The notes beneath the pieces are model-generated. The model made no database searches, had not been told where the DNA came from, and saw nothing but the letters and a program-made list of their open reading frames with translations. From Octopus vulgaris (Eukaryota), in NCBI GenBank assembly GCA_951406725.2, contig OX597817.1, positions 133,362,001-133,426,000 on the forward strand: a DNA stretch of 64,000 nucleotides. Direction: 5' to 3'. Positions 1-64,000 of this stretch are shown here, one piece after another (the first letter of the stretch is position 1; each line of letters begins with the position of its first letter). The position numbers were made by a program, and so were the translations under genes.

Positions 1-81
1 TGAAAGTAATATTAATGATCCTGATAATAGGGGTAGAAATAATGGTGATAATGATTGTTGTAGTAGTAGTAGTAGTAGTAA

Positions 82-290
82 TCTTTTACTCTTTTACTTG
101 TTTCAGTCATTTGACTGTGGCTATGCTGGAGCACTGCCTTTACTCGAGCAAACCGACCCCGGGACTTATTCTTTGTAAGCCTAGTACTTATTCTATTGGT
201 CTCTGTTGCTGAGCCGCTAAGTTACAGGGACGTGAACATACTAGCATTGGTTGTCAAGTGATGTTATGGGGGACAAACACAGACACACAA

Positions 291-332
<42 letters not shown>

Positions 333-530
333 GTATATATATATGAGTGTGTGTATATATATATACATATATACGATGGGGTTCTTTCAGTTTCCGTCTA
401 CCAAATCCACTCACAAGGCTCTGGTTGGCCTGAGGCTATAGTAGAAGACACTTGCCCAAGATGCCATGCAGTGGGACTGAACCTTGAATCATGTGGCTGG
501 TAAGCAAGCTACTTACCACACAGCCACTCC
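82..530 (-). mobile_element. tRNA-derived SINE (family 1), near full length, with internal (CA)n/(TA)n
   Basis: Minus strand begins GGAGTGGCTGTGTGGTAAG (A-box-like) ... GGTTCAGTCCC (B-box-like) and ends in TAAAAGAG-type short repeats. A closely similar copy lies at 12814-13227 and partial copies elsewhere. Confidence 0.85.
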
Positions 531-537
531 AGTGTGT

Positions 538-739
<202 letters not shown>

Positions 740-1483
740 CCAATGATTAATTATAATTGTAGAGATATAGCTAAATGGGTTGTGTCTAGAAAAGAATTTA
801 GTATATAGATCTGAGGTAAGAACTAAATGTGAAACAGTTTATTACAATAGATGTACTTCTAATAAATTTAAATCAAGATATAATAATCTTTGCTCAGATT
901 TTTGTATTAACAAAAGAGGTGGATTGATTAAACTTAGTGAATATATATGGGGACTAACAGAGAAAACCTTGATTATGAAGTTGAATGGTCAATAATTGGA
1001 TATGCAAAACCTTAGCCTTTTGCTAGTAATAGGTGCAATTTATGTCGAGATGAACTATTTTTGATACTTACATCTAGACTTAAATTATTGAATTTAACCT
1101 CAAATTTTAATATGAATTGTACCCATATGTTTAGGAAAACATATTTATTTTATAGAGGATAGTTTATCATGTTAATACTAGTAAACCTCATTAATATATA
1201 GGGATAATTGATGCCTAGTTTTTAATGTTTTTAATATATTTAATGTCTGTATTTTTATATTGTATATTTTTGGTATGTAGATATATGTATGTGTGTATTT
1301 GTATGTAGGTATATGTGTATATGTGTATATGTGTATGTATAAATATATATATACGCACATACACACACACACATACATATATATCTATGTGTGAATATAT
1401 ATATGTATATGTGGCTGTCCTGTAGATATGTATATGTATGTGTATCTGTACGTGTGTGTTTATATATATATACGGATATATGT

Positions 1484-1673
1484 ATCATCATCATTTAATG
1501 TCCGCTTTCCATGCTGGCATGGGTTGGATGGTTTGACTGAAGACTGGTGAGCCAGAAGGCTGCACCAGGCTCAATCTGATCTGGCAAAGTTTCTACAGCT
1601 GATGCCCTTCCTAACACCAACCACCCCAACAGTGTAGTGGATGATTTTACGTGCTACCAACACAAGGGCCAGT
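1484..1673 (-). mobile_element. Solo 3' tail of RTE LINE (severely 5'-truncated)
   Basis: Same ~190-bp tail (..GGAAGGGCATC..GCTGTAGAAAC..CCAACCCATGCCAGCATGGAAAGCGGAC..(GAT)n) that terminates the RT-bearing copies. Confidence 0.85.
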
Positions 1674-1683
1674 ATGTATATAT

Positions 1684-3494
1684 ATCATCCTCCTCATCAT
1701 CATCATCGTTTAACGTAAGCTTTCCATGCTAGTATGGGTTGGACGATTTTGACTGAGGGCTGGTGAACAAGATGGCTGCACCAAGCTCCAGTCTTGATTT
1801 GGCAGAGTTTCTACAGCTGGATGCCCTTCCTAACGCCAACCACTCCGAGAGTGTAGTGGGTGCCTTTTACATGCCACCAGCACGGGGGCCAGTCAGTCGG
1901 TACTGGCAATGACCTCGCTCGAATCTTTTTATACATGCCACCAGCACAGGTGCCAGAAGGCAACTTTGGTAATGATCACACTCGAATGGTGCCCTTTTAC
2001 ATGCCCAATGGCACGGAAGCCAGTTGGCTGCTCTGGCGACGATCACGCTCGCATGGTGCTCTTGGCACCCTACTAGCATGGGCACAAGTGCCAGTAAGGC
2101 AAAGCTGGTAACGATCACGCTCGAATGGTGCCCTTTAAGTGCCACTGGCACAGAAGCTGGTTGGCCGCTCTGCCAATAATCATGCTCATATGGTGCTCTT
2201 TGCATCCTGGTAGCAAGGACGCCAGTCATCGAAGTTGAATTTGCTTTTGATTGGTTGATTGATTTCACTTGCCTTAACAAGTCTTCGCAAGCAGAGTTTT
2301 AGTGTCCAAAGGAAGAAAAGGTACGCATAATGGGTTGGTTACACCCATGGCAAAGGCCATGAGATTACGGTTTCATTTGGCTTGCCTGGCCTTCTCACAA
2401 ACAGCATATTTCCAAAGGTCTCGGTCACTAGTCATTGCCTTGGTGAGGCCTAAAGTTCGAAGGTCGTGCTTCACCACTTCATCCTAGGTTTTCCTGGGTC
2501 TAGCTCTTCCCCAGGTTCCCTCAACCACTAGGGTGTGGCACTTTTTCACACAGCTGTCCTCGTCCATTCTTGCCACATGACCATACCAGCACAGTCGTCT
2601 CTCTTGCACACCACATCTGATACTTCTTAGGTCCATTATTTCTTTCAATGTACCTACACTCTGTCGAGTATGCACACTGACATTACACATCCATCGGATC
2701 ATACTGGCTTCATTCCTTGCAAGCTTACGCATGTCCTCAGCAGTCACAGCCCATGTTTCACTGCCACGTAGCATGGCTGTTCATACACAAGCGTCATACA
2801 GTCTACCTTTTACTCTGAGCGAGAGGCCCTTTGTCGCCAGCAGAGGTAAGAGCTCTCTGAACTTTGCCCTAAGCTATTCTTATTCTAGCTGCTACACTTT
2901 CAGTGCACCCACTTCCGCTACTGACTTGGTCCCCTAGGTAACAGAAGCTATCAACCACTTCTAGTTTTTCTCCCTGGAATGTGGCGGAAGTTGTTCTCTT
3001 CACATTTGCAGTGTTATCTATTGCTCCCGAGCATCTGCCACATACAAAAACTATCTTCCCCGTTAGCCTCCCTTTGATATTACTGCACCTCTTATTTGTC
3101 CATAGCTTACACTGGGTACATCTTATAGAGTTTCTACCTACACCTCTACTACAGATTGAGCAGGGCCATCTACCTGAAGGGGTTTGTGGTTTGTCTGCCT
3201 TCCTACATATTAGGACTTTGGTTTTAGCTGGATTGATTCTAAGGCCCTTCAATTCTAATCCTTGTTTCCACACCTGAAACTTCGCCTCTAGTTCTGATAG
3301 TGACTCAGCAATTAGAGCAAGGTTATCAGCATAGAGGAGCTCCCAGGGACATCCTGTCTTAAATTCCTCCGTTATTGCTTGGAGGACTATGATAAATAGG
3401 AGGGGACTGAGGACTGAACCTTGGTGGACTCCTACGTCTACCCTGAATTCTTCAGTGTACTTGTTGCCAACCCTCACCTTACTTACAGCATCCC
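1684..3494 (-). mobile_element. RTE-clade LINE, 5'-truncated (RT C-terminal half, 3' UTR repeat array, (GAT)n tail)
   Basis: ORFs 2869-3477 and 2484-2774: VGVHQGSVLSPLLF, LLYADNLAL, KTKVL, FCYLGD, GSETWAVT, RRLCWYGHVARM. Frameshifted. Confidence 0.95.
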
Positions 3495-3995
3495 TATATA
3501 TGTGTGTGTGAGTGTATGTGTGTGTTTATGTAAATGTATGTATGTAGATATAAAGGTAGATTAGTATTATGGATGTGTGAGTGTGTATGCATATGTATGT
3601 GTGTGTGTGTATGTGTGTATATGTATGTATGTGTATGTGTATGGTATACTGGATAAATCAAGGTCTCAATTGTTAATATATAAATGATGAGGTTAATATT
3701 TTACTAAGATAAAGAATCTGTACACTTAATAATATGTTTTATTTTTTTAGATAAAGTTTGCATTATATTATGCTGTAACTTTAGCTGCTTGGAATAGAAA
3801 AAAAGAGAATGCCGAAATGACATAGTTAATTTTGATTTCTATTTGTTTTGTGAAATTAATTTTTTTCTTTCCTTTGTACATGACAAATTTTTGTTTTATT
3901 TTTTAATATTTTTTAGCGTTCATAGTAGTAATAACGATTTTAATGATTTAGTTTATAAATATTTTTAAATGGTATAACTAGGAATTTCATTGGAA

Positions 3996-4111
3996 TCCCT
4001 GAAGAAGCTTTTTTTACTAAATGCATTGTATTGAGAACTATTTAATTATTTAATTAATTAACTTATTAAAATAGATATACTCTTAGTAATTAAGCAGAAA
4101 CATGTGCTGGA
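3996..4111 (+). ncRNA. Degenerate hammerhead-ribozyme-like motif with long stem II
   Basis: TCC-CTGAAGA-A-GCTT..ACTAA.....TTAGT..AAGC-A-GAAA-CATG-TG-CT-GGA. Core boxes and palindromic stem III are present, but the cleavage triplet and stem I are damaged. Confidence 0.4.
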
Positions 4112-4343
4112 AAATTATTTATTTATATGGATAAATAAATAAAGGATTATTACATCTGTTTCTATTGTCTACCTTATTACATTTTCTCCGAATCTGCTAC
4201 ATTAAGTACTTTAACTGGATTTAATACCATGTGTGGTCAGAACCAAATTTCAGACTGAACTGGTATCTACCTGGAATTATCTCCCTACTTCGTTATATCA
4301 ATATATATGTATAAATATATGTGTTTGTGTGTATGTGTGTGTA

Positions 4344-5636
4344 TTAGGTCATTCTATAAATAATGTGCTTTTTTTTTCAATTGCATGAACCAAAAGTCAG
4401 AGGGGGATGGGATAAACTACTTGCATCAACTTGCTGTAAGAGCAGGTAGTAATTTTACCTTGTCCTTATTCTTAGTGCAAGTTTTCAAGAGTGCAGTTCG
4501 ATTTTAACAGTTATTTTTTCAAAGCAATAATGGCACTGACAAAGGAGCATATTCGGCATATTTTGCTTCTTTATGAGTTCAATAAAGAGAACAACGCAAT
4601 GGAAAATGCAAGGAATATTAATGCAGTATATGGGGATCAGACAATAAGAATAAGCTGGTGTTAATGGTGGTTCCAGATATTCCAAGCTAGAAACTGCAGC
4701 CTAGAAGATGAGCCTCGTCCTGAAAGATCTGTAGAGCTTGATAGGGACATCCTCCAAAACCTGGTGGAACAAAATCTCATTGTAACTGTTGTGGAACTAG
4801 CAGAGAAACTTGGATTTGGTCATTCAACCATTCATCGACACCTGCATGCCATCAGAAAAGTCAGTAAATTGGGTCAATGTGTTTCTCACAAACTTTCCAA
4901 GTCTAATCACCTGCAGAGAATGAATGTGTGCTCTTCTTTGCTGTCACATCTCATGAATGAGCGGTTTTTAGACTGAATAGTGACTGGTGGTGAGAACTGG
5001 ATTCTCTATAAAAATGTCAAGCGCTGAAGACAGTGAGTAGGGAAAGGAGAAACACCAGCACTCCAGGCTAAAGAAGGTCTTCACCCACGTAAGATTTTGT
5101 TATCTGTTTGGAGGGATATGAAAGGTTTAGTCCACTTTGAACTTTTAAACCCAAACCAAATGATAACAAAAGAGATCTACTGGAAGCAGCTCGAGCGGCT
5201 TAAGCCAGCACTGGAAGGAAAAAGGACCATTTTTGGTTTCATGATGAAAAGTTTTCTTCCATCAAGATAATGCTTGGCCACATACAGCGAGGATGATATT
5301 CCAAAGGCTGGAGCAGTTTGAATGGGAAACGATGCCCCACCCACCATATTTGCGAGACATTGCCCCATCTAATTATCATTTATTCCAGTCTTCAAAATCC
5401 TTTGCATGGAAAAACTATGAATTCTGTAGACAAGGTCAGAACAGTAGTGGAGGAGTACTTTTCATCCCAGACAAGTGAATTTTGGAAGAGGGGCTTTGCA
5501 AGTCTACCAGATAGATGGAAGAACATTCTAGAAAATGAAGGAGAGTATGCTTTAGATTAAAACAGAACTTTGTTTATCGTAATTTTGAAAAATAAATGAC
5601 GTATTAAAAAATGTCATTATTTATGGGATGACCCAA
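4344..5636 (+). mobile_element. mariner (DD34D-type) DNA transposon, full length ~1.3 kb, transposase pseudogene ~4530-5560
   Basis: TA at both ends; TIRs TTAGGTCATTCTATAAATAATG / CATTATTTATGGGATGACCCAA; motifs IVTGGENW and HPPYLRDIAPSNYHLF (cf. HPPYSPDLAPSDYHLF); stops and frameshifts. Confidence 0.93.
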
Positions 5637-5666
5637 TATGTGTGTGTGTATGTATCTGTGTTGTTG

Positions 5667-5724
<58 letters not shown>

Positions 5725-5728
5725 TATT

Positions 5729-6210
5729 TTATTGTCTTTGCGCAGCTCCTAAAGCTGGATATGTACTATAGTGTCAGCTGTTCACCCCTTATTTTTCGAG
5801 CACCTTCTGGAGTATTTGAGCAGTTCCAAGCAATGCTGTTTTCTGCAAGTGCTCCACTCTTATTGGTGCCTCTATTATGTACTTCTCAAGATTTTTACTC
5901 ACTGTTCCCAGGGCTCTGACAATTATTGGTACTACTACTACCTTTTTCAGTGACCACAACTGCTTAGCCACCCAAGCTAACCTGTTATATTTATTTGCTT
6001 TTCTTTCTTCCTTATCGCATACCTTGTTGTCAGCTGGGCATACTATATCTATGATCCAGCATCGTTTGCTTTCCTTCTCAATTAACACTGTCTGGTTTCC
6101 TATTCTCTATTTCATGGTTGCACTGAATCATAAAATCCCATAGGATCTTTGCATTATCATTTTCGATGATGCCTTCAGGTTTATGTTCGTACCACTTTTT
6201 TGCTCTGTCA
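5729..6210 (-). mobile_element. R4/Dong-like non-LTR retrotransposon 3' end (restriction-like endonuclease domain) embedded in (TAA)n
   Basis: KWYEHKPE..ILWDFMIQCNHEIENRKPD / LIEKESKRCWIIDIVCP..KEERKANKY..VVPIIVRALG..LQKTALLGTAQIL is the PD-(D/E)xK RLE C-terminus. (TTA)n tracts flank both sides. Confidence 0.88.
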
Positions 6211-6267
<57 letters not shown>

Positions 6268-6279
6268 GTTATTAAAATT

Positions 6280-6460
6280 GGTGAGTTGGAAGAATAATTA
6301 CAGCTTTGGGCAAAATGCTTACCGTTATTTATTCTGACACTACATTCAACTTTACCTTCACCCTTTTGAGGTTGATTAAATAAGTACCTGTTGAGCACAG
6401 GGGAAGTGGGTGCACTGTTATCAACGAATCCCATTTCTTTTAAATTATTGGCCTTTTGAA
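6280..6460 (+). mobile_element. SINE family 2 (MetaSINE-like central domain), diverged
   Basis: CTTTACCTTCACCCTTTTGAGGTTGATTAAATAAGTACCTGTTGAGCAC matches the conserved body of the copies at 27620, 30443 and 57096. Confidence 0.6.
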
Positions 6461-6461
6461 A

Positions 6462-6520
<59 letters not shown>

Positions 6521-9500
6521 GCCTGACTAAACCCTTTATAAAGACATAGATACATCTCATTACATTCTATGTTTACATGTTGTTAACATTAATATTGTAT
6601 CTCATTCTTTTGGGATCAATAATGTATCATCTATAAAATACCTGAAACAATTCAATTGCTACATCCTTCTCCAATAATTTAGTGATCTTGCCAATATAAG
6701 GAAAAGCTTCATTGAAAGCTGTATCTTTAATGATATCAATTTTACCAACCTCTACCACCAGAAAAAATTATGAGCATTGTTCCTTGCCTCTGTACCAATT
6801 AAAAAAAATTGCCCCATAATGTTTTTCATTCACCAGATCTTTTATGGTGAATATTTTATATAACAAAAACTGAATAAATTCTTTTAAGTTGCTGAGTAAA
6901 AGCATTTTATGAGAGCCATCTCAATGATTTGTTAACTATCATCATTGTTTAACAACCATTTTCCTTGCTGGCATGAGTTAGACACAACACTTAAGCAACT
7001 CTCTCAAAAAGGGATATGCCCAATCTCTAATAATCCTTAAAGTAACATCGCTGGCTCAACAAAGTTAACTCTTCATTATGATAACTTGACTTCAACTTTA
7101 GGAGTAATATATATTCTACATCATGGTACATAAATGTGAAATTTTGCACTTTAATTATGCCCTCAAGCATTTTGTGTTGCATGTTCCCACCAAATAAGTA
7201 ATCACTCTTCTATTAGACAAAACTTTTCAGCTACTAAGCCAGCTGTGTGAAGCTATGTACTTTCAGTGTTTCTTACGCAACAGCCTTTGTTTCAGTGTAC
7301 CTGCTGTTTCTGTCTTATTCCTCTCATAGATCTACTTGATTCTCCTGTTTTTAATCTTTTCTTCTCAATTCTCTATAGCTCTATCTTTTAGTCTTTGTAC
7401 CAAACATTTTTGCTCAGAAACCTGCAGATATTGTATAATTCAAAACTTCGCTTGAAGTAATAAATCACCAATTAAAATTTACAAAAAACCTACTTAATAA
7501 TTCCAAACTCATTCTAGAAAAAAGAACCAGAATTATTGCACTCCTCTAATTAGAAAATACAATGAAAAAAATTGATTTCTCTTTTAGTAATTTTGATATA
7601 AAATTCTGCTGAAATTAATTTTTCTTGGAATAATTGGGACCATTTTTCTCCTTTCAAATAAACATTCATTCCTCTCTATAATAATTTTGGTACTTATCTT
7701 CCTTTATTTTAAAACTTCACCTTCCAAACTGAAAAATGAAAAGCTTTTACAAACTTGAGATTTAGTTTAGAGTGAGATCTTAGAAATCTTCAAAATTATT
7801 ACAATCTTAAAATATATTTCAAATTACATCGTGCAGGATTTTCTTAATCAAGAATCAGTCCTGTGATAAATCTAATGTTAGGACAATATTAAAACTAGGT
7901 CTCCAATGTGATATATGAAACTAATATGATGATTTCTCATTTTCTAAAGCATCTTGCTATCTAACAAATATTGCCAGCCTGAATAGAGAAATCTAAAGTC
8001 TACTTCAAAATTTATGTTAAAATGGCTAATTTTAACTAATTTACATGTAGCTTTTCTATAATTTATAACAAACACTTTAAGATATGATCTCCTCCTCTTG
8101 CACATTATTATATTTGGTCGAGTCATAACGGAGCTACATTTGGCAGGCTGTAATTCTAAAGTAAATTATTACTACAACAATTGTTTCCAAAGTCATGCAT
8201 AGTTTCTTCCTTGAAAATTTATAATTTTTTAATTTGTTTTTTTTAAATTTTGGATGCTTGTGCTCTTTTTCCATGCTTAAAAGTGGTAAAATCTTAAAGA
8301 AAACATTTATTATCATTATAGTGAAACTATCGGTGAAACCTATCGTGAAAATATTCTCCTCAGCAAGTGAACAATACTTTTAATTTAAATTATTGTGTAT
8401 GGATTTTAGTAAAAAATTCAGTTTAATTTACATAAAATAGTGTTTTCTTTTATGTTTGTCAGTGAATTTATGTTTGTCTTTGGTTATAAATCTGTGTGTA
8501 TGTGTGTGTGCACCAAGAGTGAAACCTGGAAGTCAATAAAAAATTAGTGGGGTTTTTTTTCACACAACAAACATATTTCCATTGAGAATTCTGCTAAGTG
8601 ATAAAATATGAAAAGTAAAGTGAGATGAAAAAAGGTTTGAATTAATAGTAATAAAAAAAATTATGGAACCGGTGTAATTCCCTTATGTCCTGTAGGTTTG
8701 GTGAACATGCTAATGTGTGAGTTTACAGAAAAACACTGGAGGATGTTGTTTACCTGCGGGCCGTTCATTGTTCTCAGTTTGTCTTATGGTGAACTAAACA
8801 ATGAATTGAATATGAAGCAATTATTGGAAACTCTTAAGAAATTCTAATGTTTGAATTTTCTGTTTTAATTGATATCATTAGTTTTCTTGCTTAAACTGAA
8901 AGTAGTGCTTTATCATGATATAAATGATGACCATAGCACTTTAAGAATGATAATAAAAGATGTATTATAAATCAAAATAATGTACAGAAAGTGATTTATT
9001 TTTAGCTAAGGTAAATAAATTGTCTTGTAAATGCAGAAGGCAAACAAGTGGGAAATGTGATGAGAAATAAATAAACAAATGATATAGGTAAACAGCATAA
9101 AAAATAACTTTTATAAATAAATACATTTCATAAAATAAATAAAGGTACACAAAACATAGGTATGTTGAAATATAAAAGTGATTGAATTAATATATAACAA
9201 AAGCTAGAAGCAAAAGAAAATATATAGGGAATTTATAGCATGAACAAATAAGCAACTTCAGTCGTCACATCTTTTAACTAGACAATGAAATAGATAAGTT
9301 AAATACATATATGTGAACATTTTGTTTCTAAAATAACATAAAAAATTATATGTTGGATAGATTAATGATGACTTTCAAACATTTCTTTCTAATAAATACA
9401 TTAAAATGATTATGACACTTAGTCTCTTTAGCATTTCACAGAAAGCAATAGAAAGAATCAAATACAGGAAATCAATTGTCTAAAACAATGATTTGTGGAC

Positions 9501-9707
9501 TAAAAACAAAGACAACTACAGATGTTCCTTTTCCTCTTTGTTACATTTTTTATATGAATGATAAACAAAACTTTTACATCTATATTACATACATATTGAA
9601 TCTTTTAAAATGGTCATATTAAAGAAAATTTCTTATCTTCTCAAATGTTTTGGATGTACTTTTATCAAAGTAGCATGAACTTATTGTCTAGCAAAATTGG
9701 TTCTTTT

Positions 9708-9742
<35 letters not shown>

Positions 9743-10708
9743 TTATTTTCAAGATTTGATGGCATGTATTTTACCAGTTGATACCACTAAGCATTCACTA
9801 ATTTGTTACATATAAGTAAAATAAAAGAAATGATATTGAGTAGATTTTAAAATATTCCATTAATTATTTTGATCTAGATTATATACATGTATGATTTTCT
9901 TTTGTGGTTCAGTACCAGTATAGTTCTTTATTTGTCAATATTTCTGTTCATTACTTTCTTCATTTGTTCTAACAGCCAGCAAAGGTCTATTGAATCCAGT
10001 CATAATACACACATTTACCACCACAGTCACTACTGGCATAATTGTCACTATCCTTTGCCATTTTTACATTTATTTTATTGGTTATTATCAATGCAAAAGA
10101 GGTAACTGTTCAATTGTGAATGTAATTAATTTCTATGCACTGAATACAGCTCTGAAAGCAGGTAAAGTGACAAAATATCAGTATATAAAGAAATTATATA
10201 CTACTCACACAATATCAAATAATATGTGATATAATTTGTGACATTACTAAAGATCCCAAAAAGAAATTAAAATAACAATGTTTTTTTTTGTTTTATTTCT
10301 TTAATTTAAATGTGCATGCGATTTGAAATATTTAAATTTTTGACATAGGTACCACATTTTTAAGCACAACATTTGTCATCTTAAAAACCAGTCATATTCT
10401 AGTTGTAATTAATTTGTCTTTCTTTATTAACAGTTTAAAGTTAAAAAGATAGGAAAACATTGTTGAACATTTAATTTTCTTTCATTGGTGTTATGTAAGC
10501 AAATTTCAAGTAAAATTAAAATGAAATCTCTCCTAGTATGAAGTAGTACACAACATTAGATCTCCTGAAATATAAAATATAATCAATGCAAAATAATTTT
10601 GCAAAAGTAAAAACTCTCCAAATAGTTTTCGAATATATAATATTGTTATGATTTAAAATATCACACACGCACACAGCACACACATGCACACAGCACACAC
10701 ATATGCAT

Positions 10709-10754
<46 letters not shown>

Positions 10755-11149
10755 ACAATTAATTAAGACTGATGATTCACTTCTAAGCTACTCAGAGTTT
10801 AATGCTATGCATTCATTCGAAATTTATGGGGAAATTCACTTTGCACAAAATTTAGGGTTGCTAGGAAATCGTTCATCAATATTACACTCTATTACATGCA
10901 CAGAATACTCTTTTCCCTTGTTTGAAAATCTATAAACACACACACATGCTTGCACACACACACACGCATGCATGTACACACACACACAAACACACTTACC
11001 CTCACACACATATATACATATATAAGATATTGATACAAGAAGATGAATTCAACAGGCTTCATTACTTATCACTTGTGATGTATAATAAAGCCTGTTCAAT
11101 CCATCTTGTATTGATAGCTTTTGTTTGTCCTCTATGAATAATTAAGATG

Positions 11150-12290
11150 AGAATTTGTATAGTTACTACTGGTGTCATCTTCTTAATAAGCAACTGCAGG
11201 GGAAGTACTTAGCATGGAGTAAACTACCATTTGTTGACCTAGAGAAGGCATCTGTGAGCTGAGGAGACTAGGTTTAGATGTGTGGCTTGTGAGGGCTGTA
11301 CAAGCAGGGAGAGAGTTAGCAATGTGTTCAGCTATGAATTTAAAGTGCAAGTTTTCTCCAGTTCAGTCAGCTATAACAGACTAGTTTAAGACAAGCAGAA
11401 TGTAAGAGCTCCTCTATACTGGTCTAATTTGATCAGATTCAGTTGAGGATTTAGAGAGGAAATTCTAAATGCAGAAGTAAAACCTGAATTGAGAGGCCTC
11501 AAAGATAACCTGGCAAAAAACTTAAGTATCAGTAAGTAGGAGAGAAAATAGGACCCTGCTAACATCAGGGAAAAGGCCATGTGCAATATGAAAGAAATGG
11601 GTAGAATATCCATCTGGTGCTCTCTATGTAAATTATGAAAATACAGATGATGCAGTGGTATCACATGTAGGCAAACAGAGATGGTATGCTTTGCCATGCA
11701 GATGCATGGTGATAATAAACACTAAGGCACATGGGAAATAGATACTATCAGATACTTGAAAACCTTCCAAAAAGTAGTTTGTAGTTTCTGCAAGCTAGGT
11801 AACCTAATTAGCAAAGGGTATTCAAAGACCATAGCATCAAAAGAATTGGCCTGAAAGAATTCAGGGTGTTGTTACATCTGCTAGTAAAGAGGGGCTTCTT
11901 CTTATAGATGAATGATGACAGATTGTACAGTGCATATGTACGAAGTGCAATGCTATATGATAGGGGGATGTTGACTGTGAAAGCAGAGGATTTGTGAAGA
12001 TTAAGAACATAAAGCAAGCATGCTCTGCTGAATGTGTAATACTAGAGTGCATAACCAAGGAGCGCAAACGAGCTGAGGGGAAACATATGGGGAATATGAT
12101 GTAATGTGTAAGAGAAGACTGCATTGTATAGGCATGTGTGGCATACTGAAGAGGATAGCTGTATAAAGAAGTTCCATGCTTTCAAAGTGAATAGAACCTG
12201 CAGATGAAGGATACTAAAGAAGAACAGGGACAAAGTGGTGAAGACAGATCTAAACTCGTTGCATCTCTCAGAAATGACTAAAGATTGTGT
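11150..12290 (+). mobile_element. Old, highly decayed RTE LINE fragment
   Basis: Nucleotide similarity to 37800-39050 (AAGCAACTGCAGGGGAAGTACTTAGC, TTTGTTGACCTAGAGAAGGC, GAGCTCCTCTATACTG, GATTGTACAGTGCATATGTACGAAGTGCAATGCT). Confidence 0.75.
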
Positions 12291-12398
12291 TGATTAGTGA
12301 CATGGTATACGGGGAAATATTCTGTCTGTCTAAACATAACAAAACAGATACTGATGTTGTATATATGCATGTATATATTTATATGTAAATGCATATAC

Positions 12399-12431
<33 letters not shown>

Positions 12432-12623
12432 GATGTAAGGTGGAAAATAAATATATATATATTAATGCTTGTTTTTATTTTCAATTATAATCAAAACAAC
12501 TTTACATCAATCTGATTGATGGGTAATTCTTCACTTTTATAGACCACAAATTTATTATTCTTAAAGACAATGGCTTAGCTGGCCAAAACTTCAAAATCAC
12601 TGTCAACAACATTCTTGTTTAAG

Positions 12624-12693
<70 letters not shown>

Positions 12694-12813
12694 ATTGGCC
12701 TGCTTGCTTAGCCAGCAGGGTGGTGTCATTTGAAGGCTAAAACAATGCGAAGCACATTGTGACCAGCGATGTGTAGCAACATCTGATAGCCTGGTCGGTC
12801 ACGGTGATATATA

Positions 12814-13227
12814 TTCTTTTTATTCTTTTTTTATTCTTTTACTTGTTTCAGTCATTTGACTGCGGTCATGCTGGAGCACCGCCTTTAGTCGAGCAACTCG
12901 ACCCCAGGACTTATTCTTTTGTAAGCCCAGTACTTATTCTATCGATCTCTTTTGCTGAACTGCTAAGTAACGGAGACATAAGCACACCAGCATCGGTTGT
13001 CAAGCAATGCTAGGGGACAAACACAGACACACAAATACACACTCGTATACATATATATACATATATACGACAGGCTTCTTTCAGTTTCCGTCTACCAAAT
13101 CCACTCACAAGGCTTTGGTCGGCCCGAGGCTATAGTAGAAGACACTTGCTCAAGGTGCCACGCAGTGGGACTGAACCCGCAACCATGTGGTTGGTAGACA
13201 AGCTACTTACCACACAGCCACTCCTGC
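12814..13227 (-). mobile_element. tRNA-derived SINE family 1, full length
   Basis: Colinear with 82-530; A/B-box-like head at ~13160-13227; flanked by TA-rich sequence. Confidence 0.88.
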
Positions 13228-13465
13228 ACCTATATATATATTTAAGTATTTTTTACATTGAAACTTATTAACTTTATAAAGAATTTTTTTTGAAGAAAAG
13301 TCGGATAAACAGATTAACATGTTTGATCTCATGGAAAGGTGTCTTAGTGAAAGTACTTTTCAATGTTTTCCATTTTCAAACAAATGATACATGTATATAC
13401 ATGTATATATACATGCCATCTCACTGCAGATGAGACAGAATCTAAAAGGAACCATGTTCTTTATA

Positions 13466-13690
13466 TATTCTTTTATTCTTTTATTTGTTTCAGCCATCTG
13501 ATTGCAGCCATGTTGAAGTACTGCTTTTAAGGGTTAGTCAAAGAAATCAATCCTAGGACTTATTCTTTGTAAGCCTAGTACTTATGCTATTGGTCTCTTT
13601 TGCTGAACCTCTAAGTTACGGGGACATAAGCACACCAACATAGGTTGTCAAGTGATGGTGCGGGGACACACACAAAGATGCACACACATA
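13466..13690 (-). mobile_element. SINE family 1, 3' half
   Basis: Matches 82-300 (CTTATTCTTTGTAAGCCTAGTACTTA..GGTTGTCAAGTGATG). Confidence 0.8.
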
Positions 13691-13705
13691 AATATACGTA
13701 CATAT

Positions 13706-15012
13706 ATCATCATCGTCATCATCATCGTTTAATGTCCGCTTTCCATGCTAGCATGGGTTGGGCAATTTAACTGAGGACTGCCGAACCAGATGGCTGCACC
13801 AGGTTCCAATCTGATCTGGCAGAGTTTCTACAGCTGGATGCCCTTCCTAATGCCAACCACTCCAATAGTGTAGTGGGTGCTTTTACATGCCACCGGCAGA
13901 AGGGCCAGTCTGGCAGTACTGGCAACAGCCACACTCAAATGTTTTGTTCACGTGCCACCGGCACAAGTGCCAGTAAGGCGACGCTGGTAACAATCATGCT
14001 CCAACGGTGTTTTTCACGTGCCACCGGCATGGAAGCCAGACAGCTGCTCTGGCAGTGATCCTGCTCAGATGGATCTGTTAGTGCTCCACTGGCACAGGTG
14101 CTAGTCATCGAATTTGGTTCAATTTCGATTTCATTTGCCCCAACAGGTCTTCGCAAACAGAGTTTAGTGTCCAATGAAGGAAAGGTATGCATAAGTGGGC
14201 TGGTTACGTCCCTGGCATAGGCCATGAGATTATGGTTTCATTTGGCTTGCCTGGTCTTCTCATGAACAGCATATTTCCAAAGGTCTCGGTCATTAGTCAT
14301 TGCATCGGTGAGGCCTAATGTTCGAAGGTCATGCTTCACCACCTCGTCCCAGGTCTTCCAGGGTCTACCTCTTCCCCAGGTTCCCTCAACCACTAGGGTG
14401 TGGCACTTTTTGACATAGCTATCTTTATCCATTTTCGCCACATGACCATACTAGTGCAGTCATCTCTCTTGCACACCACATCTAATGCTTCTTAGGTCCA
14501 ACTTTTCTCTCAAGGTACTTACACTCTGTCGAGTATGCACACTGACATTACACATCCAGCAGAGCATACTGGCTTCATTCTTTGCGAGCTTATGCATGTC
14601 ATCAGCAGTCACAGCCCATCTTTCACAGCCATGCTACATGGCTGTTCGTACACATGCATCATACAATCTGCCTTTTACTCTGAGTGAGAGGCCCTTTGTC
14701 ACCAGCAGAGGTAAGAGCTGTTTGAACTTTGCCCAGGCTATTCTTATTCTAACGGTTACACTTTTAGCACCACCCCCACTACTGACTTGGTCACCTAGGT
14801 AACGGAAGCTATCAACTACTTCTAGTATTTCTCCCCGGAATGTAGCAGAAGTTGTTCTCTGCACATTTGCAGTGTTTATTGCTCCTGAGCATCTGCCACA
14901 TACAAAAACTGTCTTCCCAGTTAGCCTTCCTTTGATATTGCTGCACCTCTTATGTGTCCATAGTTTTCACTGGGTACATCTTATAGAGTTTCTACCTATA
15001 CCTTTTCTACAC
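13706..15012 (-). mobile_element. RTE LINE, 5'-truncated
   Basis: LEVVDSFRYLGDQV, GRLYDACVRTAM, GRGRPWKTWDEVV; colinear with 1684-3150; (GAT)n tail. Confidence 0.93.
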
Positions 15013-16890
15013 CTTTGTCATAAAAAATAATTTCACCTGCACATCAAAAATTTACTCTATGTCATAAGACTACATAGGGCAAACGAACCTTACCCTCAGA
15101 GAAAGGATGACAGTTCACCACCAACAACTGAGGGACCCCACCACAAGACAGATACCACTTAGTGGACACTTAGACCTCTGTGCACACAATAAGTCCCCCA
15201 AATTCTTAGTTTCCCCACTATACCAATGCTCGAACAAAACCACAGACCAAACACGAATAAATAGGGAAAATAATCTTATTCAAAAATACAGACCACAACT
15301 AAACATACTCTAACATGCCCCAGGCACACATCCAAAACAAACACATACAGATATACAAAATCACGCACACACAAAAACAATGCCAACCTCCGACGCAAAT
15401 ACACTTGCACAAACACAATATCCTCACACTAGAACACAAACCCTCACACATCCCAGGAAAAAAGCACATACACATATACACTTGCAATAAGATTTTAGCA
15501 TCCATAACCAACACTTTCACACATATATACACATGTGAACGCGGACATGCACACACCTACACACACCACCCCGAAATTACAAATCACATTCACACAAACA
15601 CAACCACACACACACACAGATACACACACACACACTCACATTCAAAAGGAAAAAACACACATACACGCACATTACAACCACAACAAACATTCACAAACAT
15701 ACATACACACAGGCATGCACACACACAATGACACACACCTCCCCGACAAATACAAGACACATAAACGCACCCACACAAACACTCCTACACGCATACACAC
15801 ACATTGCACAAACAATACAAACAAAACAGATCACTCACAAATGCAACACACACACACACCCGGAAACTACAGAACTACATAAACCATACCCACACATATA
15901 CACACACACACACACCCAAACACATACTCAGTACCAACACACACACACCACCCAGATAAACCCAACACACATGGACACACATACAAACAAACACATACAC
16001 ACACTAGCGCACTGCAACACACTAACAAACATTAATCACACACACAGCACCATGACAAATACCAATCATGCACATACATACACTCAGACACACAACACCA
16101 AGACAATCATACACACGGTTGACAAACGGGCACACATACACACACCATCCTACCAAATTTTACAAACACACACAGACACATCTATTTACACCACAATAAA
16201 CCTTGGGACCAATCAAAAACGGCCCACACACACATGTATATATATATACACACACAAAGATACACACACTCGAACCATTCTGACCTCTAAAGACCAATCC
16301 CCCAAATCATTGATGCTTGAAGGAGAGACAAAAAAGTTCTTTTCAGTTCCACATTACTCTTCCTTCCCCCCACCCAAACACACCTACACTGTCCCTTGAA
16401 ATAAAAAATAGTCTTTTACAAGAACATGGTGAACCAGGTCAGTTTAAGCTACCACTACTAAAATGTGAACTTTTTTGAACTTACAATATTCTGTGTGTAT
16501 ATATATACAGATACAATACCAATATTCCACTGAACTTTTTAATAATTCCTTCTGGAAACTATCTTTAACATTTTCTTGAGAATGTATATATATGTTGTAA
16601 TCTTTTGTGCCCAATATTTTAATGAACTTGCTAAACTATTTTATATTTTCCCAAGATTTTCCCTTGCAAGGTGTTCTTAACATGTTCTTATTATCAAGGA
16701 ATGTATATGTATATTGTAATATTTTGTGACAACCAGTAACTAACACAACCAAGCTTTTACATGTTACTTTTGACAATCTTTTTCTAAAAAAGTGAAACCG
16801 GTAAAGTAAATAAACATTTTTTTAAATTGCATTTTCAAACCATCTTTCATATATAATTACACTCGTGCAGTACCTTACAACTCTACTTTG
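15013..16890 (+). mobile_element. Penelope-like element 3' remnant (GIY-YIG C-terminus 15013-15313, ~1 kb CA-rich UTR, hammerhead motif)
   Basis: FTCTSK.LLYVI..LRERMTVHHQQLRDPTTRQIPLSGHLDLC..RENNLIQKYRPQLN* is homologous to the EN of 56260-56700 (HVHRQQIWNTNVRQIPLNEH..FIKMFKPVLN). Confidence 0.8.
16764..16809 (+). ncRNA. Minimal type I hammerhead ribozyme, core mutated
   Basis: TTACTT-TTGACAA-T-CTTTTT-CTA-AAAAAG-T-GAAA-CCGG-TA-AAGTAA. Stems I and II and palindromic stem III pair perfectly; the core CUGANGA carries two substitutions. Confidence 0.65.
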
Positions 16891-16924
16891 TTATATATAT
16901 ATAAATATATATATATACACACAA

Positions 16925-17067
16925 CTGGCTTCTTTTAGTTTCTGTCTACCAAAGCTGCTCACAAAGATTTGGTTGGCTTGAGGCCATAGTAGAAGACACT
17001 TGCCCAAGGTACAACACAGAGGACTGAACCCAGAAGCAAGCTTCTTATCGCACCACCACACCTGCAC
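16925..17067 (-). mobile_element. SINE family 1 head fragment
   Basis: GTAGAAGACACTTGCCCAAGG..GGACTGAACCC matches 440-490. Confidence 0.75.
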
Positions 17068-17096
17068 CTATACATGTATACATATATATATATGTA

Positions 17097-17291
17097 TCAT
17101 CATCATCGTCATCATCATTATCATCATTTAGCATCCATTTTCCATAGTGGCATGGGTTGAATGGTTTGCCAAGCTGCCCAGCCAGAGTGGATCCAATTGT
17201 CTGTCTTGGCATAGTTTCTATAGCTGGATGCCTTTCCTAATGCTAACCACTAAACAGAGTGCACTGGGTGTTTTTTATGTGGCACAGGCAC
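17097..17291 (-). mobile_element. Diverged solo RTE 3' tail
   Basis: (CAT)n followed by CATGGGTTG..TAGCTGGATGCC..CCTAATGCTAACCAC. Confidence 0.7.
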
Positions 17292-17294
17292 GTA

Positions 17295-17353
<59 letters not shown>

Positions 17354-18157
17354 GTATGTATATATATATTTTTTAATCTGGATAAATTTTCTTCAAGCAA
17401 AACCAGACAAATACACCTGGATATATCTCAGTCAACAACAACTCCCTGCATGAATGGCTATAATATTACAAAACTTAACTTAAAAATGACTTAACAGATT
17501 CTATCAGGCTGTTATCTATTTAGATATGACATGAGACACTACTGACTAAAACATATTTAAGTTTATGTAAATTTCTCTCCCTCTTTCTCTAACCAGACAT
17601 CAGAGTTTAAACAGCCCTATGTCTTGCCAGATCCTGTAGAACAATTAAGCCCATGATAGCATAGAAAATGATCATTAAATGTTGTTGTTGATGATGATGA
17701 TGATGATGATGATGATGACGATGATGATGGTGGCACACACACACATACACACATTTACTCTTCATCATCATCATCATTCACAGTCTGTTTTCTATGCTAG
17801 CATGGATTGGATGGTTTCACAGGATCTAGCAAGCAACAGAACTACATTGTGCTCCAGTGTCAGACTTGGCATGGTTCTACAACTGGGTACCCTTCCTAAG
17901 GCCAACTACTTTACACAGTATGTACAGTGTGCTTTTTTGTGTCACTTGTACTAGTGGGTTGGCCAAGGAACTTATTATAAGACAGAAAAGCAACAAGTAA
18001 AGGAAAAGGGAAAAAGTCCCCTTTGCTTGCTAAGTGGTGGTGGTAGTATTTGATAATGGGGAGAGGTGACTTTATGCCAGTTGTTGGGGAGGTAGTTAAA
18101 GTATGATAGAGGGAAAAGAACAGATGTCTTGCTACTGTGAATATATATGGTTGTGTC

Positions 18158-18194
<37 letters not shown>

Positions 18195-18208
18195 GGAGAA
18201 AGAAAGAG

Positions 18209-18239
<31 letters not shown>

Positions 18240-18560
18240 AAGAGAGAGAAATTCTTTTGGCGAAGTTTGCCTGAGAGTCATGAAATGTTTTTTTAAAATG
18301 TTTAAATTGTGCATATATTCACCTGATGAAAATGTTTTTATGCATGTAATAACTCTATTCATCAATAAAAAAGACATGTCCAAAACAGCTGTAGTGAGTG
18401 AACCATTATCCATCTGTTGTTATTTGTTTATTATTCACCCAAATTGGAACCTGTATTTAGTGTTCTTCTAATTTTATTTTGTATACGATAGCAATTTCAT
18501 CACCCCGTCCTTGGTACATTACTATTTAAGGACCTGACTGGAATCCTGAACTTTCATATA

Positions 18561-18760
18561 TATCATCATCATCATCATCATCGTTTAACGTCCGTTTTCC
18601 ATGCTAGCATGGGTTGGACGGTTTTGACTGAGGACTGGTGAACCAGATGGCTGCACCAGGCTCCAGTCTTGATCTGGCAGAGTTTCTACAGCTGGATGCC
18701 CTTCCTAACGCCAACCACTCCGAGAGTGTAGTGGGTGCTTTTTAAGTGCCACCTGCACAG
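18561..18760 (-). mobile_element. Young solo RTE 3' tail
   Basis: Near-identical to 1700-1880 and 59600-59790. Confidence 0.9.
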
Positions 18761-18791
18761 ATATATATAAATATATATACATATATATACA

Positions 18792-19688
18792 CAAGGTGGT
18801 ATCAAAAGGTTACTGGACTAGTTATGTTTAATAAAAAATAACTTATTTACCTAAGTTTTAACATCATCTTCTTCAAAATAGTCACCTTGTGCTGCAATAC
18901 ACTGGTTACAGTGTTCCTGCCACTTTTGAAATCCACCCTGGAAGTCATTTTCTGTAAGAGTCGACGACCTTCTGGGATTCACTCTTGATCTTGACAACAG
19001 TATTAAAACAGTGACCTTTGAGCTGCATTTCCATTTCAGGGAAGAGTTGTAAGTCCGCAGGGCATATAGAGTGAGGAAGCAATACCATGTATTCTTCGGC
19101 AAGAAACTCATGAGTGAGGAGAATCAGCAACAGAGAGCATTGTCATCATGAAGAACTCAATTCTTTGTGCTCAACAGATTGGGTCACTTTTGCTAAATGT
19201 CCTCCCTCAGACACTTCAAAATATCACAGTAGAACTCTCAATTGAAGGTCTGGCCCTGGGGGATGAACTCCTGATGCACAATACCATGGATGTCACAAAA
19301 AATGATGAGCATGCTCTTGACTGAGATGCAGGCCTGTCATATCTTTTGAAGCACCCATGCTTCTTGGAACATTGTATACGACCTGTTGCTTTGTCATGGT
19401 AAGCTTGCTGAACCATGTCTCTGTAGCAGACACAGACTTCCTAAGTTTAAGGCAAAATTTCATGTTGGCTCTTTGTTCCAACTTTCTGCACATGACAAAA
19501 GTCACAGACTACACAATACACGTGCTCACAAAAACACAAATTTTACAATTTGCAAAGTAAGCACAGCAATGTCATTCAGTACACTGCCTCATGAAGGTCA
19601 CTACTACCTCTCACTGTGCATGCAACTATGTGCTGCCATCTGTTGGAGTGCTACAGAAGTAGTCTGGGAACTTTTTGATACCAACAAA
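18792..19688 (-). mobile_element. mariner element with internal deletions (~0.9 kb)
   Basis: TIRs GGTGGTATCAAAAGGTTACTGGACTA / TAGTCTGGGAACTTTTTGATACC; N-terminal KLEQRANMKFCLKL and C-terminal FQKWQEHCNQCIAAQGDYFE. Confidence 0.85.
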
Positions 19689-19792
19689 TATATATTACAT
19701 GTAATCATCATCATCATCATTTAACACCCACCTCCCATGCTGGCATGGGTGGGACAATGTATATATATATATATATATACATATATATATTA

Positions 19793-21013
19793 TTGGGTTG
19801 GTCAAAAAGACCATTCCAATTTTAAAGTGAAAATAAGACAAGTTTTAAACAGTGATTTATTCAATCAATGATATAATTATCATTTCATTCAAATATCTTC
19901 TGTCATCTTATTATAGACAGATCGAGTAATCCCTGATCAAAGTATTTTCTGTTTTACTGGTGAGAAACTATTCCAGATAAATTTTTATATCCTCTTTGGT
20001 GTTAATGGTTTATCTGTCTAATGAAATTTAAAGATACTGAAACAGGTGGAAATCAGAAGAACCAAGATCAGGTGAAAATGGAGGATGAGACAAAACCTCC
20101 CAGGCAAGCCTCAGTAACTTCTACCATGCCTGCAAAGTGATAAGTGGTTTGGCATTGTCAAGGTGAAAGATAATGCCATTACAATTGGCAAGTGTTGGAC
20201 ATTTCCAGATTGCTGCATTTAATTTATCCAGATGGTCACAGTACACATCCAAATCGACGATCTTGTCAGTGGGAAGAAACTTGTAAGAGACAACACTCTT
20301 CTAGCCCTACTATATTGAAAGCATAACATCCTTTGGATGAAGTTCTGCTTTAGAGGTTATTGTTGTGATTCATATTATTATTATAGACAACCTATTTTAC
20401 ATATACAGTCACTATTCTCTTCACAAAAGGATAATTTTCTTAATATTTCTGCAATAAATCACACATGGAAATCTGTTGGATGAGGTTAGCCTTATTCAAT
20501 TGATGTGGGACCCAGACATCAAGCCTGTTGATTTAACCAAGTTGTTGCAGATGGTTTCCCACACTCAGTTTGGATATTTGGAGAATATCCTCCTAGGGGT
20601 TGGTCTGGACTAACTCTTTCATATCATTGTTGTTAGTCTCGATTGGCCAACTTGACTGAGGTGTATCTTGAATTGAAAACCCTTGCAATCGAAATCTTGA
20701 AATCCACTTCTGGCACACATGTTCCATTACAGCATCCTCTCTGTACATAACGCATATCATCCTGCAGATTTCCACTACTTTCTTACCTTTTATTAAATGA
20801 AAAAAACATGAGGTGTCGAAATGTTAATTTTGGTTCTCCATTTTCAAGATGACCACAAGCACACAAAATACCACCTCTCTTGTCACAAATTTGTGTCATA
20901 CTATGTTGAAACATCAAATATGTAATGAGTGCACATGCACTGTAGTTAGCTACTTACTAGAGTGCTTGAAGTTTAGCACTGACAAAAACTAAATGCACTT
21001 TTTGGTCATCTAA
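19793..21013 (-). mobile_element. mariner (DD34D-type) element, decayed, ~1.2 kb
   Basis: TA-flanked TIRs TTGGGTTGGTCAAAAAG / CTTTTTGGTCATCTAA; minus-strand SHPPFSPDLGSSDFHLFQYL; HTH region VCQKWISRFR. Confidence 0.88.
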
Positions 21014-21052
21014 TATATGTATACACACACATACACACACACACATACATAC

Positions 21053-21085
<33 letters not shown>

Positions 21086-21277
21086 CCCCTCCACACAGTA
21101 ACGTAAAAGCCACACTCTATGCAGACATTTAAGCTAGCTCCTGCAGAGGTCTAATAGGGCCTGCAACCCAAAACTAAAGAGAGGAATGATTATAAAGCAT
21201 TTATTGGTACTCTACCATCTCAGATTTATATCACAGAGAATCACATTTGGAGAATTTTGTATCACTGACTTTGGAGA

Positions 21278-21865
21278 TCACTGTAAAACAGCACAATAAA
21301 CAATATTCTTGGTTTTACCATTTGGTGTGAGTACGAAGAGATTGTTGCCATTTCCAGTTCTGGAATAACTAACATAGAGCTGACCATGGGAAAAGCACTG
21401 CTGCATGAGGTGAAGTCCAACAATATTCAGTGATAGTCCTTGACCCTTGTTAATTGACATTGCAAAATTAACTTTCACTGGAAATTGAGGTCTCTTGAAT
21501 TCAAAGGGCATGGAATTCTTGGAATAAACACATATTTTCCCTTTTCTTGTCCATTGAAGATTGTTGCTTCAAAAAGATGTGGATGTATTTGCCTGACAAT
21601 CAGTCATGTTCCATTGCACAGCTTTGGCAGATCAAGATTTCTAACAAGTATGATTGGAATTCCTTTCTTCAATGTCAATTTGTGAGAAGGTATTCCAGGA
21701 GGATCCAAAGAGTTAAGAAACTCAGTAGGATAATTCACAGTCTCATTGGAGTCTACAACAGTATCAATTGAGAAATAGCTTTTTTCCTTAATATTAATTT
21801 ATTGCGTAAGTTTCCAATTGACAACCTGGACAGTTTCATTCTTTAGTGCAAGTATGACTCTTTCA
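21278..21865 (-). mobile_element. Helitron PIF1-like helicase C-terminal fragment
   Basis: [83 protein letters not shown]. Confidence 0.92.
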
Positions 21866-22719
21866 CATACACACATATACCATTCTCTAATCTAAAAGTA
21901 ACACCAATGAAAATTCCTGTAAATGAGAGCAGCATCCCAAAATTTCATGTTTGAGGTTTGGAGAATACACAAATTGTGTAAATTTTCTTAGAATGAAGCT
22001 CCTCCTTGCTTAGCAGAGCCTGCTTTATCTACATTCATTCATATAAGAACCAAGCCATTCCAGCAACTACTAGGTGAGCTTGCATATTATTACTTCCTCT
22101 TTTAATTGCGACATACTAGCTGACTGTAGTTATAACAGTGCATCTATCTTGGATTCTAAAAAGAGGATCTGGGCAGCTTCTAAAACTCAAAACACAAAAT
22201 TTTGGATACTACCCACATGAGCAGGAATTTGTTTCGGTAGCGTGGTCATACCCATTTTTAGACTAAGGAATAGCACTTAATAAACACAACTTACACACTT
22301 CACCTATGGCTAACACCAATCCTGGGAAATAACTCTTCCTCCTAGAAAAATGGTAAAATTTTTCACTGTTTTGTTCCTTTTCTTTTTACCAACACTAAGC
22401 CACCCGGTATCTATATATACCTCAAGCATCAAAAAGGCTACATACTTCCAGTCAGTAGGTCTGAAGAGTCATCAATATTGCCAAAGAGCAATAGTTGGCA
22501 TCAAACCAACAGTAATATTCTCACCAATTCTGACTTTCCTTGAGATCCAAGAGTGCTGATAAACTCAAGCTTGGGTTAAGAGCTACATTGAAATACTCTG
22601 ATTTTCTAGCCTTTCAGGACCATAATATAATTACACATGCAAACACACATACATATATATACACATATATACACACACATGTATCTCATATATATATATA
22701 TATATATATATACAAGTTT

Positions 22720-23310
22720 ATTTTCCCTTGGGGCTGGCCAGATTGGAGCAATATCGAGTATAACCAACCGAAATTGCAAGGATAATCTGGAACTCGACTG
22801 AGGAAAGAAAACTCCGAATGATCCGTCCTTGTTTTCCTTGTATAATTTGTCTGGATATTTTGTTTTCCCTTTTTTTGTTTCACCTAACTGTCTGGATGTT
22901 TTGTGTTCTTGTCTCATTTTTGTATTTTATATTTATATATAAGAATTTTTTGCATAATAAGATAAAAATCTACGGCTGTGTAGATATTAGACCATTTATA
23001 AATAGAAGGTCTTACAGCTATTTCTAGGATATTTATTAATAATATCCCTTCATCAGAGACAGTGTGAAAAACAGCTGTAAGACCTATCTATAAATGCTCT
23101 AATATCTACACAGCTTTGGTTTTTTATTTTATTACGCAAAAAATTCTTATATACACTCACTGACATAGAACCAACGTTGAACCCTTTATTCACAATATTA
23201 CCGAATCTGGAACTTAACTGTTGTCTGTCTATAGCACTTATTCAGCATTACCTGACACCTTTGGGTCTCAATGACACCATTATCTCTTATAACCTCAACT
23301 TCTCGCTATA
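22720..23310. mobile_element. Penelope-type pLTR remnant with fold-back (inverted) arrangement
   Basis: Imperfect inverted arms ~22934-23019 and ~23073-23153 enclose a hammerhead motif; embedded in (TA)n. PLE origin is inferred, as no coding part is visible. Confidence 0.6.
23009..23060 (-). ncRNA. Minimal type I hammerhead ribozyme, intact core
   Basis: Minus strand: GTCT-CTGATGA-A-GGGATATT-ATTAATA-AATATCCT-A-GAAA-TAGCTG-TA-AGAC. Stem I GTCT/AGAC, 8-bp stem II, near-palindromic stem III, GUA cleavage triplet. Confidence 0.8.
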
Positions 23311-23352
23311 TATAGATATATAAATACACACATATACACATGTTCACATATA

Positions 23353-23388
<36 letters not shown>

Positions 23389-23769
23389 AACACATATATA
23401 TACACATATGTACACATATACCTATATAGGTGCATATGTGTATATATGTATACATATATATGTGTGTATACACATGTATTTGTATGAGGCATGAGCAATA
23501 GTACTCTCTCTTCAATGATACACTGAGCTTGACTTAAGAACTACAAACATACTACTCTAGTATAATTTAGGGTATCCTTGACTCTATCACCCCAATGAAG
23601 GAAAATAAATACCATGTTGCAGTTAGTGTTAGTGGCCTGAAGGTATATTACCACTAAATTAAATTTTCTTTCACTAATCTGTGGAGAAAGTCACTAGAAA
23701 TTGGCTATACACTGAAACGTCCCCTTCCCTAATTTGTCACCTCAGTCTTTATAAAAGGCAAACAGATCT

Positions 23770-24960
23770 CTTGCAGTTAACTATCACACTATTTTATTTT
23801 ATATTTCATATTGCTAAAATATTAAAAGTGCTAATAAGATCAAGAATAACTGACTTCTTGGAGAGTAACAAATTCCAACCAACATGGATTTCGCTAAGGA
23901 TGTGGCTGCTCAACACATCTGCATAACTTTATTGCCACTCTACAAATTTTTAAAGAATACTCAAACTCCAATATCTTATCTTCACAAGTAAGGCCATCTA
24001 AGATGATCACAACATTCTGCTCTTAAAATAATTGAACAATGGAGTCATTGGAAAGCTGCTGCACTAGGTTAAATATTTCCAGGTACCCAGTAATTTTATT
24101 GGCAGATGGAATCCACGCAAGCTCCAAAAAGTCACCAGTGACATCTTCCAAGTATATATAAATTTATAGTATGTATAAATGTCATAAAGGAGATAAACAC
24201 CGCAAATATGTTTTAATACAATCAAACAAAAATATTCAAGGATGGCACTTATTATCAAAGGAGAAGATGACCAAATAAAACTCCAGTGAAGTCTAATTGT
24301 AAGCCAATGGATGAGAAAAAAAAATTGTTAAATGATGATAAAATTTGATGTACTCTGAGTACTTAAACATATTTTCTTCCATTGAGAAAATTGCTCACTA
24401 ACAACAAAGTTGATATGACTCAGAACTCCTGGATCCTTAGAACATTTTGGTCCCAAGAACAAATGTAACCATAATTGTTTTACTTATCTTTTGTTAAGTA
24501 AAACTTGGAATTCTGTTTCCTCAATGTAGTCAACCTACACTAAATATAATATCATGAGAATTGAGGCACCTTAGAAGGCAATTTCAAAATAATAAAAATA
24601 AATGATATATCAGGCTTTGATTACTGGGATTGTTTTAAATCACTCAGACTCAATTTCCTGAAGACTGCCATAAATGGAACATCATCTGAACTATGTTGAT
24701 CAAGTTTAAAAACCAACCAAGGTTGGACTTCGTGTTACATGCCTCTTATTGAAATCAGACACACATCACATTAACACAGAGTAACTCAACAATTTTGCCT
24801 CAACTAGCTCGACTTTATTTAACATTCAGCTGAAACAAATTAAAGCACAAAATCACCATAGCCTTCAAATGGTACCTGTGAAAAATTCCTCAGAGGAATT
24901 CCAAATAAAAAACATAATACCTAAGTATATTTTAACCAGCAACAGCCTGATGCTTGAATG
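23770..24960 (+). mobile_element. Very decayed CR1/L2/Jockey-type LINE RT and 3' region
   Basis: Residual motifs (ITDFLESN..CCAACATGGATTTCGC = QHGFR; GGAGTCATTGGAAAGCTGCTGCAC; GATTACTGGGATTG) and a layout resembling 53500-54478. Confidence 0.55.
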
Positions 24961-25094
24961 GCCTATGGTGACATGAAACATGACATAATTATGACTTACA
25001 GAAATTTACAAAGTAGTGTTATCAAGTTAGATAACACCTTGACCAATATTGGCAGAAACATATCTAAATGTATATTTAAGATTAGCAATACATT

Positions 25095-25130
<36 letters not shown>

Positions 25131-25204
25131 TATATATACATATATATATATATGTGTATATATATATATATATGTGTTTATATATATATATATGAATACA
25201 TATA

Positions 25205-25278
<74 letters not shown>

Positions 25279-25279
25279 A

Positions 25280-25335
<56 letters not shown>

Positions 25336-25602
25336 TGAGTCAGTCTCTTGGGTGTCTGTGGGTCTTTGTTGTTACACAGGATCTTACTGCACACAGATTA
25401 AGACCCTGTGTATTTATAGAGACCCAAGAGACTGATCTGACTAAAATAAAAATATTATTAATTTCTACAATGGTATTGTAATCTTTCTTCTGACTATCAG
25501 TGCTAAATAAGTATATCAGTCTATATTTATATGTGTATGTATGTACACACACACACACACACACATACATACATACATACATACATACCATACAGACATG
25601 TA

Positions 25603-25655
<53 letters not shown>

Positions 25656-25670
25656 GTATATTCCGTATAC
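25095..25670. repeat. (TA)n/(TG)n/(CATA)n microsatellite cluster
   Basis: Directly visible. Confidence 0.95.
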
Positions 25671-26320
25671 ATATGTATATTCTGCACACTTCTGTTTTTC
25701 AGTAATAAATTATTTTGATAATTTATGACTGTAATTTCTGTAATTCATTTTCAAATAAATGTTTTATATCTAACTGAATTTTTTTTATGTCAACATCATA
25801 TAACATTCATAATTTATTATTAATATTTTGCAGAATTTCCTTGTTGAATTGCTTTTGATTGTAACTAATAATGAATGATACATATTGTTCAAATAAATTG
25901 TAATAAATTTAGTCTAATATTTCATATCACTTAAATTGTTGGCTAAGTTTTTTCACTCAATTAAAATGAAATAGATAAGATAACTTAGTCAATCATAAAT
26001 GATATTCCTTTGAAATAAATAATTTATTTAATCAAATTTCAACTAGACTTTTATCATTCCAGTTAATTTTTTCAAATTTCTTTTATTAGAATGCAAATAA
26101 TACATATTAACTACTGCTACAACTAACACTGCCACTACTACATAGAAAATATATATACCCACACACAAACACACACATGTGTGCATAATATATGTGTGTG
26201 TACATGTGTGTGTGTGTACGTGTTTGAGCGAGAAAGAGGGTGCATGATGAGTTAATATGATAAATGCTTGTGTGTATGCATGTATGTTTGTGTGTGTGTA
26301 TATGTGTGTGTGCGTGTGCG

Positions 26321-26386
<66 letters not shown>

Positions 26387-27352
26387 ATGGCATCTTAGTA
26401 ACACATGACATGCTTGAAATATTGACTTATGAAACACTGATTTCAAAACACACAGAAAGCACGGTATAAACCAAAACTGTCAAATATCCAATGCACTAAT
26501 TAAGACGACAATGAAGCATACTGGAGCATGAAAAATTAGAAAGTGTTAGCCATTACAAAGATAGCAATAGCAATTAAAATACCATGCAAGTTGCTGAAAA
26601 AATATTTAAAATTAAAGACCAAATATCAAGGAACAAGTTTTAAAGCAATTATTTTATGAATTTTAAATGGGAAAATATTCCTGGACTTAATATCAAGCAA
26701 ATATTCTTGGCTAAACCTTTTTTTCATGATATATATATATATATGTGCGTGTGTGTGTGCGTGTGTATGCATCTATGTATTATTAGATATGTGTATATGC
26801 AGTTGTATAGGAATGCAATGATTGTGTTTATGTATATATATTCAATCAACCATAATTGTTTGCATGTGTGTACATAAAAAGAAATTTATATACAGTGTAT
26901 GTTTAAATGTTTTTCATAGAAAAACCCATTAGTGTTGAGAAAATATTTGTAGTGAAACAGTGTGATGTCAGTTAATATATACATATGTATATGAAATAAG
27001 GAATGATTTCTAATCTTTATGGTACAGAGTTTTGTATGGTGGCACACTGGAATCTTCAGCAGGAGTACACTAAATAATATGTGAATAAATGATAGCAGAG
27101 TCATGTGCTCATTGTTTTGAAGAAGTATTTTCTTTATCATACACAACATTATCAAACAAAGTCCAGAATATCAGGTTTCTCTGAATATCAACTCTCATCT
27201 CTCACAATTTCTAAATTCTCAAAATGGTATGTGATACTGATCTCATACTCTTCTTGTCATTAATTTGCCATATTCCCACTGAAGATGACAGTATTCATTG
27301 AAGCATTTAAAAATGTATAAAATAAAAAATTGGATTGGAATTGGTACTCTGG

Positions 27353-27385
<33 letters not shown>

Positions 27386-27619
27386 GCACACATGTGTACA
27401 TCTGTATGCATGTTTCCATCATTCTAGATAGAGTTATTCATTCTGCAATTTATTGACTTAAAGCAAATGTTCTCCTAGTTTGCCCATATGCCAGAGCTGC
27501 CTTCTCAACCTTTACTATATTTCAGATTTGAACATTGTAAGATTTTGACAGAAATATATAATTAAAACTAAGCCCTTTTCTCAAGGACAGAGAAACAACA
27601 CTGCTCAAGTGTGGAACAG

Positions 27620-27830
27620 CTTTTGGCTTTAAATTTTAGCACAAGGCAAACAATTTTGCTGGCAGGGGGGCATGTCGATTACATTGACCCCCAGTGATCA
27701 ACTGGTACTTGTTTTATCAACCCCAAAAGGATGAAAAGCTAAGTCGACCATGTCAGAATGTAAATTCAGAATGTAAAGGTGGACAAAATGCTAAGCATCT
27801 TGCCCAGCATGCTAATGATTCTGCCAGCCT
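27620..27830 (-). mobile_element. SINE family 2
   Basis: GATTACATTGACCCCCAGTG..ACTGGTACTTG..CCCCAAAAGGATGAAAAG..AAGTCGACC..GCTAAGCATC..CTAATGATTCTGCCAGC is shared with 30443-30725 and 57247-57405. Confidence 0.8.
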
Positions 27831-28867
27831 GCTATCTTAGTGTGGAATCATAGTTTTGCAATTGTTAAGTCTGCAGCTGGCATAGAGAATTTTGATCAGC
27901 TGAAATACATTTTGGTGAAAAAAGGTCTAATAAATGAAAATAGAAATTATAAATTCCATGTTATAGGGAATATTAAATACTTTGAAGTATAAGCGTACTT
28001 TTAAACCAAGATTACTTTATTTCACTCTTAAGAGAATATTCATTTTCCATTGTGAAGCTTTAGCTGTATCAAAATTTTAGGAGACCCAAGAAAAGTAATT
28101 ACACACGTTATTAATAATATCAGGCAATAACTTGTAAGTTGTTAATCCAAATAATAAAGTTGTAACCTTTTTGATTTGGGTGAACTTAGGCAGGAGATAA
28201 AATAGTTGCCATATCATTGGTACCATCACAGAAAGTTTTGGGTAAAAGTTAGAATTTTATCAGGGCTAGATATTTTATTTCCCGAGTTAAAGAATTATTA
28301 TCCTTAGAGGTTGTAGAGACAGAAAAGAAAAGAGAGTTTAAATGAAGTTTGCAATAGAAGTGATTTATTATGTGTATTATTATGGGGAAAAAACTGTGAT
28401 ACAAATAGCAGAAGTTTGAGATGAATTGGGATGCAAATTACAGTTATTTACATTTAAATAGTGGCATACAATAATAATTGCCAAATTAATGGAGATGCAA
28501 TTACAAGGTACAAGAATGCCCTCTTAAATATAGAGTAAAAAAACTGATTGTCAGCTCCAATATGAAATTTTCTATTCTATATTTGCCTAGATGCAGTATG
28601 ATTTTGTCTTTCAAGCCACTTTAAGATGATTCATTTAGACTTCTGAGGGACATGATTTATAGATGGAGAATAATTTGTTTAGACTATAAAGGTCCATTAA
28701 GAAACATTATATCATAATCAATATTGAAAAGATACTAATATATCTAAATGAGAAAGTGCAAGGAGTTACATGTGTTTTGAAATTTTTGTTTGGATGTGAA
28801 TTGGGAGGGGAACAAATATCTAGAACATTTTGTTTTTGGCAAAACATTGTGTGTGCTTTGGAGAATG

Positions 28868-28902
<35 letters not shown>

Positions 28903-28903
<1 letters not shown>

Positions 28904-29109
28904 AGAGTGGGCCAAAAGTCACACACAAAATAAGTTCAATACACTCCAAAATTGATAAAGACATGCTTCAATTTTTCTAAAACTGAATGAAATAAATAAA
29001 AATGATGAATACACATATACTTGTACAAGACAAACAAAATAAATGATTATGATAATGTAATATAAGTAAAAGATAAAATATTTTGGTGCGTGACTTTTAG
29101 CTTACCCTG
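28903..29109. mobile_element. Tc1/mariner-type MITE (~207 bp)
   Basis: TA-CAGAGTGGGCCAAAAGTCACACAC ... GTGCGTGACTTTTAGCTTACCCTG-TA imperfect TIRs; non-coding AT-rich interior. Confidence 0.8.
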
Positions 29110-30442
29110 TACGTATATATATATATATATATATATCAACAGAGAGGGAGAGAGAGACAGAGAGAGATTGCTTTCAATATTGTTTGTTTTTAAAGCCAGT
29201 GTATAATTAATTACTTGGGAAGCTTTTTTATGAATGGATACTATCCACACTTCTATTTAGCTAATTAACTATGAAGTAGAAGTTGAAATTAACTCTTTTC
29301 ATATTTAAAACACTCCCAGTTTGTGTTAATTTGTAGTCATCATTATTTAATTTAAATATTTTAATATTGTCTTTATCTTTTGAAAACGGGAGGTGTTAGA
29401 ATAAAAAGGGAAGATATGAAATATATCACGGCATAGGTAAAGAAAGTTGAACATAGCGCCTCATCAATGACAATTAGGAAAGAGTTAATTAGGAGAATAT
29501 GAAAGAACAACGCTCTATCATATTTCTTTTATATTTAAGTTTTAAGTGCATATAAAAACCGCTGGGAGAGATTATAGTAAAAATATTCCATCTAAGCTAT
29601 GATATCCATGTAAATATATACACAATTAGCTTCAAATAAAACCATTTCAAAGATAATTATTTTCTTAATTTAAAATAAACTATAAAATTATGTTTCAATT
29701 TCTCCTAAATAAATACAAAATGAATAGAGCATACGAACCTGTAGTAACACAAAGACTCAACTAGCCTAATATGCTACAAGTACAGGCATCTCCTGCATTA
29801 TAGAGACATGGTTACAGAATTTTGCACCAACAAAAATTGTAAAATATGACCATTAATTTTAGGATATCACCAGAAATTCTATGTTTTAAGGAAACTCGAG
29901 AAAATTTTGATAAATGTAAAAGAGGAACATAATTTTTTGTATTTTACTAGCATCTGCATAACTCTTCCTCTGCTCCTACCTTGTTTGTACATGTATAAAT
30001 TCAACTGACCTATTTTTTATTGATCTAAACATATTTGCCAGTACTTACTCACTCTCTCCTCAGTATCTTCTCGCAATGTGTGTGCACCAATTAAACTAAC
30101 CTAGGTCTTGCAACTAACTTGAATCAAACAATGTTTCCTCCCACTTCCTTCCTCTCATTTTCTTATATTTTTGCATTTAAAGTAATAAGACAACCTTTCT
30201 TTTTGCTGACATAGAGTATCAATATTTGGTTTGAATTCGACAGTTTTATTCTTTGGTGTGAATTTCTTTTCTATTACTATAATTATTGGATTTAAAAAAA
30301 ACGTATAAGGTAAAGTACACTGCCCTTCTATAAGATGAGAGGAAGTAATCATAAAAAAACCAAAAAAAACTTGCAGAGCAAAAAGAAGTCATAAACAGAT
30401 TACATTGAATGTTAAACACGATGTTTTACAAATCTCAGCTAT

Positions 30443-30725
30443 ATTCTTTTCTACTCTAGGCACAATGCCTAAAATTTTGGGGGAAGGAGCCAGTCAATTA
30501 GGTTCACCCAAGTATGCAACAGGTACTTAATTTATTGACCCTGATGGGTGAAAGGCAAAGTTGACCTCAGCAGAATTTGAACTCAGAACATAAAGACAGA
30601 CAAAATAACACTAAGCATTTCGCCCGGCATGCTAATGTTTCTGAGATTTGAACTCATAACATAAGGAACTGGTACAAATACGGCAAAGCAGTTTTGTCTG
30701 ACGCTTTAACGATTCTGCCAGTCCA
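30443..30725 (-). mobile_element. SINE family 2 with a second tandem tRNA-like head
   Basis: Body AAAGGCAAAGTTGACCTCAGCAGAATTTGAACTCAG (B-box GAGTTCAAATT on minus); a second ATTTGAACTCA..GATTCTGCCAG head at ~30645-30725. Confidence 0.8.
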
Positions 30726-30942
30726 GCCATATTGCAAAATCATTAAAGTTTGCAATGTCAATAGTGGGGACAATGCAGATAATATTAGGTTGAGTAGTCA
30801 AGCTGCTATTCTATTGAATGTTTGGACATTGCATTTTAATAGATCTGGAGTAATGTTTAAATGCAATGGCTCTTCAACATGTAGCTCAGCAATCAAATAT
30901 TATGAATTGTGCTGATAAACATGATGGTTATTGTAGCAAAAG

Positions 30943-31088
30943 CTACAAATTTGTATGATGATTTACAGAACATGGAAAGTGTAAAAATGTTTGATGCAAA
31001 ACATTTTTTCTTCTTTTTCTGCTTGTAAAATCATCTTTAAACGGTTTATGAGGTGCCAGTGCTGACAGAAATCTTGATTCTAATTCTC
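30943..31088 (-). CDS. Candidate terminal coding exon (GELESRFLSALAPHKPFKDDFTSRKRRKNVLHQTFLHFPCSVNHHTNL*)
   Basis: Acceptor TGCTTTCCTTTCAACTTCTCAG; only the phase-1 frame stays open, matching the phase-1 end of candidate exon 33529-33628. No homology recognised. Confidence 0.3.
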
Positions 31089-31771
31089 CTGAGAAGTTGA
31101 AAGGAAAGCAGATTACTGATGAAACGTATACACTAGAACAAGTGTACAATGTTAATGAAACTAATGTTTTTGTGAAGTATTACTATATTCTTATGTATTC
31201 CCTAATGAAATGTTCTTTTTATGAATATATATTGTACTAGACGTGTTTAACACCTATATTTTCATCCATGAACATGATTATATTATGTTTTTATTGTTTT
31301 CCCAAGAAAATTCCATCAGAATACATCTTAACTTCATAACTTTAAAATCAATAAGAGTGTAGATTTCACATTTTGGAATGTACATTTCAGCCAGATTTTC
31401 AAGAACATTGAATTTTGTAATGCAAGGATTACCTGCACTTATTTCATTGATACTAAAGAGATGGAAAATTTATAATGTGAATGAAATTTAAACTCGGACT
31501 GCTTTAATATGAAGTTTAAACTGGGTAATTAAGACTGATTTTAATACTTTATAAATTTGCTGCAAAGGGTTTGCAATTTCTATCTCATTTAGAAAATATT
31601 GCTACAGCCATATGTATAATTTTATACTGTAGACATTACCAAAGTCAATTGCAAATTTATCCTTGTTGTTTCTGTTTTTATAAAATTCTGACATCAGTTC
31701 TGCTTAAAGCAGAACTAATATATTTCAGAAATATGATTTTCTCTAGTTCAAAACTGAGACAAAGAATTAGT

Positions 31772-32310
31772 CATAGGTGGTATCAAAAAGTTCCCTGACT
31801 AATTATGTTTAATAAAAAAAAATAACCTATATACCTAAGTTTTAACATCATCTCCTTCGAAATAGTCTCCTTGCTCAGCAATACACCAGTTCCAGCATTC
31901 CTGCCACTTTTGGAATCTGGCCTGGAAGTCGAGATTGCTCATCGTCTTCCAAGAACAGTCTTCCACTTTTGAAGTACCCATGCCACTTGAAACATTGTGT
32001 AAAGCCCATTGCCTCATTGCTGTAAGCTTGTCAAAGCATGCTCAAAGTCTCTGGAACAGACTTCCCAAGTTTAACGCAAAATTTCACATTGGCTCTTTGT
32101 TCCAACTTCTTGTCCATAACAAAATTGCAGACTACAGCATACATGTGATCACAAAAACAAATTTCACAACTTGCAAAGTAAACACAGCAATGTCATTTGT
32201 CACCCTGTTTCATGAAAGTCACTTCTAGCTTTCACTGTGCATGCAACCATATGCTGCCATCTGTTGGCATGCCACAGAACTAGTCCACAAACTTTTTGAT
32301 ACCACCATGT
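31772..32310 (-). mobile_element. Non-autonomous mariner deletion derivative (~540 bp), same family as 18792-19688
   Basis: TIRs GGTGGTATCAAAAAGTTCCCTGACTA / TAGTCCACAAACTTTTTGATACCACC; retains only the N-terminus and the C-terminal FQKWQECWNWCIAEQGDYFEGD. Confidence 0.88.
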
Positions 32311-33528
32311 AAGCAAAACTTCTTGCAAGTACAACTCGGCTGATGAAAGCAAATTTAGTATAAGTTGTTTACTCTCAGAATAGCCTTAATTGAGAAAGCA
32401 TGCTTGGAGAAGTTCCAAACATCCCCTCTAGTATAATTCCCATAGTGAGGAACTTATCTTGAATAGTAAATTATTAAAAATTAATGGTGCTATTGAGTTT
32501 TATAAATTCTTTTATTCTTTGATAAATTATTTTTAACTTTTGTATAAGTCCATCTGTGAATAAGGCTGCTGCAATTTTGATTAATTCTATTTGAATTTTT
32601 TACATTCCAAATCATAAGACTTTAAATTTCTTTTTTTAATCTTTTGACTTTTTAAGATATTTCTTTATCCACTATTGCAAAAATCTTCTGTACAAAATGT
32701 CATAAAATTTCTATAGATTTCTTTTAAAAATCAATACCTCTTATAATAAATTGATTTTTTAAAAAGGTAAATGAAGATTAATGCAAGATTTTGTATTTAA
32801 TGATTGATTAATTATCTATTTTAAAAATTAAGAAGTATATACTTTAAAGTACAACAAATAAAGGATAAAAGTAAAAAATTATAAACACTTCCCATTTTCA
32901 AATTAAAAGCAAAAAATATTTACTATATAAAGTTAGATATAGTAAATACAGCTATGCTTTGCCTATAAAGATTTTCTTTTATTATTGCTACTTAAAATAT
33001 ATCACATAGGTCATGACATAGGATAATTTAATGACTTTATTTTAAGGTTATCATGTTGTTTTAATGATTTATCACTTACATAAAAAGAACAATAAAGCAT
33101 TTCATTATAATACATGACCAAATAATACATACAGAACTGACAAGAAACTTAAATCAGTAATTGAATTCTTTAAAGTTTAATATATCAAAAGTTGACAGAT
33201 TGTTCAAAATTTTGCCCTAGGCTGGACTGTTTATGATTGGATTACAAGGCTGAACAAACAATGCACTAGTCACAATATTAAAATGCTACCAAAAGATGGT
33301 ATTGTTTTGTTTTTTTTACTCAAGTATGCTATTTTATTAAAAGCTAACTGCTGAAAGACCTTTTGAAATCTCTAAATTAACAACTCATACACCCAAACTA
33401 ATGGTGCTATAATAACAGTTCTGTCAAGTAATAACCAAACACTCTAGTATTATCCATAATATCTCATGGGAAAAAACTTTCCTTTCTAACTATGACATGA
33501 TACTCTGCAATGTTAGTCTCTTACATAC

Positions 33529-33628
33529 CAGAACTAAACCAATAACTTTGTGCAGGTTCATATATTGTCAAATAGGTGTGCAAAACTTCATGCCAACTGG
33601 ATGCCTTGCACACGTATTTAAAATGATT
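33529..33628 (-). CDS. Candidate internal coding exon (NHFKYVCKASSWHEVLHTYLTIYEPAQSYWFSS-G)
   Basis: Acceptor TTGCTTCCCAATCTGTTCTATGCAG, donor TG/GTATGT, 100 nt, a single open frame (phase 0 to 1), unique sequence. No homology recognised. Confidence 0.35.
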
Positions 33629-34287
33629 CTGCATAGAACAGATTGGGAAGCAATTAGACTCGATCTTATAGCTTACTAACAGATCAATTATCCACTCTTC
33701 CTTTGTCATCAAAGCAACTAGTCAAAAGTTTATGTACATAGTCCGCAACACATGTTCCCATTCATCAGCACAAACAGATACAGGTTCCAAAAAGGGACAG
33801 AAAAGCCTCATCAGGAAAATCAAATGTTAAAACAAATATATTGATCAACTAAATTATTACCACCAACAGAACCCACAAAAGCAACATGAACACTTGAGTA
33901 GCAAGAATGTCATCTACAAACCTTTATGAAAATTTACATCATTCAAATAACCACAAAGGAGGATTGGTTCATTAAAAAAAAAATACTAACCAAAAGTATT
34001 TTAATCATTTGCCAATAAAAGTAACATCACTGTTTCACCCATTGATCTACTGAAAGATAACAGCATTTTTCTTTAATGACATAAAAGAAATAGAAGAGAT
34101 ACTGCAGAAACACGACTGCTTAGTTTAATGATTCCACTGAAGTTGACTTAGGCAGTATCAATGAAAACAGCAACCAACATAGCATCTCTGATGTAACATT
34201 TGCTGAAAGGTAATACTCACCCCTACTTAAATGTGGATGTTCTATTACAACAGTTTCTCATATTGTCTTTTGGTGCAAAATGTACTG

Positions 34288-34960
34288 TGGCACCAATGCT
34301 TGTCCTGACTCTGTTTTTTTTTTATGTATTGCTGGTGGGGAGATGAGTCACTGCTATTTCTAACAGTTGAACATCCATCATCAACAAGACCAAAGAAGGT
34401 TGAAGTCATGTGATTTAGTAGCCTTAGTACTGGAGAGGGCAGGTATTTATCTCCCTGCTAGCAATATAAGCAAGCATGCATTTTTCTTGAAAAGCCAATA
34501 TGGGAGTTTCTTTCATGATATCTACCACAGTAAAGTTTATTCTAACAGAATGTCCATACATAAGGGCAATAAATATTACCTCTCCGTATTGATACTGCCT
34601 CTGACACTAATGTATAATTTTTAACAAGCTTACTGGCACCAGTGATACCAGTGACTGTTCTGGCACTGTTTTTCTACATATTGCTGGTGGGAAAATGAGT
34701 CACACATCCATTATTGATGAGACCAAGGAAGGTTGAAATCATGTGATCTGGTGGATTTGGTGGTGGGAGATCCCAGGGAGTTACCTCCCTGCTAGCAATA
34801 TAAACAAGCATACATTTTGTATGAAAAGCCAATTTGAGAGTTTCTATTATAGCCACTGCTGCAGTAAATTTTATTCTAACAGAAAATCCACATTTAAGTG
34901 GAGATAAATGTTACCTCTAGGTATTAGTACTGCCTCTGTCACTAATATATATTGTATAAC
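34288..34960 (+). repeat. Diverged tandem duplication, two ~335-bp units
   Basis: Shared blocks TATTGCTGGTGGG, CTCCCTGCTAGCAATATAA, GAAAAGCCAAT, TTATTCTAACAGAA and TACTGCCTCTG occur in both 34288-34625 and 34635-34960. Confidence 0.9.
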
Positions 34961-35199
34961 ATTTGGCATCCTTGACATTATAGCATCAATAAATATCAGG
35001 TGAAGAGAAAAGTTTTGTTTTTGGTTTTCACTGATGATTTTTGGCAACTTAATTACTTTAATGCAACTTGTCCAATCATTGCTCAATTGTTTATTCTCTA
35101 TTTTCATATATAACATCATCATCATTATCATCATTGAACACTTGTTCTCCATGCTAGCATGGTAAGCTTTAATTGTTTATTCTCTATTTTACAGGTTTG

Positions 35200-36235
35200 A
35201 TAATGAATGGAGAATAATTTGCAATTAGAGCCATTTTATGCTACTGATGGGAAAAGGACTGAGTGCAATGGCAGAAGAGAAAACAATTTATAACATGGAA
35301 GGCCTAGAAACTGTCAACAAACGTGAAGAACAAAACTTTCTCAGATGTTTCAAAGAAGGTGACACCAGCCTCGAAGACAAAGCAAGGTCAGGGAGGTCTT
35401 CTGTTGTGGAAGATGAGATCTTGCCTGAAATCGTTGAACAAAAGCAAAGCACACTCCATATGCTCAGCCATGTGAACAAATGCTGTTGAGAAGCTCTGTA
35501 TGAATTAACCAATAAACTGGGACAACAATGTGTGAACATTTACAAGCAACTGTTGGCAAATACTTAAGATACCCATTTTTGGTATTGAATTGTAACTGGG
35601 ATTGAAAAATGGATCTATTTCCGTAACCCTAATATGACAAATCAATAACTTCATTCAGGCCAGGCTTCAGGAACTATTGTCAAAGAAAGGCAGTTTGAAC
35701 AGAAGGTCATGTTGTGGTTGATGGATTTTCAAGGTATTGCACTTTGGGCTAGGCCCAGATGGTTCATGCTGTGAACACTAGTTTTTATGCTCAACAAGTG
35801 CAGTGAGTATTTGATGCTTTGAAAACTCTCTACCTGGCATTGGTCAATCAAAGACACACACCTCTACAGCATAATACTGCAGCACATACAATCAATGTGA
35901 CCAAGTGCAAACTTGAGAGCCTGAAAGTTCTGATTTACCCTGCATACAATTCAGACTTGCACCATCAAATTGACACCTTTTCTGAGCCATGATTCATTTA
36001 CAGCACAAATGGAGGTTCAACAATGAAGGTGAGGTTGAAAATGAGCGCACGGAAGTTTTTTTGCCTTTAAACCAGCCAAATGTTATAAGCATAGAATTAA
36101 GCTTCAGGTACAATGATGGCAACATACAATAAAATATGATGGGATATATTTTGATGAATAAACATTTTTCATATTTAATTTGTTTAAACTATTAATTAAA
36201 GCTTGAAATATGGAAAACAGTTGACTCAAGCTGGT
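35200..36235 (+). mobile_element. Old mariner transposase remnant
   Basis: FKEGDTSLEDKARSGR, IVTGIEKWIY, YPAYNSDL..HLF; many stops; TIRs not clearly seen. Confidence 0.8.
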
Positions 36236-36444
36236 AAAATTAAACATTATTTAGCTGTAGGCCACAGCAGATTCCCTACTTGTGGCCTAAAGGAATACTG
36301 ACACCACCAAATTGCATCTGTCCTAACTAAACTCTGGAGAAAAGCTATTAGCCAGAGGCCATATTCTGAAACACTTATTAAAACCTATCATTTCAGTTTA
36401 CAGAAAGGGAATCAGTTCATTTGCAGTTATCTATCAGCCTATTG

Positions 36445-39400
36445 CATTTATCTCTCACAGGAGACATGTCAATGTGTAATGCATACATGAGGTAAGATAG
36501 AGAGGAGCTTCAGCTAGGGTCCTCACAGGCAAGGCACATAAATACAAAATCTTCTGGCAAGGTAACACAGATGGAATGGGGGGTGTAGGCATACTCCTTG
36601 CGGAGAAATGGGTAGATAAGGTCATAGAGGTTGTCAGAGTATGTGACAGTGTGCTTAGGCTTAGGCTGGTCCTGCAGAACAGCACAGCTACAATTATCTC
36701 TGCCTACACCCAACAAGCAGGCCTACCAAATGATGAGAAGGACCATTTTTATGAAACCCTTCTACAGGCTACCTCAAAGACGAGTGGTAATGACCTCATC
36801 TTTGCAGCTGCAGATTTTAATGGGCATATTGGGTGGCAATCCGGTATCTTCACTGGTGTACATGGGGGCCATGGTATTGGTTCCAGAAATGACAAGGGAA
36901 CTAGGCTACTGGAGTTCTGTGATGCATGTAACCTTTTAATCTACAACACTAATTTCAGGAAACCAGACAGCCACCTGATAACCTATCAATCAGGTGACTC
37001 TGCTAGCCAGATTGATTTCATCCTCACCACACAGCAGGACACAGGGTTGCTCTTAGATACAAAGACCCTCCTGAATGGAGAATGGACCCTTCAGCATAGG
37101 CTAGTTATTAGTGACTTTAGGCTCGAAGCCAGAAGGATACCAAGAAGTAGACCAATCCAAAAAAGAAGGAGGCTGGGTGGCAGGTATACATAACCACGGG
37201 CAAAGCAGAAAAGAAGTTTGCCAATGTCCAGCGACGTGAGAACCAAAGAACTGAGGTATTTTGGATTACAAGACAGTGTGTGAGAGAAAATTGTGATGTC
37301 ACAGGAGAGAAATGTGACCGCATGGATGATGGTGCACTTGCTTTTAATCATTCGGAAAAGAAAATGGCTTGAATAAGGCATTTTGAAAAACTGCTGAACA
37401 TGGACAATGAATGGAAGGAGATCCTGCTAAAACTTGACCCAGTAGAAGGACCAGCTATCCAAATAGACAGCTCCCTTGTAGATAAAGCAAATTAAGGGTA
37501 TGAAGCCAGGAAAAGCCCCCGGCCCATCAGAAATCACTGCTAGGATGCTTAAAATATCTGGTGGTGTGGGCTCTGGCCTAGTCACCTGCATTGTAAACCA
37601 GGTAATTCATGATGGAGTCATACCCAATGACTGGCGTAGCAGCACCATAGTCAACTGCTACAAGGGTAAAGGTGATGCTCCAGATAGAAATAACTACAGG
37701 GGTATCAAACTGCTGGATCAGGTGATGAAGGTCCCGGAGAGGGTTATAGGGTGAGAGTCTGCTTAGATGAAATGCAGTTCGGTTATGTGCTGGGTAGAAG
37801 CACCACTGATACCATATTCCTGATTCGACAACTGCAGGAGAAATATCTAGCTAAAGATAAACCCTTATATTTAGCTTTTGTGGACTTGGATAAAGCCTTT
37901 GACAGGATCCCCTGATCCCTTATCTGGTGGGCAATGCAGAAACTGGGGATTGATAAATGGTTAATACGGGCTGTACATGCCCTATACAGAGAGGCCCTTA
38001 GTAAGGTTAGGATTGGAAATTAGTATAGTGAAGAATTCTGGGTAGAAGTAGGGGTCCACCAAGGTTCAGCCCTCAGCCCCTTTTATTTATCATAGTCCTC
38101 CAGGCACTAACAGAGGAATTCAAGCTGGGTTGCCCCTGGGAGCTCCTCTATGCTGATGACCTGGCCCTCGTAGCAGAATCACTACCAGAACTAGAAAAAG
38201 ACATTTCGGGTGTGGAAGCAATGTTTAGAATCAAAAGGCCTTAGAATCAATGTAGCAAAGACCAAAGTTCTAGTAAGTAAGAAGGCGAACACATCACATA
38301 CCCACTCAGGTAGGTGGCCCTGCTCGATGTGTAGACCTGGTGTAGGTAGAAACTCCATAAGATGTACCTAGTGTAAGCTATGGACACATCAAAGAAAGAT
38401 TAACCAAGAAGATAGCTTCTGTGTGTGGCAGATGCACAGGAGCAATAAACACCACAGATGCTCAGAAAACAGATTCCATCACACTCCAGGGGAAGAAACT
38501 AGAGGTAGTTGATACCTTCCACTACCTAGGTGACCAAGTTAATAGTTGGGGTGGATGCTCAGAGTGTGTTTTCCACTAGAATAAGAATAGCCTGGGCAAA
38601 CTTTAGAAAGCTTCTACCTCTACTGGTGACAAAGAGCCTCTCGCTCAGAGTGAAAGGTAGATTGTGCGAAGCATATGTGCAAACTGCTATGCTTCACGGT
38701 AGTGAAACATGGGCAGTGACTGCGGAGGACATGCGAAGGCTTGAAAGAAATGAAGCTAGCATGATCCGCTGGATGTGTAATGTCAGTGTGCACACACAAC
38801 AGAGTGTAAGCGCCCTGAGAGAAAAGTTGGACATAAGAAGCAAAGGATGTGGCATGCAAGAGAGGCGTTTGCACTGGTATGGTCATGTACTATGGATGGA
38901 TGAGGAGGGATGTGTGAAGAAGCGCCACTCCCAAACAGTTGAAGGAATCCAGAGTAGATGTAGATGTAGGAAGACATGGGATGAGGTGGTCAAGCATGAC
39001 CCTTGAACGTTGGGCCTCACAGAGGCAATGACAAAAGACCAAGACCTCTGGAGATATGCTGTGACTGCGAAGACCCAGCAAATAAAGTGAGTTCACAGCT
39101 TTATCCTACACCAGTTTCACATAACCAGCCCCAGCCCATTCAAAAATACCTTGGATCGTAGGGCAACCTGCTGTACTTGAGGAGACCTATTGTGTCAAGT
39201 ACATCAACATCAAAATGAAAATCAAATGGAAATTGTAGCTGTGATACCCGTGCCAGTGGCACATAAAAAGCACCATCCGGATGTAGCCGATGCCAGTGCC
39301 GCATGTAAAAAGCACCCACTACACTCACAGAGTGGGAGGGCATCCAGCAGTAGAAACACTTCCAGATCAGATTGAGTCTGGTGCAGCCTTCTGGCTCACC

Positions 39401-39452
39401 AGTCCTCAGTCAAACCATCCAACCCATGCCAGCATGGAAAGCGGATGATGAT
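36445..39452 (+). mobile_element. RTE LINE, near full length but inactivated (APE endonuclease, RT, PHD insert, tail)
   Basis: APE: GGVGILL, IISAY, DFNGHIG, SQIDFIL, HRLVISD. RT: GKAPGPS, NYRGIKLL, FVDLDKAFD, GVHQGS, LLYADDLAL, YLGD. Internal deletions and stops; (GAT)n tail. Confidence 0.96.
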
Positions 39453-39534
39453 GAATTAATTTTTAAAATATGCAGACACACAAATACACACACACATATA
39501 CAGGTTATGCCTCACTACCTCATATATATATATG

Positions 39535-40293
39535 TGATGTGGTGAAGTATAACCTTCGAACATTGGGCCTCACAGAGGCAATGACAAGAGACTGAGACCT
39601 TTGGAGATATGCTGTGAGTGAGCAGGCCCAGAAACTAAAGTGAGATCATAGCCATGCTTGTCTGGCCTAGTTAAGAGTACTCCTGATGTGTCAGGCAATA
39701 TGATACGCTTGAAAAGACCTGTTGAGTCAAGTAAATCCAAAATCGTAGCTGTAGCCAGTGCCCCCTGACTGACTCCTGCATTAGTAGCACATAAAAAGCA
39801 TCATCTGAAGATGGTCAATGCCAGGTCCGCCTGACTGGCTCCCGTGCCAGTGGCACATAAAGAACACTATCTGAACGTGATCAATGCCAGGACCGCCTGA
39901 CAGGCCCCCATTCCAGTGGCACATAAAAAGCACCATCCGAATGTGGCCAATGCCAGTACTCCCTGACTGGCACTCGTGCCAGTGGAATGTAAAAAGCACC
40001 ATCCAAATGTGGCCAATAGTACTCCCTGAATGGCCCCATGCAGGTGGCATGTAAAAAGCACTTTCCAAACATGATTGATGCCATGCCTACCTGACTGGCT
40101 CCTGTGCCTGTGATATATAAAAAGCACCCACTACACTCATGGAGTGGTTGGTGTTAGGAAGGACATCCAGCTGTAGAAACATTTCCAGATTAGATAGGTG
40201 CCTGGTACAGCTGCTGGCTCTCTAGACTTCAGTCAAACTGTCCAACCCATACCAGCATAGAAAACGGATGTTAAACAATGATGATGATGATGA
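39535..40293 (+). mobile_element. RTE 3' fragment with expanded ~66-bp tandem array (39755-40130)
   Basis: Starts in the last codons of the ORF (GGCCTCACAGAGGCAATGAC) and ends with the standard tail plus (GAT)n. TAAAAAGCA-like motif recurs near 39791, 39857, 39923, 39989, 40051 and 40117. Confidence 0.9.
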
Positions 40294-40309
40294 TATATAT
40301 ATATATACA

Positions 40310-40470
40310 TATATATGACAGGCTTCTTTCAGTCTCCGTCTGCCAAATGTACTCACAATGCTTTGGTCAGCCCAAGGCTATAGTAGAAGACACTTGCCCA
40401 AGGTGCGATGCAGTGGGACTGAACCTGAAACCATGTGATTGGGAAGCAAGCTTCTTACCACATAGCCAGG
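40310..40470 (-). mobile_element. SINE family 1 head fragment
   Basis: GGCTTCTTTCAGT..GTAGAAGACACTTGCCCAAGG..CAGTGGGACTGAACC. Confidence 0.82.
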
Positions 40471-41585
40471 CCTGTGTATATATCACAAAGTACCAACTCA
40501 ACACCATCCTAGATATTATTCAGGCAAAATCGTATTCGCACTCAAAATACTGACATATAAGTAAAGTGTAAACTGTTGTCCTGTCTTTGTTACAATAGTT
40601 TTTACTCCTTTATTTCAATCCCCATTGTATTGGCTTATAAGAATTTTAACGTAATATATATTATATGTCATGTAACTGTGTACGTTTGTGTATATGCTAC
40701 CGTGCACACACACACACACAATCCAAATAATAAGACAAAGAAATTCTTTAACATATCTTTAATGATTCATTACAAGTGTTTTTGTACCAACTCTGCTTGC
40801 AATGCCAGTTTATGCAAAATTTCAAAGAGAAAATCTATGTAATGTTTGCAGTTTTAAACATTAGAATGGCACTTCCTCAGACTTTCATCAAAGGAGTGCT
40901 GTCACATTGTGTGCCTTCTGACACTGTTTTTTTTTTTTTGGGGGGGGGAGCTTATATCAGGGGGAAATAAAAAGTAAACAAAAGTGTGGTAATCGGATGA
41001 GTAACATAGAGATCATGTGGGATGGGGGATATAGAAGAAGAAGAAGAAGATAACATTAATAAGTTAGGTAGGGGCATATATAGCAAATTGTCTTATCTAG
41101 ATAGTAGTCAGTCAGTACAACCACGCCACTGGTACCAAATTTCGTTTGATGTGTGAAAATTTATTTGACCACTAGATGATGTTAACCAACAATAACAGAA
41201 AGGATAAAAACTAACTCTGACAATTGCCCATGAATCAAATAATAATGAGGATACTTATACACTACAAGAACCTAAGATTATATATATATATATATATAAG
41301 ATTCATTCTTTCTTCATTGTGGTGAGGAGACACCCAGCTGTCCATTCCCCCTCCCACCACCACCACCACCACTAACCATGCTGACTAACCACCTTCAAGA
41401 CTATAAATCTTAAATACACCCTACCCACATATGACACAGTGCTCTCCTCTGCTATAAAACCACCATTTAATTTGTTTTGATTTGGCAATCTCATTCTGTG
41501 ATCAACAAAGATTATGAAATCACAAAATATGCACATACCATGGATTTTAAATGTTTTAAAATGTTCTTAATAATGTAGTTCATGT

Positions 41586-41671
41586 ATTCGTCTGAAGATA
41601 ACGTTTTTTTATAATGAGATAATGCACCCATTAATCAATTAAAAAATTTGTTGGAAACAGTTGTAATGAAT
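41586..41671 (+). ncRNA. Type I hammerhead ribozyme, intact core, extended stem II
   Basis: ATTCGT-CTGAAGA-TAAC..TTTTTT....AAAAAA..GTTG-GAAA-CAGTTG-TA-ATGAAT. 6-bp stem I with one G-U; stem III CAG(C>T)TG; GUA triplet. Confidence 0.75.
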
Positions 41672-41702
41672 TGATACCTATCCATCATTTGTTATATATA
41701 TC

Positions 41703-42555
41703 AAGTGAAGATTAGCAATGGGTGTAATGATGAATTCAGGGTACAAGTAGGGTTTCATCAAGGATCAGTCTCCAGCCTTCTCATGTTCATCATAATCCAC
41801 CAGGCAATAACAGAGGAATTTAAGTTGGGGTGCTCCCAGGAGCTCCTCTACACTGATAACTTGGCTTTTATAGCCAAATCACCACCAGAACTAGAGAAGA
41901 AATATCAGGTGTGGAAGCAAGGTCTAGAATCAAAGGGCCATAGATTTAATCTTGTAAAAACCAAAGTCTTAGTAAGTAGGAAAGCAGACAAATCACAAAC
42001 CCCTTCAGGTATATGAACCTGCTCAATCTGTAGAAAAGGCATAGAAGCTCCATAAGAAGTAAACAGTGTAAGCTATGGACACATAAAAGGTGCTATGGAC
42101 AGATCAGAGGAAGGTTAAGAGGGAAAATAGTTTTTGTGTGTGGAAGGCACACAGATACAATAAATACTAAAAATGTACAGTAAATAGACTCCATCAAATG
42201 CCAGGTGGGAAAAGATAGAAGTAGTTGATAGCTTCTGTTATCTAGGTGGCCAAGTCAGTAGTGGAGATGTATGTTCTGAGAGCATAGCTGCTAGAATAAG
42301 AAGAGGCTGGGCAAAGTTCAGAGAGCTCCTACTGCTGTTGGTAACTAAGGGCCTCTCCCTCAGAGTGGAAGGTAGATTGTATGATGCCTGTGTGTGAACA
42401 GCCATGCTACATGACTGAAACATGGGCTGTGACTGCTGAGGACATGCAAAGGCTTGAAAGAAGTGAAGCTAGTATGCTTTGCTGGTTATGCAGCGACAGA
42501 GTGTAAACATCTTGAGAAAAAAGTTGGGTATAAGAGGCATCAGATGTGGTGTGCA
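41703..42555 (+). mobile_element. Internal RTE RT fragment
   Basis: EFRVQVGFHQGSV, LLYTDNLAF, KTKVLV, KQCKLWTHKRC, FCYLGG, GRLYDACV. Confidence 0.92.
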
Positions 42556-43621
42556 TGATACTGCTCTATCATAACTGATTCTAGATACATGACTAGGAAG
42601 TGAGTCTAAAATAAATAAGATAAATACTAGTGTTAATGGTGCCATCCATACATTTAATATTACCATATTGTTCTATCATCGATAGAAAATGATAGTGAAT
42701 AATACAATAATGTATGCATGTGTTTTACACATCCATCCATATATACACACAATCAAATGTACATATATATATATATATATATAGACAGATAGATAGATAT
42801 CATCATATATGTGTGTGTGTGTGTGTGCGTGTCTGTGTATGCTTAAAGATTTTGCAAAAAATACTTGATACAATCACAATACAGGAAGAAAGACTAATTT
42901 GTCATAACTTTTTTTTTAAATCATAGGAAATAGAATGTTAACACTTTTTGGTAATGAACTAAAATGTTGCGGGCCTTTGAACCATTCTGATTTTCTAAGA
43001 TTTTTTAAAACATTTAATAACTTTTACAAAAATCTTTCTTCAAACATGTGTGTGTGCACATGTGTTTATGCTTTTGTCTTATAAAAGGACTGTTCAAAGA
43101 CCCTCTAGTTTTGGTAGCACGAGAAAATGCACCCAGTGTTTTCTGTAAAATGGTTTGCAATAGAAGTTGTGTTCAACAGTATAATAAAGCCAAAAATACA
43201 CCACTGTATGAGAAGAGTGGCTTCCAATAGCAAAAATGAATCAAAATAAGATGATTTGTCCAAACCATGCCAGCGTGGAAAGCAGATATAAAATGAAAAT
43301 GAGGATATGTATGCTTATAGTTATATGTATATATGTATGTGTGCATGCGTGTGTGTGTATAATTTATATGTGTCTATGTAAGTGTTTATAGGTAAGTATC
43401 AAGTGTGTGTGTGTGTTTATATGAATTTTGTAATTTCTCTAAGCTCATTTTGGTTTAAAATTAAGCAAGTAAATTACCTTAGCTATAAACGTTTTCTACT
43501 CTTTTTTTGTCTCCTTCTTATCTTGTAAGTTCTTTGAATATTGGAAATATAGTTGGATAACTATCATGCTAACAGCTATCAATTCAGAAATATATGTCCA
43601 TGATTGTTCTCTTATCTCCAG

Positions 43622-43648
43622 ACAATAAGCCTGTCGTTTTCTTTATTG
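43622..43648 (+). CDS. Candidate 27-nt microexon (xNKPVVFFI-G)
   Basis: Acceptor TTGTTCTCTTATCTCCAG, donor TG/GTATGT, frame-preserving. No partner exon found in the window. Confidence 0.2.
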
Positions 43649-45248
43649 GTATGTCAAATTTGGAGAATTTTTGATCCTTGAGATTGTCTCCCCTCCTTAC
43701 CTTAATTCCTGTTTGGTAGTTATAATCCACCTTCTAGAGGCAGAGATAATTTTAATAAATCAAGAATCTATGTCATATGGCATTCGATATATGTATCTCT
43801 CTCTCTCCCTCTCTCTCTATCTATATATTTCTCTCTCTCCATATATATATATATATATATATATCTGTATGTGTGTGTGTATGTATCTGTGTGGTTTTGC
43901 ACATATATGAATATAAGAATGGGATACATTACATTTCACATTGGAATAATAAGCAAGTGGATAGGATAATACTTAAGAAGGCAAACTGATTGGCACATAT
44001 CTAAGCAGGCAAATGGACAAGCAGGAAAGTCATTACAAATATAATTAAATATGGAAATGATTATAAATTTGAGATAAGTATGTTAGTGTGTAAATAGATA
44101 GAGTGAAATGTTGCTAAGAAGTTAGATAGGCAAAGTGCATAAGCTAGTTTATATGTTAGTAGATGTGCATATATACAGACTCACATGCCTGCAAACATAT
44201 ATCTCACTTAACATGCAAGCATAATGAAAGTTAATGATATGTGGTTTAGTGTATATATATGAGTGTATATATGAATATACTTTTACATTGTAAATTCATC
44301 AATGTCATTAAACTTAGGTAAATCATTAAAATTGATGTCAATATTCATAATTATACGGGTGGAGTGCAATTAGCATATCTTTCAACATTAGTAAAATGGA
44401 CACATGTCTGTATGTTTTCAAGTGTTTGTCTGTGTGTGTAAGTATACATATACAAAACAAATGTCAGCCCAAACATGACAAAAACATATTTATATTCCAT
44501 AGGTTTGCTACTGCCAAGAATATATATATATATAAATATAAGGCCTATGTACAACAAGCATGAAGACACCCATGGACTGTACTGTAGGCATTGACGAAGC
44601 TATACAGCTCAACATGAAAGGTTCAGCCCATTACTTACACTTTGTTTTCTGTAAAGCCCCTTCCCTCCTCGGAGCAGTAAAAAGAATACAAGAGAGGAAT
44701 AGCCACAAGAGTCTTGATTGGTGCCAGCATGGCAGAAACTCTGCTGAGGCTTCATAGACAATGGTAATGTTGCTTTGCAATGAAGAAGGAATTATATAAT
44801 ATAATGTATAACAAATTGGAATGATTTTTAAGAAATTCATTTATCTCTGTGCATCCATTTTGTATTAAAATTTAGAGTAAAAACAGAATTAGGTTTATGT
44901 GTACATGCAGAGCTGTATATGCATGTGTGTTTGTAATTAAATATACATATATTATTTAAATAAATATATACACATATATAAACACAGTCACACAAACAAA
45001 TGCAAAAACATTTATTCATGTATTTGTGAGTGTGTATGTGTGCATGTGTGTATGTAGCAGAACCTGAAAGCATAAATGTATCAGTATATGTTCATTGTCT
45101 GTACATTCATGCATATATACACAAACACACAATGCACACATATACTAATGCACAGAGGCATATTGAAGTATATGTGTGTGAATGTGCATGGTGATGTATG
45201 TATATGATTTTAATTTAATTCCTCATATGCATATATATATATATATAT

Positions 45249-45309
<61 letters not shown>

Positions 45310-47403
45310 GGGAGAGTTTACAAAAAAACAAAAGACGAAGACAGGTGGAGTAGAAAATAAACAGATGTATTAGTATAATGCTCAGGATATATATATGTAT
45401 TTTATGTGTGTGTGTGTGTATATATATAAACATACATACACACACATACACACACACACATATATATGTGTGTATGTATATATGTATTTGTGTATCTGTG
45501 TGTGTGTATATCTGTGCATGTGTGTGTGTGTGAATTCCTTTATGTGAAAGTTGGAATGTGGCAAAGTATGTAAGAGCTCAAAGCTTTTAGTTTAGATGTT
45601 TTCATTCAAATCTTCACTGAAGGCAAAAATATTAGTTAATACATATACATTTGTTAATTTTTGTTGTGATATTTTCAAAGAATGATGTAGTTGATCAAAT
45701 TGGTAATGGTAATCTGTAATATATATAGGGGTCTTGTCTTATAAAAAAGCATAGTGTATCTGATATCTGTCACTACATAATTATGTGATATTCTATTTCA
45801 ATATGGCTTATATGCATATACCCCTTTTAACATCTGTTAGTCACATACACATATAATACCATACCACATATTATTACTACTGTGTTGTATTTCTGGAGAG
45901 CTTTAATATAATGAATCTTACAGTGCATAATTTTGTGTAATGACAACTTTCCAATGTAGTGTAGTTCAACATATTTATATACTCAGACTATCCAACAAAT
46001 AAATACACATATTTTTTAAACCATATGCAAAGCTTCTTTTAAACACACACACACACACACACACACACAGATGGAACACACATGAGAAAGAGAGAGTGAG
46101 GAAGAAAGAGAGAGAGAGAGAGCATGGGGTGAGTAATGCATCATTCTAACTAACTTCAAATACAGAAATAGATCTTCCTAGAAAAGACATCTGCAGGCAT
46201 ACATAAGATGCATTCATATCTCTACATTTGTATATATGCAAGTGTAACAATAATTTTACCCAAATGGCTGAATATTGGCTCATAGGCATAGACACATATT
46301 CAAAAACATTCATAAACAAATACAGACACATAAATACATCTATGTGCAATACAAATACATGCACTCGCATTTGTGGAGGACAGTTAATAAGTTTCCACAA
46401 TGTATTCATAAAATTGCAATTTGTCTTTACCAAAATGGCTGCAGGCAAAATGGCTAGATCTAATATATAAAACTTATTAAAACAAAGGGGATTAGCAAGG
46501 ATATCATTTCTCAGCACAGACTTCTATTTTTCTCTATATATTAATGCACAAGTTTCATTTAGCTGCATTGAAAAAAATAAAAAGCAGCAACAACATATTT
46601 CATTATTGAGAAATGATGTACAAATGCAGAACTTGTTTCACTCCTTTGTTTGTGGCCAATTGACTAACTTCCAAGGCACTTTTGATTAAGCAAAAGTGAT
46701 GATTCTTTGCAAAAGTGAAGACCTATGCAAAATAAAACAGTTACGTATTTTAGAGAGAAATCTTTTTAATACCCTATATAATTCCAGATTTTAGAATAGG
46801 TAAACCATATCCCTGGGTATTGTAAGAGATAACTAAAAGAGTTGGTGTCAAGAAGCGCATCCAGCCATAAAAAAAATCCCTTCTAACACATACCAGCATG
46901 GAAATGTGGACATAAAAATGATAATGGTGATGTGAAGAATGTATGTTTAAATTATTTCATAAGTATAACCATCATTAACCAATATAAACTTTGCTCTATT
47001 GTCGAAAGACTAAAGCTTATGATTTTTGTCATAAACCTATAGCATACGCCAATTCAGAGTTGATATCCGAAATAAATGCAGCCTTGTTTGTATCATCTTT
47101 ATATATATTCCAGCTTGATTTTAAAGTCTCTAGTTCTTTATAGACACTCTAATGCTGAAATGAATGTCCATGGGCAACTTTCAATGAATGTCTGCTCTCA
47201 GTTCACTTCCAACCCACAAGTAATCTGCTGCTTTTCTCTACTATACATAGAAAGTAAGAAAGTTGGCTTCTCAGCCATGCTGTCTGGATTTACTACATGC
47301 TACTTTGAGCAAGTGTCTTCAACCATAAGTTGAGGTTGACCAATGCATAAGTAAAAAATAGGTACACAGAAGCTATGGGGAAGCTTATCATCTGTTCATG
47401 CAT

Positions 47404-47436
<33 letters not shown>

Positions 47437-47664
47437 TGTTTGTGTTTGTTTGTGTGTGTGTGTGTGTGTATGATGTACACTTTGAAATGTATTATATAAG
47501 AAACAAGACTGCATTCAAGTTTGATCTTTTTTATTAAGGATTTTTTTGATATTTTCTTATTGGTAATTAATATTTCGCAAAGTTTCTCATTAGTTCTCCA
47601 TAAATGTTCTTTTTCCTAATTTTTTATGATATTTTTTATGATATTTTTTATGATATTTTTATGT

Positions 47665-47858
47665 GCAGGTGGCACGTAAAAAGCACCCACTACACTCACG
47701 GAGTGGTTGGCGTTAGGAAGGGCATCCAGCTGTAGAAACATTGCCAGATTAGACTGGAGCCTGGTGCAGCCTTCTGGCTTCCCAGAACCCCGGTCGAACC
47801 GTCCAACCCATGCTAGCATGGAGAACGGACGTTAAACGACGATGATGATGATGATGAT
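47665..47858 (+). mobile_element. Young solo RTE 3' tail (CpGs retained)
   Basis: GGCACGTAAAAAGCACCCACTACACTCACGGAGTGGTTGGCGTTAGGAAGGGCATCCAGC..GGACGTTAAACGAC(GAT)n. Confidence 0.92.
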
Positions 47859-50800
47859 TCACATCAGCTGGGTAACTGTTCTCTACAACAGTGCATGGCT
47901 TTAGCACTTTGTCTCATTGAGCAGAATTTGGCCAAATGTGCTTACACTGCGTTGCTGTTTTTATTAGAATTTTCCACCACTATCCTTTATTTTACACTGT
48001 AGTTCTGTTATGCATTTGGCATGATTGTATGTCTGTATGCATGCATATATGTTATTTTTCATTTAATTTAATTTAAATTCTTCTTCTATGGAAGAAGCTG
48101 GGTTCTAACAAAGAAATAATGCTTCATTGCTGGAATTCTTAATTTAATTGTCACTGAGACATTTATTAACATAACTGAGTGCAGATATAAATGTGAATTT
48201 ATGATTTAAGTAAAAAAACTGAAAATTTCAAAGTAGTTCTCTGCAAACATTCTTTTCATCAACGACTTTGAAAAAAATATTGTGCAAATACTGTACAAAG
48301 TATATAACCACTGTGATTGCACATTTTTTTTTATTCTAACCAAAACTTTATCAAATCTGTTATATTTGCACTTGATATAAGTTTTGATAAGAATGTTCCA
48401 CATGTATTCCTTATGTTGATATGTGTGGATATCTTCTCTATATTTAACCAAGGACAATCTTCCCTCAGAATGGCAGTGTATATATTTTCAATAACAATGC
48501 TATATTGCAACTTAATGACATCTTGGGGGAGCTGCTGACAACATTTGCAATATTTTCCACACATTTATAACATAATCAACACTTTTGTTTGTGTCTGGGG
48601 CTTTAAGGCCTTCACTGTCTAATTTGGAATGTTGTAGATTTCTCTTGTGCTTAGCTTGGAAAAGCATAGCCTTTGAAATGTAACAGTCATAAATCTAAGA
48701 GACGCTTTGATTTTCTGTTGTCCTGTTAATGTTAAATTCATTCCTAAGTTTATTGGAAGGCATATTCATGCCTAACCTTGACAGTATTTCCAGAGTGTTT
48801 CTCGTCTAGCTGTTGAGGTACAGTAGTTCATCAATTCTGGGGTAGCATGGAAAGCCATCAGGAAGAGTACTCCTTGAGAAGTTCAATACTGATCCATAGA
48901 GCTCTCTTCACTTTTGTGTACTTGATTGTTGTATTTGTTTTGGTTACTGTCGTCAGCAGATGCTGACTGAAGGATACTGTACAACATGCAGAGGCTGTTG
49001 GGCTTGGTCTTAAGCTTCTTACTTTTTTTATAACTATTTCTGTGGAAGCTTCAAATTAGTTTTAGGATCTTGATTTTTGCTTTTCTTGTGACGCCACATT
49101 TTATGTAAGAGTCCGTGTGTGTGTGTTGTGTGTGTGTGTGTGTGTGTGTGTGTAAACAGAGAGAGAGAGAGAGAGAGAGAGTGAAAGAAATTAAAAGAGA
49201 ATGAATGTATTCAATCAGTTACACATTTATACTTACATACAAATACATGAATTCTAATACAATTATGCAAGTGTTAAACTGTTTGTATGTAAAGAGAAAA
49301 ATATAATATTCACTAAATCATTGATAAGCAATTGAAAAATATAGGATCAGTTTGAAAATTATGTTGAACCTCAAAAGGATCAATACAATTAATGGGCAGC
49401 CTAGTAAATTAGTAGGCCTCTGAGAACAAGGGCATATTATTAATCCTGTGCCACGGAAGTTTTGCCTTGTCCCCTATTGAAGCTTTTCTAAATTGAAAAG
49501 AAATATACTTCTGGAAACTTACTTCAGTTCAAGTTTTATTTAAAGAGCAAAAATTGTAATTAGAAGGAATGTACAAGAAGAAAGTGCTAAAGTGAAATAA
49601 TGTTTAAATATACAGAACTGTATATATCTTAAGCATAGTGAGAGAGAGAAAATTTGTGGAGAGTAAGGAGTAAGAAATATTGATGGTGTAGTTGTAAAGA
49701 GAAAAGAAAAAAAATGATGAAACTCAGCAATGGGTTAAGGATTGAAATTTGTTGGTTAGGAATTATGAAAAAGGTAACTAAACAAGAACTACAACTGTAG
49801 TGGATGTTAATATGTACACTAAATCTGTTGCTAAGTTCTATGAAAATTATTATCTTGAAACAGTACTTTTTACCTCTAGTAATTCTTCAGTAAGATAGAC
49901 TTTATTGATTTTTTTAATATATTTCTTGCTATGATTCATCAGAAATATATTTTACACTATCCATCATAGATCTGCATCTAAGGACTCCAAACACTGATCT
50001 CTTATATTGTAAATTACCTACCAGACTTCTCAATAATGTCAGCAGAGGCCTCTCTGACCCATGTACTATTAACTCTAGTGTGCTTCAGGATTTAGGAATG
50101 TCCCTCATATTCTGCCCTCTCTACAGCAATGACCTAATTAATGTTCTGAGCCACTTTATTAAAAACCATTAAAAATTTTACAAAACTTGTTAGCTAGAAC
50201 AGTTTTCAGTCCCAGTAACTGACATTACACATTATTGTGAACAGCCAGAAAAGTAAAGAATTTACATTGTGGGAGATGGGGAAGGGTTCATAGTCAAGAA
50301 TTTGTAAAGTTTGTGAAGGATTTAGTTGACTTGGAAGAACAGTAAGATCACTGGTATTGAAAATAAAGAGTGCAAGAGACAAAAACCAAATCCTGGGGAT
50401 CAAAGAGGTCTACACTTACATGCTGAAACATATACATGATGCCAATGAGGAAAGCTTTACCATGTAAAGTTAAATTCCCTCAGATACAGCATACTGTCTT
50501 AATAAATTAAGGTTGGGGAATTTCAGATTTTCTCTGTCTTGAAGCTATTAATTGATTCACTCACTATTTTGAAATTGATGCTACACTTTGTTAATTTAGC
50601 TGATGGTATGTATTGTTTAATGTTCAACTCACAGAAAATGATCAGTGATTTGCAGCTGGTTGACTTCATCAAATGCTTATGTGTTCCCAATATCATGCTC
50701 TTTCTCTTTCATAAATATATATGTTCACAATTATTTCTTTGATAATTTGGATTTCAAACATATTTGACTGATAGGTGGCTATTTGTGATCTGACTTTGTG

Positions 50801-51518
50801 AATGATGTTTGTGTTACAAATGGTGAATTTATATGCATCAAATAGCTTTGTTCTCTCCCCATAGGTCATCTAATTGGTGCATCCTGATAGTTGCAAACAT
50901 GGCTATTAGAATCTACTACTTGGAATATGATATGTATGAAGGTTGTCAATTGGATAAAGAAGTGTTGAGCACTAAAAATGGTTGGAACCTCTGAAAGACG
51001 AAAATCTTGGAAGACATGGGTGTGCAATGATGAACAGTGATCTCAGGAAGCTGAACCTTATGTAAGAGGTGATAAAGAACCATGATAGCTGGCAATATGC
51101 AGTGCCAAAGAAAACCTGTGTACCTAAGCAAGCTTGACAGTAATCCTTAAATAGTGACGGTGAAGGAAACTGGAAAGTAAAATATATCTGTATTAGGTCT
51201 CTCCCCCATTATGCTCTTGTTAATTCCCTATCAATCTCCTCTCATCTATCACTTTTTTCCTATCCACTTTAGGAATGTCATTCTTCATTACCCATCTAGG
51301 AGGGTGGTAACTCTGAATAATAACTAACATAAACTGTGACTTCTTTCAAACTAGTGCCAGCATGGATAGCAGATATAAAATGATGATAATGATGATGATG
51401 ATGATGATGATGACTGTTTTTTGCTCTTTGCTCTATAGGAAGCTGTAACAACTAATCCTACTCATATATTAAGTCTACTGGTCAAATGTATAGTGAAATT
51501 ATTGTTACTTTATTACCC

Positions 51519-52163
51519 TAGTTAGTATGCAAATTGGCAGAGATCCAACCATGTATCTGAGTTGAAGTACCATAGAGACCAGAAAGGGGTTGGTATTGTG
51601 TAGTATGTAGATGGGTGGTGGGTGTTCGTGATAAGATGGTTCCCAAATGAGTTGAGGAGAGGAGCATAGATGCGTGTTATTCAATATAAGTAATAATTGT
51701 GTTATTATCCTTTAACTACTCTTTATTACAGAGTTTTTAAATAGTGGTTATAGAGGGGTTGAACATGGACAGATCAAATGTCATTCTTCATTACACAGGT
51801 GAAGTGGATAGGAGAAAAGGTGAGTGATAGGTGAAAGGATAATGATAGGGACTTAACAGGAGCATAATGGGAGTATAGATCCAATATAGATATATTTGAC
51901 TTTTCAATTTCCTTGCTGGAGTTTCATACCTACTTCACAATATGTAAGAATGTATATACATTGCTAAGAATATATATACATGACAATTATTACTTATCTT
52001 GAATAATGTTTATCTATGCTCCTTTCTTTAATTCATTTGGGAACTACCTTACCATGACTACCCACTACCCATCTATATACAAGACAATGCCAGCCTCTTT
52101 CTGGCCTCTAGGATACTCCAAGTCAGCTATATGGTTGTTCTTCTGCCAGTTGTATGTTAACTA
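51519..52163. repeat. Diverged inverted repeat, arms 51519-51700 and 51983-52163
   Basis: Reverse complement of the right arm aligns with the left (TGGCAG..CAACCAT..CCAGAAAG..TAGATGGGT..TTCCCAAATGA..GGAGCATAGAT..ATAAGTAATAATTGT). Confidence 0.85.
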
Positions 52164-52329
52164 TTTCTGGCAGAATGTGTTTTATTCGAGATTCATCAGA
52201 AGCAGATAGGTAGGTAACTGAAACCTTCTTAGGTATGTTGTGTTAGGTATGATACTGCACATAGACCTAAACTAATAACCTCCTATGCACAAATGCTTTA
52301 TTTATAATTGCACCACAGCATTTTAAGCA

Positions 52330-53000
52330 AAATATATGACCTACTTGGTGGAAACCATCCCATCTTACAAACTGGATAGCTTTGACCTACAACTCCTGTG
52401 AAACCATTTCAGCTAATCCAAATGATAACTCGGTGCATCACACAACCTGAAAGCACTCCTATCTCCTGAACTCTGGCCATTTTCTATGACACTGTAACAC
52501 ACCAGTGAACTTGTCAAGAAATTTTGGCAAAACTATGTTGTTTCACTCAAAATCATCAAAAATTTCAACCATATCTGACTTGTGCTTCTCAGTAATCATC
52601 ACATCCTTGTGAAATTTGGTGGAAATTGTGTCACTGCAATCAACATCAGTAAAGCTATTGACTGTGTTTAGCATGGAAGTCTCCTAATAAATAGTAAAAC
52701 TATGCTCTCCAATGAGCTCCATCTAACTTTTTCTTTTTTGATTATGAGCTCCATCTAACTTTTGTCTCTTAACTAGGTGGTTTCTTGATAGATCATACTA
52801 TTATGGAGTGTGCTGATGGAACTCTCAGACACACGCTCTATCAAATGTAGTGCACCTCAATGTTCCGTTTTGTCTCTCACACCTATCCAGCTATACATGA
52901 ATGGCCAACTTGCTATCATTTCCAACAACTTTCACTCCTATTCACGTTCCTTCTTAAACTTCCACATGAAACCTAGAGACATCACATGCCAGATATGTAC
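52330..53000 (+). mobile_element. Decayed Jockey/CR1-type RT fragment
   Basis: AINISKAIDCV*HGSLL (cf. DISKAFDxVxH) and SAPQCSVLSLTPIQLYMN (cf. GVPQGSVLSPTLFLLYIN). Confidence 0.65.
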
Positions 53001-53328
53001 CAACTCCCTGAAAAAATCCTCCAATACAAAGTCACATTTACAACTAATATCATTCAAGGTTGACCATGTTGTTCAGTTATGTACAAGTCTAAACATACAA
53101 CATACAAATAAACAATTTTACTAATCCTCTCATGTCAGAAAATATTCACTGTGATGCCTGTCAGCATGATATAAAATTAAATATAATTTGCAAAATGGTC
53201 TCAATGTAGTGATAAGTGAAAACAATTTGGTCTTTTATATAACACAAAATAACAAGTCTTTAATTATACTTGTCACTCTGTCCCTATATATTGCTCTCTC
53301 TCTCTAGCTCTCTCTCTCTCTCTCTCTT

Positions 53329-53413
<85 letters not shown>

Positions 53414-53479
53414 TTTTTAAAAATTTATTTATCTAGTTTCAGCTCACAAGCTGTGGCCATGCTGGGGCACCGCCATTTG

Positions 53480-54478
53480 GTGTTGCTACATGATTTTACT
53501 TCACGAATGCTTTTTAGCAATTGCCATTTGGTGCATGAGAGAGTTCGATGCAGCTGCCCTCATCTGCACCTCCTGCCGTGAAGTTGGTTCATCTGGGATA
53601 CCTGACAAGAAGAGATCCAGTTTCATTTTAAAGACATCTGCGTCAACCCCATGCAGGTCTCTTAGGTTCTTCGGGAGGATATTGAAGAGCTGTGGGCATC
53701 GGAAGCCCAGGCTATCACAGTATCTTGTCCTACATCTTGATGGCAAATTTGGAGTCCTTGGCACTATGCAGTGGCGCCCAGTTCTGGCATTTGTGTAACT
53801 CTCAATGCCAAAGTTTGGGACAAGTCCTTCTAGGATCTTCCAGATGTATATTATGGCATATCTTTCTCGCCTACACTCTAAGGAATAGAGTCTCAATCTT
53901 TCCCAATAGCTTATATGCTGCACAGAGGCTATCTTCTTCGTGTAGCTTCGTTGGATCGCCTCAAGTTCTGTGATTAACTTGACACTGGATGGTGACCTTA
54001 GCTGAGAGCAATAGTCAAAGTGGCTTAGGACAAGTGTCCTCCAAAGGACCATCATGGTTTCCTGGTCTCTTGTTCTGAAGGTTCTAAGAATCCATCCGGT
54101 CAGCCGCCTACATTTCATTGCCAATTTAGCAACATGCACATGAAAGGTTGTATCATCACTCATGTAAATACCCAGGTCTCACACTGATTGTGCCTTTGGG
54201 ATTGCAGTCCCTCCAGGTCCAGTGTATTTATTGGGTATTGCATTTTGATTTGTGTGCTGACAGCATAGAGCTTGAAACTTTTCAGCATTGAACTGCATGC
54301 TATTCTTTTCAGCCCACTTGTATATTTTGTCCAGCTCACATTGCAGGTGCTTAATATCTTCAGGGTTCTGTATTGCCTGTGAAACTTTTGTATCATCTGC
54401 ATAACTTGTGATCATGGCTCTCTGCGTGGCTGAGGGCATGTCTGAGAGGGCCATTATGAACAGTAGTGGTCCCAAAAC
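53480..54478 (-). mobile_element. CR1/L2/Jockey-superfamily LINE, 5'-truncated RT C-terminus
   Basis: LGPLLFIMALSDMP, SYADDTK, WAEKNSMQFNAEKF, LSHFDYCSQL, LYSLECRRERYAIIYIWKIL, GFRCPQLFNILP. Confidence 0.92.
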
Positions 54479-54512
54479 ATAAATAAACAAATAGAGATAT
54501 ATATTATATATA

Positions 54513-55317
54513 CAGGGTGTTTGAGCAAAATTTGACTACTTTTATGTCCCCTTTCTTGTTTTAAGAATAGTTTGATGTATTGGTGAACAGTCAACAGCAT
54601 TGGATAGCATAAAGATTAAAGTCACAGTTGTGGAAAAGTTAGCTGACATGGAGGACTGGAAGTTATCTGAATATTAAAAATGTATTACTTGTATCATAAT
54701 GATTCACACCGGGTATCAAAACATTGACATCATGACTGCAGCTCAATGTTCTATGAACGCTGTAAAGCTACAATGGTGTCTATGAAGCAGGAGAGGGGAC
54801 ACAGCTGGTATTTGTGTCTTCAGTGAGGGTAACATGATTTTACCCCACATCTTTGAACAGGGCCTTAGGCTCAAATCAGATGATTATGTTAAGTTGCTGG
54901 AGTCTGGTCAATATTTAACTTGAGAGGGTTGCTGCTGGAAGGTCATGTATGTAACAGCAGGGTTCAGCTCCTTGCTATATCTCAGAAGTAGTTTTTGGAG
55001 AATTTTTATGACTTCCCCTGCAACCCTCCTAACTTCCCTAATTGCAATCCTATGGATTACTATGTGTGGGGTGCAGTTGAGAAAGACACCAACTGCTCTG
55101 CTTGAGAAAACCAAGGCCAAGCTGGCTGCCAAGATCAAGGTGTTCAAGATTCCAGAGCAGTCGGCTATGGTGGAAGCCAAGGGCATCTACCTTGATTATG
55201 CTACCAGTCATAATTTAGTTGATACATTTTGATTTTTTGAAATACTTTATTTTTGAATATGATATTGTATTTTCTTTTCCTTTTATGCAAACAGTCAAAT
55301 TTAGCCTACACAGTTTG
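54513..55317 (+). mobile_element. Tc1/mariner superfamily element, probably maT/DD37D-like, internally deleted
   Basis: TA-CAGGGTGTTTGAGCAAAATTTGACT ... AGTCAAATTTAGCCTACACAGTTTG-TA TIRs; PPNFPNCNPMDYYVWGAVE (cf. WPPNSPDxNPLDYxVW). Confidence 0.8.
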
Positions 55318-55431
55318 TATACATACATACATACATACATACATACATACATACATACATACATGCATACATGCATGCATGCATACATACATGCATGCAT
55401 GCATGCATACATACATGCATACATACATACA

Positions 55432-55467
<36 letters not shown>

Positions 55468-55474
55468 TATAGCA

Positions 55475-57013
55475 GTTGAATAAAGTTAAAACATAGACTG
55501 ATTTTCATGTTTTTTATTGCGGCATTTTCGTGAACTCAGTATTGGAATACTTAGAACAAAACCTAAATAAAAAAATTGAAGAGAACTACGACATGACCTT
55601 TAAAAGACATGTAGAGGACACATGGAAAAGATACCTCAAAGACTGCTTCCTAATTTGGACCAAATCCCAAGAAAATCTGGAAGAATTCAGCACCCTCCTC
55701 AACAATCTACACCCTAGTCTCAAATTCACAAGAGAAATGAGCAACTCACAATTACCATTTCTTAACAGAATGGTAATTAAAACAACACCATAATCACAAG
55801 TGATATTTATTAGAAAAGCACAGATGCAGACCAGTACTTAAATTTCAAATCATGCCACCCAACACATTAAATGCAACATCCTGTACTGTCTAGCCAGGAA
55901 AATTTGTACTATAGTAGATGGTCCAAATATAAGAACCACATGACTCATAAAATTCAAAGGATTTCTGCTCAAGCAAAAACACCCTCCCCTACTTATAGAA
56001 AATAACATACAACAAGCAAAAGAGATAACTATAGGACAACTTAGGGCAACATGAAAGAGACAAACCCATCAATGGAACACAATACCATTTTTAGTAACAC
56101 ACAATCCACATAACCAAAACATTTTGAACATCTTCAAAACAAATTTACCAATCATAAACAAAGTGAAAAATTTAAAAAAAAACAACTAATCAAACGCTTA
56201 TCCTAAGCAAAAGGCAACCACATAACCTAAAGAAACTATTAACAAAGGCAAAATTCAACATGAACAAACAGGCTAAAACATTCACAGTATACAAGCATAA
56301 TAATAACAGATGTGGAATATGTTACTACATGCATACTGGTAGATACATTAGAACAAAAAATGGACATATTTTCGCAAATGCAGATGTAAACTGCAAAAGC
56401 AGAAATTTGATCTATTGCATTAAATGCCTGAATCGCAAGGAACTATATATAGGCAAGACAGGGAATGCAGTATCAGAACACTCACATGTCCACAGACAAC
56501 AAATCTGGAATACTAATGTTCGCCAAATTCCATTGAACGAACATACAGAAACATGTGGTCAGAAAATGTTTCTAATTTTTCCTTTCCACAAACTACATGA
56601 CACAAGTGAGGTTGGAAGAAAGATGAAAGTAAAACGGTTTATAAAAATGTTCAAACCTGTTCTGAATGGAAATAACAACAATAATATAACAACCAGTTAA
56701 TGATGTGGATTAAAAAATATCTTTAACTTATGAATATAAACAAAGTACAGGATATCGGTATGTGATGATGTTTAAGCTGCATGCAGATTGGTCGAAACCG
56801 CATTCAAAAAATTCAGCTTGCTGGAGTGTTCTAAGAGGTATTACAGTTGACAAGAACTCAACTGTCAGTTAAATACATTTTGAAATCTGATGATTGCTAC
56901 CAAAGTATGAAAGCACTAACTGAACTTTATGAACATTACAAAATAATTTTTTAATGTTAAAATACCATAATAAGAAAATATGAAAACCATACCATGTTTT
57001 AACTTTATTCAAC
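55475..57013 (+). mobile_element. Penelope-like element, 5'-truncated, RT plus GIY-YIG pseudogene with inverted terminal pLTR fragment
   Basis: WKRYLKDCFLIW (decayed RYxDD), LNNLHPSLKFT, LPFL, YLNFKSCHP, CGIC, CKSRNLIYCIKC..LYIGKTG. 55475-55528 is the reverse complement of 56959-57013. Confidence 0.92.
56887..56923 (+). ncRNA. Hammerhead-like motif in PLE pLTR, stem I disrupted
   Basis: CTGATGA-T-TGCT-ACCAA-AGTA-T-GAAA-GCAC-TA-ACTGA. GCAC could be CpG-decayed GCGC. ACTGA could pair with TCAGT ~20 nt upstream rather than the adjacent bases. Confidence 0.5.
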
Positions 57014-57095
57014 AGATATATTATTCTATACACATTCACACAAATTCAGATATATATATATATATATATGTGAGTGTGTGTGTGTGTGTATGTAT

Positions 57096-57405
57096 GTTGA
57101 CTTTGCCTTTCATCCCTTTGAGGTTGATGAAATATGTACCAGTTCAGAACTGGGGTCGATGTAATCAACTAACCCCCTCCTCTAAAATTTCAGGCCTCGT
57201 GCCTATTATAGAAAGGATTATATATACATACATACGTATATATATGGTTGATTACATCGACCCCAGTTCTGAACTGGTACATATTTCATCAACCTCAAAG
57301 GGATGAAAGGCAAAGTCAACCTTGGTACAATTTGAACTCAGAATATAAAGATGAACAAAATGCCACTAAGCATTTTGTCTGGCATACTAACGATTCTGCT
57401 TGCTT
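57096..57405. mobile_element. Rearranged SINE family 2 forming a perfect 74-bp inverted repeat
   Basis: 57096-57169 is the exact reverse complement of 57247-57320. The tail follows the left arm (plus); the head follows the right arm (minus). Confidence 0.92.
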
Positions 57406-57411
57406 GCTTCC

Positions 57412-57464
<53 letters not shown>

Positions 57465-57472
57465 CACACACA

Positions 57473-57516
<44 letters not shown>

Positions 57517-58795
57517 TATATATATATATAATCACAACCATTTGTGTCATTGCTATCATTTAAACATGTACTTTCCATGCTGGCATAGGTTGGATGCGCT
57601 GGCCAAATTTCTATATTTCTAACCAGAATCTTCCCAGATATATTGTCACTATTTCCAGTTTCTTTCTATGTGATAATCTACATTTTTAACCTCCAATGCA
57701 CCTGACTTTTTTAGTCATAAGCATTTCTTATTTACATGTCGTATCTACATTACCATAAGTTGTCCCTTCTGCATACATCTGATTATTTCTATCATACTGA
57801 TTGTTTGTTCATGTTTCATTGCTAATTTTTTACATTTCTCACATTTACCTCATATTGCTAAATTCTTTGTCTGCAATAGGTGTTTTATTTGTTTCCTCAA
57901 AACTCCATTTGCCCTCGCTTTAATTATTTATAGTTCAATTACTTGCTTCTGTTCTAAAGCTTACCTGATGTCTAGTGAGCAATCTGACTGATATTTTAGC
58001 CCTCAGTCAGTTAAGTTTTCTCATGATGATTGTTAATCTAGATCTCCTAAAAGTTTTTATCTCTTTGTCAGTGGACCAAAAGGTTTTCATGTACAGGCTT
58101 ATCTTCAAAAATTATGTTAATTGACTATCACACATTAGACTTCCTCTTGTCATATAAAGAAGGTGATACAGATAGATGGAGTGAAGATGGAGTGCAAATG
58201 TATTGTTTTAACACTGTTGTCTAATTATTTAATATTTGTAGTCCTGATCACTCTTTATATGGATATAGAGTAACGATCATAAATATATGTATATGCATGA
58301 GTGTATATGTGTTTGTATGTGTTTGTGTGTGTGTATGTTTTACAAAAACTTTGATGCATTTATACATTATAAAGTATAATCTCTCCCTAACTAAAATTTA
58401 TAGTTATAAGTTTGTTCGTTTATAAGTATCATCCATACATTAAAATGTTGAACATGACAAACCTTAATCTCTTCACTCATGTGCCATACAGCATGTTCAT
58501 CATAACTAAGTGTATCAATTCTACCAAATATATACACACATCTATGAAGATGCACATTCAGAAATTTATCCTGAGAAAACACTCACACTTACTATAAAAT
58601 CATTGAGTCTATATCCATATGAGCAAACAGTTAACGATGTATTCAAACATATACACAACATTGAACATAAACTGGCATGTATACATAGAACATATGCCTG
58701 CAAGATATATAAAATCATGTTATTACTAGACAACAGTAACCTATTTCAATGGAAGATACTTTATTATTTTGTTTTTAATTTTTTTATATACTCAC

Positions 58796-58954
58796 CAGGA
58801 ACCGGCGTTGTGGAGAAAACCTACAAGTACAGCATCCTGTCATCCTCCTTCGCTCTAAAGATGCCAATGATGGATCAGGTGAAGGTGGAGGTGTCTCCGA
58901 AGGCTTATTAGGAGGTATACTAAAAGTCATATCCATCTCTGTAAATTCCCTGTC
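58796..58954 (-). CDS. Host gene coding exon, product unknown (DREFTEMDMTFSIPPNKPSETPPPSPDPSLASLERRRMTGCCTCRFSPQRRFL)
   Basis: Acceptor CTTTTATTCCTATCTTTCAG, donor CTG/GTGAGT, 159 nt open in phase 0, GC- and CpG-richer than the flanks, non-repetitive. In-frame ATG at 58936 in good context (GAGATGG). Confidence 0.7.
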
Positions 58955-59521
58955 CTGAAAGATAGGAATAAAAGACTAACATCAGTAAAAAGAAATATCA
59001 GGCTTATCAGCATTCAAACAATGTCATACTTCACTATAGTATGTCAGTATCCCTTCCCCTTTTTATTAAACGTATACAAGTGAGCCAGCATCTGGTTGCT
59101 TGATTTCCTAGAAATAACAATCAAATCCCCTTCACCCTACTCTCTAGAAATGGAAAAGGCACATTAATTAATGTAATTCTAGATATGCTGTGACTGAAAA
59201 ATAAGATAGAGTGGTCAAGTCATGGATATTTTGGTCATAAATTTGGCTGTTTATTCAGGGTTGACCTTTGTTTAAATGACAACATGTTATGTATTATAAT
59301 GCATTATATCTGGTTCTCTTCCTGTTTGGTACAGGGGAGAAATAGCAGTAAAAAACAGGGCAACAAACAAAAACATTTTGTGATGAAAAGAGAGCATGAT
59401 TAACATCTAGAAGGTATTCATTTTAATTTATATGATAAACCTCATTAATGCCAATGTATCTGAAATTCAAATTATCTTAAACAACTATTGTCATATGATA
59501 TTACTGAGTATGATGATGAGG

Positions 59522-59599
<78 letters not shown>

Positions 59600-59603
<4 letters not shown>

Positions 59604-59821
59604 TCATCATCATCATCGTTTAACATTTGCTTTCCATGCTAGCATGGGTTGGGCGGTTTTGACTGAGGGCTGGCGAACCAGATGTCTGCACCAGGCTCTC
59701 CAATCTTGATCTGGCAGAGTTTCTACAGCTGGATGCCCTTTCTAACACCAACCACTCCGAGAGTGTAGTGGGTGCTTTTTACGTGCCACCGGCATGGGGG
59801 CCAGTCAGGCGGTACTGGCAA
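59600..59821 (-). mobile_element. Young solo RTE 3' tail inserted in (TA)n
   Basis: Standard tail plus part of one UTR repeat unit; (TA)n on both sides. Confidence 0.92.
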
Positions 59822-60034
<213 letters not shown>

Positions 60035-60339
60035 CACCAACAGTAAGCAACATGAAATATGAAAATAAATGATTTAAATACATAAATAACGAGAGAAAGA
60101 AAATGGAAAACAAGACAAGTAACACAAAAAACGACCCTTCATCACTTGTCTGCTGTCTATCTTCTCCCCATTTCGAGCATTCAGCGACAATATGAGTTAT
60201 CGAAGACAGTTGCTCCCATAAATACCAAAATAAAATTTGGGATTTATGGAGGGTCAAAATTGGGAATGGTATGTGCTGTGCTCTCACTCAATAATAAAAA
60301 TGATACTTGATAAATTCAAAAAGGGTTTGTGCCCCCCCC

Positions 60340-60927
60340 CCATGGCTTTGTTTCCTTATAACTTCCAGAAAAATGGCCATTTTTGATGACATTTTTCCCA
60401 GAAATCTTTCAGATAGTGTAAATTACGATTATATCAGAACTTTTGTTCAGCAAAAGCTTTTCTGAGAGTGAGGAGAGAAGTTTTGTAAAATTCACTGGAG
60501 TTGCCTTTATTTCCGCATAACTTTCCCAAGAATAGATATCTTTTGTGAAATTTTCTATAGATACCTTTCAGGTGGTGTTTATTACGATTATATCGGAATT
60601 TATTGTGAAAAAAAAAAAAAAGAAAGAAAGAAATTGCTAGGCTCTCACACATACAAACTGACTCACATAAAAAAAAGTAACTTGAAATTTTGGTAAAAAT
60701 TGTGATGTGCGTCAGTATTGGGGTGGGAGCCGATCATTTTCGGAAACTCCTGTTCTTCCCTTCGGAAAACATTTTTTCACAACAAATTCCGATATGATCA
60801 GAATCTACAACATCTGAAACATATTTTTTTAGGAAAATTGCATAAAAAAATATCAATTTTTCTGGAAGCTATGAGAAAACGAAGTCGTTTTGGGTTCACT
60901 TTTGTAGGTCTGCCATTAGAAGGTTAA
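60340..60927. mobile_element. Non-autonomous DNA element remnant with two direct and one inverted ~100-bp subterminal units, ending in AGG-TTAA (piggyBac-like?)
   Basis: CATAACTT..CTTTCAG..TTACGATTATATC.GAA units at ~60345-60455 and ~60500-60612; inverted unit at ~60772-60885. Left terminus not identified. Confidence 0.5.
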
Positions 60928-62925
60928 AAAAAAAAGCAGTTTGCTTACTTATTTCATGAGTGGTGAATTGGCAGGGTCACTACTATGTCGGAAACAAATT
61001 CATATGTTATTTTTTCTGGCACTCGTATATCCTCAATGGATTTCTCAGTTTAAACTAATAAAATACTAAATTTCAACCAAAATTTAAAGATTTTAAAAGG
61101 ACATCATGAACCGAAACGCGTTCATTTTTCTCGTCTTCTTCACTGAGCAGACGACAATTATTCGCATTAATGCGCATGCGTTATATCATAAACTACAACA
61201 ATATTGGAAAAGAGTCCTTTATTCCATTTTGCCATGGGGAGATAAAAACCGAGTTTTAACTATGTTTTAAGTAAAGTTATTTCCCTTGAAAATTGTATTT
61301 TTTTTGTAGTTAGAGAAATTGAAAAATATTTTATATTTTTGTAATTATATCCAGTATTTGCTGCAAATATAATTGATTGAAGATTGTTCATGTATGAAAA
61401 ATTGTCGTAAATCAAGTGTTTTATTACAAATATCTCATGTTTATTTCATGAATATTGAGCTTTTAATGAGCAGTGGTTAAATAGATTATTAATTATGGCC
61501 CTTAATACATTGAAATCGTTTTATGTAAAATCTCTGTATGAAACTCTAAAATTATGACTTTTTCATCATTTTAACTACATTATCGAATTATGTCCTTGTA
61601 TTTTTTTATTATTTTCTCAAAGTATAGTATGATTAAAAGGACATCTTGCTGCTATTTCTAGAATTATGTAGGACCAGATTAAAGGCTTCCTGTATTTCCC
61701 CCATTGAAACCGTGCAACTTCACCGAACTCCACAAAACCGGATGATTTACTGCTGAAATAGTCTTACCTTTATGTTTTTATTCGAATGAAAAGAAGAAAG
61801 ATGTTTATAATTTATGTAAGTACTTCAAAATTACTTTTAATTCTTCACTAATTAACATTAAATATTTATAATTAACCACTGAAGTCAGTGACCCTAATGC
61901 TATTGTTTTTCTTTTCACCATTTTCTGTTTAAACACGAATTAATTACTTTGTGTTTCTTTAATTAAAAACAAAAAAATAAATAATAAATAATAATAATAA
62001 TTCATTGATTTTCTTTTTTTAATGTTTCGAAATTGATATTTTGTTATTAAATATGCCAATAATTGAAAAAATAGTCTTCAAGATTAATGATAATTTTATC
62101 TTCAGAATCTGAAACCAAATTTATATATTGACATTTTGCGATGATGTTTTTTTTAATGATTAAAAAAGTGAAATATGCTTTTTATAGCTGAACCAATAAC
62201 TGCAAAACAAAACAAAAACAAAAGTTTTACTAATGAGTATTCGTATTTTAAGCTGAAGAATTAATTAAAGAATATATTTTTATTGAGCTCTAGCAAATCG
62301 CAAAGAAGCTGACAACCAAATGACTGGATCCCCATCTTCATAAATATCTTTATTATTTTATCCCAATTTTCATTAAGTATAAAAACTTTTAGAGTTTAAT
62401 TACTCTCTACTGATTTAAAATAATTTAACGTATATAATTTAATACGATATATTTGGACATGACTAGAAATAAATGAAAACTGACTGACATTAAAAGAGTT
62501 GCACAACATTCATTTTGTTGGAATAATTCTGTTGAAATAATATTCTGCTCTTATTTTTAATTAATTTTGAAAATAATGGAGAGTGTAGTAAAGTAACTTT
62601 ATCATTATCAATCTGGTGATTGGAATATAGATTTAACATGCAAGTTTGTTGGGAGATTTCTATGCAAATCTTATTACAACAATAAAATCCTTGGAAACAG
62701 ATTTTGAACCAGACATGGTCATGGCCATGTGGTAATTATTTTTTTAATAATTATTCTTAAATGACATTATGGTGATTGAGATAAACGGTAATGATTGTGA
62801 ATATTTCTTCTCCAGAGAGACTGTCATCTTTGACTGTTTCTTCTTCCTATACAAAATTCCTTTATTGGTTTGAAACAACAGTGAAAAAGACAAATTACCA
62901 GGAAACAATGGTTTCCTGAGTTCAC

Positions 62926-63023
62926 CTGGAGGGAAAATGGCAAGGAATTGCTGAGGGCAACAAATGTAAAAGATTTTCAAGTTTTGGGGAAAAGAAATGT
63001 TTGAGAATGGTAATTGCCGTTGT
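62926..63023 (-). other. Candidate upstream (possibly 5' UTR) exon of the minus-strand host gene
   Basis: Long polypyrimidine acceptor TTTTACCTTCATCTTTTAGTACTTCTATCTTGCAG; donor CAG/GTGAAC (alternative CTG/GTAATT 27 nt further). The frame that would join 58954 in phase contains a stop. Confidence 0.3.
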
Positions 63024-63631
63024 CTGCAAGATAGAAGTACTAAAAGATGAAGGTAAAAAGCACCCAATTCCTTGAGGTAGCTGTTCCAAAACTTAGCCTT
63101 GCTTCTTATTCCTCATCACCACCATTAGACAAAAAGTGAAGCTCAAAGCATTTTCCATTTATTTTCTTTTATCTTTCAAGCTCTAAATACTTTTTAGTTC
63201 ATTGGGACCTAAAAACGAAGAAATGTCAATATATTTACTGGGAAATATTGCAAAATTGAATAAGTAAATTTAGGTTGGCGGCAAATATCGGGGCCTGTAC
63301 TTAATCCTGCAGCTTGCGAAAATAGCAGTCAAATCTTCCTCAATTCATACCCCAGTGTCTTAAGAAGAACCGAAAGGAGACATCAGATAATGCAGCTCTT
63401 TATAGGAATGTGTGTGTGTGTTCTTTTTCAGGGATTAGAAAAATTGAAGGACTGCTGCAATAATTGTATGTACGTAAAATCATAATCAACTGATCCTCTT
63501 GTATTTTCTGTCCCCCCAAACCAGGAACTTTTCAGCATCCTCTCACATATATGGACACACACACACAAAAATTGATGTCTATCTATCGATTTCTCCATTT
63601 TCTTTTTGTATACATAAATGATAATAGCGGC

Positions 63632-63825
63632 GGTAAAGAATAGGACACCAGCCGTTTTCGGCGCAACAAAAACCCTAATCCTAACCCCAAACCCTAACCC
63701 TAATCCGAACCCTAATCCTCACCCGAATCCTAACCCTAAACCTAACACTAATCCTAACCCTAATCCTAATCCTAGCCCTAAACCCTAACCGCAACCCTAA
63801 ATACCAGGTGTACGTATTCTTTACC
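63632..63825. repeat. Degenerate telomere-like (CCCTAA)n array (63671-63800) between ~19-bp inverted repeats
   Basis: GGTAAAGAATAGGACACC ... GGTGTACGTATTCTTTACC flank about 20 CCCTAA/TCCTAA variants. Confidence 0.85.
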
Positions 63826-64000
63826 CATTTGCGTCGATGAGAAGCTAACATCTTTTTAGTATTTCACTGGGAAAAAAAACGGGGTAACCCTCGCAATATA
63901 TTTGGGCAGACATCAGCGATAGGTGGCCCAAGCAAGTGGGAGTTTCTCCGTTTTGACGGGGATTTTTCAGATTTAGTTTTTTTTTTCGCTGTGTCCTTGG

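Follow-up and report, generated by a model that had tools for sequence, protein, structure and literature searches.

Do the five hammerhead-like motifs spread over 53 kb of this octopus sequence exceed chance, and, if so, where did they come from and what would they mean for the gene that hosts them? A preliminary description, made from the letters alone, had reported a common order at all five (stem I, CUGANGA, stem II, GAAA, a short palindrome or near-palindrome, UH, stem I'). We examined them across the window, meaning the whole 64-kb stretch of DNA analysed. The five motifs, numbered in the order of their coordinates, are listed here with three hammerhead relics that the earlier account lacked: a sister copy of locus 4 and one relic in each unit of a tandem dimer.

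3996..4111, plus strand: locus 1, damaged hammerhead-like motif (core 3999-4005, GAAA 4097-4100)
16764..16809, plus strand: locus 2, hammerhead with a U3-A8 core, U·U at the base of stem II and a CCGG palindrome
18317..18399, plus strand: sister copy of the locus 4 family, with a 6-bp stem I and a CAGCTG palindrome
23009..23060, minus strand: locus 3, complete motif with A·A at the base of stem II and TAGCTG
34208..34961, plus strand: decayed tandem dimer, retrozyme-like (units 34292-34626 and 34647-34961)
41586..41671, plus strand: locus 4, complete motif with a 55-nt stem II region, U-G at the base of stem II and CAGTTG
56884..56921, plus strand: locus 5, hammerhead with its core at 56887 and U·U at the base of stem II

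Five motifs measured against chance

The motifs are real and above chance, but the five are not uniform. The claimed order held in part: a core-like sequence, stem II, GAAA and a near-palindrome are present at all five places, while the complete order is found at loci 3 and 4 alone. A core of CUGANGA or its U3-A8 form together with GAAA and UH was found at loci 2, 3, 4 and 5 and not at locus 1; locus 2 has it as TTGACAA (U3, A8) rather than CUGANGA. Helix I measures 6, 4 and 6 bp at loci 2, 3 and 4, and a perfect palindromic helix III is seen at locus 2, in the inverted arm of locus 3 (CAGCTG, against the near-palindrome TAGCTG of the motif itself), in the sister of locus 4 and in the family majority of locus 5. 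With a 6-bp stem II as well, locus 2 is intact by structure and might still cleave if transcribed. The window copy of locus 5 has one adjacent stem I pair only and a damaged palindrome, and the sister of locus 4 has A in place of G12, so it lacks the full core. Locus 1 has a 91-nt stem II region. Read in the register first proposed, it has no stem I and carries G at the cleavage position, so the site is broken; a shifted register gives a 3-bp stem I (TCC/GGA), but C replaces U16.1.

The expectation that such motifs would outnumber those in shuffled sequence was borne out. Using descriptors that were composed after the loci had been seen, we counted four matches to the exact core with a stem II of at least 4 bp and a near-palindrome, compared with a mean of 0.13 in shuffles (0 of 60 reached four). 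The full descriptor gave two matches against a shuffled mean of 0.03 (0 of 60 local dinucleotide shuffles), and the loosest gave 41 against 28.5 (1 of 60). A covariance model (R1) trained on 14 motifs from other hosts only placed locus 2 at the top (27.7 bits, E 2e-4) and locus 5 in third place (20.1 bits), with a probable chance match at 49909-49949 (21 bits) scoring above locus 5. Locus 4 was recovered as a partial match of 12.2 bits, locus 3 scored 9.9 bits, which is at noise level, and locus 1 was not among the 25 matches. Four further candidates were set aside as probable chance matches, since each either deviates from the core at two positions or lacks stem II: 3809, 16442 (minus), 32203 (minus) and 49909-49949 (minus). 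Folding by minimum free energy, compared with shuffles, singled out no locus (z from -1.02 to +1.06). The Rfam models gave no hammerhead among the 150 matches listed of 197, nor at locus 3 or the dimer; they also missed 10 of 10 related loci with intact motifs, so this test is uninformative here. Repeat finding over the whole window was dominated by microsatellites.

Penelope-like elements around the motifs

Protein remnants tie locus 5, and probably locus 2, to Penelope-like elements (PLEs), and the layout of the insertions adds to the picture:

14987..15310, plus strand: GIY-YIG endonuclease remnant of a Penelope-like element, frameshifted (tblastn best E 3e-27)
15310..16300, plus strand: A/C-rich low-complexity stretch between this remnant and locus 2
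22936..23153, minus strand: fold-back insertion of locus 3 (218 nt), whose 3' part is repeated in inverted orientation 5' of the hammerhead
55467..55528, minus strand: inverted copy of the locus 5 element's 3' tail at its 5' junction (63 nt, 82.5% identical)
55515..56670, plus strand: reverse transcriptase (RT) C-terminus, cysteine linker and GIY-YIG domain of a Neptune/Nematis-type PLE, 5'-truncated and frameshifted

Three loci had been placed 3' of GIY-YIG remnants; we found two such remnants, at 14987-15310 (Pfam GIY-YIG 24.7 bits, cut-off 22.6) and 55515-56670. A third was not recovered with 15 proteins, a profile and 131 open reading frames (ORFs) of related loci, nor by Pfam on 24 upstream open frames (of 64), and weak matches (E 0.05 or worse) close to 31350 and 31860 were rejected as they had no profile support. 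Locus 5 follows an RT/GIY-YIG ORF on its 3' side, in sense orientation, and for locus 2 the same position is probable, across a gap of 1.46 kb, where the motifs of 17 relatives lie within 540 nt. We infer that the remnant at 14987-15310 and locus 2 belong together. A (TA)n run begins near 16890, past locus 2. Upstream of loci 1, 3 and 4 and the sister copy no protein remnant was detected by profile, related ORFs or Pfam, so for these a Penelope origin is argued from the kind of motif and its layout. The idea that unrelated PLE lineages were involved was not supported: the elements of loci 2 and 5, the two that can be typed to family (loci 1, 3 and 4 cannot), belong to different families with 31% identity within one protein group.

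The locus 5 insertion preserves the full Penelope order of inverted tail, truncated RT, GIY-YIG, hammerhead and tail, with the hammerhead ~220 nt past the endonuclease and the element's end near 57021. It carries the traits of Neptune/Nematis elements (a C-terminal GIY-YIG after the RT, an inverted 5' piece and tail, a (TA)n target). The linker CX2-5CxxC and the CCHH motif are invariant in 15 protein relatives (37-55% identity), and the window copy has lost one cysteine from each. In a protein tree that covered relatives of this element only, its nearest relative was L001 (86% UFBoot), and U·U and GCGC occur in both. A search of viral contigs found no relative.

The locus 5 family was the one whose copies were examined in reads, and it is multicopy, with 2094-2746 matching contigs per run in three runs. 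In its majority letters the palindrome reads GCGC again (78%) and stem I is paired (93%, with a majority stem I of 3 bp), and the window copy deviates from them at pairing positions. Because the family reads restore adjacent pairing, an upstream stem I partner at 56864-56870 was dropped. U·U is the majority state in these reads, so it is a family-level feature there. One RNA run gave 13 contigs of this family, which has no bearing on expression.

Among 38 related loci with room for it, the motif was found 71-539 nt past the endonuclease in 17, compared with 0 of 38 on the reverse strand and none in 100 shuffles. Three of these 17 motifs have the U3-A8 core seen at locus 2. Their stems carried 50 two-sided changes against 16 when shuffled, for a structure drawn from the same sequences on which it was evaluated. 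The preliminary description is supported in taking the motifs for Penelope-type, type I hammerheads with a palindromic stem III from several families. Locus 4 and its sister, with stem II regions of 55 and 52 nt, paired in 12 of 12 stem I cells with one two-sided change (two sequences, not significant), and the CAGCTG-type pattern was found in 0 of 76 loci.

These features agree closely with the PLE hammerheads of Cervera and de la Pena 2014 (PMC4209133), which share the type I order, a helix I that is short and a helix III that is palindromic, the position 3' of the GIY-YIG ORF, mostly solo occurrence, the U3-A8 variant and a high variety of sequence within one genome. The octopus palindromes are longer (4-6 nt, against 2 nt in that consensus), and two octopus families have stem II regions of 52-91 nt, unlike the consensus. 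Neptune/Nematis PLEs likewise have an RT, a cysteine linker, a GIY-YIG domain with CCHH, an inverted 5' piece, a tail and TA-rich ends, whereas the octopus copies are truncated and frameshifted. Hydra-clade PLEs (PMC8557442) share U·U at the base of stem II, 4-6-nt helix III inserts and (TA)n targets. They differ in having a DKT motif, a CxCX5C linker and no CCHH, where the relatives of locus 5 have DKG, CX2-5CxxC (C-x4-CxxC) and CCHH, and in the loop of their helix III an odd number of nucleotides is usual.

The base of stem II

At loci 1 to 5 the first pair of stem II is A·A, U·U, A·A, U-G and U·U. These pairs had been listed correctly as recurrent oddities, except that the U-G of locus 4 counts as a normal wobble pair. 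The PMC4209133 consensus has an extra base after A9 followed by G10.1-C11.1 (over 80%), an arrangement seen at none of the five octopus loci, where U·U, A·A or U-G comes first. G10.1-C11.1 is a tendency of the consensus, and exceptions to it are in print. Members of a single Penelope protein group vary in the first pair, which can be G-C, G-U, A-U or U·U, and this variability, together with the Rfam misses, matters for the design of search descriptors.

It had been suggested that these pairs and the long stem II regions define a lineage-specific variant, and a new, octopus-specific form of the ribozyme would fit the U·U majority of the locus 5 family, the occurrence of A·A at two loci and in 0 of 17 related motifs, and the long stem II of both locus 4 copies. 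We consider this quite unlikely. Among the related motifs, U·U is found in 7 of 17 (5 of 15 distinct). It also occurs in File S2 of Craig et al. 2021 (PMC8557442), where 14 of 26 Hydra-clade rows show it, and at the helix II base of the axolotl HHR_Amex2 (PMC7229834), for which cleavage was shown (22% in 1 h as a monomer, better as a dimer). An N·A pair is in print as C·A in PLE-X1_cBra (Craig 2021, PMC8557442) and as one 'AGAAA' row of 56 (Cervera Fig. S3), and a long stem II region occurs in the relative L012 (45 nt) and in PLE-X1_sMoe (Craig 2021, PMC8557442). The pair also differs within the locus 4 family, from U-G in locus 4 to A·C in its sister. U·U is therefore not novel, having already been published, and a long stem II is unexceptional, while A·A as a trait is unproven. 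A literature search on the 10.1/11.1 pair turned up nothing closer, and one on earlier octopus work found only Craig 2021 (PMC8557442) relevant.

Host gene, orientation and origin

The "putative intron" of the preliminary description can now be given a host gene, on the strand opposite to most of the motifs:

58796..58954, minus strand: coding exon of the host Shal/Kv4 potassium channel (100% identity to Octopus sinensis and O. bimaculoides proteins)

The window is likely the last intron of this minus-strand gene, whose final coding exon falls outside the 64 kb. Relative to it, 6 of 7 insertions are antisense (p = 0.06), and the one in sense is locus 3, where the fold-back hairpin was predicted at -103.5 kcal/mol compared with -79.6 with the ribozyme enforced. 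Its predicted stem I pairing probability is near 0, and the ribozyme is thus predicted to be sequestered. An intron seeded with self-cleaving motifs, as first proposed, does not describe this arrangement well, given six copies antisense to the host transcript and a seventh predicted to be hairpin-locked.

The motifs are, with high probability in our view, separately inserted, 5'-truncated and decaying 3' ends of several PLE families, and are probably inert in the Shal/Kv4 intron. Published PLEs show this layout of inverted truncated copies, tails, (TA)n targets and mostly solo motifs. In the source element, tandem pseudo-LTR copies pair through the palindromic stem III into a double hammerhead that weakly cuts the precursor RNA, perhaps helped by the element's protein. 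Endonuclease-primed reverse transcription would have dropped solo 3' ends into AT-rich sites, and point mutation, partly at CpG, would later have damaged them. TA-rich ends were seen, as were inverted 5' pieces at loci 3 and 5. Solo motifs would not cut host RNA, because they have no same-family partner nearby and are mostly antisense. This adds Octopus families to a hammerhead class known since 2014.

The orientation could also mean that octopus Penelope hammerheads, the A·A and U·U forms included, cut RNA in vivo efficiently enough for sense intronic copies to have been purged. Six antisense insertions against one sense copy silenced by its fold-back would follow from this, as would the mostly sense orientation of the ribozyme-free LINE remnants in the window (4 of 6); we regard the idea as rather unlikely. 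An antisense bias that proved genome-wide and specific to intact ribozymes would be of greater importance, as it would bear on the activity of minimal Penelope hammerheads in cells: their in vitro cleavage is weak, and for an anole element cleavage is protein-assisted and no RNA-seq ends fall at the cut site. Nothing closer to such a bias turned up in the literature.

As all motifs fall within what is probably a single intron of a gene for a neuronal channel, one might suspect a set adopted by the host to cleave or regulate Kv4 pre-mRNA. We find this highly improbable, since most of the set is antisense, the sense copy would hardly form stem I, locus 5 differs from the majority of its family at positions that pair, and the copies lie kilobases apart with different stems. 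It is also unlikely that AT-rich sequence produced any of the five by chance, locus 1 being the most plausible candidate for this. Locus 1 has no valid cleavage site, gave z +1.06 and was missed by R1, and 0 of 5 loci fold significantly better than shuffles; against this stand the exact-core excess over shuffles and the stem I and flank of locus 1 in the shifted register (TCC / GGAAAAT), which are identical to those of the relative L015.

A possible, if less probable, reading is that loci 1, 3 and 4, the sister copy and the dimer are non-autonomous hammerhead repeats moved by Penelope enzymes. No ORF remnant was detected upstream, a 2026 preprint derives retrozymes from Penelope pseudo-LTRs, and the dimer units (335-355 nt each, 73% identical, with hammerhead relics at 34373-34423 and 34706-34756) fall inside the 150-450 bp class and resemble the 330-350-bp tandem units of animal non-LTR retrozymes (PMC7229834). 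Yet ordinary elements cut back severely from the 5' end look no different, and no tandem arrangement is seen at loci 1, 3 and 4. Unlike retrozymes, all five octopus loci are solo, and the dimer is decayed, with both cores damaged. A 43-nt inverted piece lies beside it at 34208-34250. The non-autonomous reading of loci 1, 3 and 4 is compatible with truncated PLE 3' ends as the explanation for loci 2 and 5.

The five motifs and neighbouring repeats

The five hammerhead-like motifs of the preliminary description (loci 1–5) were borne out at their coordinates. They are real, were mostly rightly read, and are ordinary in type, being further Octopus examples of already-known Penelope hammerheads. 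These and the other repeats of the window are:

3996, locus 1
16764, locus 2
23009, minus strand, locus 3
41586, locus 4
56887, locus 5
18317-18399, sister of locus 4, belonging to the same family
34292-34961, tandem dimer, units 73% identical, a hammerhead relic in each
1867-3525, 5789-6461, 14455-14966, 36501-39090, 41675-42417 and 53501-54535, LINE-type reverse transcriptase or endonuclease remnants, both strands across the set
4665-4976, helix-turn-helix remnant, DNA transposase-like (Pfam, below cut-off)
21278-21568, helicase remnant (Pfam, below cut-off)
51532-52151, MITE-like inverted repeat, 169-nt arms, 79% complementary, 282 nt between

The uniform hammerhead order described earlier was found complete in loci 3 and 4, but fails in the core of locus 2, stem I of locus 5, and the cleavage site of locus 1. 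Locus 2 is structurally the best of the five, with 6-bp stems I and II, a perfect CCGG, and the core TTGACAA. Stem I of locus 5 has one adjacent pair in the window copy. Locus 1 can be read in a register with G17 and no stem I, or in another with a 3-bp stem I, but with C replacing U16.1. Locus 3 is a fold-back of 218 nt with a perfect CAGCTG kept in its inverted arm. TA runs were observed at or near the ends of loci 2, 4, and 5.

Against 60 local dinucleotide shuffles, and with descriptors framed post hoc, the motifs exceeded the shuffled rate: the exact-core descriptor gave 4 matches (shuffle mean 0.13; 0/60 shuffles), the full descriptor 2 (0.03; 0/60), and the loosest 41 (28.5; 1/60). As an independent check, a covariance model (R1) built on 14 motifs of related elements from other sources put locus 2 at the top (27.7 bits), with locus 5 third (20.1 bits) and an additional site at 34707 fourth (19.4 bits). 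This model, which represents long stem II and 6-nt palindromes poorly, gave locus 3 9.9 bits and locus 4 a partial match of 12.2 bits, and did not recover locus 1 among its 25 matches. Its second rank, 49909-49949 (minus; 21 bits), has an exact core, GAAA, and a palindrome without stem II, and was judged a probable chance match. Rfam returned no hammerhead among the best 150 of 197 window matches, at locus 3, or in the dimer; it is blind to the relatives, missing 10/10 related loci with intact motifs.

Penelope-like remnants and their relatives

The ORF at 56176-56697 had 15 relatives among 68 candidates (37–55% identity), with RT and GIY-YIG domains. Three GIY-YIG remnants had been claimed, and the relatives map to just two window sites, 55515-56670 and 14987-15310, whose endonucleases share 31% identity. 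The proposed unrelated lineages are not supported: these two typed endonucleases represent different families within one protein group. Its DKG, C-x4-CxxC linker, and CCHH resemble Neptune/Nematis and differ from Hydra elements, following the motif descriptions in PMC8557442. At its 5' junction, the locus 5 element repeats 63 nt of its tail in inverted orientation. According to Craig et al., such elements typically show truncated inverted copies, tails, and (TA)n targets (PMC8557442), and Cervera and de la Pena describe the motifs as mostly solo relics of truncated elements (PMC4209133). Between the 14987-15310 remnant and locus 2 lies a ~1 kb degenerate repeat (15310-16300) with strong A/C bias (A 0.46, C 0.35), and such a gap was seen in none of the related loci with a motif.

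Profile scans identified 75 metagenome loci and one genome locus. Of these, 38 include the endonuclease end plus 150 nt or more of following sequence; a hammerhead motif lies 71–539 nt downstream of the endonuclease in 17 of them, compared with 0/38 on the reverse strand and none in 100 shuffles. The first stem II position reads U·U in 7 of the 17, A-U in 4, G-C in 3, G-U in 2, and G-C with an additional base in 1. Two duplicate pairs are included, so that U·U stands in 5/15 distinct motifs; several of the motifs derive from similar contig sets. The U3-A8 core of locus 2 recurs in 3/17, and the A·A of loci 1 and 3 in 0/17. In a 24-row tree, the protein of locus 5 clusters with relative L001 (86% UFBoot), which has the same U·U and the same GCGC; the other U·U forms lie in a separate clade, with deep nodes poorly supported.

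Penelope hammerheads whose stem II has just 2 bp were also observed at L061:4304-4342, L017:1504-1542, L060:2350-2388 (minus), L048:2459-2496 (minus), and L004:51-89 and 3750-3788, the last two identical and flanking the ORF, 3.7 kb apart. L076 (JABSON010000348.1) is a Penelope-like element in a bacterial MAG, probably host contamination, and its hammerhead is of the U3-A8 form.

Stem II and family copies

The stem II oddities had been put forward as a possible lineage-specific variant, yet U·U and long stem II are already published (Craig 2021; Cervera 2020). File S2 of Craig 2021 has U·U in 14/26 Hydra-clade rows (one family twice, two rows identical in sequence); U·C and C·A also occur there, as do examples of a long stem II (PMC8557442). 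Cervera 2014 reported U3-A8, an additional base following A9, and short inserts of palindromic sequence; in the text of its Fig. S3, where column alignment is lost, one Hydra row reads as U·U and 1/56 rows has an extra A before GAAA (PMC4209133). The U·U of loci 2 and 5 also stands, as a mismatch, at the base of helix II in axolotl HHR_Amex2, whose monomer cleaves 22% in one hour and whose dimer does better (Cervera 2020, PMC7229834).

Contigs from four sequencing runs, aligned to 56480-57048 at 80% likeness, gave 2256, 2094, 2746, and 13 records, and the locus 5 family is therefore multicopy. Majority letters in run X1 (56896 A, 99%; 56901 G, 88%; 56904 C, 87%; 56915 G, 78%; 56920 T, 93%) restore a GCGC palindrome, three Watson-Crick stem II pairs, and a 3-bp stem I. 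Because T56894 and T56908, the base of stem II, are absent from the best 40 of 78 changes, each reaching about half of depth in at least one run, U·U is likely the family's majority state, and a minority variant may exist. Locus 4 and its sister are 70% identical, with stem I paired in 12/12 cells and one two-sided change between these two sequences. Both have a stem II region >50 nt, with U-G at its base in locus 4 versus A·C in the sister, which has a perfect CAGCTG and has lost G12 at a CpG-type site.

Probable host intron, activity, and a retrozyme-like dimer

The window is AT-rich animal DNA laden with microsatellites. The best of 15 candidate exons from a splice-site scan, 58796-58954 (minus), matches the Shal/Kv4 potassium channel proteins of Octopus sinensis and O. 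bimaculoides with 100% identity across 53 residues, and is likely the penultimate coding exon of the host gene. The rest of the C-terminal coding part is absent from the window, so positions 1-58795 would form a single intron in minus-strand transcription, of at least 58.8 kb.

In a source element, tandem pseudo-LTRs would supply two motifs, paired via the palindrome, for weak cutting of precursor RNA. Dimeric pairing and weak cleavage are described for Penelope hammerheads (PMC4209133); one element cleaves only with its own protein, and cleavage is not required for insertion in vitro (PMC11167929). The copies in the window are solo ones separated by kilobases; they belong to different families, several carry damage, and CpG is at 0.26 of expectation. 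The predicted fold of locus 3 locks it in its own hairpin (-103.5 vs -79.6 kcal/mol with the ribozyme enforced). We infer that the motif set is inert.

Locus 3 is the only sense insertion; relative to the host gene, 6/7 hammerhead insertions lie in antisense orientation (one-sided p 0.0625), compared with two antisense and four sense LINE-like remnants (Fisher p 0.086), which is only a hint of strand bias. These six remnants were picked out among the listed ORFs and paired repeats; Pfam confirmed three and repeat similarity two, and one is presumed from its motif.

A 43-nt inverted piece precedes the dimer units (whole feature 34208-34961). By analogy with described non-LTR retrozymes (PMC7229834; preprint 10.64898/2026.07.22.740005), 34292-34961 resembles a decayed one. 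CpG decay alone could turn TCGACGA, which as an original core would be unusual, into both relic cores, TCAACAA and TTGATGA; TTGACGA or TTGACAA as the original fits with an equal number of changes.
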